Assembly: GCF_036365525.1 (NCBI RefSeq)
Contig: NC_090377.1
Location: 67,136,301 to 67,200,300, forward strand
Length of the DNA stretch: 64,000 nt
Reading direction: 5' to 3'
Source: Heterodontus francisci
Taxonomy: Eukaryota
The translations under genes were made by a program, and so were the position numbers. Positions 1 to 64,000 of the stretch are shown here, in pieces. Each line of letters begins with the position of its first letter. Positions within the stretch are counted from its first letter, which is position 1. The notes beneath the pieces were generated by a model. That model ran no database searches and was not told where the DNA came from. It saw only the letters and a list, made by a program, of their open reading frames with translations.

Positions 1-29
1 CTAGCTGAGTCCTAAAGGACATAGCTGCT

Positions 30-165
30 TTAATAACAGCAAAATACCGCGGATGCTGGAAATCTGAAATAAAAACAAGAAATGCTGGAAATACTGAGCA
101 GGTCTGGCAGCATCTGTGGAGAGAGAAGCAGAGCTAACGTTTCAGGTCAGTGACCCTTCTTCAGA
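30..165 (-). mobile_element. Short Penelope-associated repeat carrying a minimal hammerhead core
   Basis: Perfect 11-bp TSD acatagctgct (19-29 and 166-176). Minus strand starts ctgaaga-a-gggtc-act-gacct-gaaac-gtt. Same family as 5071-5243 and 41878-41977. Confidence 0.8.
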
Positions 166-963
166 ACATAGCTGCTAGACTGGGTATGCGGCAGGTGGTG
201 AGGGAACCAACAAGAGGGAAAAGCATACTTGACCTCATCCTCACCAATCTGCCTGCTGCAGATGCATCTGTCCATGACAGTATTGGTAGGAGTGACCACC
301 GCACAGTCCTTGTGGAGATGAAATCCTGCCTTCACATTGAGGATACCCTCTATCGTGTTGCGTGGCACGACCATAGTGCTAAGTGGGATAGATTTCAAAC
401 AGATCTAGCAATGCAAAACTGGGCAATCTTGAGGCGCTGTTGGCCATCAGCAGCAGCAGAATTGTACTCAACCACAATCTGTAACCTCATGGCCCGACAT
501 ATTTCCCACTCTACCGTTACCATCAAGCCAGGAGACCAACCCTGGTTCAATGAAGAATGCAGGAGGGCATGCCAGGAGCAGCACCAGGTGAGGTGTCAAC
601 CTGGTGAAGCAACAACACAGGACTACTTGTGTGCCAAACTGTGTAAGCAGCATGCCACAGACGGAGCTAAGTGATCCCATAACCAATTGATCAGATCTAA
701 GCTCTGAAGTCCTGCCACATCCAGCCATGAATGCTGGTGGACAATTCAAGAATGAACTGGAGGAGGTGGCTCCACAAATATCCCCATCCTGAATGATGGG
801 GGAGCCCAGCACATCAGTGCGAAAGATAAGGCTGAAGCATTTGCAACAATTTTCAGCCAGAAATGCCGAGTGGATGATCCATCTCGGCCTCCTCCTGAAG
901 TCCCCAGCATCACAGATGCCAGACTTCAGCCAATTCGATTCACTCAGCGTGATATCAAGAAAC

Positions 964-1275
964 GGCACAGTGGCACAGTGGTCAGCACTGCAGCCTCACA
1001 GCTCCAGGGACCCGGGTTCAATTCTGGGTACTGCCTGTGCGGAGTTTGCAAGTTCTCCCTATGATCGCGTGGGTTTTCGCTGGGTGCTCTGGTTTCCTCC
1101 CACAGCCAAAGACTTGCAGGTTGATAGGTAAATTGGCCATTGTAAATTACCCCTAGTGTAGGTGGGTGATAGGGAATATGGGATTACTGCAGGGTTAGAA
1201 TAAATGGGTGGTTGTTGGTCGGCACAGACTCGGTGGGCCGAAGGGCCTGTTTCAATGCTGTATCTCTAAAAAAAA
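964..1275 (+). mobile_element. HE1-like tRNA-derived V-SINE inserted in the LINE
   Basis: A box tggcacagtgg, B box ggttcaattc, V-domain (ctgtgcggagtttgcaagttctcc...ggtttcctcccacag), CR1/HER1-type tail gggccgaagggcctgtttc and poly(A). The LINE frame resumes afterwards. Confidence 0.9.
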
Positions 1276-3444
1276 AATGACTGAAGGCATTGGATACTGC
1301 AAAGGCTAAGGGCCCTGACAGTATTTCGGCAATAGTACTGAAGACTTGTGCTCCAGAACTTGCCGCGCCCGTAGCCAAGCTGTTCCAGTACAGGTACAAC
1401 ACTGGCATCGACCCAGCAATGTGGAAAATTGCCCAGGTATGTCCTGTCCACAAAAAGCAAGACAAGTCCAACCTGGCCAATTATCGCCCTATCAGTCTAT
1501 TCTCATATATCAGTAAAGTGATGGAAGGTGTCATCAACAGTGCCATCAAGCGGCACTTGCTTAGCAATAACCTGCTCAGTGACGCTCAGTTTGGGTTCCA
1601 CCAGGGCCACTCAGCTCCTGACCTCATTACAGCCTTGGTTCAAACATGGACTAAACAGCTGAACTCAAGAGGTGAGGTGAGAGTGACTGCCCTTGACATC
1701 AAGGCAGCATTTGACCGAGTATGGCATCAAGGAGCTCTAGCAAAACTGAAGTCAATGGGAATCAGGGAGAAAACCCTCTGCTGGCTGAAGTCATACCTAA
1801 TGCAAAGGAAGATGGTTGTGATTGTTGGAGGTCAATCATCTCAACTTCATGACATCAATGCAGAAGTTCCTCAGGGTAGTGTCCTAGACCCAACCATCTT
1901 CAGCTGCTTCATCAATGACCTTCCTTCAATCATAAGGCCAGAAGTGGGGATCTTCGCTGATATTTGCACAATGTTTAGCATCATTCACGATTCTTCAGAT
2001 ACTGAAACAGTCCGTGTAGAAATGCAGCAAGACCTGAACAATATCCAGGCTTGGGCTGATAAGTGGCAAATAACATTCACACCACACAAGTGCCAGGCAA
2101 TGACCATCTCCAACAAGAGAGAATCTAACCATCTCCCCTTGACATTCAATGGCATTACAATCACTGAATCCCCCACTATCAACATCCTAGGGGTGCAGCT
2201 CCAACAACACTCAAGAAGTGACGCCATCCAGGACAAAGCAGCCCACTTGATTGGCACCCCGTCCACAAACATTCACTTCCTCCACCACTGACGCACAGTG
2301 ACAGCAGTGTGTACCATCTACAAGATGCACTGCAGCAACACACCAAGGCTACTCAGGCAGCACCTTCCAAACCTCTACCTCGACCACCTAGAAGGACAAG
2401 GGCAGCAGGTACGTGGGAACACCACCACCTGCAAGTTCCCCTCCAAGCCACACACCATCCTGACTTGGAACTATATCGCCATTCCTTCACTGTCGCTGGG
2501 TCAAAATCCTGGAACTCCCTTCCTAATTGCACTTTGGGTTTAGCTACCCCATATGAACTGCAGCGGTTCAAGAAGGCAGCTCACCACCAACTTCTCATGG
2601 GCAATTAGGGATGGGCAATAAATGCTGGCCTGGCCAGTGACACCCACATCCCATGAAAGGAATAACAAAAAGGCCCAAGATGCAGAAGTTCGAATGTTTG
2701 GAGTCCCTCAGCCATTTATGTCAATGGTCTTGTAAGGAGCAGGCAGAAGCTCCCACAGTACCATCCAGTGAATCCTGGGTGCAACGTTGGGACCAGACCT
2801 TATTGGATCCTCGTCTTACTCTCCAGCCATTCCAGATTAAAGTTTAACAATACTGCACAAAAATTTTAAAAGTATAAACCAACAGATATAAAATGAATAA
2901 ATTGTTGTGTTTTGACTTAGCCGAGAGTGGGTCTCATGAAGTATCTAATTAGAGGGTTCAGCTGACATTTATGCAGTTGTTCAGTCCTTGAAACTACAGC
3001 CTTGAAATTGCGCCTTAATTTTATTTTAAACAAATGATTTCAAATGCTTTATCTTTTTCTTTGCTTCAACTTATTACAAGAGAACATTTACAATACATGC
3101 AGTATCATATTTGAGCCTGTTGCAGGAAACAGATTTGCTGAACTAACTTGATCAAGTCAATGACACCCAGGTAGGTACAGTAGCCTGGCCATACTAGCCA
3201 TATAGCAGCAGCAATGTGCCAAACATCTAGCTGGCAGTGCATATCTGCATCATGCATTAGATGCCTGGGCCTGGGATTTCATTACTTTCTTCCTAGATGG
3301 TTGCTAGCAGACTAAGCCTATCCTCTGGAGTCTGGTTCGCATCAGCTTTGAAACACATAGAAACAAGACCTGAAGAGAAATACAATGAAGAACATGTAGT
3401 TACCAAGGCCTTGGAGCAGGAGACAACTAGTATACTGAAACAAG

Positions 3445-4160
3445 GGGGGGAATTTTATGCTCTCCCCTGCGGCAGGTATGGAAGCAGGGAGAGCATAAAA
3501 TCAGGTGGGATGGTAACGGAGGAGGTTCCCGCCACCTTCTCGCCTCCGCCTGTGAACAACCTTCCCACCTCGCCACCAATTGAGGCCCTTAACTGAGCAA
3601 TTAATGCCCAATTAAGGACCTCATCCTGCCGCAGCTGCAATTAGCCGTGCGGTGGGCGGCTGTTGCCGCACGGGAAGCACGGCACAAAAACTAAACAGGC
3701 TGCTTCCCAGGTCTGGGAGTGGCTCTCGTTAAAAGGCACTTAGTGCCTAAACAAGGGACCTGGCATTGGGAAGGGGAAGGGCTCCGCTGAGAGCCAACAC
3801 CCAACCCTTGCTACCGACCTGCCTACATCCCCCTCCCCTGCTGCCCACACCCCATGAGACCCCTCCTACCCTGACCTACATGTGGCCTGGACCTTGGGTA
3901 GGTACTGCTCTGGCAGCAGCCACCACCTCCGCGGTGGCACTGCTCAGTGGAACAGCTGCCGGCCTCTGATTGGCCGGCAGCTCTCCGAGGGTGGGAATTC
4001 TGGCACCAGGGTCTTTGATTCTGTGGAAGGCCGCCACTGTCCACTTAAGTACCTGATTGGCGCTAGATTCAACAGGACCTCCAGAGAAGAGGTGACACCG
4101 GTCCTCAGTGTCGCTTTATCCGCACATTGAGACCCCCGTTGCCAGCATCAAATCCCGGCA
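3445..4160. mobile_element. Harbinger-type non-autonomous element (MITE)
   Basis: Termini ggggggaatttt ... caaatcccggca, 3-bp TSD aag/aag, GC-rich interior sharing motifs with the other MITEs in the window. Confidence 0.7.
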
Positions 4161-4699
4161 AAGGCTTCTGATATCTCAACCCATCAGGGTCATTGTGCAA
4201 CCTGCCCAAAAGTAGCACTGATAAGTTATTGCCTGCTATGTAGTATAGAACTATGTGTTGCAAATGCACATTTGCCATGGATCATGAAAGAGAGGATCAC
4301 CCTCAACCACTGGCAGAAAAAGGTCCCAAACCCGAAGCCAGTAGAGACGTTTGCAGAACCACTTGTTGAATCAAGAAGCAGAGGGAGTATAAACTTAACT
4401 ACAGCAGGGGGCACAAAATGAGTGGTGCGGTCTAAGACTATTATATACCTGCTAATTTTCCCTCCCAAATGGATAACAAATCAGGCATTGTGTAGAATGG
4501 GCAGTTGGTTTGCTATCCGCACAATGTAATAAGGGCACCTTCATTTAAGTGACTGTACCATTAAATGTACAACTTACCTGCATTTGTGTCCAGTGTCCCG
4601 ACAAAAAGTTGGGATCATTACCATTGCCCTCAGCCTTATTTCAAGCATAATGAATAATACTGCATTGTTGCCGAAGTACACAATTTTGCCACAGCCCAA

Positions 4700-5660
4700 A
4701 TCTTGGAATGTGGCAAAGCAAATTGATAAGGTAGCTAAGAAAGCTAATTCTTTTAAAATGTACCTGGACATGCACCTGAAGTGCTGTAACCTGCAAGGTT
4801 ATGGACCTGGTGCTGGAAGGTGAAATTAGATTGGGTGGCTGGTTTTCGGCCAGCACAGACATGATGGGCTGAATGGCCTCCTTCTGTGCTGTAATTTTTC
4901 TATGGTTCCATGGCTACTTGGCTTAGTAAATAGGGACAATAAATATGATAACAAAGAAGTCATGCTAAACCTTTATAAATCACTGGTTCGGCCTTAGCCT
5001 GAGTATTGTGTACAATTCTGGGCACCACACTTTAGGAAGGATGTCAAGGCATTGGAAAGGGTATAGAGGAGGCTTGGCGGCATCTGTGGGGATAGAAACA
5101 CAATTAATGTTTCAGATCTGTGACCTTTCATCTGATTTCTCTCTCTCTGTTTCTCTCTCCACACATGTTGCCAGACCTGCTGAGTATTTTCAGCATTTTC
5201 TGTTTGTATTTCAGATTTCCAGCATCTGCAGCATTTTGCTTTAGTACAAAGGACGTTTAACAAGATGATACTAAGGATGAGGGACGTCAGTTATTTGGAG
5301 AGATTTAGTAGAGAAGGTTAAGAGGAGACCCAAAAGAGGTACTGAAAATTATGAGGGGTTTTGATAGAGCAGGTAGGGAGAGCCTGTTTCCTCTAGTAGG
5401 TAGGTTGGTAATCATAGGTGATAGACTTAAAATAATTGGCAAAAGAACGAGCGGGGATATAAGGATAAACTCACAACCTAAAAGAGTAGCGGAATCAGAT
5501 TCCATAGGAACTTTAAAAAGGCAATTTGTACTTGCAGAGGATTAACTTTCAGGGTTACGGGGAAATGCTGGGGTGTGAGACTAAATTGGATACTTTTTTT
5601 CAAAGCCAGCACAGGCACGTGGGGCTGAATGGCCTCATTCTATGCCATAAGATTCTATGA
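4700..5660 (+). mobile_element. CR1/HER1 LINE 3' fragments (two tails), interrupted at 5071-5243
   Basis: CR1 ORF2 C-terminal sequence (gagtattgtgtacaattctgggcaccacactttaggaaggatg) and tails gggctgaatggcctc...ttctatg. Confidence 0.8.
5071..5243 (+). mobile_element. Penelope-associated hammerhead repeat with inverted 5' portion
   Basis: 5071-5134 is the reverse complement of the element's 5' part and ~5145-5243 is forward. Flanks gtatagagga / gtacaaagga form an 8/10 TSD. Confidence 0.7.
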
Positions 5661-6049
5661 CGTCTTATGACACAATCGTGCATTTGTTCAGGTAAATTTT
5701 ATTTACCTTGTTCCGTATGGTGTCAGAGTAACAATTCGTATATCCTGCCATAGATACAAAGGTTTTGCTTAAATGCTTCCAACTCTTTTTAAGATGCTCT
5801 AGTTATAATCTATAATCACCAACATCTCTGTAACAGTGTAGAGGATGTTCTTTATGTATGATTTTTGACTGCAGTGAATCAAAGAGCAGTTCATTTCCTT
5901 GTTTCCGTTAAAGCAGGGCTACAACTTTCTATTACTGAGTGGACATAGCCTTTGTGGAACAAAAGTAATTACTCATCATTACCAAACAAGTGATTAAGAT
6001 ACCAAGAGGAGCTGGTGGAACAATATATTCATCAAGAAAGCATCATTCG

Positions 6050-6320
6050 AGCTTGGCAGAAGAACCAGAGGTGAGATAAGAAGAAATCTTTTTATGGAGC
6101 AAGTTATTACAATCTGGAATACATTGTCTGAAAGAGTTCTGGAAGCAGATTCAATAATGACTTTCAAAAGAGAATTAGATAAATACTTGAACAGGGCGAA
6201 AAATGGCAGGGCTATGTGAAAGGGCAGGAAAGTAGTATTAATTGGATAGCTTTTTCAAAGAGCCAGCACAAGTATTGATGTGCCGAATGGCCTCTTTCTG
6301 TACTATATCATCTTATGATT
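6050..6320 (+). mobile_element. Old CR1 LINE 3' end
   Basis: ctggaatacattgtctgaaagag...gccgaatggcctctttctgtact CR1 terminus. Confidence 0.7.
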
Positions 6321-6409
6321 ATCTTTCTTCATTCACATTAATCTGTCAACTCCTCCAGTCATCTTCAACACTTGTTTGGTCCAGAATAGTTGAAATTGGG
6401 TTATTAAAA

Positions 6410-6630
6410 AAATGAACCTGTTTTTATATAGCACCTTTCACATTTTCAGGATTTTCCAACCTACTGTCTATCTGAAAAGGCAGATGTGCTTCCGTTAAGT
6501 ATCTCATCCGAAAGACAGAACCTGGGACAATGTAGCATTCCTCAATACTCCTTAAGACCATAGAAGGGTTTAAATCTCAACCTGTTGACTCACATGCAAG
6601 AGTGATACCAACTGAGCCAAAGTGACAGCA
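6410..6630 (-). mobile_element. Deu-SINE (SacSINE1-like) fragment, internally deleted
   Basis: Reverse-complemented L2-type tail (tttatatagcacctttcac), Deu core (tctcatccgaaagacag) and tRNA head (ccaactgagcca). Confidence 0.6.
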
Positions 6631-8299
6631 AGCCAAAGAGCTGAATGTTTTAACTGACGGTTTCAGGTGAGTGGCCAACATCACAAACTTATTATCAGTG
6701 ATTTCCTCTTCTTATTTGAAGATAAAACACTACTGATGCACCCACTGTTTGGTTTAGTCAGCAATCAGAATGATCTCACCCAGTTCTTGAAGCAGAGGGG
6801 TCTACGGCACTTCCATGAGGATAGAGTGCATTTCTTTGACCATCAGAAGACCCAGACCCACTAATCTCATTTTATCACCTGGTTCCAGCCAGAATTAGGT
6901 CATCCAAAATGCAGAGAACTAAGATAATTTTTTCATGTAAATAAAATGTATGAGTACACTATAAACAATAAGCATGGGATTCAAATGAAAGTCATGAACT
7001 CAGGCTAATAGTTTTATTAGGAACTTTCAAAGTGTAGGGAAATGATGGCAGGGCAATTTATTTTCTCAGCATTCACAAATTAAAATGGACCAACTGGTTT
7101 CAAGTACACTGGTTTATTATTGGCAGTTTAGGGAACAAAAACATTTTGCACTATCCCAAAGAATTTTGGATTCTGAAGCGTAACTGTATGCCAGGTCTAG
7201 AAATCTACATCAACACTTCCACTTGTGGAGACACATGCATAAGTATGTATATCTTTTCCTCTGTTCACTAATATTAATGAAAAGGTCAGTAAAAACTAGA
7301 AGATGGTTTCCCCATTAATGCTCATGTCACAAACATTTGTAAGTACAGGAACATACAAACTTTAAAACTGGATTTCATCTTAACTAGGAAAAATATACTC
7401 AGTTCTATATCTGTTGGTTATCTAGAAAAGATTAATGAAAGGAAACAGATAATTGTAACTTTGGCCAATACAGTAAAAAAACAAAAAATGCATGGAAAAA
7501 GACAGGATGTTCTGATGTATTTGATATTGTTAGATTGGCAGATAATTGATGTACAAAATATGTCCAAACTGTTGTAATAATGGAACAAAATGTAATGCCA
7601 AAAATGAGATTGAGGATCATTTCTAGAAAGGATACAAATACCTTCATTTCATTTTATATTCAGATCACAAACACTTCTGAGGCCTTGCCTTCCCTTCCCT
7701 AACCTCCTCCAGCATCATAATTTCAACTATCTTCAGCTGCTTCATCAACGGCCTTCCTTCCATCACAAGGTCATAAGTGAGGATGTTCAGTTCTTTTTGC
7801 AATTCCTCAGAAACTGAAGCAGTCTGTATCCAGATGCAGCAAGACATGGACAACATTCAGGCTTGGGCTCACAAGTGACAAGTAACATTCACGCCATAAA
7901 AGTGCCAGGTAATGACCATCTGCAACAAGAGAGAATCTAACCATCTCCCCTTGACTTTCAACCAAATTACCATGCCTGAATCCACTGCCCCCAACATCCT
8001 GGAGCCGTCATTGACCAGAAACTTAACTGGACTTAAATACTGTGGCTGCAAGAGCAGATCAGAGGCTGGGTATTCTGTGGCAAATTACTCACCTCCTGAC
8101 TCCTCAAAGCCTTTTACCATCTACAAGGAACAAGTCAGGAGTATAATGGAATACTCGCCACTTGCCTGGATGAGTGTAGCTCCAACAACACTCAAGAACT
8201 CAACCCCACGCATGACAAAGCAGCCCGCTTGATTGGCATCCCATCCACCACCTCAAACATTCACTCCCTCCACCACCAATGCACCATGGTTGCAGTGTG

Positions 8300-8515
8300 T
8301 GTTAATCATATAGTAATTGAGTATTGAATTGTATTCAGGTTGGTGGGCAACAACTGGGGATTCACTTGTGCTCCTATATATAGGAGCAGACTGTGGTTTT
8401 TGGGTTAGGAGGTGCATGTTTGTAATGTTTGTCTCTGTAAATAAAAGCTTATAAGTGTGCAAAAATTAGGGGCTCCAGTTCTATCCTTTACCACCTGGTT
8501 ATTTGGATTAGAACA
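8300..8515 (+). mobile_element. Short solo LTR-like insertion
   Basis: Starts TGTT, ends AACA with imperfect inverted ends (tgttaatc / gattagaaca), internal AATAAA near 8440, and interrupts the LINE. Confidence 0.55.
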
Positions 8516-8543
8516 ATGGTACAATCTAGAAGATATACTGCAA

Positions 8544-9008
8544 TAAAGGCCTGCTCAGGTCACGAGAAAAAAACCCGACCCAAACCTGACAGAACCACAT
8601 CGGACCCAAGCCCGACCCAGCCCAAGTCCTTCCATTTTTTCCCACGCCCCACCTGACCCGAGCCCAACCCGACCACCGGAATGTTCCCTTTACCTACCTT
8701 GCGACTTCCAATCTTCAGGAAGCTGCAGCATGAGCGTGATGACATCATCGAGACACTCACTCGCTCACTGCGCATACTCGGAGTTTCCCTCCTTGACGCC
8801 CCGGACTCCCAGCTCAGGTAGGTTTTTTACTTTTAACACTTCTTGCTGTGTGTGTCCGACCTGGACCCTGCCTGACCCAGACCCGGCCCGACCAGGACGC
8901 TGCCCGACCCGACCCGAGCCCGAACGCTGGACCCAGAAGAGCAACCCCACCCGAACCCGACACATGTCGTCGGGTCCCACCGGGTTCGGGTTGGGTAGCA
9001 GGCCTTTA
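8544..9008. mobile_element. hAT-type MITE with CCCGA subterminal repeats
   Basis: Perfect 12-bp TIR taaaggcctgct / agcaggccttta, 8-bp TSD tactgcaa / cactgcaa, many cccga/tcggg motifs. Confidence 0.85.
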
Positions 9009-9339
9009 CACTGCAAGAACCCACTAAAGCTTCTTCAACAGCACCTTCCAAACCCTCAACCACTACCATCTAGAAGAACAAGGGCAGTAGGCACATGGGA
9101 ATACACCACCTGCAAGTTCCCTTCCAAGTCACCACCATCCTGACTTGGAAATATATTGATGCTCCTTCACTGTTACTGAGTCAAAATCCCTTCCCTATCA
9201 GCAGTGTGTGTGTACCTACACCACATGGACTGCCATCTTCTCAAGGGCAATTAGGGATAAGGATTAAATGCTGGCTTTGTCAGCAACCCCTACATCCCAA
9301 GAACAAGTAAAAAAAAATCCTAAATTCTGGATTTGTCTG

Positions 9340-9630
9340 TCTCTGCACTCCTAGCTATCCCCCACCCAGTCTTTCCCCAACTATTAGTGGCTGTGCTCCC
9401 AGTCACCTAGGTTCCACTCTTTAGAATTCCCTCCCTAAAGCTCTCCCTTTCTCCACTTCCTTCTCCTCCATTCAGATTCTTCTTAAAACCCATGACTCTG
9501 AACAAACCTTTGGTCACTACTCGTAATAGTTCCCTGCTTGGGTCAGCACCTATTTTTTTCCTTACACCTCTGTGAAGCACTTTTGGATGTCTTGTACATT
9601 AAAGAGACTATATAAGTTGTGGCTGTTGTT
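9340..9630 (+). mobile_element. L2 LINE 3' end
   Basis: gaattccctccctaaagct...tgtgaagcacttttggatg...ctatataagttgt L2 terminus. Confidence 0.7.
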
Positions 9631-10673
9631 AGTTACTTGTCTACTTAGATAGATAGATAGTTCTTGCAGTGTCCAAGTCAACTTCTGACTTTCAACAAAG
9701 TGATAGATTAACTGGCCAGTCACTCATTTGCTGTTTGGCGGATATTGCTATGAGTACATTAACTTATGTGCTTGCCAACATAACAGTTCAAAATTAATCC
9801 ATTAACTGTAAAGTGTTTTTGGACATCCTGAAGATGTGATAAGGCATCATATAAATACATGTTTATTCTTCCTTTATTTATTTACAGTTTAAGATGAACA
9901 TAAGGTATGATCAGAACAAGTATTAATAATAATAGAATTAATAAAATAAAGTGAGAGACACAAACACCCACACACAGACAAAAGATTGAAAAGGAGAGAG
10001 AGAAGTTTGAAGCTACATGATGGAGAATAATTATTTGATAAGCTTTTTCTTGTTCAGGCATGTGAGAGGCATGTGAAAGGATCCTTCAAGATATGAGTAC
10101 AGTGTTCAAGTCTGGGATGGATGTGGGCCTTATTGTGCGTAGAAAGGTAAGAGAAAATATGTTTGGCACATAAAAGAAAACCAATCTTCCAGCAATGGAG
10201 GAAATGTGGGAGTTCCAGCGAAGGTAAACGTTGAAATGTTTGTTTGATTTGTGTGAGATATGGAGAAAAATTGTGCCTTTGAAAAAAATGAATTAAGTCA
10301 AGGTGTGGATTTTTAACTCGGATGGGCAGGAGACAGGAAGAGGGTCAATGACTTCCTGCATTCAGCCAAGGTGAGTGCTATGTTCCAGTGCTCTTTTCTG
10401 GGGTTTGGATGTTACTACAGGGTGTGTGACATGGTGAGGGTGCCACTGCTAACGCGACGACAGACAGGTTATGACCTCATCATGACAGATTCATTGCTGC
10501 ATCTGGGAAACAAGCCACCTTCGTTCATAGCTCAGCCCCAGTGAATCCCATTACAGCGTGCGTCAGCATGAGATACATGAGATCCCCCAGTTGGTGACAA
10601 GTGGCCTATAGTAGCAGAACAGTCATGGTGAAAAATATGCCAATTTATAATTTTATCATGCTTCCTTTCGCAG

Positions 10674-11870
10674 GAGAAGGCCCATAACAAGAGGGAAACG
10701 GCCAGGACTGGTGCAGGGGTCCCGACATACATCCTCTCAGCCAGGCCGAGGAAGAGGCCTTGGAACTAGCAGAGAGCCAGGGCGGCAGTGCTATATCTGA
10801 CAGGGAGACTGGAGTCCCTGCGCTAGAGAGTGATTACTGGTGTTCATCAAAAAATTAATGAAAGATGGAGAACCACATCAGGCATATTTGCCATAAATGG
10901 ATATGTGCAGCCTAACCTACGCATGTTTTTATTGTATCTTGCGGGTCGATGTTGACAAACGACTGCAGCCACAGAGGGACACCCGTAAACCTCTGAGGAG
11001 GAGGACCACTCAGAGAATTCACCATCCCATGACTCTCCTGCACCTTACGCTAGCGTACATACATTCAATTTGGTGGGTAATTGATCAGCATTAGAATCAG
11101 GGTCACTAGTTGGTGACAGCACTGCACTCACACCTGAGCAGCTGGCTGAGGCTGAGACAGTGAGGCCTCTGACAGTCGGAAGACTATGGGTGACCAAGCC
11201 CATGCTGGGCCCCAGGCTGACGATGAGCCTCTGTTATCAACAGCACAGGGCATGCTGGTGTTGCAGGGAGAGGTAAGGCAACATCTGGCGGGGATGTCAG
11301 AGGCTATGCACAGCCACGAGCGGATGATGGAGGAGTCCATCCATGCCATAACTGCTGCCATGTTCCAAGCATACGAGCACAATGGTTTCCTCCATCGAGA
11401 GGTTGGCAACCCTCTTGGAGAGCCACATTCCACAGACATGCCAGGACCTGCAAACCCTCGCCTTGGCCATGAGCTCAGATCAGCAGTGGCAAGGCGAGAG
11501 GAGGTCCCGGAGCCTGGAGACTTCTCCTGCTCTTCTTCTCTGGTGAGCAGGGAGGTTCCTGCGAGCCTTGAAAGGGAGGAGGAGAGGCTGTGCTCCGCAT
11601 CTGGAGGCTCTCCTCAGGGCACTTTGAGTGTGGACACCGGCTCCTCAGCCCCTTACCAGTGAGCCCAGCTTCATCGGCCGCAATGCCCGAGGAGCGTCCT
11701 GGACCAGCGCAGGAAACCCTTAGGCAGCTGGGGGCCTCCAGGCCTCAGGCACCAGAGGACAGCTGCTGAAGTCATCTCAGGCCAAGGGGCGTCCTGATCA
11801 TCAACCTAACTCCAGCACAGCTGCTAGCACAGCGGTCACATCATGTAGGACCACACACAAACATTAAGAA
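10674..11870 (+). pseudogene. Harbinger Myb/SANT-like partner gene remnant (downstream exons)
   Basis: Acceptor ttcctttcgcag then EKAHNKRETARTGAGVP...EEEALELA (the R/K-TGGG region following the Myb/SANT domain), followed by coiled-coil-like ORF 11186-11662. Frameshifted. Confidence 0.65.
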
Positions 11871-12199
11871 ATTCACCTAGTCACACATGCGTATTCATGG
11901 GTGATGCAAATATGTTATTTGGAATATAATTCAATGCTCTTTTATGCCAATCATTAGCTACCATTGTGTGAAACCCATGTTCCATTATGCCTTAACTGTG
12001 AGCTTCTGACTTCCACCCTACCCCTTAGTGCAGTGCCAATGTGACCAGGGCCCTCATTATCATGGCAATGTGACTGCAGATCTCATTACCATATGTTCTC
12101 CCATGGGCACTAGCGCACACTGCAGCTGGTCAGCATTCAGAGAACATAGATGGAAAGGAGGCGGAAGACTACATGCATGAATTGGATTCTCATTGAGTG

Positions 12200-12760
12200 G
12201 ACATCAGGGTGGCTGAAAGCAGGTCATTATGAGATTGTCTTTTGCCTCCTTTGCACGTCACTCAATATGTCTGGCTTCCATTGTCGAGTTACCATCATCC
12301 ATTGCTGCTTGCTCCTGTCTCTACTCTGTGCCCTCCTAGTAAGAGGAAGATTGCCGCTCAGGCATATCTTCCTCATGTACTGCCTTCCCCCCTCTATAGT
12401 GCTAGATTGTACAGAGCACAGCAGACCACACCGATACGTGGGAACCTCGTTGGGGCATAATGCAGGACTCCACCAGATTGATCGAGGCAGCAGAACCTCA
12501 TCTTCAGCAGCCCAATGGCTTGCTTGATGGCAGCACGAGTGGAGCCATGGCAAGTGTTGTACCTCTCATCTGCTGCATTGCAAGAGCTCCTTGCAGGTGT
12601 CAGAAGCCATGTCTTCAATGGGTAGCCCCTGTCCCCAAGAATCCATCCCTGAAGGTGAGCAGGGGGGTTGAAAAGCTGAGGCACCTGGGACCATTGGTGC
12701 CACCAGCTTTTAACAGTCGCAAAGCTGAAGACATGTGAATAATGCACGTCATTCACAAAA
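12200..12760 (-). pseudogene. Harbinger DDE transposase (HARBI1-like) C-terminal remnant
   Basis: [18 protein letters not shown]...[33 protein letters not shown]......[10 protein letters not shown], then an acidic tail. Confidence 0.9.
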
Positions 12761-13519
12761 TCACGGTCCAGTCATTAAATCAGGAACAATTATATTTAAA
12801 TTCATGTCAAACAGAATTTCACCAATTTAAATTAGGTTGCTGTCATGTCGGGGCATCAATACCTCGATAGTACTTCCCTACCTCTAACAAAATCAGAACA
12901 CTACAGAACGGTGCCGGGTTTCGGGGTGGTTGGCTCCGCAGTGGTTCTCCATCACCCCCACACCACTGAACCTGCCTTAAATGGCAGTACAAAATTCAGC
13001 CCATGACTGCAGACCACACAGAGAACATTTGAAACATTTGGAGGGGCAAAGTCCATAGCAGGGGAGGCCATGACTTTCCTTCTTTAGCCCAGAGGAGCAT
13101 TCCAGGTCTTGCTGACATCGCAGAACAAAGTAAAAACATTCACTAACTCGGCACATCTCAACTCTCTTTAGCCTAGTGGTGATCTCCTTGCTCTGGCCTG
13201 AGTCAAAATCACAGGTGATCACCCAGAAACCTGACTCAAAATTGCAGTCAGCGTCTCTGGATGACTGTCAGGTAAGTAAGTAACCCAGGGCATTTTAACT
13301 GTTCACACATCTGGTTTCTGCTGGGCCAGTGAGGTTAAAATCCTCCCAAAATTTTCATTGTCTCTCGAAGGCATGGAAAAAATGTTGGCGTTTTGTTCAT
13401 TCCCTGAGAGGAATGGTACACTGAAGGTACACATTCTGAAGAAGTTATCAGCAAGATATAAATAAGGTATCAGAAGATTAATAATATGGAGAAAGTCCCG
13501 AAGAACTCATGAATTTCAG

Positions 13520-13550
13520 ATCTGATGAAAGGTTACCAACCTGAAACGTT
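13520..13550 (+). ncRNA. Minimal hammerhead ribozyme core (fragment of the Penelope-associated repeat)
   Basis: ctgatga-a-aggtt-acc-aacct-gaaac-gtt, immediately followed by a MITE terminus gggttgaatttt. Confidence 0.6.
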
Positions 13551-14719
13551 GGGTTGAATTTTCCAGCAATGGGCCTAAATGGCCTCCTTCTGTAAATGAT
13601 TCTATGATTCTACATCGGGGCCCCCCAATTGTCTGCTTCCATGGTCACCATTGCATTAAGGATGGCAGGCAGGTTCCCAAGGCTGGAGGCTCAATCAGAG
13701 GAACTACAACGATGTCAGGCTGGCAGCCCCACCGGGAGAGGTAAGCACTGCCGAGGTAGGCCAGCGAGCGCGAGGGCACCTCAACATGGAGGCACCCTCA
13801 GTTGCCTAAAGAGAAGTCATCAAGTAAAACTGGTACGGCCATTGAGGTGGAAGGGAAACCCCTCCGCAGGTGTAGTGCAGAAGTAAATACTGAGGTATAA
13901 CTTTATAACTGAGGTATGGCTTTAAGAGCATTTTAAACAAACCCTCATCTTCCAAACAGTATCTTCACAAATTGGTAAACAATTAAAAATGCAATTTTAT
14001 TTGCTTGAATACATGCTTCAAGCATAATTTTTCGCACTGACATAGAAAAAGAGCAGCCAAGTAAATAGCCATGTCTTAGCATCAGTTTGGGGTTAACTCT
14101 GGAATTGCTTCAATATCAACTGAGAACTAAGTACAATCAAACAACCATGAAAAACATATGGGTGGATCAGCCACACTGAAAACTCAGATTTAAAGACAAA
14201 AATAGATTATGAAAACATGTTTGCACAACTCAAACTATAATAGATATTAAGAACTGACCAACAATAAGTTGCAGAGTCACATTTCCATTTCAGAGGAAGT
14301 TGCCTCAATTCAACTCTGACCCAAATGTAGGAAACATAGATGATCGACTTCTTTAAAGAAAAGATGTCAAATCCGTACACTTTGGAATTCCATTGTATTC
14401 ATTAATGTATGGGTGTATGACACTTACTATATTTATTCCATGTTCATTTCCAAAGATTCTGTTAACACTGATCAAAGTTCACAGAGCTAAACTTTTCACA
14501 CAGAAACAAATAAAGCTTGGCATGGTGAGCCTAAATGGCACAAATGGTAGTTCAAAGATAAGCACTTGTTCACAGCCTTCAGTTACCTACACAAGTAGAC
14601 TGATATTTGATAGGATCCTCATAGCCTACAATTTCAAACAGTGAACTTGCAATACAGTTTCAACTGCTATCGCATTATCACCTTCAGTGCTATTTTTATG
14701 TACAACTGTTATGGCTAAA

Positions 14720-16120
14720 ATTAATAGAGATCATTGCAGTTTTGAAAAGGGAGGGGGACAGTACCTGAGGAGAGAGAACCATTTACAATGTCAGCTAGCA
14801 CGGGGGCCAGGAAGGGAGGTTGGCTGGTCAGCAGTGTAGTGGGAATGGGTCAAGACAGCAGAAGATATGTCTCATGGATGCAATGAGCTCTGAGAGACCT
14901 TGGGCGGTGGGGGATGGCATAGGAGATAGCAGAATTGAAGTTAGAAAATAATGTGAGCTCAGGTCTAGAGAAGGGGGATCTTTGGAGGAGGTATGGCTTG
15001 GTGGGGAAGAGGAAGGGGGAATGCAACAGAGGCAGATGATTGGATGGTCTCACTCTTAGTGACAAAGAAGGCCATGAGCTCCTCACACTTGTTGTTAAAG
15101 GTGAGGGGCAAGTAAGAGGGGTTTAAGGAGACAGTTGATTGTGGACAAAAGAAGCTGGGGATTATCTTCATTTTCCAGAATAATCATCAGCTTGTTAGTA
15201 AGGATTGTCAGAGGATAGAAAGACCCACTAGTGCTTGATGTGGTCCAGCTAGATCTGGTGAAAGATGCTGAAACTAGGGTGTGGATTTTATAAGCCCGCC
15301 ACCGGTACTGGAGGCGGACGACGAAAATGGCACACCCCAAATAGCCGCTGCGATTCCAAGCACGACACCTTGTTTAAATAACCGGGGCGGACCGCATCCC
15401 CCCCACAATCATGTGGAGGGGGCGGACTGTCCGTCCCTGTCAATGGCATCAGCTGCCTGTGCGCAGGCGCTGACGCCATTTTTGAAGGGCTGTCAGCCCT
15501 CTCAATAAATTTAAATATGTAAAGATAGATTACATGAAATAAAATAAATACATCTCTTTTGCCCCTCTCCCACCCCCTCAATAACAATTAAATTAATTAT
15601 TTGCCCTTTCCCTCCCAAAACACTTATCTTTATTATTTGACCTTCCCCCCCACAGCTGCACAAACTTTAAACTATAACCCTTCCCACCATTCCCTACCCT
15701 CATGATGCTAATTTGACCCCATTTCCCCACCGCCCACCCCTCCACTGAGAAACTTACCACCTGCCCCTTCCCCACCAGTGTTGTACCTCATTTCCCTAGA
15801 CGGGGAACCAAAGGCGCAGTAGCGCTGGCCGCCACGGTGAAGATCACGTTTGTACTTCAGGAGGTGACGGGAGACTCATTAATTCAGGAGATTTAATTTA
15901 TTTAAATATTTAAATGGCGGTCCCGTCACCAAGTGGCGGGGTTGCCGCCACGAGGCCTCGCTGCCACCAGCAATATCGGGCCGGACCCTGCCGGCATCGA
16001 GGTCTGTGGCGGGCCTCATCCAGGGTGATCTTAATGCCACCCCCCACCGCCACTGATCCTGACGTCGAGGGCTCTATAAAATCCAGCCCTAGTTGTGCAC
16101 CAGGTATGCCTAGGTCTAAA
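14720..16120 (-). mobile_element. L2 LINE ORF2 fragment split by a MITE
   Basis: Minus-strand translations ILENEDNPQLLLSTINCLLKP and CEELMAFFVTKSETIQS resemble L2 ORF2. Sequence continues across the MITE. Confidence 0.7.
15278..16089. mobile_element. Harbinger-type MITE, relatively young
   Basis: TIR ggtgtggattttata / tataaaatccagccc, 3-bp TSD tag/tag, CpG-rich arms around an AT-rich centre. Confidence 0.85.
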
Positions 16121-16824
16121 GTTTAGAATTTTTAAAAAGTCATTGTAACAAGTATATAATATACTGAGATATATTTTATTAGACTATAAAATTTTGCTTT
16201 TACACAGCTTTGACATTTTTATGTTCTATCATTGATGAAAAACACCTGGAACGCCCAATCCCTGACCAAGTAGCTGGGAAGGCAATCCGTTTCTGATCCA
16301 GTGGAGGAATATGGAAGTATTCCAGATCAGGCGGTTGCAGATATTTTGCTCCCTCTCTGTAGGAAATGTTTACATCCTGCTAAGTTTCTCTTCATTGATA
16401 ATCCAGGCAGGGTCACAAAGCACTGAATCCTAGGTACAAAGTCACATGCATCATACTACGAATCAATATATTATTAATATGTCAATAGAACAAGCCATTG
16501 TCCTGCCCTAATCAAAAAAAGGCATTCTCGTTTGAGGTTACAATTTTGGAAAATTATAGATGCATCACGAGTGGTGATGGAACTATTCAGGAAAAGGTAT
16601 AGCATAATGAAATATCACTGATAGTGCTCAATTCAACAGAACAATGTTAACAACAGTACATTCATAAGCTTTTCCTTCATTGTAAGGCCAGATTTGTCCT
16701 GAGCTTACAGTTCACACAGCACCAGACTAGTTACTAATTGTCCATTGGACCAAACTTTACAGAAGTAACCATTCAAGTTGGGCATTTTAATCTAAGTGAT
16801 GACAGCTAGTCCTCATTGTACAAC

Positions 16825-18682
16825 CAAAATGAATATAGAAAGTATAAAGGAGATCTATAAAAGGAAATAAGAGGGAAAAAGAGAAAGTATGAGAATAGAT
16901 CAGTGGTTAAAATAAAAGGGAATCTAAAAGTCTTTTATAAAGACATAAATAGTAAAAAGGTAGTCAAAGGAAGGGTGTGAGTGATTAGGGACCAAAAAGG
17001 AAATTCTTGTGGCAGCAGAGGGGATGTTTGAGGTGCTAAATGAGTACTTTGCATCTGTCTTCACTAAAGAAGAGGATGCTGCCATTATAGCATTAAAGGA
17101 GGAGGTGGTAGAGATATTGAGTGAATAAAAATCGGTAGAAGGCAGCACTCAATGTAGAAAAGTCCCGTAGGCTGGATGGGATATATCCTAAATTGCTGAG
17201 TGAAGTTAAGGTGAAAATTATGGAAGCTCTGTCCACAATCTTACAATTCTCCTTAGATATGGGGGTGGGACTAGAGGATTGAAAATGTCATACCCCTGTT
17301 CAAAAAAGGGGAGTGGGATAAACTTGGCAGCTACAGGCCAGTCAGCTTAACGTCAATGGTGGAGAAATTTTTAGAGACAATAATCTGGGGCAAAATTAAT
17401 TGGCAATTGGAAAAGTATGGGCTAATAAATGAAAGCCAGCATGGATTTGTTAAAGGAAATCATGTTTGATTGACTTGATAGAGTTATTTGATGAAGTAAC
17501 AGAGAACGTTGATGAGTGTGGGATGGTGATATGTTCTTTGGACAAAAGACATTTGACAAAGTACCACATAATGGACTTGTAAGCAAAATTAAAGCTCTTG
17601 AGATCAAAGGGACAAACATTGGCTAAGGGACAGCAATCAGAGAAGACTAGTGAACGGCTGTTTTTGAGACAGCAGGGAAAGTATACGGTGCTGTTCCCCA
17701 AAGGTTGGTATTCGGACCATTGCTCTTTTTGGTGTATATTAATGACCTGGACTTGTGTACACAAGGCAGAACTTCAAAGTTTGCAAATGACACAAAACTC
17801 AGAAATGTAGTAAACAATGAGGAGGATAGTAACAGACTCCAGGAGGACATAAACTGGTGGAATGGGCAGATACACGGCAGATGAAATTTAACTCAGAGAA
17901 GTGTGAAGTGATACATTTTGGAAGGATGAATGAGGAAAGGTAATATAAACAAAATGGTACAATTTTAAAGGGAGTGCAGGAACAGAGAGACCTGGGTGTA
18001 CATACACAAATCTTTGAAGGTGGAGGGACAAGTTGAGTAGGCCATTAGAAAAGCCTTGGCTTTATTAATAGAGGCATAGAGTACAAAAGCAAGGACGCTA
18101 TGCTAAACCTTCATAAAACACTGGTTAGGCCTCAGCTCGACAATTATGTTCAATTCCGGGCACCACAGTTTAGGAAGGATGTCAAGGTTTTAGAGAGACT
18201 GCAGAAGAGATTTAGTAGAATAGTACCCGGGTGAGGAGCTTCAGTTATGTGGAAAGCCGGGGTTGTTCTCCTTAGAGCAGAGAAGGATAAGAGGAGATGG
18301 TATTTGACAGTGGTGTTCAAAATCATGAAGCATTTTGATAGAGTAAATAAGGAGATACTGTTTCCATTGGCAGAAGGATCAATAATCAGTGCACACAGAT
18401 TTAAGATGGTAGGAATAGAACTAGAGGTGACATGAGGACTTTTTTTGTTACACAGTGAGATGTTGTGCTATGGAATGCACTGCCTGACAGGGTGGTGGAA
18501 GCAAATTTGGTAGTAACCTCCTAAAGGGAATTGCAGAAATACTTGAAGGGAAAAAAATTACAGTGCTATGGGGACAAAATCAGAGAGTGGGACTAATGTG
18601 ATAGCTCTTTCAAAGAGCCAGCACAGGCACTATGGGCCGAATGGCTTCCTTCTATGCTGTACCATTCTATGATTCTATGATC
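16825..18682 (+). mobile_element. CR1 LINE ORF2 3' ~1.9 kb, heavily decayed
   Basis: Recognisable EVLNEYFASVFT, SYRPVSLTS, SQHGFVKG and KFANDTKL motifs, and tail gggccgaatggcttccttct...(attctatg)n. Confidence 0.9.
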
Positions 18683-18906
18683 TACTTGCACTTTACTACT
18701 TAATTTTTTTTTTGTAGTTGAATGTCTTGTGCTAAATAGTTTTAGTTCTTGCTAAAGTATTTTCTTTAATGGTGTTGGGCTTCAGATATATGGAGAGTCC
18801 TTGAGTTCCCTTTACACCATACAACTTCTGTGTTTATAAAGACTTTCTGGAGGAGAGGTTCAACTTAGTGAACAGGGCAGTCCCCATATCAACAGAAAAT
18901 ACCTTG

Positions 18907-19950
18907 GGGATTATTTTGGGCAAAAGGTGAAAACAAGTCCTAAATAGATGCTGTGAGAATAGCACCTGGTTAACAGTCTAAATTTAGCATGCAATTTTGT
19001 TCCTAATTGCTACATACCATAATTAGAACTTGCCTGGAGTTCCTGGTGGAGGAGGCAGAAAGGGGATGGGATGTCCTCTACCTCCAGGGGTGGGGGTTGA
19101 GAAGGAGTTCACACAGGAAAGTGGTGTGGCGCGTGAGGAAGGAGATCACCCAGGAGTCATAGCCAGCAGCCAGGACATGGCTCCAGTGCAGCAAGAAATT
19201 TAATGACTTGACATGATTGTTCAAGGTAAGATACCATCTCACAAATGCACTTCTCAATAACAGTACCATCATCACCAGCATCACAACCTCAATACATGTC
19301 ATCCACCATCTAACTATACACTGATATTCACACAACCCACTCTATTATACCATGCACAGGCACTTCTCACACTTCAGACACATCTCACAGCTCTTCAACC
19401 CTGTAAGGCATCAGACAGATACAAACACACCTGTCAATACATTCATTCACAATCACTACGCTTTCTCTTCCAGGAAAAAAAGCACGTAACAGGCAATAGC
19501 AGTATCTGACTGGAAGAGGTCAACCATGTCTGCATGACATCACTCCCTTGAACAGGCAATGCTGGCCATGATCAGGAAGGGAATGGGAGATGATATGTCA
19601 CAGGCAGAGGAGGGAGCATCTTGCCTGGAGGTATGTGGCCTCTCCAGTTTCCTTACGATGCAAAACTATTCCTGATTCCTAATCACCAAAATCTTCCAAG
19701 CTCCATATGATCAAATCACACACATCCTCATATAGTCATCACATGCACTGCACCCTAATCCTCCCAGTTTTATCATTACAGGCTCCCAGGAGCAAGATCC
19801 ACCTCACCCCCCTCCCTCCAGAGCAAATGCAAGATGGGCAAATGCCACTTTGCCCACCCCTGAAGAAGAAGAAGGAAAAGAACGCACAAGATCAATGGTT
19901 ACCAATGTTGCAGGCACAAGGAGGGAAAAATGAACAGATTTTCCACCTCA
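18907..19950 (+). mobile_element. Harbinger terminus with intron-containing Myb/SANT gene remnant
   Basis: End ggggattattttgggcaaaaggtgaaaacaag matches the reverse complement of ~59890-59926. Coding remnants LEFLVEEAE..DVLY and RTWLQCSKKF.DL, donor aag|gtaag, and next acceptor ttccag. Confidence 0.7.
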
Positions 19951-20754
19951 CTCTTGTACTTCTACTATGGCACTATAAAGGGGCAAAATTTACAAGATTT
20001 TAGCATGTACATAACAGATAGTACAATCAGATCTTTCCTAAATTCCTGTCCATTCTGTTGGAATGGTGTTTATTTGCCTACACAAAAATGTGAGTTGGTT
20101 CATGTTTCTAGATAGTGTTATTGCTGAAGCTTGGAGTTATAGGCTGTTATTATAGAAATTTATATAGTTCATCAATGTTGAAAATAGCAACAGGAAATGT
20201 GTAAAATTAAAAGAGATATACAAAGAACGAATGGATCTAGAAGTTATTAATTGTCTTTAACAGAATTGTGAAGCTCAACTATAGAACTTTTCAAAGGATC
20301 AAATGTAAATTATTTGTGCTTTTCACTGGAGGATAAATAGATTCCCTAAAGACTACGCCATGTGGATTATCATGTAAACTTTACAAAAAGGAGGGGGAAG
20401 GCAGAGTAATCACAAATGCTTGTTTACTGCGACCATTCCTTCATGTTCTCTCCCGTTAGCCGGGAGAAGATGTCAGTCTAGATCACAGATTTTTCTGTCA
20501 CCAGCTGTGCTGGCCTCCATCAGCCAACAAGTGAGTTGTCATACCTAAATTTTCTGGAGCAAAATCTACAGCAGAATTTGCAATACTATATCCACCCCAC
20601 AGAACAGTTTGTGAGTATGGAAGGGGAAGAGAGACAGCTTGTCATTTGTTAAACATTCTTTTTTCCCCATGTGGGGGTACAAGCGATATAGCCTGTGAGG
20701 AACGTAACAGTTTGCCTTCTAATTGAAAGTACAGTGCTACATTCAAGTTGTTAA

Positions 20755-21182
20755 GTATCAGATTGGTAGCACTCTAGACTTTGAAGTAAAACATTCAAGC
20801 ATACTCTAGGAATTAACCACATAGTACAGAGTGAAACTGAGCGAGTGTTCATTGTCAGAGGTCCATCTTTTGGATGAGACATTAAATCAAAGCCCCCCTC
20901 TGCCTGTTTAGGTGGATGAAAAATTCCATAGCACTATTCAAAGCATAGGGATGTCTCCTGGTGTCCTGACCAACGTTTCTCCACCACCAAAAATAGACAT
21001 TAACTGATTTTGTGCCATAATTTGCTGTGCATGGTATCTTGCTTGTGAAATTGGCTGTTATGTTTGCTTAAACAAGAACAATAAATGCAATTCAAAAGTA
21101 ATTCATTGTTTTTGAAGAATCTGGAGATGTACTGATGATGTAATAAGGAACAATATAAATGCAAGTTCTGCTTTCTTTCTGA
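20755..21182 (+). mobile_element. Deu-SINE (SacSINE1-like)
   Basis: Deu core ggatgagacattaaatc...ggtggatgaaaaattccatagcactatt and L2-type tail atataaatgcaagttct. Confidence 0.75.
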
Positions 21183-21413
21183 AGTGGTCAATGTAGCATT
21201 CCAGTGAAACCATTTCCACAGAAGGCAACTGAGATTTAATAGTTAAGTCTAAGATTCAAGATGGCCGCACAGAATGAAAATCCAATCTATTAATGCTTGA
21301 ATTACCTCAATCCTTGTGTAGTTTTAAATAAAAGTTAATAATGCTTAGGTGCTGGATATCATATCACTAACATGTCAAGAAATTAATGGTGGCAAAAAAA
21401 TCTGAGACTGACG

Positions 21414-22306
21414 TGTTTTATGACTGAGGCTGGAGGAATGCATCTTCTTTCTCTAGTCCCACTTCTCCATGAGTCACAACATATATTTAAATGCTTTACC
21501 CAGTTACTGGTATAGCCAATTATATACTTTATTTTAATTTCAGAATAAAATCCACCAACCAGGTTTCTTTAATAAACAACAAAAGTATTCATTTATTATT
21601 AAACAAGAATTAGTCAATAAAGATGCAAAGCTTTAACACACAATTTGAAATATGACAGTAAAGATATATATTCCCTTCTAAGTACCCAACACACACACAA
21701 ACACACACCAATTAAAGGAAAAATAAAGATGCTTTGGCCAAAGTACTTGTTAATTCTTGAAGAAAAAGGATGATATGTTATATTCCAGATGGCATACAGT
21801 CTGGTGTCCGAGTACATGTAGACAGGTCACTGGGATCTTTTCAGAAGCAGTTCGTTCAGGAGATGTCGAGAAGAAGTCTTCCAGAAGCTTCTCAGGCAAA
21901 ATGCTGCTTCAGTTTCTCTATTTCTTACAATTGATTCTCAGGGTTTCTCAAAGAGGTGAAATAAGATGAGCTGGGTGCTTCTCTCTTAGCAGGCTTACCC
22001 CCCCAACTGACTCAAAGCAATCTTCAAAATGAAAGCAATTCTTGACCACCATAAATCATGACATGTCACTTCTCTGTAAACAGCTCCCCCTAGTCACTAA
22101 GGCTTTTGCCGTTTACTTGAGCTTTCTGTTTACTTAGCTGAAGGCTAAGTAAACAGAAAGCTCAAGTCCCAAAGTATTTTCGGTGATCCTTTAAAAAAAA
22201 ACATAGTCCAGCACCTATTTAATCACTTCAATCCTCCAAATGAATACTACAATCTGCAACCACGAGTCCTCAAAACATTTTTAAAAATAGAAGCACTTTC
22301 ATAACA
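21414..22306 (-). mobile_element. Solo LTR (Gypsy-like)
   Basis: TGTT...AACA ends (tgttttatga / tcataaca), poly(A) signals on the minus strand, no internal coding sequence. Confidence 0.6.
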
Positions 22307-22523
22307 CTTGCAAAAAGAGAAAATATAAAAGAACGAAGTATGAAACAGACCAACAAATGACAACAGATGAGGGTACTGCAATAAAGGCACCTCAAGAGAA
22401 ACACCAGTAGTAAGGACATCACCTATACATTCTAGAGGAAGTATTACTTTGACCATACCTATCAACTGAACCACTCTCCTATTGTGTACAGAGTTTGATC
22501 AAATATTAAAAGTTTATAACACT

Positions 22524-22933
22524 GGCCCCAAAAATCCAAGTACTTGGTGCCACTTACCAGACCTCTAGCACTGAATATGTCTAAATATAAAGGAACAGGT
22601 GGAGGTTGCCTAATTAAATAGTGCTCTGCCAAAAAGTGTAGCCCCTCCCATCCTGAAAAAAAACTTCAAATGTGTCCATCAGCTCCCTTTATAATGTGGT
22701 TGCAAAAAGCTGCTGACATTTTTATTGGATCTTCAGGAGTCAGACAGGCCGAGACAAGGAAACTCATTCCCTGAATTCCCTTCCCCAGCCACCCTCTCTT
22801 ACACTGCTGTTCTTATTTGGGGCACATTATTAGACTTTGCATAAACTGATGTATCCAGGTCCTGGCCTAATTTCTCGCCACTCTCCCACAATCCACCAGG
22901 AATGCATCTGAAAGGCTAAAAATTTTTGGTCCC
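22524..22933. mobile_element. Harbinger-type MITE, old
   Basis: TIR ggccccaaaaat / atttttggtccc (10/12), flanks act/att. Confidence 0.55.
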
Positions 22934-23604
22934 ATTGTATTTTGCTGCATTTTTTTAACTGCAGTTCAAAATGCTTCTTTCATTAAACTGTCCTAGTATT
23001 CCTGCAGTACCTTGCATTCCTGTTGAACTGCCTCGCCTTGTACTCATTAACAATTATATTGCATCAGTGAGAGTGCTTTTCAACTCCTGAAAACAGCATG
23101 AAAAGCCATTACAGCTCCAGCTAGCAGCATAGTTCCATTTTTCTCAGGGAGACATTGCATGAACACAGGATCCACAGCCATTCTGGAGATAATGTTGGAT
23201 ATATCTTCAACTGTGTTGGAAACATTAGTGCACTTGGCAGTGTTTATTATAAATTACACAAATAAAAAAATAGTTCGCCCAAACAACTTGTAATTATATG
23301 CAGAGGAGCAGATTACATCATATTTTCAGTAATAAGTATAGTAATTAGTAAGCTAATTTAGTTCACTTACTCCTATGAACACCGTGGACATGTATACTAC
23401 ATTTGTGGCAAAACAATGTGCACTTTGATCCTGCAGCAGATACCAAATCAATGTCATCTTTACCAATAACTAACTAAAATATGTTGCATTTTCTATGTAA
23501 TAACAGTGCTTTAGAGGAGGTGTGTTTATACTTGTGTTCAGTGATATCCAGCATAGATTTTCATTGTAGCCTTGTGTTGTGTTGTTTCAACCACACTTGC
23601 ATAC

Positions 23605-24529
23605 TGTCATGGTCTTAGTTTTTTTTTCAGAATATGCGGTTTGCCTTTAAGGCTTGCAAAGAATCAGTTTTAATTTAAGAACCAGCAAGCTTTAGGAGTT
23701 ATAGGAAGGCGCATTTTTGTTGCCTTAGAAACAGCCATTTGGAGACTGCAATTCAAAGGGTGCATTCTCGTTACCATAGATATAGCCACTGGGAGTGAGC
23801 CTGATGCGATACATTTGTTACAATTCAGTTTTGAACTGGCAGTCAGTAAGACCGTTTGTTCTAACACAGACAGAGACAGAAGACACAGCTGTGATGAGCA
23901 CACCTGAAGAAAGAGTTCTCTACCATTTAAACTGAAGCAATAGGATTTTAGTCTGTTTAATTATTATCTCACAAAATTCTAAGAAAAAGTCAAGCCAAAA
24001 CAGAGATCTCAGGTAATTTAAATTGAAGAAAGGGAAGTTAGACTGTGACAATCTTTTATCCCTCAAAAACTCTAAAGTCACATTGAGTCTGTTGAAAGTG
24101 TTTGCAAGTTGCTAATTGTTGAAATTCACTGGAGAAGGAAAGCAACGTCCTGTGATGACTTAGAACAACATCCTATGAGGACTTTGAGCAACATCCTGTG
24201 AGGACTTTGAGAAACATTGGACTGTAAATTTGCAAGGACTCTAATTTTTTTCTATTTTAAATGTTGTTTAATCTTCATAGTGTTTAAGAATTTAGTTCTT
24301 CTAATTAAAGAGTTAATTTGTTGGTTTAAAGACACCTGGTTTGGTTAGCCTCATTCAGAGGTTAATAGATAGTACAATTTGGCTGGGTCTTTCTTTAACT
24401 TGGAAAGTTTAAATGATATGTTAGCCGATCTATAGAATGATGGGATTGAATTAACAGTGCATTGGTCCCACCACAATCAGAATTGTATATTTTGATTGGG
24501 GGCTTTGACAGGAGCGGTTGGTCGTAACA
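23605..24529 (+). mobile_element. Solo LTR (Gypsy-like)
   Basis: tgtcatg...cgtaaca ends, 4-bp flanks atac/atag, internal 23-bp tandem repeat. Confidence 0.7.
24142..24210 (+). repeat. Three tandem 23-bp units inside the LTR
   Basis: gcaacgtcctgtgatgacttaga / acaacatcctatgaggactttga / gcaacatcctgtgaggactttga. Confidence 0.9.
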
Positions 24530-24954
24530 ATAGTCTCAGAAAAGACTTGCTTGTCCCAATTGTGTCTTTTTGTACTACAATTGATGACTGTGGCACTGGT
24601 TGGTGCCCTGCTGAACACAGAGAGCAACCAGAGGTGGAAGGAATTTTGATTCCATCAGTAACTAGGTAACTCACTGAAATGTCAGTAATACCTAATAGTA
24701 AAGTGGTAATGCTCAGATTCCCCTCATAAACAAGAGTAACACAAGAACTCACTGATAGTCTATATGTTATTGGTAGTAATAGGTATAATGTCCGATATCA
24801 TGCCTGTAATTAGTGTTAATCCTATAACCCACTGATATTCACCCTGGAACCATAGCCCAAATCCCCCTGCACTGCACAAGGTTTGGTTTGGCTCCCCATG
24901 CAGCCATTTTTAAAAGACCTAATCTCTCTGCCTCTCTCCTTGGCCTCTGGCTCT

Positions 24955-25475
24955 ACATACATACATACGAACATACGAATTAGGAGCAGGAGTAGGCCAC
25001 TGAGCCCTTCGAGCCTGCTCTGCCATTCAATAAGTTCATGGCTGAACTGATTTCTCCACATTTCCACGTACCCCCGATAACCTTCCACCCCCTTGCTTAT
25101 CAAGAATCTATCTACCTCTGCCTTAAAAATACTCAAAGACTCTGTTTCCACCGACTTTGAGGAAGAGAATTTCAAAGACTCACGACCCTCAGGGAAAAAA
25201 ATTTCTCCTCATCTCAGTCTTAAATGGGCGACCCCTTATTTTTAAACAGTGACCCCTAGTTCTAGATTCTCCCACAAGGGGAAACATCCTTTCCACATCC
25301 ACCCTGTCAAGATACCTCAGGATCTTATATGTTTCAATCAAATCACCTCTTACTCTTCTAAATTCCAGCAGATACAAGCCTAGCCTGTCCAATCTTTCCT
25401 CATAAGACAACCCACCCATTCTAGGTATTAGTCTAGTAAACCTTCTCTGTACTGCCTCCAAAGCATTTATATCAT
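24955..25475 (-). mobile_element. CR1 LINE 3' end
   Basis: [45 protein letters not shown]1 tail and short tandem repeat. Confidence 0.92.
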
Positions 25476-25499
25476 TTACTTATTTACATATGAAGGTCA

Positions 25500-26235
25500 A
25501 TTGCTTTACTACATCCTGTAGATCATGCATGATGTCATTTCAGGGTGCTGTGGATTTGAGTCCAGTGGCAGGGGTAGCAATCAAACAAACTGCTGTTTCC
25601 TGGATGATGTTGATCTTCTTGAGTGTTGTGGCTGCACCCATTCAGGCGTGTTGCAAGTATTCCAGAAACTTCTAACTTGAGCCTTGTAGATAGTAGATAG
25701 GCCAGAAAGTACAGTTGTCGAAACAAAAACAACCTCAGCCCTGCCCTTATATCCACAATGTTGATATGGTTGGTCTACTTAAACTTCTGATGAGTGATGA
25801 ATCCTGTGCCGCCACCACCACAAAAACTGCCCAATACTCTACCAAAATGTTGATATTGGTAAATTTGGCAATGGCTCTGTTGAACGTCAGGGGGAGGTGA
25901 TTGGGTTTTCTCTTCTTCAAAATGATAATTACCTGGCACTTGTCAGCCCAAGTCTGAATGTTATAAAGACCCTGCGGTAAGCTGGTATGGGCTGCTTCAT
26001 TATCAGAGGAGTTGTGAATGGAGCTGCATACTGTGGAATTGTCGGGGTGCAGCCTCATTTTTGACTTTATGATGGAGGGAAAGCCATGGATAAAGCAGTT
26101 GAAGATGGTTGGGCCAATGACACTTCTCTGAGGAACTCCGGGTGTAATGTCCTTGAGTTACGATGATTAACCTGCCTTGATGGTAAAGGCAGCTACTCTC
26201 ACCAATCAATTCTTGTGGCCATATTTGCATCAAGG
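25500..26235 (-). mobile_element. Old copy of the CR1-group LINE (family of 1-2670)
   Basis: NIQTWADKCQV and NHLPLTFN motifs on the minus strand. Confidence 0.75.
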
Positions 26236-26404
26236 CTATGATGAATTCAGGATATTACTGTGCACAAACCTGATTCAGACCATTTGATTAAAGCGGTTAG
26301 AACCTGCTGCAAAAGGTAGTAAACAAATATTCACTGTTTATATATCACATTAATCCAGATAGCTATTTTATAATCTTATAACACTGAATAGAAATTAAGT
26401 ACAG

Positions 26405-27443
26405 TGTCGTGAAAACCCTACATGCCAAATAGGAAATATTAATTTCATTGGTTGGAACCTTGCCTTGGACTTTTACTGGAAATTCTTACAAATAACTTTC
26501 TAAAAAAGTAAACTGGCAGCCAAGATGGCTACTGCAATTTACATTTGAAACACCAAAGGGTTAGACTGGAGACAACACGACTGACTCAACCTAGCCAGAA
26601 CAATGGGGTGCTCTCTGATTAAATTACCTGAAATTACCTTAACAAGACAGTCTTCAGGTGCCATTGACTTTGAGAGAGCCAACCCCCACCAAGTGTGATT
26701 GGACAGCTTGAGGGGTAGAGCCTTGAATCTCAGAGAAGATTCCAGAAGGACCTCATTAACACCACAAAGTGGTTTGGTAATGTCATGTGACTGCTTGTGC
26801 AGCTCTATGAAGATTGTACGCTTTGTCAGACAGAAAGCAGAGAGGGGAGTAACTGAAAAGCCATCCACAGAGCAGCTCTCTCTCTCTCTTTCTCCAGTAA
26901 AGATCCAGAGAAGACCTGGCTGCAACTAGTAAAGTCTCAAGACTGCCATAGCCAACAATTAGGGGACAAGGATCAACCCCCCCACTACCCCTTCTGCCTT
27001 CCAGAGCCCTGAGAAGCAAGCCCGCAACCGTGTACGTGGCCCTGAGAGGACTTTAGGACTACAATTTCAACTGAGGACTCTGGGACTGATAAACTATTTA
27101 AATTCCATTTATTCTGGACCCTATTTCAACCACCAAAGCTATTTTTCCTCTGTGACCTATTTGTCTGTATGTGATTCTCGTGTGAATGTGTGCATAAATG
27201 TGTAGCATATTTTAGTAATTTTACCAGTTTAGAGTGTTAATAATAATAAACTTACATCTTTTTTGTTTAAACTCAAGAAAACCTGTCTGATTGGTTCTTT
27301 GGCAAATATATTAGAGGAACAGCAGCAAGTGCTCACTGAGGTGGTAAATTCAATTACTGTAAGAAGGATAAACTCTGTTGTGATCAAACCAGAGAAGGGG
27401 CGAAAGGGGGAGCCTGAGACCCCTTCCTCACCTGGCCGTAAAA
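26405..27443 (+). mobile_element. Solo LTR (Gypsy-like)
   Basis: Starts tgtcgtg, ends ggccgtaa(a)a, with AATAAA near 27245. The downstream block aagaaaacctgt is shared with 42450-42947. Confidence 0.6.
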
Positions 27444-28015
27444 ATATGATTCCTTCCCCCAAAGAAACATGCTCTCTATTTTTTTGTCATTACAGTCTCA
27501 GTCAATCAAGCTACATATCACGCCATTCAGAGTCATTTCTGATTGGTCAGAAGTGACATGGTAATTTAGGGGAGGATGATACCATTGTTTATGAAACAGA
27601 TTTATTTGTAATTATTTCCACAAAATAAACACATGAACTTAGTAAAAAAGGAAAGTGTATAAGCTGCCTGGCTTTCAGCCACATAGACAATCTTAAAACC
27701 TGTAATATTATATTTCATATTCTGGATAAAATGATTCAATATGTTCATTCCATCAACAATAGTTATGCTTTGTCTTAGCCAAACAATCAGAACCTAACTT
27801 TCTACACACAGGCATATTGCTGAAATGACATTTCAATTACAGTATTCTAAACACCAGCATGAGTGCTGTAAGGCTTTCATATACAAATATAAATAATTCG
27901 GAGTTTTGAAGTTATCAAGACTTGTCCAAAATTTGCTGCAGATACTGCTTCAGAGGTCAGCTATCTCATCCAGACATGTAGTCAGTATGCTTGTGGCCAT
28001 TGTGGTAGCATAGTT

Positions 28016-29344
28016 CTTTTGGGCCTCCTTATCTCGAGAGACAATGGATACGCGCCTGGAGGTGGTCAGTGGTTTGTGAAGCAGCGCCTGGAGTGGCTAT
28101 AAAGGCCAATTCTGGAGTGACAGGCTCTTCCACAGGTGCTGCAGAGAAATTTGTTTGTTGGGGCTGTTGCACAGTTGGCTCTCCCCTTGCGCCTCTGTCT
28201 TTTTTCCTGCCAACTACTAAGTCTCTTCGACTCGCCACAATTTAGCCCTGTCTTTATGGCTGCCCGCCAGCTCTGGCGAATGCTGGCAACTGACTCCCAC
28301 GACTTGTGATCAATGTCACACGATTTCATGTCGCGTTTGCAGACGTCTTTATAACGGAGACATGGACGGCCGGTGGGTCTGATACCAGTGGCGAGCTCGC
28401 TGTACAATGTGTCTTTGGGGATCCTGCCATCTTCCATGCGGCTCACATGGCCAAGCCATCTCAAGCGCCGCTGACTCAGTAGTGTGTATAAGCTGGGGGT
28501 GTTGGCCGCTTCAAGGACTTCTGTGTTGGAAATATAGTCCTGCCACCTGATGCCAAGTATTCTCCGAAGGCAGCAAAGATGGAATGAATTGAGACGTCGC
28601 TCTTGGCTGGCATACGTTGTCCAGGCCTCGCTGCCGTAGAGCAAGGTACTGAGGACACAGGCCTGATACACTCGGACTTTTGTGTTCCGTGTCAGTGCGC
28701 CATTTTCCCACACTCTCTTGGCCAGTCTGGACATAGCAGTGGAAGCCTTACCCATGCGCTTGTTGATTTCTGCATCTAGAGACAGGTTACTGGTGATAGT
28801 TGAGCCTAGGTAGGTGAACTCTTGAACCACTTCCAGAGCGTGGTCGCCAATATTGATGGATGGAGCATTTCTGACATCCTGCCCCATGATGTTCGTTTTC
28901 TTGAGGCTGATGGTTAGGCCAAATTCATTGCAGGCAGACGCAAACCTGTCGATGAGACTCTGCAGGCATTCTTCAGTGTGAGATGTTAAAGCAGCATCGT
29001 CAGCAAAGAGGAGTTCTCTGATGAGGACTTTCCGTACTTTGGACTTCGCTCTTAGACGGGCAAGGTTGAACAACCTGCCCCCTGATCTTGTGTGGAGGAA
29101 AATTCCTTCTTCAGAGGATTTGAACGCATGTGAAAGCAGCAGGGAGAAGAAAATCCCAAAAAGTGTGGGTGCGAGAACACAGCCCTGTTTCACACCACTC
29201 AGGATAGGAAAGGGCTCTGATGAGGAGCCACCATGTTGAATTGTGCCTTTCATATTGTCATGGAATGAGGTGATGATACTTAGTAGCTTTGGTGGACATC
29301 CGATCTTTTCTAGTAGTCTGAAGAGACCACGTCTGCTGACGTGG
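28016..29344 (-). mobile_element. 5'-truncated RTE-clade (RTE/BovB-like) LINE, very young
   Basis: Uninterrupted RT frame, short 3' UTR, and a perfect 101-bp flanking duplication (27915-28015 and 29345-29445). Confidence 0.95.
28066..29344 (-). CDS. RTE reverse transcriptase C-terminal part (5'-truncated, open frame)
   Basis: GVKQGCVLAPTLF, LLFADD, FTYLGS, LLYGSEAW, RLRWLGHV and C-terminal CxxC...HxxxC finger (CSTCGRACHSRIGLYSHSRRC). The frame stays open upstream of Met 29253 to the junction. Confidence 0.9.
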
Positions 29345-29419
29345 TCAAGACTTGTCCAAAATTTGCTGCAGATACTGCTTCAGAGGTCAGCTATCTCATC
29401 CAGACATGTAGTCAGTATG

Positions 29420-29825
29420 CTTGTGGCCATTGTGGTAGCATAGTTACTGGGTTAATAATCTAGAAGCTGAGATGAATAATCCAGAATCAAGAGTTCAAAT
29501 CGCACTGCAGCAGCTGGGAAATTTAATTTCAGTTAATTAAATAAAAAAAAGTCTAGTGTCAGTCATGGTGACCACCTAACAACTGAATTGTTGTATAAAC
29601 CCATCTGTTCATCTTTAGAGAAACAAATCTGCTGTGCTTATCTGGTCTGGCCTATATATGACTTTAGACTGACAGCAATGTGATTGACACTTTTAACTTC
29701 CTTCTGAAATAGCCCAGCAAGCCACTTAGTTGTGTTCAAGAAAGTATTACACCACCACCTTCTTAAGAGCAATTAGGGATGGGCCTTACCAGCAATACCC
29801 ACATCCTATGAATAAATAAAAAGAA
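29420..29825 (+). mobile_element. tRNA-derived SINE with Meta-domain-like core and the 3' tail of the CR1-group LINE
   Basis: B box gagttcaaatc, core acccatctgttc...tttagagaaacaaatctgctgtgcttatctggtctggcctatatatgact, and tail gcaattagggatggg...cccacatcctatgaataaa matching 2601-2665. Confidence 0.7.
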
Positions 29826-29974
29826 ATGGCAGGCCACCTAAGAATCAAAGTTTAAAATTGAAGCTTGTCAGTCATATCTTGATGCTTTCCTGCTGCTACC
29901 TTATTTCACTTTGATTTAGTTCCATCAGATATTTCTCTTGTGCAGCGTGCCAATGACCACTGCAGTAAGCAAGC

Positions 29975-30720
29975 CCTTGCACACTGTGAACTGAGGGAGT
30001 GCTGCACTGGTGGAAGTGCCCTTTTTCGGATGAGATGTTAAACCAAAGTCCATCTTCCCTCTCAGGTAGACATAAGAACAGAAGAATATATGAAATAGGA
30101 GCAGCAGTAGGCCACCTGGCACTTCTGGCCTGCTCTGCCATTCCACAAGATCATGGCTGATCTTTCACCTCAACTCCAATCACCTGCACTATCCCCATAT
30201 TCCTTAAATCCCTTAGTACCCAAAAATCTATTGACCTATGTCTTGAATATACTCCACAACTGAGCATCCACAGCTCTCTGGGATAGAGAATTCCAAAGAT
30301 TCACAATCCTGAGTCAGAATGTCATGAGTTCAAGTGCCACTGCGGGGACCTCAGCACATAATCGAGCTTGACACTTCTGTGAAATACTGAGAAGGTGCTG
30401 TCTTTCGAATGAGACATGAATCCGACATCCTGTCTTCACCCTCAGGTGGATGTAAAAGATCCATGGCACTATTCGAAGAAGAGAAAGTGGGTACTCCTCA
30501 GTGTCCTGAACAATATTCATCCCTCAACCAACATCAGTTAGAAAGATTATTTGGTCATTATCACTTTGCTGGTTCTGACACCTTGCTGCGTGCAAATCGG
30601 CTGCCATGTTTCCTACATTAAAACAGTGACTACACTTCAAAAGTACTTAATTGGCTGTAAAGGAATTTAGGATGGCTTGAGGTCATAAAAATGCTATATA
30701 ACTGAAAGCCTTCTCTTTCT
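29975..30720 (+). mobile_element. Deu-SINE copies (29975-30070 fragment; 30315-30720 near full length) separated by a minus-strand CR1 tail (30071-30314)
   Basis: Deu core gatgagatgttaaacc / caggtggatgtaaaagatccatggcactatt, L2-type tail, and reverse CR1 tail aggagcagcagtaggcca. Confidence 0.8.
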
Positions 30721-32484
30721 TTGTTGCTACAATTTGCTCACTGGAATTGATACAAGCCTGTTTATAGTCTCTTGGTGTTAGTTTATCTCAGCCGATAATA
30801 CTCAAGCTACTGAGAAACTTTTGCACACTTGTCAGGTTTCAATTTGGCCAATATCAAGTGCATAATCTCTCCATGTAAGGACACATTCTTGTTTACTGTA
30901 ATACTAAAAGCCGAAGTGCAAATTGGCAGAGCAAAGACTCAGGAATCCTCAACTGGGAGGGCTGGAGCTGAACCAGAGCAGACCACTGGTAAATCTATAG
31001 TTCCTTGTCTGGCTAGGATCATCCTATCCATTAGGATTGTATTAAGAAAAAGCCAGGTGCTATAATGGGAAGACAATGGAGTTTATAGTTTGGTAGGATT
31101 AAGTCAAATGGGGTAAAATATCTTCATACAAAACTATCTTGTGATCACACGTACAAATGACCTTTAGCTGAATGGCAACTTAGCTTATCTTCTGTTGGTC
31201 TCAGAGCAGTGAATCACTGAAGCTCAGCAGCACACATAAGAAGACAATTTCATTTGGTCCCCGATGAGATGCTACAGCTGTGCATTTGTGGGATGAAGAT
31301 ATCGCCAAGAAAAGGAAAACAATTAAGACACCTGCTGACAGCCACTTATAGAGCAGGATTGAATGCAATTATGGGCAAGACGATGGAGCAAGCTACTAGT
31401 TTTAAGCAGATGAGTATCTTCCCAAGGAAAGATAAAGAGGAACATAATTTAGAAGTTTTTTTTACTCTATTTTGAATCACCAATCAACTTGCACTAATAG
31501 CAAATTATACATGCCTTTCAAAAATTATTTGCGGAAAAAACCTTTGAGATACAGTCCAACGCCGTCTTTCGCATATATACTTCAACAATCCCCCCAATGG
31601 CATACCGATCAAACACATAGTGAGACAAGACTTCACAGCAATCAATACGCCCCCAATAAAGTAAGCATATAAAACTGCAATTACGATCGAACTCATTTAC
31701 TTCAGTTAGTACGACTTGTCTTTGACAAACTGAGCATGCTACACTTCCCCACATAAGCAGGTTGTCTGATTTGACTTGAGCAAAATGGTTCCTAACTACC
31801 CTCTCTTGTGTTCCATCCTTTTCAGTGCTCTTTCTGCCTCACTGCCTGTGCCTGACTCTATCTACATTTATCTCTTGTGGTTCATAGCCAGAAAAGGAGA
31901 GCCAGCCAGATCCCTTGCTGAACACCCTGGACCAGCAATTCTCCAACACAATGGCTGTGAGTCATTTATCAAATATTAAGACAAGCTAGTGAACAACTCA
32001 TCACCAACAGTGCATAAGGAAACAACATCAAAGCTAGCTCATTAGCATCTGAACAGCCTATCATCTCAGAGCCTACTTTTTAAACTTGTGTGAAAACAGT
32101 GTGTTTTAAACAGGATATTTAAAGGGAACTTTTTTGAACCAAAACAGATCAATGGTTAAAAGATCACTTTGGCAGATGGGAGTTAAATGAGAAAGGGAAA
32201 GCAAATGCAGCATGGCATAAGAGATTTGCTGAAACTAACACAACACACAATATCCAGACCTAGAACAGAGTTTCTGCTCTTATCAAAAGAAAATCTTGCT
32301 ATAATTGGATTCAATGGACTGCTTCTGACATAAAAGATGGAATTTTAACCCACCCTGCCCAATGGGCGTGTAGAAGGGGCATAGTTAATATGGTTGTTAA
32401 AGACTTAATGTAGGCACCATTTTAATTAGATGGTTTGTTAGGCAACCATGGTGCCCATCGGAGTCTGGGAGAGAGTCTCATGAA

Positions 32485-33735
32485 CAACTATTTATATCTA
32501 TATAGCGGCTTTCATGTAATAAAACACTCCAAAGCACTTCACAGGAGCATTATAAAACTAAGTACGACACCAAGCCATAAAAGGAGATATTAGGTCAGAT
32601 GAGGTTGGTGTGAAGGAGTTTCTTAAAGGAGGAAAGTGAGGTGGAGAAGTGGAGAGCTTTCGGGATGGTATTCCAGAGCTTGGGGCCTAGGCATCTGATA
32701 GTGCGGCCACCAATGGTGGAGCAATTAAAATCAGGAATGCACAAGAGGCCAGAATTAAGAGGAGTGCGGATATCTTGGAGGATTGTGGAGCCGGAGGAGA
32801 TTACAGAGATCGAGAGGGGTGAGGCCATGGAGGGATCTAAAAACAAGAATGAGAATTTTAAAATTAAGACGTTGCTTGACTGGGAGTCAACCTAGGTCAG
32901 CAAGCATTGGGGTTAAAGAGGAGTGGGACTTGGTGCAAGTTAAGACACAGGCAGCAGAGTTTTGCATGACCTCAAGTTATAGAGAATGAAATGTGGAAGA
33001 CCAGCCAGGAGTGTACTGGAATAGTCAAGTCTAGAGGTAGCGATGGCATGAATGGGGGTTTCAGCAGCAGATGAGCTGAGACAGGGGCGAAGTCAGGCGA
33101 CATCATGAAGGTGGAAATAGGCGGCCTTAGTGATGGCACGAGCCTAAGGTCGGAAGCTCATCTCGGGGTCAAATATGACACCAAGGATGTGCACAAACTG
33201 GCTTAATCTCAGACTCTTGCTAGGGAGAGGGATGGTGTCAGTAGATAGGGAAACGGAGTTTGGAGCAGGGAAAGAGGCTTCAGTCTTCCCAATATTTAAT
33301 TGGAGAAAATTTCTGCTCATCCAGTACTGGATGTCAGATAAGCAGTCTGATAAGTTCGCAACAGTGGAGGAATCGAGACAAGTGGTGGTGAGGTAGAACT
33401 GAGTGTTGTCAGCTTACATGTCAAAACTAAGGCTGTTCTTTTGGATGATGTCTCCAAGGGGCAGCATATAGATGAGAAATTGGAGGGGGTCAAGGATAGC
33501 TCCTTGGAGGACACCAGAGGTAATGGTGCAGGAGCAGGAAGAGAAATGCAAGTGCTTCTCTGGCTATAATTAGATAGATAAGAATGGAACCAGGTGAGAG
33601 CAGTCCCACCCAGCTGGATGACAGCAGAGAGGCATTGGCGGAGGATGGTGTGGTCAACCCTGTCAAAGGCTGCAGACAGATCAAGAAGGATGAGGAAGGA
33701 AAGTTTATCTTTGTCACAGTCACAATGGATGTCGT
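32485..33735 (-). mobile_element. L2 LINE 3' ~1.25 kb
   Basis: Reverse L2 terminus and RT remnants ([34 protein letters not shown]). Confidence 0.88.
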
Positions 33736-34195
33736 GAAGAAGTGCTAATTAGAGTCTTATGGTGTCCATAGAATCCCGATGGCATTTTAATGGCCTGTTA
33801 AGCAGGGCATCTCCTGCAGCAGTCCCACTCAGTGAAAGCTGGTAGGAAAGAAGAGGAGGTCTCCGAAACAAAAACAGGAGTGCTCCTCTGGACCCCACAA
33901 GGAATCTGGACATCAGCTGACCTAGGATCCCCTTCCACTTCCCACTCATGAAACAACACCAAATCACCTCCCTGAACCCACCCTGCACCATACCTGGTTG
34001 ACACAGACAGTCTCCAGCAGCTGTGATATTGACCTGCCCACAGCCAGGCAGCTGTCTCTTTCAAACTGTTTTGGGTGGGTAGCTAGCCGGAGTGATTTAA
34101 ATGAGGCCTGCCAGCTATGGCCTCCCATGGAGGCTCCAGAGCAGGAAGATCACTTGCTCCACCTGACTTACTACCTGGGTGATCAAAATCCACCC

Positions 34196-34811
34196 GGCCA
34201 TGGGGAAGAGACTGTCGCCCACCTCTGTCTGGAATGTGCCTTTGTAAAGCAGGTCTGGAAAGAGATGCAGTAGTTTTTGTCCAGGTTCACTCTGAGCAGC
34301 TCTAGAATACAGGACTCTGCTTTACAGGCTGTTCCCAGGGACACACACCAAGATAAACATTAACTGCTGCTAGTGGACCATCAACTCAATGAAAGACGTA
34401 CTTTGACCTGCCGAAACTTGCTGGTCTTCCGGTGCTAAGAGCTGACCACGACCGAGTGTTGCAGGCTGGCACATTCCAAGGTCCAGGACTATGTGCTGAT
34501 GGACGCACTAAAGCTTGGGGCAGCCGTCGCCAAGGCTCAATGGGGAAAGGCCACTATGTAAGGCCCTCCCACCATAGTATACTGAGGGGCTTGAACCTGT
34601 GTAAAACCCCTCAGGCTATATGCACTGGAGAATATTTTACATGAAATGTAAATATACAATGTAAATATAACCTGTAATGGCAAGTGTTGTGAAGCACCTC
34701 ATGTACTGTATTGAAAGAAACCGATCTGTATTGCATTTTATGTAATGTCAAATTTGAACTGTTATGTAATGTAATTTTACAAATTTTATGAATAAAGTAT
34801 ATTTTTGGAAA
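34196..34811 (+). mobile_element. Tx1/L1-group LINE 3' end
   Basis: GEETVAHLCLECAF (zf-RVT CCHC), AATAAA plus A tail, TSD aaaatccaccc / aaaatccactc. Confidence 0.85.
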
Positions 34812-35924
34812 AAAATCCACTCTGCTATATTTATGTAGCTTTTTAAAAAAATATATTTTGACACTGTGTGTAGTAGAATGTGGAAGATTACAGTTAAGGC
34901 ATCATGGTGGCGGGATAAGAATTTAACTCTCCTTGTTTAGTCAGAACAGAACAGGGAGCAGTTAAAATGGAGTGACTCCGTTGCTGCATATTTGCACTTT
35001 CAATTTCACTGGTTTTGGTCAGATAAGTCTCTGTCGGAATCACACAGGAGCGTTTTCCATTAATGCTAATTGAGGTCTATGATGTCAATAGGACCCAATG
35101 GTGTTCTAACTGGAACCTGAGCAGGGAATCTGCCTTGGCTTTCCTGGCAGGCTGAAGCAGGTCAGCAGCTGGTACAATGGACAACAAGGGGAATTACTCA
35201 TTGAAGCATGTCAGTAGTCTCTCAAACATTGTGACCAACTGTAAGAAGTAGGGATGTTAGTATTTATAGAGTCCTTATGCATATCTTAACACCATTACAA
35301 TCCATGATCAAATTTTACATTTTCTTTCTCTCAATCCCTATGATCAAGATTACTGAGAAATAAATCAGTGCTGACATATTAGAAATAAGGAAACCTTAAA
35401 CAACATCTTATCTACCAGAACCATATGTAATACAATTTTATCAACCAGGCAGAAATGCATAATTACAACCTGGATCAAGTATTCTTTCTTTTGAAGTAAA
35501 TTGAGAAGCTTTTCTTATAATGACTTTAGTATTGATAAATACTAGGCCCTATGCAAAGAATATCTTCATGCATCTTGTATTCAGGGAGACCAAGTCAAGT
35601 TAAAATCTATTTAGATCCATCCAAAATATTTCATGGTTAATAACTAAAGTAACTGTCTTGTTTACAAAGATGAAATAGTAGATTAGATTAGTTCAGGTTT
35701 GAACAAATATCTCTGAGAATTTATTATTCTCATGGAGAGAAACATTTGGAATAAGTAGGCAATAAAGAAAAATTATCCTGAGCAAGGCCCTGATTTTCAA
35801 AGAGTAATTAAATATGTGTCACAACTGAATAGTTTGTGTGAAAACCAAACAACAAGATAGATCAAAGATCTTTAAAACAAAATTGGAATGTTATTTGATA
35901 ACGAATGTAGTTGATGCTTCTCTT

Positions 35925-36435
35925 TTTTATTCATTCTCAGGATATGTGCATCACTAGCAGAGCTGACATTTATTGCCCTGCCTTAGTTTCCCTTGAGAAG
36001 GTAATGCTGAGCCCTCATTTTAAACTGCTGCAGTCCATGTGGTCAAGGGATTCCCACAGTGCTATTACGTAGAGTTCCAAGACTTTGACCCGGTGATAAA
36101 GGAATATATCCAAGTCAGGATGGTGTGTGACTTATAGAGGGGAGCATAGAGATGGTGGTGCTCCCATGCACCAGGTGCCTCTTCTAGGCTCTGGAGGTCA
36201 AGAGTCTTGGAAGTGCTGCTGGAAAAGCCTTGTTGAGTTGCTTCAATGCATCCTGTAGATGGTATGTACTGCAGCCATGGTACACTGGTGGTGGAGCCAG
36301 TGGATGTTTAAGCTGGTGGATACCTTACCAAAATAGCACAGTACTTTGTCCTGGATGGTGTTGAGTTTCTTGGGGGTTATTGTAGCTGTACCCATGCAAG
36401 CAAGTGGAGCATATTCCATCACACTCCTGACCAAC
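35925..36435 (-). mobile_element. CR1-group LINE 3' end (family of 1-2670)
   Basis: VRSVMEYAPLACM...KLNTIQDK and the reverse-complemented tail. Confidence 0.8.
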
Positions 36436-36767
36436 GTAGCCCCTAATTTTTTTCTAGTGCACAGGGGATTTGTTTAAGTATGCAGGCCCTTTAATTTTTC
36501 TTGCATGGCTGTGCACAGGTGGTAATTTAAACAGGCAACTTTCAGGAACTTACCATCAAGTATAATACGCCTGTCCTCTTCTGCTTTGAATGCTGATAAC
36601 AGTAGTAGTGAAAAAGTTCCAAGATTTTTGTTACGCTCCAAAGCAGCAGACTGGTACAACGTCTCTGCATGTAACAGAAAATGCATAGGGGTAATGTTCA
36701 TATTTCAATAGCTAGTTCAATCCTAAATCATTAACACAGAAATACCAGCTGTTTGACAAATAAAATG

Positions 36768-36770
<3 letters not shown>

Positions 36771-36816
<46 letters not shown>
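36771..36816. repeat. (TA)n(GA)n microsatellite
   Basis: About 17 TA units followed by about 6 GA units. Confidence 0.95.
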
Positions 36817-38228
36817 AATGTATGGAATAAATCAAGTTTATACTGTTTGATAATTGAACTTTCTATTATAAAAATTGACAAAAATTACAGGAAATATGTG
36901 GTTGGTAACAGTCTTTAGTAACCTCTCCTGCTGTTCATTAAATCTTATCATGTGAGCTGTGTATCAATGATGGAATGTTCTCCACTCGTGAGGTACATTT
37001 AGTCATCAGTCAGGTGACTAAAAACTTAAGATTAGTCTTAAAAGTCTGACATAACACATCAATAATATATTAAGTTCAATACACAGGTCAGGGATTTCAT
37101 TGAAAACTCATTTCAAGTATCTAAATTACCTCTTACAGTTGGTGATGTTGTGATATGTATTTTCAAAATTGTAAGTGACACATTTCCCTGTTGCAGTCTA
37201 TGGCCTACACATAACTGCTATTTCATATTGAGAGTAGATCGCGCTGTGAATGAATCATCTGACCACAAGGTTCTCACAAATTGTTCAAAATGTTTACTGA
37301 TTTTTTCTTCATCCATCAGATTTTCTCAGTAACTGAGTGAAGTCCACTTTGGTAGGAAACATAAAAAAGCAGAATAATTTTTGAATGGTGAATGGAAATG
37401 TTTGCATTTGTCCTTATAAATGAATAACAGAAAGTTAACATGCAGGTACACCAAGCAATTAGGAAGGCAAATAGTATGTTAGCCTTTGTTAGAAAGGGAT
37501 TGGAGTATAAGAGTAAAGAAGTCTTACTACCATTATACAGGGCATTGGGGAGGCCACACCTTTTGCATCTTTGAATGCCTTATGTAAAGTTTTTATTTGA
37601 AGGTGTTAGTCTCTTCCAAAAGCCTGTATTGCACTTGACCTCTTTGCTCATTGTTGTGGGTCTATGAAGTGAATTTGGATTGTGCAGCCTGAGCATGTAC
37701 AGTGCACCTAATTTCCTGGATGAATCATATTGTACAGTTTCATTAGATTCCTAAAAATTTCTTCTAAAGACTAAAGGGATTCTCGATGGTATCCTGGCCA
37801 GTATTTACACATCAACATAACAGATTATCTGGTCATTATCACCTTGCTGTTTGTGGGATTGTGACGACAATTCAAAGATACTTAGTCAGCTGTAAACCAC
37901 TTCCAGACATCCTGAGATTGTGTCAGGTGCAATATAAATATAAGTCTTACTTTTCCTATTTTCAAAATCATCGAAAGAAGAATTAGAAGACAAATTTCAG
38001 CATCCTTATTCAGGTAAAATGTTTATGTTTTTTAAACAGAGAGGCCGTGTGGGTGTGTGTGTTAGAAAAAAAACAGACTGCTAATTACACGCCCAGTGTA
38101 CCTTTGTTTTGGAGCAAAGGAGTTGACTTTGATGTGAGTCCTCAAATTCTCCATCTCTCTACCTCTCTTTCCTCTTTTATGACACCCCTTAAAACTGACC
38201 TCTCACCTGTCCTACATCACCTTATGTG

Positions 38229-38831
38229 CCCACTTCCTTCTGGAATGTGTCTTTGCAAAGCAGGTGTGGAAAGAGATGCAGTGGTTTTTGTCAAGGGTCA
38301 TCCCAAGCAGCTCTGTAACACAGGAGTCTGTACTCTACGGGCTGTTCCCAGGGACGCACACCGAGATAAACATCAACTGCTGCTGGAGGACCATCAATGC
38401 GGTGAAAGACGCTCTTTGGTCTGCCCGAAACTTGCTGGTCTTCCAACGCAAAGAGTTGTCCACGACCGAGTGTTGCAGACTGGCACATTCCAAAGTCCAG
38501 GACTGTGTGCTGAGGGACGCACTAAAGCTTGGGGCAGCCGCTGCAAAGGCTCAATGGGTAAAGACCACTGTGTAAGTTCCTCCCACCAAAGCGAACTGAG
38601 GGGCTGGACCCATGGAAACCCCTCGGGTTGTATACACCAAATATGGTTTTGCTGTAAAATGTACCTGGCAGGTAAAATGGAATGGAAGGGTTGTGGGGCA
38701 ACTCACTCCTGTATGGAAGAAAACTGATTTCCTTTGCACTTTTCGGAATGTCAACTTGGTGCTGTTTTGAACTTTTTTGTAATTTTTATTTTACAGATTT
38801 TTATGAATAAAGTATATTTTGGGAAAACAAA
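38229..38831 (+). mobile_element. Tx1/L1-group LINE 3' end inserted in an L2 tail (38145-38950)
   Basis: ORF 38264-38575 homologous to 34196-34560, AATAAA tail, TSD atcaccttatgtg / atcatcttatgtg. Confidence 0.88.
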
Positions 38832-39689
38832 ATCATCTTATGTGGCTCGATGTCAGTTTTGTTTGATAACTCTCCTGTGAAGAGCCTTGGGATCTTTTAC
38901 TATGTTAAAGATATTATATAAATGCAAGTTGTTGTTGTTATTGTTGTTGATCTGTCACTTACCGGATGGAAGCAGCCAGAAGCCTGAACCATTTTTATGG
39001 CCTAATTGGATTTCTATCAACAAGCTGCTCATGCACTCCCAGCAACTCACTAATCAAACAGGGTGGGAAATCTAGAGGCCCACCTCGTCCAGGTAGATTA
39101 AGGGGTGAGGGAGGGGCAAGGCAATCTTGGGGAGGACAGCAGAGGGCCATGCACTATGGGGAGTTGATTTTTGCTTGCCAGATGTAGCATTAATCATTTA
39201 AAAAGCTTTTTTGTCAACACCTTTAGTCTTTTAAGGACCTCTGGTTAGGCTGTTCTACAGCAAGTACCAACGGGAGGATCGTGAGCAGCACATATAACCG
39301 TCACTAGCACTTTAAAATTGCATTGGGCCCTATTGACATCATAGGACCCCAATTTGCATAAGATGTTAATGCTCTTGCCTGTTTGCAGCGAGAGCCAGGA
39401 ATACCTAATTCAAGGCCCTCACCAAAATAACGGCTGTCTGACCATCAACGGGAAGGTACGATAAGTGCGCACCCCCGGTTCCAGTACACTTATTACCCCA
39501 AATGCAACCAAAAACAGGGATGAAAATCGCTCCCAGAGTGTTGTTCCTCATTGTAACTGAGCTTATTTTTTAAAACAAAATTAGTTCAATGTTGAAACAA
39601 ACAAGCTTCAATAATCCCTAATTATCAGATCTCATGTTGACTGTGAGGCATGTAATCATTCAATAATAGCTATCAGAACCAGAGACAGA

Positions 39690-40248
39690 GGGTTGGATTT
39701 TATTCCGGTGATGGGGGACCCCGGAAGGCAGGAGGAGAACCCACCTCGGCCCTCCATTGGACCCCCATTGCTATTTAACGATGGGCAGCCAATTAACAGC
39801 CTTTAAGGGATGATCTCCTGCCTCCAGAGCTGCTTGCAATCAGACGGCCAGCAGCTCTGCATTACCAAGGACAGGTAAGTGGGGTCACCGGGACCAATCA
39901 GGCAGGCCCCGGAGAAGGGGTAGGTGGGGGGGGCTAGTGAGGGTGGAGGGGTGGTGGTCTTACAAGGAGGCAGCCATCACCACCAGGGGGAACCCTCTGG
40001 GACCTTTGGCTTGCCCCCAAAGGAGGGATCCCCCCGACCCTGCTCAGAGGCTGCATTTTCACGCAGAAACAGGCCCCTCCGACATTAATAAAATTGGTGG
40101 AGGTGGGAAGAAACCCTTAAGTGGCCATTAATTGTCCACTTAAGGACCTCAATTGACCTGGGGCAGGAAGGCCATCCTCGGCACCCCTTGCCATTTTATT
40201 TGCCCCCATCTCCCTGCCCGTCTCCAAGGGCAGGATAAAATCTTGCCC
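39690..40248. mobile_element. Harbinger-type MITE
   Basis: TIR gggttggattttat / ataaaatcttgccc, TSD aga/aga. Confidence 0.8.
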
Positions 40249-41346
40249 AGAGAAACAATATTTTTCCTGATCTTAATTCTTTAAAATAAAAAACAAATTT
40301 CAATTTGTAAGCTCTAATTATTGCCTGTTCTTTGTTTATAGCTAATAATTAGAATGTCTACATTTCATACACCTATGGGAGAGACAGACACAGAGATACA
40401 GATCTTGGCACTAATCACAAATCACCCAATTCAATGCTCACAGGGATTGCTAAGAAAGTCACAAACCATTGCTGTCACACAAGCACTTCCTGCACTCAAT
40501 GCTGTCAAGCCCATGCCCAGCCCCTTTTGACTGCTGACAGACACCAGGAATTTACCAGTGAGCCAACCTCACATCGAAACCCCAGATGTGCTAAGCCTCA
40601 GCTCTACCTGCCATGGTCCTGCTAAACCCAAAATTATTTCCCCATCATAATATCAGATCAAAAGAATCCCCATGTTGCCAATCTGCAATCATGTCAAACA
40701 CTGGATCATTCCCCAGTGCCACCAAGGCAAGGACTGTTCCCGCCATTACTGCAAAATATCAGGCATCTCCCTCCAATTCATGCATCTCGCATACCATCTT
40801 GTTTTCTATTCACAGCTTTAAAAATTGCAAGAGATAAAATATAAATACAAATAGGTAAAGGAATACATATATAAAATATGTAAAGGTCGTTCATTTACAG
40901 AAAAAGCAGAATACTGCAGATGATCTGAAGTAAAAACAAAAATATCCTGGAAAAATGCCAGGCAGCAACTGTGGAGAGTGGTCCTTTGTCAGCAACCAAT
41001 TCCAACTTTTTAAGGGTAAAGATACAGTCAACTGGTTAAGGTGCAGTCAAATATTGTTGGTGATTCAGGGTCTGCTGTCAAGAACCTTTAATTTCTTAAT
41101 TGATACAAAATACATATGTAAAACCAATAAATTCAATAATGAATTAATGGTTGATGGTCATAAGACAACTCTACACATACAGTACACCAACTTATTACAA
41201 GTACAATAGGTCAGGTGTCAGCCATGATTCAGTAGTAGCGCTCTCTCCTCTTGAGTCAGAAGGTTATGGGTTCAAGTTCCATTCCACAATATCTAGGATG
41301 CTACTTCAGTGCAGTACTGAGGGAGTAATACATTATCAGAGGCGCT

Positions 41347-42030
41347 GGCCGGGATTTAACTTGGGGCGGAGGGAAGGCGGCCACTGACTTTTCAGTCGGT
41401 GGCGAACCCGCTTCCGCCTTGCCTGGGGATCCGACCCGTATTTTGCAGGACGCTGGGCTTTAACTGGTGTGAGATGGACTTCCACCTGCTTGAGGTAGGA
41501 AGTCCTGCCTAATAGAGCTGCTGGCCAATCAGCGGGCCGGCAGCTAACTATTCCAGCAGCACCACCAGGTGCGGTGGCCACTGCTGGGACTACAGCCCAG
41601 CTTGAAGAAGAAGACGTCAGGGAGCACGGAACAAAGGTAAGTTTTGGTTGCCTCGCCGGGGGTGATCGATCGGGTCCCGGCAAGGGTGGTCAATTGGGTG
41701 GATGGTGGAGGGGGGAGCATGTTGGGCATGGTTGGGGCAGCGGGGGTGGCCCACCATCGGGACAGGGTGCCTGATCATGAGAGTCCTCCTGTGCAGTCAG
41801 AGTGCCGTCTGCTTTTGTCAGGAGGCTTCTCTCGAGCCTCGGCCGCCCAACTAGTGATAGGTAAAGCCTCCGTGGAGATTCTGAAGAAGGGTCACTGACC
41901 TGAAACGTTAACTCTGCTTCTCTCTCCACAGATGCTGCCAGACCTGCTGAGTATTTCCAGCTTTTCTTGTTTTTATTTAAAATCTCCGTGGAGGCGGGCA
42001 AAGGCGTTTAAGTGGCCACTTAAGGGCCTT
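41347..42030. mobile_element. Harbinger-type MITE (right end lost) inserted into a Deu-SINE head (41215-41346)
   Basis: Terminus ggccgggatttaac. Shared motifs (gccaatcag, ttaagtggccacttaa) with 3445-4160 and 39690-40248. Confidence 0.7.
41878..41977 (+). mobile_element. Penelope-associated hammerhead repeat
   Basis: Core at 41881-41909 is identical to the reverse complement of 136-164. Flanking duplication taaagcctccgtggag / taaaatctccgtggag. Confidence 0.8.
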
Positions 42031-42034
42031 GATT

Positions 42035-42445
42035 TAAAGGCCTGCTACCCGACCCAAACCCGAAGGGACCCGACACATGTGTCGAGTTCAGGTTGGGTCG
42101 GGCCCCTCCTCCGGGCCCGGCTTTCGGGCTCGGGTCAGGTCGGGCCGAGTCCAGGTCGGGTCGGGTTGGGCCGTACACACACGGTAAGTGCTCTGCCGGT
42201 AAGTATTAAAAATAAAAATACTTACCTGAGCTGGGAGTCCGGGACGAAACTGAATCTGCGCAGTGAGCAAGTGATGTCACTATGACATCATCATGCATGC
42301 GCTGCAGCTTCATGGCGATTCCCAGTCGGAAAGTAAGTAAAGGGATGGTCGGGTCGGGCTTGAGTCGGGCCGAGTGGGGTCGGGCTCAGGTCTGGTCAGG
42401 CTCAGGGTGAAATTGGAAGGTCTCAGGCCGGGTCGGCCTCAGGTC
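42035..42445. mobile_element. hAT-type MITE (family of 8544-9008, opposite orientation, truncated)
   Basis: TIR taaaggcctgctacccgaccc, tcggg arrays, shared internal blocks (acctgagctgggagtccggg, gctgcagctt). Confidence 0.8.
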
Positions 42446-42449
42446 TGCT

Positions 42450-42947
42450 GTGGATCCAGAAGCTTGTTTCCAGCAAACCAGAAGGCACGTGCCCTCTACA
42501 GAATCCTGTACTATACAGGAGTGAACTCGAAGTGATCCACTGACTTCAACTGAACTTTCAACCAAGAGAAAAATCTACAATCACCTCAGGCCTGCAACCA
42601 ACGAGAATTCGATTTCCACAAGAATTCAACAGGTTTACTATGACATCCAGCAAAACCTACCCCCACTTATAACTGTTTTCCCCTTTTCCCCCCTGTGTCT
42701 CTTCTTGTGTGTTTGTGTGCGAGTGAAAGCGTGAGTGGATGCTGTTGCGACAACTTTGGGATAAGGCATATTGATCAATAAACAATTGATTTTCTGTTTT
42801 TAAATCTACAAGAAAACCTGTTACTGTCTGCTTATTTCACAAATAAAGCACCTAGGGGTTAAACCCGAGTAACAAAACACACTTGCTGCAATCAGATGGG
42901 GAGTTGAACAGTGAGAACCACCCACATTGCACCACGTGGCCATAACA
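42450..42947 (+). mobile_element. LTR 3' fragment
   Basis: AATAAA, aagaaaacctgt block as in 26405-27443, ends ggccataaca. Confidence 0.55.
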
Positions 42948-44684
42948 TAGGACTTAATGTCAGATATGGAATTGGATGGTACAGTACTAGCCCTGGATTC
43001 AATGGTGGGGCAGAAAATTTGGCAGCATCACTGTATCACAATTCCATGCTTCCAGATGATGTCAATAGGAGAGAGGGTAGATGTAGGTGATGGGAACCAA
43101 GATCAAGGATAGAGTATACGGAACAGTGCAGGATCCCTTCTGGACTTGAGAGGAGAAAATTGAAGAGATGTAATGATTGGGTTGGGACAGCAAGGAACAG
43201 AACCACCATATGGCACAAAGACTTAAAAAGCTTCAAATGATCCTGAAGGCTTGTATAATTAATGGTTTATTGATACTAAATGACGACAGAAAAGCATGCT
43301 AGCACTGTAACTGCAACATATCTAAGTTAAACACATATTGTTTTTAAAGGCAACATTGCTTCAGAAGTATTTTAGTGGCTGTTCAATCAACGTGAAAAGC
43401 TATACTGATTGAATTAAATAAATCACTTTAGCAGTCATTTGCAAAGGGATTGTGTCATAGGTTATCTCTTTTTGAATTGTTGCATTGTCTATAGTGTCTG
43501 ACTGTTTAAGAGGCAACACATGCTTCTTTGAAATGCATCTCAATTTGCTTTTCAGATGTGACCTCAAATCTATTGAGGAGAGACAAATGTGATAAAAAGA
43601 CAATGGAGTATTGAAAGAAAGGAAACCCCAAACACACATTTTCTTTTGAAGTTTTGATACAGACCAGTTACAGCTACGTGAAGCGGGAATACCAAGAACC
43701 AACAGCATATTACTCTGAACAGTGTTTGTCAATCACTTCTTTTCTAGCGTGAATGTCAATCAAACTACAAAAACTAATCTCATCACCAAAAGAAGGTGTC
43801 TTTTTAAGTAATCTAAAGAAGTGGGATTAATTCACTGCTTTCCCATTAAACCAACTGGATAAAAGAGAAATCACTATGGAGATGCTTTCAGTACTTTGCA
43901 CCTTATTATTGGTTTCAATTATTTCAGCTCCTTTTCAAAGTCGAAGGAGCAACACTTCTTTTCACAAATGCTAGTTATTTGATGCTGGTTCCTAAGGATA
44001 CAGGAACATACATGGAAGATGCTTTCACTCTCAGTAGGTTCAAATTTTAAATAGAACCAGTCAAGTTTTGTCCACATGAATTGAATACTGCTCTTTGTGT
44101 GAGCAGATAAAGCCTATACAGATTGAATTTAAAATGACTGCATCAGTCTAATTACTGGAGTAAAACAATTGATGTGGTGTAAAACCTCACTAGCAATTTA
44201 GAAATAATAGTCTTTATTTGTAATTCAGTCAGCTTTGAGGATGGAAGGAAAATAAATATAATGCTACATAGTTGTCTGAAGTAGTGGGCCTTAATATTAA
44301 TAGTTAAAATAAAACAACCTTTAAATTCCAGCTTTCTTATGCAATATAGCTACTGTTGTTTGACAGGAAATCCACATGCTTTGGAGAGCAGATAGAGCAT
44401 TTGAACAAAGCATCCCTGCACTCATTTCACTAGAAGACCAATTGCTAGTGGAATGTTTGCAGCTGCTTACAGCTGGAAACCATTTACCATCATTACAACA
44501 ATTGGTAGCTGAATAAAAGAAAAAAGAATTAAACAGATTGTTTTCAGGTCCTACTATTTTATGAACTCAATAATAAATGTTCCTAAAGTAATAAAATAAT
44601 TCATTTTGAACAGATCAAAAGACATTAATTATCATGGAACACACTTCATTAAAGTATCACACTTGTCTTACACTACGGTAGATT

Positions 44685-46950
44685 CATATGAACATAGAGA
44701 CATAGGAGCAGGAGTAGGCCATTCAGCCCTTCAAGCCTGCTCCACCATTCGATAAGATCATGGCTGATTTGGTTGTGGTCTCAACTCCACTCCACTTTCC
44801 TGTCTGTCCCCCATAACCCTTGACTCCCTTGTCTATCAAAAATCTATCTAACTCAGCCGTGAATAAATTCAATGACCCAGCCTCCACTACTTTCAGGGGA
44901 AGAGAATTCCACAGACTAATGACCCTCTGAGAGAAAAAATAATTCTCCTCATATCCGCTGTAAAAGGGAGACCTCTTATTCTTAAACTGTGTCACCTCAT
45001 TCTAGTCTTCCCCACAAGAGGAAACATCCTCCCAGTATCCACTGTATAAAGTCCCCTCAGGATCTTATATGTTTCAATAAGATCACCTCTCATTCTACTA
45101 AACTCCAATGGGTATAGGCCCCACCTGTTTAACCTTTCTTCATAAAATAAGGCTTCATCCCCAGAAATAGTCGAGTGAACCTTCTCTGAACTGTTTCTAA
45201 TGCAATTATATCCTTTTTCAAATAACGAGACCAAAACTGTACACAGTACTCCAGATGTGGTCTCACCAAGGTCCTGTACAGCCGCAGTAAAACTTCCCTA
45301 CTTTTTTACTCGATTCCCTGGCAATAAACACCAACATTCCATTTGCTTTCCTAATCACTTGCCATACCTGCATACTAACCTTTTGTGATTCAGGTGACAG
45401 GGCACCCAGATCCCTCTGTATCACTGAGTTCTGCAATCTCTCTCCATTTAAATAATATACTGCTTTTCTATTCTTCCTGCCAAAGTGGACAAGTTCACAT
45501 TTTCCACATTATACTCCATCTGCCAAATTTTTGCCCACTCACTTATTCTACCTATATCCTTTTGTAGACTCTTTACCTCCTCTTGACAACTTACTTTCCT
45601 TCCTATCTTGGTGTCATCAGCAAAATTAGCTACCATATCTTTGATCCCTTCATCCAAGTCATTGATATAAATTGTAAATAGTTGAGGCCCCAGCACTGAT
45701 CCCTGTGACATTCCACTAGTTACAGCTTGCCAACCCGACAAAGACCCAATTATCCCTACTCTCTTCTTCCTGTTAGCTAACCAATCCTTTATCCATGCTA
45801 ATATGTTACCCCCTACACCGTGTACTCTTATCTTGCGTAGTAACCTTGGATGTGGCACCTTATCAAATGCCTTTTGGAAATTCAAGTACACCACATCTAC
45901 AGGTTCCCCTTTATCTATCTTGCTTGTTACTTCCTCAAAGAACTCTAATAAATTAGTTAGAAATTTCTGTTTCACAAAGCCATGTTAACTCTGTCTGCTC
46001 CCATTTAGATTTTTTAAGTATCCTGCTATAACCTCCTTATATAGGTTATATAATAATGGATTCTAGTAATTTACCTATGACAGACGTTAGGCTAACTGGC
46101 CTATAGTTTCCTGCTTTCTGTCTCCCTCATTTCTTGAATAAAGTTGTTACATTTACTATTTTCCGAGCCACTGGGATCCTTCCAGAATCTAAGGAATTTT
46201 GGAAGATTATAACCAAAGCCTCTACTATCTCTGCAGCCACTTCCTTTAAGACCCAATAATGCAGGCCATCTGGTCCTGGGGACTTGTCAGCCTTTAGGTC
46301 TAATAGTTTTTCCAGCACCTTTTCCCTGGTGATGGTGATTGTTTTAAGTTCCTCCCTCCCTTTCATCTCTTGATTTTCAAGTATCTTTGTCAGGTTTTCT
46401 AAGTCTTCTACAGTGAAGACAGACACAAAATACCTGTTCAACACCTCCACATTTCTTTGTTTTCCATTATCAATTCCCCAGACTCTCTAGAGGACCAGCA
46501 CTTGCTTTAGTTACTCTTTTCCTATTTAAATACTTGCACAAACTCACTATCTGTTTTTATATTGCAAGCTAGTTTTCTCTCATACTCTACTCTCTCCCTC
46601 GTAATGAATTTTTTCGTCATTCTTTGCTGGTTCTTAAAATCTGCTCAATCTTCTGACCTACCACTAATCTTTGCATATTTGTACAGTGTTTCTTTTAATT
46701 TGATACTATCCTTAACTTCTTTATTTAGCCACGGATGAAGCATCCTTCTCAAAGAATCTTTCTTTCTCACTGGGATAAATCTTTGCTGTGAGTTATTAAA
46801 TATCTCCTTAAAAGTCTGCCACTGCATCTCAACTGTTCTACCTTTTAACCTAGTTTCCCACTAGCTCTGCCTTCAGACCCTTGTAATTACCTTTGTTTAG
46901 GTTTAAAACACGAGTCTTAGACCCACACTTCTCCCCTTCAAACTGAATGG
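44685..46950 (-). mobile_element. CR1 LINE ORF2 3' ~2.3 kb
   Basis: KSPGPDGLH, LTNLLEFFEEVT, FQKAFDKVPH, QGSVLGPQLF, FADDTK, RGDLIETYKIL and CR1 tail. Confidence 0.95.
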
Positions 46951-48116
46951 GCATTCACTGATCAGAAATAAGGGATTTGAAAACTGGGTCAGATCATCTC
47001 ACTTGGCAAAATGCATCCACTTGGGTAAGTTTCCAGCCTGGGTTAATTTAATCCTGGACCTCATTTAAATACCATTGATCCACTTGGGATGAGGGCACAG
47101 AGCAGCTGCCAGCAGCGTAGGATTGGCTGCCCACCAGCTTATAGTTAAGTGGTGGGAAAGAGGTTTTGCTAAGGTCTTTTGACAGGGAAGGGAGGCAAAA
47201 GCAGAGGAGGCCATGACTTTCCTTATGAGGCCTGGAGGAGCATTCCTGCTCTTCGTGATCCCACGAAAGCAAACGTTTTCATGCAAGTGGAGGGCCTTCT
47301 TCTCACCAGCTGCTGACTTGTTACAGCCAGGCAGGAAATGCATGGCGGATTTCTGGTTCAGGACCCAGATAAAATTCCAGTGAGGTCCTATCATTGTAAT
47401 AAAATCCTGATTTACATAAGTTCACGGGGCTCCTGCCTGCTTTAGGTGGGCAACTCATCCGCCTGCAGGATCCTGCAGGTTAAGGGAATTAAGGGATATG
47501 GGGAAAGTGTGGCAAGATAGAATTGAGGTAGCAGATCAACCATGATCTTGTTGAATGGCGGAGCAGGCTCGAAGGGCCAAGTGGCCTACTCCAGCTCCTA
47601 TTTCTTATGTTCTTATGTAAGATTGGAAAGAGCTGCAAAGGGTCAAGTTCCTTGCTCATTTTTAACTGGCCATTTTCCCAGTTTCCATCGAGCAGATAAA
47701 GTTAATGTTTTAGTTATTCTACTGGCTTAAATCTGATAATCTACTAAATGTTACTAAATAATTTAGGAATATTAGGAGCAAAAGTAGGCCACTCAGTCCC
47801 TCAAGGCTGCTATACAATTCAATTAGATCATAGTCGAGCTGTACCTCAAAGCTGTTTATCCGCCTTTTCTCTATAGCCCTTGATAATCTTTACCTAACAA
47901 AAATCTTTCTATTTTAGTCCTGAAAGCTCCAATTATCCTAGCATTCACAGACTTTTGGGGGAGAGTTCCAGGTTTCTATTACCTCCTGTGTGAACAAGTG
48001 CTTCCTAAGGAGAAAGAACACTGCAATACAAGCAGTTCTTATATATTAAACACTCTCAAACATATTTTTGATTTTTTAAAGGTTTTTTTTCTTGTTTTTA
48101 ATAGAGTGCACACAGA

Positions 48117-49168
48117 AGTTGGAATTTTACAGCTCCGGAGCAGATGGCATTGGAGGCGGGGTGGGGGCATAAAATTGTGTGGGGTGGCATTGGGATGGAT
48201 CTCTGACGTCAGCACGCCGGGTCCATATTTTACCAGTGGCGGATGGCAAGTCGAGTGAGAATGGGACGTGCTTTTTCAAAACCAGAAACTGAAAGCTTTG
48301 AGATTGTTGAACGGCATTTTACGTGCCCATTCAAAATTTACAAGGAGTGCACAGGGCTGTGGGACATCAGCTGAGATCATTGCTGCATTCAGCAGCCATG
48401 TGGTCAGACAGTGCACCTTCACAGGAAGGCTAATGCAGCATGACCAGAGCATTTAGTGTGGAGGATGGGGAGTTAAGGAGACAGGGATCTGGGGTTGAGC
48501 CTCCATCGTGCCAGCAAGCTCCTGGATCAATCGCGAGGGGGCTGAGTGGGAGGTGGACCCTGTTAAGGAAGCAACTGGCAGAGTGGCTCTTCAGACCAGC
48601 AGTGCCCAAGTGCCAAGGTCATCATCCATTCAGGAGGCGGCTCCTCCAGCGAGGAGGAGAACTTGAGAGTGCAGGAGGTGCGGGCACACGGATCTGGTCA
48701 GCAGAAACCTCATGGCCACCTGCAGGGGCAACCTCAGGATGGGGAAGTGGCAGAAGGCCACATCGGTGACCTCTTCGCCTCTCCCAATGGCAGGTTCACA
48801 TTGCTGGCTGGATGTCTTCTGAAGCTGCTGTGCAGCTGCACAGTTGGTCACAGATTGGTGGACAGGATGATCCAAGGCTGCTGCAAAGATTGTAACAGGC
48901 TGCTGGGTAGGTTGGTCTGAGGCAGCGTTCCAGTGCTGGAAGCCCTTTAAAGATGGCTCCAGCACATCCGATTGTATCAGCTGACAATGCGGCTACTGCC
49001 TCAGTCCCTGCCTCTGGCCAGTGAATGGTCGGCCACCCCACTTGCTGGCCATTAATTGGTCAGCCGGTCCGAGATTCCTCCAAGAATGGGGATTGGAGCA
49101 GCAGTGCCAGCGTCACCTGCTTCTGGTCCCGCCTTTCTCTCCCCACCAGGTCACGTGAAATCCCAGCC
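48117..49168. mobile_element. Harbinger-derived non-autonomous element inserted in a CR1 3' end (continues to ~49510)
   Basis: Termini agttggaatttt / gaaatcccagcc, TSD aga/aga. CR1 sequence resumes with agaatgtttcc. Confidence 0.75.
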
Positions 49169-50923
49169 AGAATGTTTCCATTTGTGGGGAAGAGCAAAAT
49201 TAGAGACCATCAATATAAGATAGTTGCCAAGAAATCAAATAGGGAATTCAGAAGAAACCTCTTTACCCCAGAGAGTGGTGAGAATGTGGCACTTGCAACC
49301 ACAGGGAGTGGTTGATGAGAATAGTGCAGATATGTTTAAGGGGAGGCTAGAAAAGCATATGAGACAGCAGGGAATATAAGGTTACATTGATAGAGTTAGA
49401 TGAGGAAAGATGGAATGAGGTTCGAGTGAAGCATAATCTCCAGCATGGACTAGTTGGGCCGAATGGCCCGTTTCTGTGCTGTCTATCCTATATAATCCTA
49501 TGTATGTAATGTCTCAATGATTTTGGAATTGTTAAGACTCACTTCCACAATAGAAGTATAGGTGATAAAATTGAGTAGGTTATTTGCATTACTTGTACAT
49601 TGTAGGCAACATTTTTTGTATTAGCTGAAATTCACACAGACAGAATATTCCTGGATTCTTTCTGCTTGGCAAATGGAGTGATCTTCTAAGCACCCATTGG
49701 GTCTATGATCATGACAGTTAAGAACCATAAGTACTAAAGGATTATCAAAATGGCAGCAGCTCAGTTCAAGTGATCTGAACAAAGACACTCAAACCTCAAA
49801 TCTTTATAGCATCCCCCTATTCCTACCTCTAAGGTTAACTAAATGCAAACCGAAATATTAAAATTTACAGCTAGGTATAACAACTAATTTTACAGAATAA
49901 AAAAAAATCCCTCACCTGACATAAATGTAAAGGAAGTACCTCATTTCATTAACGTAACTGAGAATGAATTACTCCATCTTAAATGCTTATACAGTGTCTT
50001 TAGCATAGTAAAACATCCCAAGGCACTTTACAGAAGCACTATCAGACAAAATTTAACATCAAGAGATATTGGGGCATGAGTTTGGTCAAAGGTGAATGTT
50101 TTAAGGAGCATTTTCAAGGAGCAGAGAGGTAGCGAGGTGAGATTTAGGAAGGGAATTCCAGAACCTAGCCCCTAAGTAGCTAACACAGCTTTCTCTCAAA
50201 GTTCTTTTAGGCTCCTGGTTGATGTATCCATCCCTAAGCCGGGCTTCCCTCCTTCCCCCAACCACGAAGCCCTTCCAAACCATCTCCCAGCCACTTCCCC
50301 GAGCACTGGGGACAGTTCCTTTGGTCATCTATTTCTAGAACAAGGGAATTAAAACAATGCTTATGCAAATACAGCTGTCACTCACAATAGGGTTCAAAGG
50401 CTCCACCCTTGTTGACTCCACCCAAATAAGATGACAGGCTATCAATCTCCCAGCGTCAATAGACTTACGGCTATAAAGATGGATAAGAAAGATATCTGAT
50501 GTGGTCAGCACTAATAGCTTTGTAATGAAAACATATTAACATTTTAAGGCCATCTTGATTCCTTATAATTCAGTTTAATAATTTGCAGAGTACAGCAAGG
50601 AATCAACATTGGAATCATCCATTAATATATGAACCAAACTAAGCTTCATTTTCACCTTCATCCCTTGGGTGATAAACTAAACTATCCGATTTTCGATAAC
50701 AATCAGCTGGGTTCTATAAGTGGCAAGCAACCCATGGCACCAGCTACTATCCAAGTGGTGAATGTGAAAACTATTTGCACTGTCTCATTTTACCTGGGCC
50801 TCAGTATTAACCCCCATGATGGGCAGGAGGAGGTCAAAAGAAAGAACTTGCATTTATATAGCGCCTTTTACATTCCCAAGATGTCCCAAAGTACTTTACA
50901 GCCAAGTCATCGGAAGTGTGGTC

Positions 50924-51920
50924 AAAGAACAAAGAACAGTACAGCACAGGAACAGGCCATTCGGCCCTCCAAGCCTGCGCCGATCTCGATGCCTGCCTAA
51001 ACTAAAACCTTCTGCACTTCCGGGGACCGTATCCCTCTATTCCCATCCTATTCATGTATTTGTCAAGATGCCTCTTAAACGTCATTATCGTACCTGCTTC
51101 CACCACCTCCCCTGGAAGCAAGTTCCAGGCAGTCACCACCCTCTGTGTAAAGAACTTGCCTCGCACATCCCCTCTAAACATTGCCCCTCTCAACTTAAAT
51201 CTATGTCCCCTAGTAACTGACTCTTCCACCCTGGGAAAAAGCTTCTGACAATCCACTCTGTCCATGCCTCTCATAACTTTGTAAACCTCTATCATGTCAC
51301 CCCTCCACCTCCGTCATTCCAGTGAAAACAATCCGAGTTTATCCAACCTCTCCTCATAGCTAATGCCCTCCAGACCAGGCAACATCCTGGTAAACCTCTT
51401 CTGTACCCTCTCCAAAGCCTCCACGTCCTTCTGGTAGTGTGGCGACCAGAATTGCACGCAATATTCTAAGTGTGGCCTAACTAAAGTTCTGTACAGCTGC
51501 AGCATGACTTGCCAATTTTTATATTCTATGCCCCGACCGATGAAGGCAAGCATGCTGTATGCCTTCTCGACTACCTTATCCACCTGCGTTGCCACTTTCA
51601 GTGACCTGCGGACCTGTACGCCCAGATCTCTCTGCCTGTCAATACTGCTAAAGGTTCTGCCATTTACTGTATACTTCCCACCTGCATTAGACCTTCCAAA
51701 ATGCATTACCTCACATTTGTCCAGATTAAACTCCATCTGCCATTTCTCTGCCCAAGTCTCCAACCGATCTATATCCTGCTGTATCCTCTGACAATCCTCA
51801 TCACTGTCCGCAACTCCACCAACCTTTGTGTCGTCCACAAACTTACTAATCAGACCAGCTACATTTTCCTCCAAATCATTTATATATACTTAAAAGAGCA
51901 AAGGTCCCAGCACTGATCCC
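50924..51920 (-). mobile_element. Young CR1/HER1 LINE 3' ~1 kb inserted in a minus-strand Deu-SINE (50840-52235)
   Basis: ORFs 51874-51314 and 51295-51002 ([20 protein letters not shown]), tail gttctttgttcttt, TSD tggtc/tggtc. Confidence 0.93.
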
Positions 51921-53359
51921 TGGTCTCTGTTGTTTTGTAGGGAAATACAGCAGACAATTTGCACACTGTTTTAGTGGATTATAATTGAGGGATAAATGTT
52001 GGCCAGGACATTAGAATTCCCCTGCTCTTATTCAAAAAGTGTGACGGAAGTCTTTTACATCCAACTAAGCAAGTAGACAGGGCTCCAGTTAACGTCTCAT
52101 CTGAAAGACGACACCTCTGATAATGTAGTGATCCCTAGCACAGTACTGAAGTGTCAGCGTAGGTTATGGCTTTGCACCAATGACCTTCTGACTTGGAGGC
52201 AAGAGTGCTACCATGGAGCCAAGGCTGACACTGAATGGTTAGCAATTTATCAATTAAACATTAACCTCATAGACTAAATGCAGGACTAACAAAACTAGTA
52301 CTGAAACAATGCATTTCTTTTTTTTTTATTATATGTGCCACTCATTCCAAGTAAAACTAAACCTGCAGTAAATATCTGTAAAGGACTTTCAGATGTTGGG
52401 AGTGATGCCAAAATTCTTTGAACTTTGTTTTGAGGTATTCAGGATTCCAGAACAGTGAAGCTTCTTAATTAGAACACGTCAAAGTGCAGATTTGAAATAA
52501 ACTAAAGGATTAAGCATATTAATTTAGGGCCAATTAGAAAATAATTTTTTTTTCTTTCTTTTAAAGGAGTTTGTCTACTACCATCTTCTGCTACAAATTC
52601 CCTCTTTCTAATGAAATATTTATACTGCAAATTTCTCCCCAGAGTCCGCAGGCACTGTCTCTGCAGTGTTATTGGAAAGCAAAAACAGAAACTAATCTTT
52701 GGGCACCATTTGTATCCAGTCAAAATGTGAGGGAACGAGGTTAACAAGTTTGTGTGTGTGCACATGTGGGGGGGGGGGGGAGGGAAGGGAGAATTAATTG
52801 CTGGCTAAAGCAGCCTCGGTGAATGGACAGGTAAAAGAGGTGACCACTCAGGTGTTTCCCTAGGCAGATGGAAGTAAAATACAACCAAGCTGTGGTGAAT
52901 TTTCTTGCATTTTGATAAGTGACAGTGCTCTGGTGATTAACGTGTTACAATATATGAGGATTTATTTCTGTAATTCACTATCCAAAATAATCTGTTAATG
53001 CTTCACAAGACTGATGTGATGTTTTACATCATGCAACACTGCTTTCATCTCGAAACAGACTCCTGCTGCATCAAAGAAATCAGGCAATGCCAATGGAAAA
53101 TAAACTGCAAACCTATTTTACACGAAAATTAACTGTCCACTATACACATACTAAATAATACCAGATGCTTCTCAGTGAATTAAAACAATAGTCCAGTCTC
53201 TGGAATTAGATGAAGAATATAAACTATTCAAGCTTCATTCTCACAGTCTACAGTGTCATTTGAACTTTGAGATTGAATTACTGTTAAGTAAATCACTGAA
53301 AAAAATTCAGTATCTTCACTATTTTTTCAAGTAGATTTGCTAAACCAGAAACAATGCCT

Positions 53360-54375
53360 TTCAACAACAACTTATATTTATACAGCCACTTTAATGTAAT
53401 AAAACATCCTAAGGCACTTCACAGGAGCATTATAAAACAAAATATGACACCAAGTTACATAAGGAAATATTAGGTCAGATGACCAAAAATTGGTCAAAGA
53501 GGTGGGTTTTAAGGAGTGTCTTAAAGGAGGAAAGCGAGGTCGAGAGGTGGAGAGGTGTAGGGAGGGAATTCCAGAGCTTCGAGGCCTAGGCAACTGAAGA
53601 CGTGGCCACCAATGGTGGAGCAAGTAAAATCGGGGATGTTCAAGAGGCCAGAATTAGAGGAGTGCAGATATCTCAGAGGATTGTGGGGCTGGTGCAGATT
53701 ACAGAGTTAGGGAGGGGAAAGGACATGGAGGGATTTGAAAACAAGAACGAGAATTTTAAAATCAAGATATTGGTTCACCAGGAGCCAATGTAGATCAGCA
53801 AGCTCTACATTGAGCTGGTGATAGGTGGACAAGGCTTGGTGTGAGTTAAGACACAGGCAGCAGAGTTTTGGATAACCTCAAGTTTACAGAGGATAAGATG
53901 TAGAAGACCAGCCAGGAGTGCATTGGAATAGTTAAGTCTAGAGGAAACGAAAGCATTAATGAGAGTTTCATCAGCAGTTGAGCTGAGATGGGGCAAAGTC
54001 AGGCAATATTACGGAGGTGGAAATAGGCGGTCTTACCGATGGTGTGAATATGAGGTCGGAAGCTCATCTCAGGGTCAAATGTGATGCCAAGGTTGCAAAC
54101 GGACTGGCTTAATCTCAGACTGTTGCCAGGGAGAGATGGAATTGGTAGCTGGGGAACCGAGTTTTGAATGGGATTGAAAACGACGGTATCAGTCTTCCCA
54201 ATATTTAATTGGAGGAAATTTCTGCTCACTTGGTACCGGATGTCAAATAAGCAGACTGACAGTTTAGCAACAGTGGAAGAGTTAAGAGAGGTATGATGAG
54301 GTAGAGCTGGATGTCATCAACATACATGTGAAAACTAACACTCTCTTTTCAGATGATGGCATTACGGGACAACAT
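53360..54375 (-). mobile_element. L2 LINE 3' ~1 kb
   Basis: NFLQLNIGKT, KTAYFHLRNIA, LINAFVSSRLNYSNALL. Similar to 32485-33735. Confidence 0.9.
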
Positions 54376-55699
54376 GAGATGAGGAATTTCTGCAAAAACA
54401 TGATTACCGTGCAACATTTTTATACCTGTAGTTTCATGCCTTTATAACACTTAATATTAAATATAGCAAACTAAGATAAGAATTAGCATTCTATTCAGCA
54501 AATAGCAGTGAAAATAAACCATTCACATTTTTAAAAAACATATGGGAAAGGTAGCACATACACACAAAGATTCTGAATAGTCCATTCCCAGTTATCCTAG
54601 AGCTGGTTATTTGCATCTTCTAACATCACATTGCCAAATCTACTGCCATCGGCAGACATGTCAATATTCGCACAACAGGCATTCGGCTCATACACGTGAA
54701 ACATCCATGAAGTAGCATGTGAAGTCACTGGCACTGAACAAACAAAAGCAGGGAGCAGATCACAGTCAAGCTCACTTTCCTACCTGCAAACAGTCTGCCT
54801 TTTTTGCCTCCCCTAACAACTTCACCAGATTTAAGAGCTCTGCATTACTCTAGGAATGTCAGGGAACTTAGTGTGAATGGTTTTGAGCGAAGGTAACCCT
54901 ACCTTTTACAATATTACAAATCATATGCATATTCATAGAAAGTACTTTCATGTGTGAAAGGGAACTTTGGGAACTAAGCCAAACATCAAATGTATAAATG
55001 TTCGCATCTTTGTTTTATTGAGCCAATGACAACTTCTTAACGCAATCCAGATGCATCTGTGTTTAATACTTTCTGTCATATAATTTTTATATTTGTTATG
55101 GTCTCAGCACTAAATGGAAAGGATTCACAGGGGTATACCAACTTCAGACTTTTCTAGTTGAGCATCAAACATCAAAGGAATGATTTTCCCCAGATACTTT
55201 AGGTGCTCAAGTGCCTCCAAGGTGACCAAGATGGGGTCTCAAGTTGGAACACAGGTTTAGCCTGCCTTGCACGCAAGACAGCATCTTTGTAAAGGAGTTG
55301 AAGCACGCGCTAGGAACAGAGGAGCATTAGGGGATTGATTGACAATTAAATGACCTACTAGCACTCAGTAAAGAAGCTGCATGGCATTTTGGTGGGTAAT
55401 GCTTCATTTAATGACCTTTCCTAACACCAACCAGCTAAACAGGGGGAAACAAGTGGTTGCTGAGGATTTCAAGCACGACTTAAAGCCATGCTCAGCTTTC
55501 AATGCTCACTAGCTGACTGAGATCAACTGACTACAGCGCATTTCAAGAGGACCTTTGAGACACATCGGAAGAATTTCTGGGACACTTTGCCAAAACTCCA
55601 TCAATAATATTTTTCCCAGATATTCTCTCAAGACTTCACCTAAAAAGAGCGAGTGCTGTGCTCCCCTACCTTATTGAACACCTTCTAGGAGTCATCAGG

Positions 55700-56865
55700 A
55701 GAAGGGGTGTCCTTGGCCATGGACATTTTTCTGCATGAGGAATTGGAGGAGGTGATAAGACCAGGCTTGGCAGGACCAGTTGTTGCAGGAGAGAGGGGGA
55801 CAGGAGGAACAGGAGTGTGAGGAGGGCTGTCAGCCGGAGGCTCCATCCACCCAGGGTCTTCAGAGAGCACTACCTCTACATGTGCATGACCCAAGAATTG
55901 TGCATGAGAAAACTATGCTTTACCAAGGAGGTCATCACAGAGATCTGTGGCCTCCTGGAAGGAAGGCTCAGACCTCGCAACACAGCCAGGACTGCATTGT
56001 TTGTGGTGGTCAAAGTCAGAGTAGTACCTGTTTTTTATGCTATTGGAACCACCTTCCAGACTGCCACAGATGATGGAAGTCACATCTCACAATCCTCTGT
56101 GCACTTCTGCATCAGGGAGATCTCTGTTGCTCTATACGCTCTGAGGAATGACTATATATTATTCCCTATTGCCAGAGAAGACCAGAGGCAGAAAGCTCTA
56201 GGATTCAACAGGATTTCAGGATTCTCCATGGTACAGGGAGCATTTGACTGTGAGCCCTTCATTTAAACGCTTAGGTGTTCAGAAATAGGAAGGGAATCTG
56301 TTTCCTCAGTGTGCAGCTCATGTCTGACAATTGGCAGCAAATCATGCAGGTGAATTCCTTCTATTCAGGAAGCTGCCACGATGAGATAGTCATTCATCCC
56401 ACAGATCTTTGAGGCACAACCCAATGGGCATGGCTGAGACTAGGTAACAAGAGATACTCTCTAATCATGGCTCATGACTTCCCTGAGAAATCCCCAAACA
56501 CCAGCTGAGCACTCATACAATGAGTTACACTGAGCCACCAGGAATATCATTGAGCAGATAATTGGGTTCCTCAAGCAGAGGTGTAGATACCTAGAATGTT
56601 CAGGAACTGCCCTTCAGTACTCAGCTGAGAGGATGTCCAGACTCATGGTGAGTTGCTGCATGCTCCACAATCTGTCTATCTTGAGAGACCAGCTGTTACC
56701 AACAATTATGCCAGAGGGTCACACACAGCAGTCACAAAAGGAGGAGGAGGAGGAACTGAAAAGGGAGGGGGGGAACCATCGGGAAGCAGCAGAGACTTCC
56801 AGGTAGACGGCCTGCTTCTGGAGGGACGCTTGCCGCCATCTAATTGAAGAGTGTTTTTGAGAGAC
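55700..56865 (+). pseudogene. Harbinger DDE transposase (HARBI1-like), frameshifted
   Basis: ISQSSVHFCIREI, GF.MVQGAFDC, NRKG, YSGSCHD, TRNIIEQIIGFLKQR, CCMLHNL and an acidic tail. Confidence 0.9.
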
Positions 56866-56992
56866 ATGTTCCAGCATCAGACTCCAGAGAATTGTTGCTA
56901 CATGATGTACCTTCCCAATGTACAATCCATCAGGCAGTCCATCACCTGGACTCAATCCTTTTAACCTCTTCCCCATGAAGATCAGAATAAAA

Positions 56993-57360
56993 GGGCGGCA
57001 CAGTGGTGCAGTGGTTAGCACTGCAGCCTCACAGCTCCAGGGACCCGGGTTCGATTCTGGGTACTGCCTGTGTGGAGTTTGCAAGTTCTCCCTGTGTCTG
57101 CGTGGGTTTTCTCCGGGTGCTCCGGTTTCCTCCCACAAGCCAAAAAGACTTGCAGGTTGGTAGGTAAATTGGCCATTATAAAAAAAAAATTGTCACTAGT
57201 ATAGGTAGGTGGTAGGGAAATATAGGGACAGATGGGGATGTTTGGTAGGAATATGGGATTAGTGTAGGATTAGTATAAATGGGTGGTTGATGGTCGGCAC
57301 AGACTCGGTGGGCTGAAGGGCCTGTTTCAGTGCTGTATCTCTAATCTAATCTAAAAAAAA
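56993..57360 (+). mobile_element. HE1-like V-SINE, young
   Basis: A and B boxes, V domain, CR1-type tail, (ctaat)n plus poly(A). Close match to 964-1275. Confidence 0.93.
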
Positions 57361-57519
57361 AGATGACTGATTCCATGACCACCTAATTACCACAATCACT
57401 GTTTATATACATCAAAACCAAACTATGAAAACATGGCAGAATCAATATCACTTACAAATATTAAACTATTCACCTTGTTGCTCACCCTTGGTGGCTATCT
57501 ACAAGAGCTCTTATGTAAT

Positions 57520-59640
57520 CTAGTACTTCTTCTAAGTACAACTCCAGTGGCAGCAACAAGCAAAGTGGATGACTGCTGAGTATCTGAAGAGGGCAGTTCT
57601 CCAGAGATAACCTCCTGGGACACCCTCGAGCTGCTGTGCATCATGATGGCCCCGCTACAGACTGCACCATCTCAACAAGGGTTCAGCAGTCTGGGCCACT
57701 TGGCTGACAGGGAACAGCAAGAGTAATGGTGGATGGTGGGGTTGGGAGCAGCAATGCTGGCATCTGGAAAGAGGCCAGTAGATTCCTGCTCCATGATTCC
57801 CATGCCACTACCTCAGGACCAATGTTCAGCCAGTCCAGTAATCTGGTGGAGGACAGATCTGTGGGCATCTGAGACTCTCTGCAAACCCCTTTCAATGGGG
57901 GAGCCCAGAGCCACTAAGGCAGCTGCCTGAGCTTCCATTGCAGTTTGCCGCTCCATAAAAACTTCAATGACTGCAGCGTAATCTGCAGTCTAAGTCATCA
58001 GACACTGCATGATCGCAGGTTCCACAGGTCGCTGGCTGGAATTGACCAGCCTCTCCATGCTAGTGAGGATTGGGTTCCGGCTGTGCATCAAGCCATAGAC
58101 CAAGGTGGAGACAGACTCCTCTAGCCCCCAAGCCATGACCTATAAGTTTTGAGGCAGACTCTCCATTGCACTAAGCATTTGGTTTGTTATATCCATCAGC
58201 CTTCTTCTGAAGCTTGGCCCTGCAAGGCCCTTATCTGACTCTTCTACAGCAGAACTAGTATACAACATACCCACCCCCCCCACCCCGGAAAGTAGTACCT
58301 ATGTTGTCCCTTCCACCCTACGTGACTGCTGCCTACTAATCCAAGTGTGTCCCATTGTGACAATCCCTCTTCTAAGCTAGCCTCTAAGTTGCCTTCTCTG
58401 AGCTGTTGCCTGCAACATTGGTAAGCATTGAGGGAGAGCATTCTTCCTCACTCTCCTCCTCCTCAGGGGTGGGGGGGGCATGGGGGTCGGGGGTTGCAAG
58501 GTTTGCCTTGCACCTGCTCCAGGGTGGGGGGAATGAGGTGGATTTTGCTCCTGGGAGCCTGCAGTGATAAAGCTGGAAAGGTTAGGGTGCAGCGCATGTG
58601 GCCACTACAGGAGGATGTGAATGATGAGATCATATAGAGCTTGTGAGTGAGGATAGCTTTCAGTGATTAGGGACCAGCAAAGGTTGTACAACTGTAAGGA
58701 AGTTGGAGAGGCCACATACCTCCAGGCAAGATGCTCCCTGCTCTGCCTTTAGCTACAGTGTCTCCCACTCTCCTCCCGATCATAGGCAGCACTGTCCCCT
58801 CAAGGGGAGTGATGTCATGCAGACATGGTTGACCTTAAAGCCTGGCTACCTGACCCAAACCCGACCAAACCTGACTACATGTGTCGGGCTCGGGTTGGGT
58901 CGGGTCTATATTCTGTGTCCAGCATTCGGACTCGGGTTCGGGTTGGCTGTGGTCGGGTTTTGTTCTGTATTGTTTTCTTTTTAATCTACGTTTTGACATG
59001 ATTTTTTTTCTCCACTAATAACATGTTTGACCTTTTCGGGTCAGGTCGGGCAAAAAAAAAAATTAAAGGACTTGGGCCCGGGTCGGGTTCGGGTTGGCTG
59101 TGGTCGGGTTGGGCCCAGGTCGGGTTTTAATTTTATACCCGAGCCAGGTTTTAGTTGACCTGCTCTGGTCAGGTCATGCTATTACCTGTTATGTGCTACT
59201 TTTTCCTGGAAGAGAAACAGTAGTGATTGTGAATGAGTGTCTCGGCAGATGTGTTTATGTGTGATGCCTCACACAATTGAAGTGCTGTGAGATGCTTCTG
59301 AGGTGTGAGAAGTGCCTGTCAATGATGCAACACTGTGGGTTGAGTGAGCGCCAGTGTATAGCGAGATGGTGGATGAAGAGATTTGAGGTTGAGGTGGTGC
59401 AGTTTTTAAGAAGTGTGTTTGTGAGATGGGCTCTTACCTTGACCACTCATGTCAAGTCATTAAATTTCTTGTGTCACTGGAACCATGTCCTCGCCAGCTG
59501 TGACCTCCCAGACGATCTCCTCCTCTATGTACCACAGTAGCTTCCTCTGTGGCCGTCTTTCCTCCTGAGTTGGTGGACATCCCTCATCCTCTCTACCCCT
59601 TCCAACAGGACCTCCAGTGTTGCACTCTCTCTAGGTCCTT
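57520..59640 (-). pseudogene. Harbinger Myb/SANT partner gene remnant with introns
   Basis: Minus strand LEVLLEGVE..RDV and RTWFQ..KKFNDLT.VVK|gtaag, intron, then acceptor ttccag. Colinear with 19030-19600. Confidence 0.7.
58836..59153. mobile_element. hAT-type MITE
   Basis: TIR taaagcctggct / agccaggtttta, perfect 8-bp TSD gttgacct, tcggg arrays. Confidence 0.9.
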
Positions 59641-61314
59641 TAGGCATCCTTCCAGCTTGGCTTCTCTCCCAGCCAGTGCACTCCACACCTTCAGTGGAAG
59701 TGGGTGAGTGCAGGCTACATATACAGCTCCAGGAAAATTGTGTCCCATCAGCATTTGAATGCTAAACCTGCAGCTGTCGGTTTCAGTCCCCGCAGACACA
59801 TTTAAATTCCGATAATTGTCAATTAATCCAAAAATTACACGTTTAATCCGGAATTTCAAACAGGTGTTTCTTATTAGCACAGCACCCACTTGGTGCCTGT
59901 TTTCATCCTTTGGTCAAAATAACCCCCACTGGCTCAGGAACTTCAGATTTACAGTAAAACTGAATTTTACCCTTAATCATTAAGGTATATGATGGTAGCT
60001 CTCTAATCATTTTTTATGCATGGAAGGCTTTTCCAGTTCTTTGCTTTTTCTTAATTTACAAAGCAAACACATTGAGCTTGCTAAAAAAAGATGCTTTTTT
60101 ATATTATAAAGACAACTGCTAGCAGTAATGACTTTCAGCATTAACTGCAATTGCTTAATAACCTGAATAATATTAAAACTTTTTAAAACACACAGATTAC
60201 ATGCAGCTGGAGGTTATTATTAGCAAGAAAAACACAGGCTTCATTATGAATATAGCCAAGGTTTCCTGTGAACCTTACAATGGTGACCATTGTCGATTAG
60301 TGTATCAGGAGTCCAGTATTTTGCAAATTCGCTGGGAATTGCAACAGAAGTCAGCATCTTGTTCCAAATTTTCATCTCTTTGTGAATGTGTAACCTTAAA
60401 ATGCAAATTATGATATTCTCAGGATCCTTTCAACATTAGAAAACTATAATGCAGTTTTGAAGGTCGAGTCAGGGTTGACATTTCTTTCTGATTCATTGAA
60501 TGTTGCATTAGTCATGGTAAATTATCCCTTCCATTTCCTCCATGTTATTTTGAAATTATAGCAAGCATTTATTTTTTGTTATCAATAATCTCTTCTGCAA
60601 TGATTCGGAACATAGCCTGCTCCCTCCTGCTGCCACAATGGATCTGGCCTATCCCATCCCACTGCCTATGGGCCAGACATTCCCCCTTTTTATAATTCTC
60701 TGCCACACTGAATTGACTCACTCCCAAGGGCCTGGCTCCAGCTACAGTCGGTCTCCTTGTTCAAGAGCTTGTTTTCTTCTCAACCCACAGTTTCCCCAAA
60801 AATGAGAAAGAAAGGACGTAGACAGAAGCGGTGATAGGAAGTAAGCCAGAAGAGAAAAAAGCCTAAGTGAGCCAGAAAAGGAGAAAAAGTGATGAGGAAA
60901 AGGAGAGAAAGTAAAGAAATGGAAAGAAAGCAAAAATATGAAATAGGGAAGAAAAATGATCCAGAAAAAATATCTAGAAAAGAGAATAAAAGCAAACTAG
61001 AAAAAGAAAGAGAGAGACAGAGCAGCCAACTAACACTAATTCATCAGTTTTGAAGTCTGATAATGAAGTAGTAATGCATGCTGGGTTCAGTACAGCGGCT
61101 AGAATTGGGACAGCACTTCAAATACAAATATACATCATGATGTCAAGCCAGGAACACTGAAACCAGACGACTTACTTCTTGTTGTGAAACCAACCTGCCC
61201 TACTCCATGCTCTGCACTGCCAGGTCAGTGGCTCAAGCTGTAAATAGATTAAAATGTATGTGAATGACTGAAATAATCTACACACTCTAGGTGATCTGGT
61301 TTGTCTGAAAAGTG

Positions 61315-61885
61315 CATAAGAACACAATAAATAGGAGCAGGAGTAGGCCATTCAGCCCCTCAAGCCTGCCCCACCAATCAATAAGATCATGGCTGATCAG
61401 TCCCAGGCCTCAACTCCTCTTTCGAGCCTGCTCCGCATAACCCTCAACTCCCCGAGATTTCAAAAATCTATCTACCTCCTCCTTAAATACATTTAGTGAC
61501 CTAGCCTCCACAACTTTCTGAGGTAGAGAATTCCAGAGATTCACCACCGTCTGGGACAAGAAATTCCTTTGCATCCCAGTTTTAAATGAGTGACCCCTTA
61601 TTCTGTATATATGTCCCCTAGTTCGAGAATCCCCCACCAGTGGAAACATCTTCTCAACATCTACTTTGTCAAGCCCCCTCAGAATCTTATATGTTTCAAT
61701 AAGATCACCTCCCATTTTTCTAAACTCCAAAGAATAAAGGCCGAACCTGTTTAGCCGTTCTTGATAAGACAACCCCTTCATCCCAGGAATCAGCCTAGTG
61801 AACCTTTTCTAAACTGCCTCCAATGCTAGTATATCCTTCCTTAAATATGGGGACCAAAACTGTACGCAGTACTCCTGGTGTGGCC
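61315..61885 (-). mobile_element. CR1 LINE 3' end
   Basis: ORF 61781-61410 (GLSYQERLNRFGLYSLE, GDLIETYKIL, VVNLWNSLP) and CR1 tail. Confidence 0.92.
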
Positions 61886-62909
61886 AGAGGCACTTCAAAT
61901 TTCAGTGATACACTTAATACTAGCTCTAGTTATGATCCTTATATCAGTATAAAGTAATATATTAAAAAATCTTAGGTCAATCCCTGATATTTACCATTAT
62001 AAATTCCTATGTCCAGTTTATGATTGAAACAGCCTCTATACACTTGTCATGCTATAATTCACAACAAAGACGCAGTTAGATGGTTTAATTCACCTAAGAG
62101 CTACACTTAAGAGAGTGAATTTCCTCAATGTTTTGCAGCACTGCAGTGACAGAACTAGTTTTTTGAGGAGGAAAGTCAGGTAGAAACTGCTTCCACTTTT
62201 AAACAGCTTTTCTCAAGTTTGCTCACAATTCTGGAGCTGTGCAGCAATTCCACGCCAAGGTACCACTGGCCTCATTTCTATACCTGAAAGTGAGAAGTCA
62301 AGGTGAAGGACCCACCACCAACCACCACACCCCACCCCCCCCCCCCCCCCACACCCCCTCCCATTCCCCCACCAAGTATTCTGGTATTACACAGCTAATG
62401 TACCTGCAGGAAGCTACACTCAGTGCAATGAGTTCAGGATCAGATGTTGAAGGCAGAAGTGAAGAGTTCCTGAGAGAACAGACTGAAAATTTATAAAAAC
62501 AGGTTTCTGCAGGAAGTAACAAATTGAAAAGCAGTTTTATTTTCACCTTTCTGCCTATAGACAATTTCACTTGCTTCTGACTGCTTCTGTGAGCACTGAC
62601 AGTAATTCAGACTCACAGAACCCTGCCCCAACCAATGTCAGGGGCATGTCAGACACAGTTATGGCATTCCCTATGGGCACCTATTCTTCTTTGAGATGGC
62701 ACCTGATGGTCAGGACTGCAGGAATTAGTTGGTTCCTCATGCTGCACAGAGGCATCATAGGATTAAGATGGCCCTCACTCCCTGGTAGCGGAATCTTGGC
62801 ATTAATCCATTGCTAGCTGCATCTCTGCAGGGCCATATTCCACTGACAAGGTGCTTTGAGCAAGATGGCAGCATGAGCTTGTCTTTGAAAGGAGTGAGGT
62901 GTTTAAAGT

Positions 62910-63142
62910 GATGATAGTTCAAGGCAGAAAGGGATGGTAATGGGATTTGTAAAGAAACAACAGAGGACATGTAAATGGGAAGAGCAGAATAAATACCAAC
63001 AGCTGCTGTCCCAAAAAATGAGAGTAGTGGTTTTGATCTGAAGTTATTGAACTTAATGTTGAGAGTCCAGAAGGCTAAAAAAGTGCCTAATCGAAAGACG
63101 AGCTGCTGTTCCTTGAGCTTTTGTTGAGTTCCATTGGAACAG
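62910..63142 (-). mobile_element. Penelope-like element remnant (GIY-YIG endonuclease C-terminus plus downstream sequence)
   Basis: Minus strand reads, with frameshifts, QQKLKEQQLVFRLGT..PSGLNIKFNNF, matching the PLE C-terminal E..WI..L.T..P.GLN motif. Confidence 0.7.
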
Positions 63143-63615
63143 AATCACACATACAGACTGAACACCGACCTCTCTGTCCTTGTTGATAAAATAGCCTGCA
63201 TTTACAGTGTCTACATTATTCACACCACGAAGATTCATCTAAGTGCGAGAGAACTGGATTTTTAACTTCCTCTAAAAAGCTCCAAAATAGAACTGACTAT
63301 ATTGAACAGAGAGTATTCCATAATAACCAGTCACAATATTTTAAGCCAGCAAATGCACTTCCCCTTCTGTCTTTCTGTCCCTCTCTTAATATTTTATGAA
63401 TATTATCTTAAATAACAAACTTCTTTGCACCTTTCTGTTAAGGTGGGAGGAGTCACAACTGCATCTGCCCACAGACCAGTCCCTCAGGATTGTTACAATA
63501 ACATTCATTGTTTAAAAATTTGGATCAACCTCATCAATTCTGTGTTTTCCATGAAAACAAATGCAGATCCATAAGCTTTATATCATAAATTAGAATCCCA
63601 CATTTAAGAATAAAT

Positions 63616-64000
63616 GGGCATGAAATTCAGCTCCTTGCCGTCCAGTTTTTCGGCACTACGAGTATTGTTTTATCTCCAAAATGACGTCCGCAGTGTGGGG
63701 GCACACTTCTGGTGCTAGCCAGACCAGACACCATTTTGGTGAAGGTGTTCACGACATGATGTCTACACCAGGAATATGTAAGGTAGGCAGATTGTGAAGC
63801 TTATTTGATGCCAGTGTTGCCTTTTTGGAGCTCAACACTCCAACTAATGCCATCTCTTAAACATGCACAGCTGAACATGTGTCCAGCAGCAGGAAGGAAC
63901 CCCAACAGCACTATTTAAAGGGATCATCAACTCCTTTCAGGTTAGTTGCTGATTGATTTCTACGCACTCTTGCTGCGATTGTAGATGTGTTTGGTGGTTT
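63616..64000. mobile_element. Probable Harbinger element end running off the window
   Basis: Terminus gggcatgaaatt resembles the other gg...aatt termini. No second end is visible. Confidence 0.4.

Follow-up and report, generated by a model that had tools for sequence, protein, structure and literature searches.

Short hammerhead ribozyme repeats in Heterodontus francisci are the terminal-repeat ends of a Penelope-like element

Minimal hammerhead ribozymes are known from the terminal repeats (pLTRs) of metazoan Penelope-like elements (PLEs), and thousands of dispersed single motifs have been put down, as we do here, to truncated PLEs (Cervera and De la Pena 2014, PMC4209133; this and the comparisons below refer to the accessible parts of the cited papers). 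The ribozymes of H. francisci share with these the core, the nucleotide left unpaired between 9 and 10.1, the 4-bp helix I and the loopless, palindromic 15.2-16.2 pairing. Unlike them, they have a helix II of 5 bp with a 3-nt loop, a pair 10.1-11.1 that is A-U, G-U or G-C by lineage, and a U4C change in the lineage with open ORFs. The 5' ends of copies are mapped here, and no such map was found in the accessible text of that paper. EN+ PLEs of the Neptune/Nematis type (Craig et al. 2021, PMC8557442; Arkhipova et al. 2013, PMC3846280) resemble our element in their single ORF that encodes an RT plus, C-terminally, a GIY-YIG domain, their linker Zn-finger, their partial tandems and inverted 5' copies, and a tail of 30-40 bp at one end only; a TATA box and an Inr-like motif were proposed for the Adineta pLTR, and solo pLTRs were noted, in the same papers.

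Two further systems are close. In Poseidon PAc of Anolis (Frangieh et al. 2024, PMC11167929), the tail is set by two sites 3' of the hammerhead at which the RT starts internally, matching positions +97 and +132 here; both target strands are cut and extended, and in vitro the main template is RNA that has not been cleaved. PAc, of the Penelope/Poseidon clade, has an ORF that begins within stem II, whereas the ORF here starts at +168 and encodes a Cx4Cx2C linker; run-off at a capped end and the use of a single priming site by each arm, both proposed below, were not found in the accessible text on PAc. Non-LTR retrozymes (PMC7229834; bioRxiv 10.64898/2026.07.22.740005) are likewise small, non-coding and linked to PLE pLTRs, with a type I hammerhead. 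They are tandem repeats cut at the ribozyme into circles, whereas our copies are dispersed, with a start 33 nt 5' of the cut, and continuous with an autonomous element.

The family itself is ordinary, since both PLE hammerheads and scattered truncated copies have been published. Its value is mechanistic: it bears on how PLEs integrate and on what the hammerhead does. Roughly a third of the sampled copies start at the ribozyme's first base, probably where the uncut, capped RNA of the element begins, and this offers a hint of the way in which the class replicates. From the junctions, which number tens of thousands, predictions follow at the level of single bases: a start at -4, priming on opposite target strands at +97 and +132, an uncut template, and differences between U4 and C4 cores. 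A literature search, with most subscription papers, Repbase and supplements outside its scope, found no earlier description of cap-ended Penelope stubs.

Copies in the window and their parent element

Element positions are numbered with C3 of CUGA as position 0. Five copies lie in the window, the 64,000-nucleotide stretch of contig NC_090377.1 that was analysed. Copy A (30..165, minus strand) is a pLTR stub that spans about -1 to +133 and includes the optional tail of 35 nt; its core is at 136-164, with C3 at 164, and it is flanked by an exact 11-bp target-site duplication (TSD) at 19..29 and 166..176. Copy B (41879..41978, plus strand) is a stub from -2 to about +97 with no tail. Its intact core is at 41881-41909, cleavage is predicted after 41909, and its exact 10-bp TSD (41868..41877 and 41984..41993) extends to 15 bp if 2 mismatches are allowed. 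Copy C (13521..13550, plus strand), counted in an earlier note on this DNA as a copy of a 100-170 bp unit, is a 30-bp fragment holding the core only (13522-13550), with neither the 3' strand of stem I nor a TSD.

The cores of Copies A, B and C read as that note gave them. Its fourth CUGANGA copy, Copy D, reads CAGAUGA...GAAACAUU instead (5106-5134, minus strand), so that U4 is gone and the stem III palindrome is disrupted. Copy D consists of a core-bearing arm (5067..5135, minus strand, about -1 to +68) and an inverted head-to-head arm with a tail (5145..5248, plus strand, about +31 to +132). The flanking duplications reported for three copies hold for A and B; the third, at 5061-5070 and 5244-5253 around Copy D, matches at 8 of 10 positions, a level reached by 24% of random window pairs and not above chance. 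The degraded fifth copy was confirmed at 40901..40996 (Copy E, minus strand). This decayed stub keeps traces of the first half of the core (40992-40983) and, after a deletion, the 3' part with its tail; it has no TSD.

These short copies are the pLTR ends of a 3.3-kb PLE with RT and GIY-YIG. Long copies extend into RT and GIY-YIG sequence, in agreement with the Penelope origin first suggested; the complete pLTR-ORF-pLTR unit (L231) measures 3,292 bp, L231 and L108 are partial tandems with pLTRs and a period of 3.3 kb, and the exact pLTR-ORF junction occurs at 2,145 sites. The long ORF begins at +168, preceded by a 30-codon upstream ORF, and 5 of 7 full units have a stop-free stretch of 904-924 codons. 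Its product is 48-52% identical over the whole length to two homologues (P0004 and P0013) that carry PF00078, P0013 also PF01541; homologues of about 900 aa have PF00078, and many PF01541 as well. Five frameshifted fragments of L231 gave no match when scanned against Pfam directly, and a PDB sequence search found nothing meaningful. RT and EN are joined by a Zn-finger-like linker (CNRRRCNTC, that is Cx4Cx2C, in 6 of 7 units). A CX2-5CxxC linker at this place is a Neptune/Nematis feature (PMC8557442), and by this motif the element is probably of Neptune/Nematis type.

Core, stems and lineages

The core motifs are real and far above chance. In the 6-Gb genome CTGANGA-N14-GAAACGT occurs at 39,795 sites (114 for the reversed-pattern control) and the CCGA-core pattern, with U4C, at 48,586 (control 121), in keeping with the abundance that had been anticipated. 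The core CUGANGA / GAAA / UH is present in Copies A, B and C as well as in the 39,795 sites; Copy D deviates from it, and so do the U4C cores of the 48,586 sites and of all five open-ORF units seen. The architecture of a minimal type I hammerhead with a palindromic stem III, as the earlier note had it, is borne out: the minimum-energy fold of -4..+36 is predicted to contain both helix I and helix II, and ACGU lies at +24..+27. Stem I, to be sought in longer copies, proved to be AGUU/AACU, 4 bp, with each pair intact in 113-119 of 120; pairing begins at -4 and breaks down at -5.

Among 73 distinct long copies 95.6% of stem cells are paired, and the pair 10.1-11.1 varies by lineage (GU 37, GC 19, AU 15, other 2). 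The covariation score is 0.109 versus 0.088+-0.008 (0 of 500 shuffles, which ignore relatedness), with two-sided change in only 2 cells, so that the proposed covariation check yields one lineage-dependent pair and a weak signal. The C-G to U-A compensatory change in that note was not found as a subfamily trait: it is absent from all 298 collected copies and from the 100 sites listed (the latter by eye), and therefore appears private to Copy C. The Rfam scan, also proposed, gave no hammerhead match at E<=5. The free dimer is modelled as an intermolecular stem II duplex, which differs from the active form.

Positions of the 5' and 3' ends

Copies for the survival analysis (94) were picked solely by a 3' anchor, which favours CUGA lineages, so that the curve leaves out the CCGA lineage. 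As foreseen, 5' ends are clustered: 32 of the 94 start at 0..-6 (p=2e-20). End density there is 0.070 per nt; upstream it is 0.001-0.006, and between +9 and +57 it is 0.003-0.004 if +29 (1 copy) is set aside. Thirty-three copies extend upstream across the boundary, and 10 of these go further than -520, which takes them into the GIY-YIG coding region; 29 begin inside or after the core. Ends fall at +1..+8 in 13 of 78 copies; around the boundary the ends are spread over -6 to +8, boundary calls being uncertain by 1-2 nt. Among 69 ORF-continuing copies the number with a start at 0..-6 is only 7, or 7 of the 36 at risk. This is nevertheless about 6-fold above the level at -7..-50. A further 27 begin somewhere from +140 to +30. 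The cleavage site, +29, is the start of 1 of the 94 3'-anchored and none of the 69 ORF-continuing copies.

The boundary is the first base of helix I and lies in an initiator-like motif 29 nt past a TATA-like box. TAWAA is found at -33 in 102 of 120 long copies and YYANWYY at -4 in 113 of 120, patterns that represent the TATA-like and initiator consensus; in unit L301 this TAWAA is the sole one within -400..+200 (chance 0.002). Four RNA-evidence contigs on L108, with RNA origin guessed for 3 of 4 runs, have a stub depth far above that of the ORF. Their loose ends lie near -3, +95 and +130, though assembled contigs cannot show transcript starts.

G is in excess just before the boundary. At -5 the genome-wide G:A count is 2672:1648, and 3629:1649 in the CCGA lineage; at -6 it is 1597:1532 (odds ratio of -5 versus -6, 1.56; p=2e-20). 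The ratio is thus 1.6-2.2 at the boundary versus about 0.75 in the flanks, with -6 likewise over background (1.04 vs 0.75), and G stands at -5 in none of 114 long copies. A lone inserted G is present at 6 of 30 loci and a lone A at 2 of 30; with any filler counted, untemplated junctions are equally common before A (15 of 23 resolved) and before G (15 of 24). At older G loci, 24 of 30 have no TSD to test. At other positions the bases at the junctions are not random either (T at -4 in 19 of 29).

The 3' ends of the 94 copies are of two kinds, 43 near +97 and 42 near +132, the same in short and long copies. An inverted 5' neighbour accompanies 21 of the 94, and 54 head-to-head pairs were found; 37 of the 38 classifiable pairs have one arm of each 3' end kind (p=1e-10), that is, one priming site per arm. 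In 9 of 10 same-strand jumps the junction connects the core leader with sequence from inside the element. The leader starts at -3 to -6 in all ten, filler set aside, and a G precedes AGTT in six, four of them not accounted for by the reference.

Origin of the stubs

The stubs are probably dead-end cDNAs, begun at either of two priming sites inside the element and extended up to the capped 5' end of element RNA that had not been cleaved. Pol II would start at -4, driven by the TATA-like box at -33 in the upstream pLTR. The RT would prime internally at +97 or +132, close to the RNA 5' end (by analogy with the anole Poseidon), use both target strands, and run off the predicted capped start at -4, with the uncleaved RNA as template. 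Copying of the cap, a source of extra G also discussed for L1, may have produced the extra G. The stubs, which lack the TATA-like box, would be dead on arrival. Any cut by the hammerhead would need a dimer, fall after +28 and take off the capped first 33 nt. The choice offered before, between a defined unit and random truncation, leaves out a third case: the ends are non-random, and they appear to arise anew from the RNA of the autonomous element. Arkhipova et al. (PMC3846280) derived head-to-head repeats from self-priming on an antisense template and some solo pLTRs from recombination or deletion; the TSDs, the G excess and the +97/+132 pairing favour sense-RNA priming from both target ends over that scheme, as far as its accessible description goes.

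Ordinary 5' truncation with a hotspot is unlikely. The RT would stall or be released at the hammerhead, its fold held for instance by a protein or partner RNA, or an endonuclease would cut there, and the boundary does fall at the end of helix I, with 13 of 78 copies ending at +1..+8. Folded RNA is expected to halt an RT on entry, however, here near +33, where few copies end, and neither the G excess nor the TATA-like/initiator geometry is predicted. The anole protein, for its part, is reported to cleave DNA at the ORF-pLTR junction of its own element and to help the element's hammerhead (PMC11167929), which fits such a hotspot.

The view of the earlier note, an independent non-autonomous family, SINE- or retrozyme-like, that starts at the hammerhead and is amplified in trans from short masters, is now improbable. 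It would account for the sharp 5' boundary and for TSDs of 10-18 bp in 28 of the 70 short non-inverted copies listed, and three sites (+72, +82, +85) set short copies mildly apart from long ones (nominal p<0.05, the lowest being 0.002). However, the lineage variants at 1, 4, 8 and 20 are common to 84 short and 67 long copies (p 0.10-0.79), so that no lineage apart from the partner element, as expected of a SINE, was found, and a third of the 3'-anchored copies pass the boundary upstream. Both 3' ends are identical to those of long copies, the same boundary recurs at jumps within ORF-bearing copies, the TATA-like box falls outside the stub, and flanks of short copies are mutually unrelated. By the usual Pol III A- and B-box patterns, L301 has no B box and its head region no A-box match, a lack of Pol III boxes already noticed. 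Nor were short tandem monomers bounded by the cleavage site, as in retrozymes, found, given the rarity of +29 starts and the tandem period of 3.3 kb.

RNA processing is very improbable as the source of the 5' end: long copies have a pyrimidine tract closing with CAG at -5..-3, and the end of the D. virilis Penelope intron was mapped to the 5' end of helix I (PMC4209133), but in the stubs the AG is mostly retained with no common upstream exon, the RNA-contig joints listed include no canonical intron joint, and cleavage predicts the +29 starts that are nearly absent.

Building on cap-ended cDNAs, a bolder and more doubtful scheme can be drawn. The hammerhead would be the literal 5' end of a capped Penelope mRNA, and a dimeric RT-endonuclease would prime both cut strands, one at +97 and the other at +132, giving strong-stop-like cDNAs; by jumping, these would form the stubs, palindromes and tandems. 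The ribozyme would then act as a dimer-triggered self-decapping brake, possibly weakened by U4C, with the fold kept, in the most abundant, open-ORF lineage.

As a separate observation, the CUGA form did not originate by CpG decay. In 65 copies positions 1-2 read TG in 54, CG in 6 and CA in 2, a profile unlike that of the decaying CpG at positions 25-26 (CG 40, TG 11, CA 10).

Window copies and their parent element

BLAST and nhmmer located copy A at 30-165 (-), copy B at 41879-41978 (+), copy C, a 30-bp fragment, at 13521-13550, copy D, a head-to-head pair, at 5067-5248, and copy E at 40901-40996, the decayed fifth copy that the earlier note had placed near 40900-40995. Three of the four shared cores it described stand, but that at 5106-5134 is broken (CAGAUGA, GAAACAUU); likewise, the flanking duplications claimed for three copies are exact in A (11 bp) and B (10 bp), but the best candidate in D is matched by 24% of random pairs. 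An Rfam scan of the window detected no hammerhead motif. The proposed abundance was borne out by a pattern search of the 6.0-Gb genome, in which CTGANGA-N14-GAAACGT has 39,795 sites versus 114 for a reversed control, and the CCGA form of the core (U4C) 48,586 versus 121.

Among the best 30 genomic copies, several extend upstream through the 3' UTR into the region coding for GIY-YIG and RT; in the downstream direction, one reaches the start of the ORF. Locus L231 holds a complete pLTR-ORF-pLTR unit of 3,292 bp; in five of the seven full units examined, 904-924 codons are free of stops and the first ATG lies at +168 (position 0 is C3 of the core). Because copies run into the RT/GIY-YIG ORF and full units exist, the hammerhead motif belongs to the pLTR of an autonomous element, the location that PMC4209133 describes for Penelope-like elements (PLEs). 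The six CCGA full units share 96-99.5% identity among themselves and 88-89% with L231. Homologues of about 900 amino acids carry RVT_1 and often also GIY-YIG, and align over the whole ORF. A Cx4Cx2C linker in six of seven full units points, at the sequence level, to the Neptune/Nematis type, which PMC8557442 defines by its linker motif. The element is thus a new EN+ PLE that carries the known minimal hammerhead.

Three pLTR-ORF junctions at 3,296-bp spacing form a multi-unit tandem at G000:C1:104038116-104044731 (loci L278 and L279). An upstream ORF of 30 codons starts at +51 (element +51 to +170; L231:998-1117), in a region that begins in the window at 41932-41978, and its stop is common to all junction copies listed. 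Its ATG (+51) and the main ATG both lie just after a pyrimidine tract with a terminal CAG, resembling 3' splice sites; the RNA-contig joints listed include no canonical intron joint. A stub (short pLTR-end copy) with similar boundaries occurs in contigs of other organisms and a metatranscriptome (runs X1, X2, X8 and X9 on L108:6900-7900), so the stub family is likely shared with relatives.

The 5' boundary of the stubs

Copies were chosen by an exact 27-nucleotide anchor at +58..+84, without requiring the core (29,486 genome sites); 104 were collected, and removing 10 from core-selected loci outside the listed range left 94, a sample biased by the anchor toward CUGA lineages. Their 5' ends are clustered rather than random, as had been claimed: 29 lie downstream of 0, 32 at 0..-6 and 33 farther upstream (10 of them past -520), giving end rates per nucleotide of 0.070 at 0..-6, 0.021 at +1..+8 and 0.001-0.006 in other wide bins. 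A start at +29, where cleavage is predicted, occurs in only one of the 94. The 69 ORF-continuing copies have a weaker peak, with 7 ends at 0..-6, none at +29 and 27 between +140 and +30; their recurrent end calls at -232 and -328 are probably indels versus the references used.

Long copies match the initiator-like consensus YYANWYY with its A at -4 (113/120) and the TATA-like consensus TAWAA at -33 (102/120); any one boundary would show this arrangement by chance with a probability of about 0.002. Helix I pairing also starts at -4 and fails at -5. At -5, 113 of 114 long copies carry C or T and none carries G, so G or A there in other copies is non-templated. Across the genome, G outnumbers A at -5 by 2672 to 1648 among CUGA lineages and by 3629 to 1649 in the CCGA lineage, compared with 1597 to 1532 at -6 and a G:A ratio of 0.75 in the flanks. 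Among CCGA loci (30+30), six have a lone inserted G and two a lone A, and many of the A cases repeat the start of the element by slippage; when any filler is counted, G and A do not differ (15/24 versus 15/23 resolved loci). In L1, an extra G is known to arise from cap copying. We infer that the transcript would start, capped, at -4, and that the RT would run off the capped 5' end of uncleaved RNA to yield stub cDNA. A literature search, with most subscription papers outside its coverage, found no description of cap-ended Penelope stubs. At the 5' junctions of L374, L366, L384, L310 and L133, short copies repeat the element's first 5-12 nucleotides, as would result from repeated re-priming by the RT where its template ends.

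The candidate identities of SINE and retrozyme both failed their tests. Amplification from a separate master copy would fit the three downstream sites that differ nominally between short and long chromosome-1 copies (best p=0.002). It is unlikely, because variants at 1, 4, 8 and 20 are common to 84 short and 67 long chromosome-1 copies (p 0.10-0.79), the head of one full unit has no Pol III boxes (as the earlier note had said of its unit), and the same boundary recurs inside composite copies, where ten same-strand junctions fuse the core leader, from -3 to -6, to internal element sequence, nine with a partner well away from the pLTR. The defined non-autonomous, SINE-like unit is thus not upheld. 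Internally deleted copies, their 5' piece fused to a 3' pLTR or stub (L093:4450-5085, L240, L250, L276, L283, L286, L293 and L300), are consistent with template jumps.

3' ends and head-to-head pairs

The 3' ends lie near +97 in 43 and near +132 in 42 of the 94 anchored copies, alike in short and long ones, in agreement with the tail of PLEs and with the pair of internal RT start sites that PMC11167929 reports for anole Poseidon. Of 54 head-to-head pairs, 9 flagged as entering the ORF were set aside and 7 had an arm that fitted neither length; among the other 38, 37 combine an arm near +97 with one near +132 (p=1e-10); window copy D, with arms of 68 and 129, fits loosely. Together with the cutting and extension of both strands by the anole protein reported in PMC11167929, this suggests that both target ends prime, each at one site (+97 or +132), unlike the antisense self-priming proposed in PMC3846280.

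The ribozyme fold and its U4C form

The -4..+36 RNA of this minimal hammerhead, a putative ribozyme, is predicted to form a 4-bp helix I and a 5-bp helix II around an open core; the monomer would have no room for stem III, and a free dimer is predicted to favour an inactive stem II duplex. The expected stem covariation is weak and limited to the 10.1-11.1 pair, which varies by lineage (GU 37, GC 19, AU 15, other 2; n=73 copies); A-C appears there in 3 of 298 copies, and the variation amounts to two lineage events. Each of the five open-ORF units (L301, L268, L272, L278 and L295) carries U4C, a change that PMC3088659 describes as considerably lowering in vitro activity while still permitting viroid infectivity. 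This CCGA lineage pairs U4C with canonical G10.1-C11.1 and outnumbers the CUGA form. It is also more uniform (72/100 identical among the matches listed versus about 20/100, counted by eye), but its mean divergence over +0..+95 (3.1%) is not distinct from that of the G-U lineages (3.0-3.7%), the A-U lineage reaching 6.7%. Derivation of the CUGA form by CpG decay of CCGA was rejected.

Elsewhere in the window, a repeat with a tRNA-like head occurs in two copies 92-93% alike (963-1269 and 56996-57344), the second containing an Rfam tRNA match of 24.5 bits at 56997-57069, and is probably a true SINE. None of the 11 window ORFs scanned matched a host-gene family; LINE fragments with RVT_1 lie at 1281-2291, 28066-29379, 45448-45984 and 51314-51889. 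A near-perfect hairpin with 23-bp arms at 22115-22167 gives weak microRNA-like Rfam matches.

Follow-up and report, generated by a model that had tools for sequence, protein, structure and literature searches.

A perfect 101-bp direct repeat flanking a 5'-truncated RTE element in the horn shark genome: a probable long target-site duplication and its junctions

Results

The RTE copy and its relatives

The window analysed here is a stretch of 64,000 nucleotides (64 kb) from contig NC_090377.1 of the Heterodontus francisci (horn shark) assembly GCF_036365525.1. It contains a minus-strand element of 1329 bp whose two ends are directly abutted by copies of a 101-bp sequence that is not part of the element, and the right-hand copy runs into an old SINE (Table 1). 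By its sequence, the element is an RTE-type LINE, in agreement with the sequence-only reading of this DNA. The 425-codon frame, open up to its stop codon at 28066-28068 on the minus strand, yields a Pfam RVT_1 match (E 4e-14) that identifies a non-LTR reverse transcriptase (RT), and the RT relatives are 67-71% identical to this copy as against 24-33% to the other LINEs of the window. The 120 best long relatives listed are 62-71% identical to it and mostly 1040-1060 aa in length, with endonuclease and RT domains; a single ORF of ~1000-1070 aa combining an APE endonuclease with the RT is expected of RTE-clade LINEs, the window copy being truncated. An endonuclease-plus-RT protein accompanied by an unusually short 3' UTR has been described as the RTE layout (PMC1291365), and only 50 nt lie between the stop codon and the element end in our copy. 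Of an A/T-rich tandem-repeat 3' end, the window copy keeps only an A-rich remnant, while a relative from a bacterial record (L001) ends in CAA repeats; since the UTR matches L001 up to the very start of these repeats, we regard the 3' end of the window copy as native.

Among relatives that bear a name, five proteins of Heterodontus francisci come closest, at 82-96% identity over the first 90 residues. Another relative, P0164, carries the name F52C9.6, presumably the C. elegans RTE-1 protein. A tblastn search with four full-length relatives found no second RTE copy in the 64-kb window. The horn shark protein P0151, annotated as 'transmembrane protein 138 isoform X1', is wholly RTE-derived over its aligned length and is probably a misannotation. 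The window RTE protein is also 62-72% identical to elements of lancelet, crustaceans, molluscs and a carp, which is high for hosts so distant; horizontal transfer has been reported for RTEs.

Table 1. Features at the insertion locus, numbered from the first base of the window
Feature	Positions	Strand	Basis or remark
Probable duplicated target sequence, 101 bp, at element 3' end	27915..28015		exact repeat
Probable duplicated target sequence, 101 bp, at element 5' end	29345..29445		exact repeat
RTE-type LINE by sequence, 5'-truncated, 1329 bp, start within RT domain	28016..29344	-	frame, Pfam, homologs
Open frame, conserved Asp of K-A-F-D motif to stop	28066..29346	-	no internal stop or frameshift
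3' UTR, 50 nt, complete versus L001	28016..28065	-	A-rich remnant end overlaps first duplication bases
Perfect hairpin, 9-bp stem, 4-nt loop, in first-strand cDNA, at truncation point	29325..29346	+	
TTGA microhomology, 4 nt, host end and RTE family sequence	29345..29348	-	horn shark relatives
Putative first-nick site, T/A at duplication start, T at -9, -10, -12, -13 (Tn-TA-like)	29445..29458	-	
Mirror-image Tn-TA-like site, candidate second nick	27904..27915	+	0-1 nt from far duplication end
Old SINE, start approximate	29420..29826	+	box-like motifs, LINE-shared tail

A perfect direct repeat at both ends of the element

As the sequence-only reading had noted, the two 101-bp copies are identical throughout and directly flank the RTE; the next base is mismatched at either side, and the match cannot be extended by even one base (BLAST E 2.5e-46). 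The runner-up exact direct repeat in the 64 kb measures 36 bp and lies inside a dispersed repeat, and among the 76 exact repeats of at least 12 bp with a spacing of 100-8000 bp there is no other isolated long flanking repeat. At the 5' side, the family sequence shares no more than 4 nt with the repeat before the two diverge, and the 3' end is native; hence, the repeat lies outside the element. A direct repeat at both element ends and outside the element is the arrangement of a target-site duplication (TSD), and we consider it very probable that the 101-bp repeat arose as a duplication at the RTE insertion.

An ordinary TSD is 10 to 20 bases long. The other TSDs of the window had been given as 3-16 bp. 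No other isolated flanking repeat approaches the 101-bp size. The range itself was covered at 14 approximate boundaries of elements of non-RTE families, where the best flanking repeats are 5-9 bp and near chance. The TSDs of other families in the window say nothing on the RTE. The suggestion that such an event is a route for duplicating host sequence is true in a minor way, the duplicated DNA comprising ~75 bp that recur nowhere else in the window, together with ~25 bp from the head of the SINE.

The target SINE

The SINE placed at the insertion point by the sequence-only reading is supported by an A-box-like motif (29424-29435) and a B-box-like motif (29491-29501), which lie 67 nt apart and were matched to box patterns fitted after looking, and by a tail that is 69% identical over 106 nt to a LINE 3' end at 2565-2671 (E 2e-9). 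Its head is indeed partly duplicated: the last ~25 bp of the left 101-mer are an orphan SINE head that includes the A-box-like motif. The first nick fell ~25 nt into the head, and the SINE is still whole on the right of the insertion because the duplication is long. The two box-like motifs agree with the 'tRNA-like' description of the head, but Rfam returns no tRNA in 27800-30600 at E values up to 5, and hence the label is a putative one that rests on the box motifs. Rfam matches at gathering score are absent from the whole window, the SINE head has no significant fold, and no second copy of it occurs elsewhere in the window. The SINE may be SacSINE1-like (SacSINE1/Deu-SINE). Its box-like motifs and LINE-shared tail fit the SacSINE1 layout (PMC5499810).

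The 3' junction and the putative first nick

RTE TSDs are described as starting with an A after a T, about ten bases below a stretch of T's (PMC6007223, PMC13295347). The 3' junction of the shark copy, judged by its bases, would fit this published nick signature loosely: the three consecutive T's described for Bov-B are absent at the first-nick site, and it is for this reason that we call the fit to the Tn-TA signature loose. A site resembling that of the first nick is found at 0.2-1% of all positions in the window, according to which rule is applied.

The 5' junction: microhomology and hairpin

At its other end, the copy starts inside the conserved K-A-F-D-L-V-S-R motif. Here, the horn shark protein P0151, which runs in the +1 frame at this point, and the in-frame P0246 together admit one unique solution for the family codons, with which only 1 of 20000 shuffled control peptides is compatible. 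With the family codons fixed by these two horn shark reading frames, a 4-nt microhomology follows, TTGA being common to the RTE family sequence and the end of the host repeat; the microhomology suspected earlier is thus real. Out of 300 duplication lengths that were possible, 4 offer a 4-nt match, and none of these is nearer than 101. A longer, imperfect pairing of the cDNA end with the host end was considered and rejected (rank 116-296 of 996).

These junction features bear on two explanations that dispense with a duplication at insertion. The first is an assembly artefact, a mis-join repeating a flank, which would account for the perfect identity and for the coincidence of the length with 101, a common short-read length. 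Yet the window is without any N, and each junction has a hallmark of its own, namely the native 3' end with its nick signature at one and the codon-register microhomology at the other; we regard an artefact as very improbable. Still less credible is a tandem 101-bp duplication that was already present when the RTE inserted bluntly at its junction. Blunt LINE insertions do exist, but this course of events needs the exact junction base, an insertion with no TSD of its own and two copies that are still identical, and it leaves the microhomology unexplained.

The hairpin reported near the 5' junction is present, although its left edge is at 29325, the earlier 29324 being one base off. It folds at -10.6 kcal/mol as DNA and is the only perfect stem of at least 7 bp in the 1331 nt examined; the RTE truncation point coincides with the base of this, the strongest short cDNA hairpin of the copy. 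The stem is completed by the base at 29342, 3 nt away from the junction, where the horn shark relatives have another base. When this base is put back to the family state, the hairpin still ranks at the top of ~1300 cDNA windows at sizes of 22, 25 and 30 nt, but it no longer does so in cDNA windows of 60 nt or in RNA windows of 25 nt and more; the hairpin is unexceptional in RNA windows of 40-60 nt and, in the family state, in cDNA windows of 60 nt.

The change at 29342 turns Leu into His. Among homologs with the motif (from 354 proteins fetched), 291 of 303 have Leu and 1 of 303 has His, and all 4 in-frame horn shark copies have Leu. The changed base sits in the stem arm that is made second by first-strand synthesis, and a single corrected base in the second-made arm is the trace expected of a short snap-back of the cDNA on itself. 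Thus, this hairpin-perfecting change suggests a cDNA snap-back, a detail of the 5' junction to which we give even odds. Of the 4 microhomology bases, the snap-back end alone accounts for no more than 2. The His may also be a subfamily state, or a later mutation or repair, given that the copy has three further residues that none of the horn shark copies shows.

The far end of the duplication and the proposed mechanism

On the plus strand, a TTTT at 27904-27907 is followed by a TT/A step at 27913-27914, one base away from where the repeat begins. This inverted, endonuclease-like site satisfies three of four count rules and the TTT-run rule, and fails the strict rule derived from the first site. 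Its occurrence within 1 nt of the boundary has a chance probability of 2-3%, and up to 7% under the loosest rule, it being understood that all junction statistics were chosen after looking and concern a single event. It is the first TT/A step on the plus strand to the left of the nick; another loose site lies nearer, at 72 bp. Going by these motif matches, the inverted site would modestly favour a second nick at this position.

Hence, we propose, with a probability of about 55%, that one target-primed RTE insertion made the duplication by way of a first nick, a hairpin stop, a second nick and fill-in. More specifically, the RTE endonuclease would in all probability have nicked the plus strand of the empty site at TT/A between 29445 and 29446, and the A-rich RNA end would most probably have primed the cDNA at this nick. 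Copying of the cDNA ended after ~1330 nt, at the point where the strongest of its short hairpins has its base. The cDNA end may have folded back, with its own first arm serving briefly as template, whereby the stem would have been made perfect. The minus strand may have received the second nick at the mirror-image endonuclease site, at a distance of 101-102 bp as opposed to the usual 10-20 bp. The 3' end thus freed would have annealed to the end of the cDNA through 2-4 nt and served as primer for the second strand, and strand-displacement synthesis on both strands would have copied the 101 bp between the nicks.

A downstream second nick belongs to the standard TSD model, but the choice of the second cut is called unclear (PMC2881922, PMC2666801), and this lack of clarity speaks for the main rival explanation, in which the cDNA itself primes the copying and there is no second nick. 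In that case, the free 3' end of the cDNA would anneal through microhomology to minus-strand DNA lying 101 bp upstream, in a fork, a gap or a displaced loop, host DNA would be copied back to the first nick, and the looped strand would be fixed by replication or repair. The product is identical to that of the second-nick route, no position nearer than 101 offers the cDNA end a 4-nt match, and R2 cDNA ends have been reported to prime both on nearby target DNA and on themselves (PMC11371274). However, cDNA-primed copying does not predict an inverted endonuclease-like site at the boundary (2-3% by chance under the rules used), and the extended homology that would favour invasion is not found between the cDNA end and the host end. 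We hold it to be a substantial alternative that is nonetheless appreciably less probable than the second-nick route. Thus, the earlier claim of a second-strand cut ~100 bp away gains modest support from the inverted Tn-TA-like site at the far end, while its force is lessened by the fact that cDNA copying without a cut gives the same product.

The orientation of the far-end site also bears on a scheme with two RTE insertions in the same orientation, 101 bp apart on different alleles, which unequal crossing-over or a chimeric assembly brought together. The final structure would again be identical, but two insertions within 101 bp are needed where a single RTE copy is found in 64 kb, and the far-end site faces opposite to what a same-orientation insertion requires; we judge this scheme improbable.

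Age of the copy

The frame of the RTE copy is intact and its CpG observed/expected ratio is 0.55, versus 0.28 for the window as a whole (a value this high is reached by 16 of 627 segments of its size), for which reasons we take it to be young relative to its neighbours. The stronger claim that the insertion is very recent is not borne out. The 101-mer is without CpG, and its identity bounds the divergence only to <1.5% per copy at 95%. At a rate of 1.0-1.1 x 10^-3 per site per million years (PMC5499810, which quotes a slower rate too), the copy could be up to ~14 million years old, and older still if the slower rate applies. At 4 of the 211 residues that can be compared, it departs from every horn shark relative, and one 98%-conserved site has undergone a CpG-type change from Arg to Cys, which suggests some decay. 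It is on account of the loose 1.5% bound and of this sign of decay that 'very recent' goes too far.

Discussion

Relation to known long target-site duplications

The shark copy resembles the Bov-B and RTE1_LA elements in its short 3' UTR, its A-rich end, a TSD that begins with A after T, and T's about ten bases upstream (PMC6007223, PMC13295347). It differs from them in the 101-bp TSD, the surveys of these elements having covered 10-49 bp only (PMC6007223, PMC13295347). The accessible portions of these surveys do not mention an inverted site at the far TSD end for Bov-B or RTE1_LA, and one survey of RTE TSDs names the signatures of fish RTEs as still to be studied (PMC6007223/PMC13295347). Long TSDs are likewise not mentioned in the portions seen of PMC4408412, PMC8620236 and PMC4859970. 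Among other RTEs, the TSD is given as 10-12 bp for SR3, 10 bp for HzRTE-1 and 13 bp for AviRTE.

Our search, which left subscription literature largely outside and so does not prove an absence, found no report of a long TSD in any RTE. The sequence-only reading cites C. elegans RTE-1 for unusually long TSDs in the RTE clade, and Youngman et al., in 1996, are said to have described C. elegans Rte-1 as flanked by a direct repeat of ~200 bp; this element is of the RTE clade too, though of a distant lineage. Gladyshev and Arkhipova, in 2009, reportedly described an 'exceptionally long' TSD for the rotifer rDNA element R9. This is also a non-LTR element with a long TSD, but R9 is site-specific for rDNA, whereas the target here is an old SINE.

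Outside these lineages, ZfL2-2 produced a TSD of 1228 bp in 1 of 25 wild-type insertions, and the TSDs of L1 are given as 'several to several hundred' bases, with very long ones in HeLa cells (PMC2912911, PMC2666801, PMC1291365). The shark copy has in common with these a 5'-truncated LINE, a microhomology and a rare, very long TSD; those elements are of different clades, and the L2 insertions and the HeLa L1 insertions were obtained in cultured cells, whereas ours is an RTE in genome sequence. The putative snap-back has a parallel in insertions made by the R2 protein, where snap-back 5' junctions form as priming from the cDNA 3' end takes place, before the 5' end is joined, on the cDNA itself or on target DNA close by (PMC11371274). 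Those were made by an engineered R2 in human cells, in contrast to the shark case, where the snap-back would span at most 5 nt and is visible as one corrected base.

Implications

Set beside these cases, the shark RTE insertion is genuine and rare, and of a kind already known; it shows with unusual clarity an infrequent but familiar result of LINE insertion, and nothing points to a host function. Its interest lies in second-strand cutting and 5' joining, which have been described as unresolved (PMC2881922, PMC2666801): a long TSD holds the two cut sites far enough apart for each motif to be read alone. One could further conjecture that TSDs of 50 to several hundred bp are a regular product of this RTE family, the second cut being made by its endonuclease at any inverted Tn-TA site that it meets and truncation being governed by cDNA hairpins by way of snap-back. 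We think this unlikely; were it true, the long tail of TSD lengths would be invisible to surveys limited to 49 bp, and genome data alone could answer whether the element's own endonuclease cuts the second strand. The two junction features of the shark event allow sharp whole-genome tests, and its value is that of a lead.

Other elements observed

A search of genome contigs gave 12 loci (L001-L012) with distant, eukaryote-type RTE fragments inside bacterial assemblies, which are probably host contamination; L001, for instance, with 70% protein identity to the window RTE, is annotated as an Alcanivorax protein. No usable TSD was found at these loci by exact repeats (12 of 12 scanned) or by self-BLAST (8 of 12). 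A 69-bp repeat in L004 was rejected as an AT microsatellite; L005, L006, L009 and L010 were set aside as full of tandem repeats, and several other contigs as too short. L008 has a direct repeat of 440 bp (3262-3701 and 5580-6017, 82% identical) around a decayed RT fragment, which is not at the RT 3' end, as well as an inverted repeat of 572 bp (99%) at 6084-9767.

Within the window, a decayed LINE occupies 138-2671, with an RT frame at 1281-2291, and its 3' end is common to the tail of the target SINE (29733-29826) and to 9227-9318 and 35922-36010; from this sharing, the LINE and the SINE are likely to be a LINE/SINE partner pair. The segments 34217-34815 and 38228-38830 are direct copies, 78% identical and 4 kb apart, that resemble LINE 3' ends, presumably L1/Tx1-like, and are not a TSD. 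A remnant of a DDE_Tnp_4 transposase lies at 12394-12771, and a frame at 55739-56266, which has no Pfam match, is Harbinger-like by eye. Finally, a perfect inverted repeat at 22115-22167, with 24-bp arms and a 5-nt spacer and with neither a second copy in the window nor an Rfam match, may have come about as a fold-back scar or may be a small MITE-like element.
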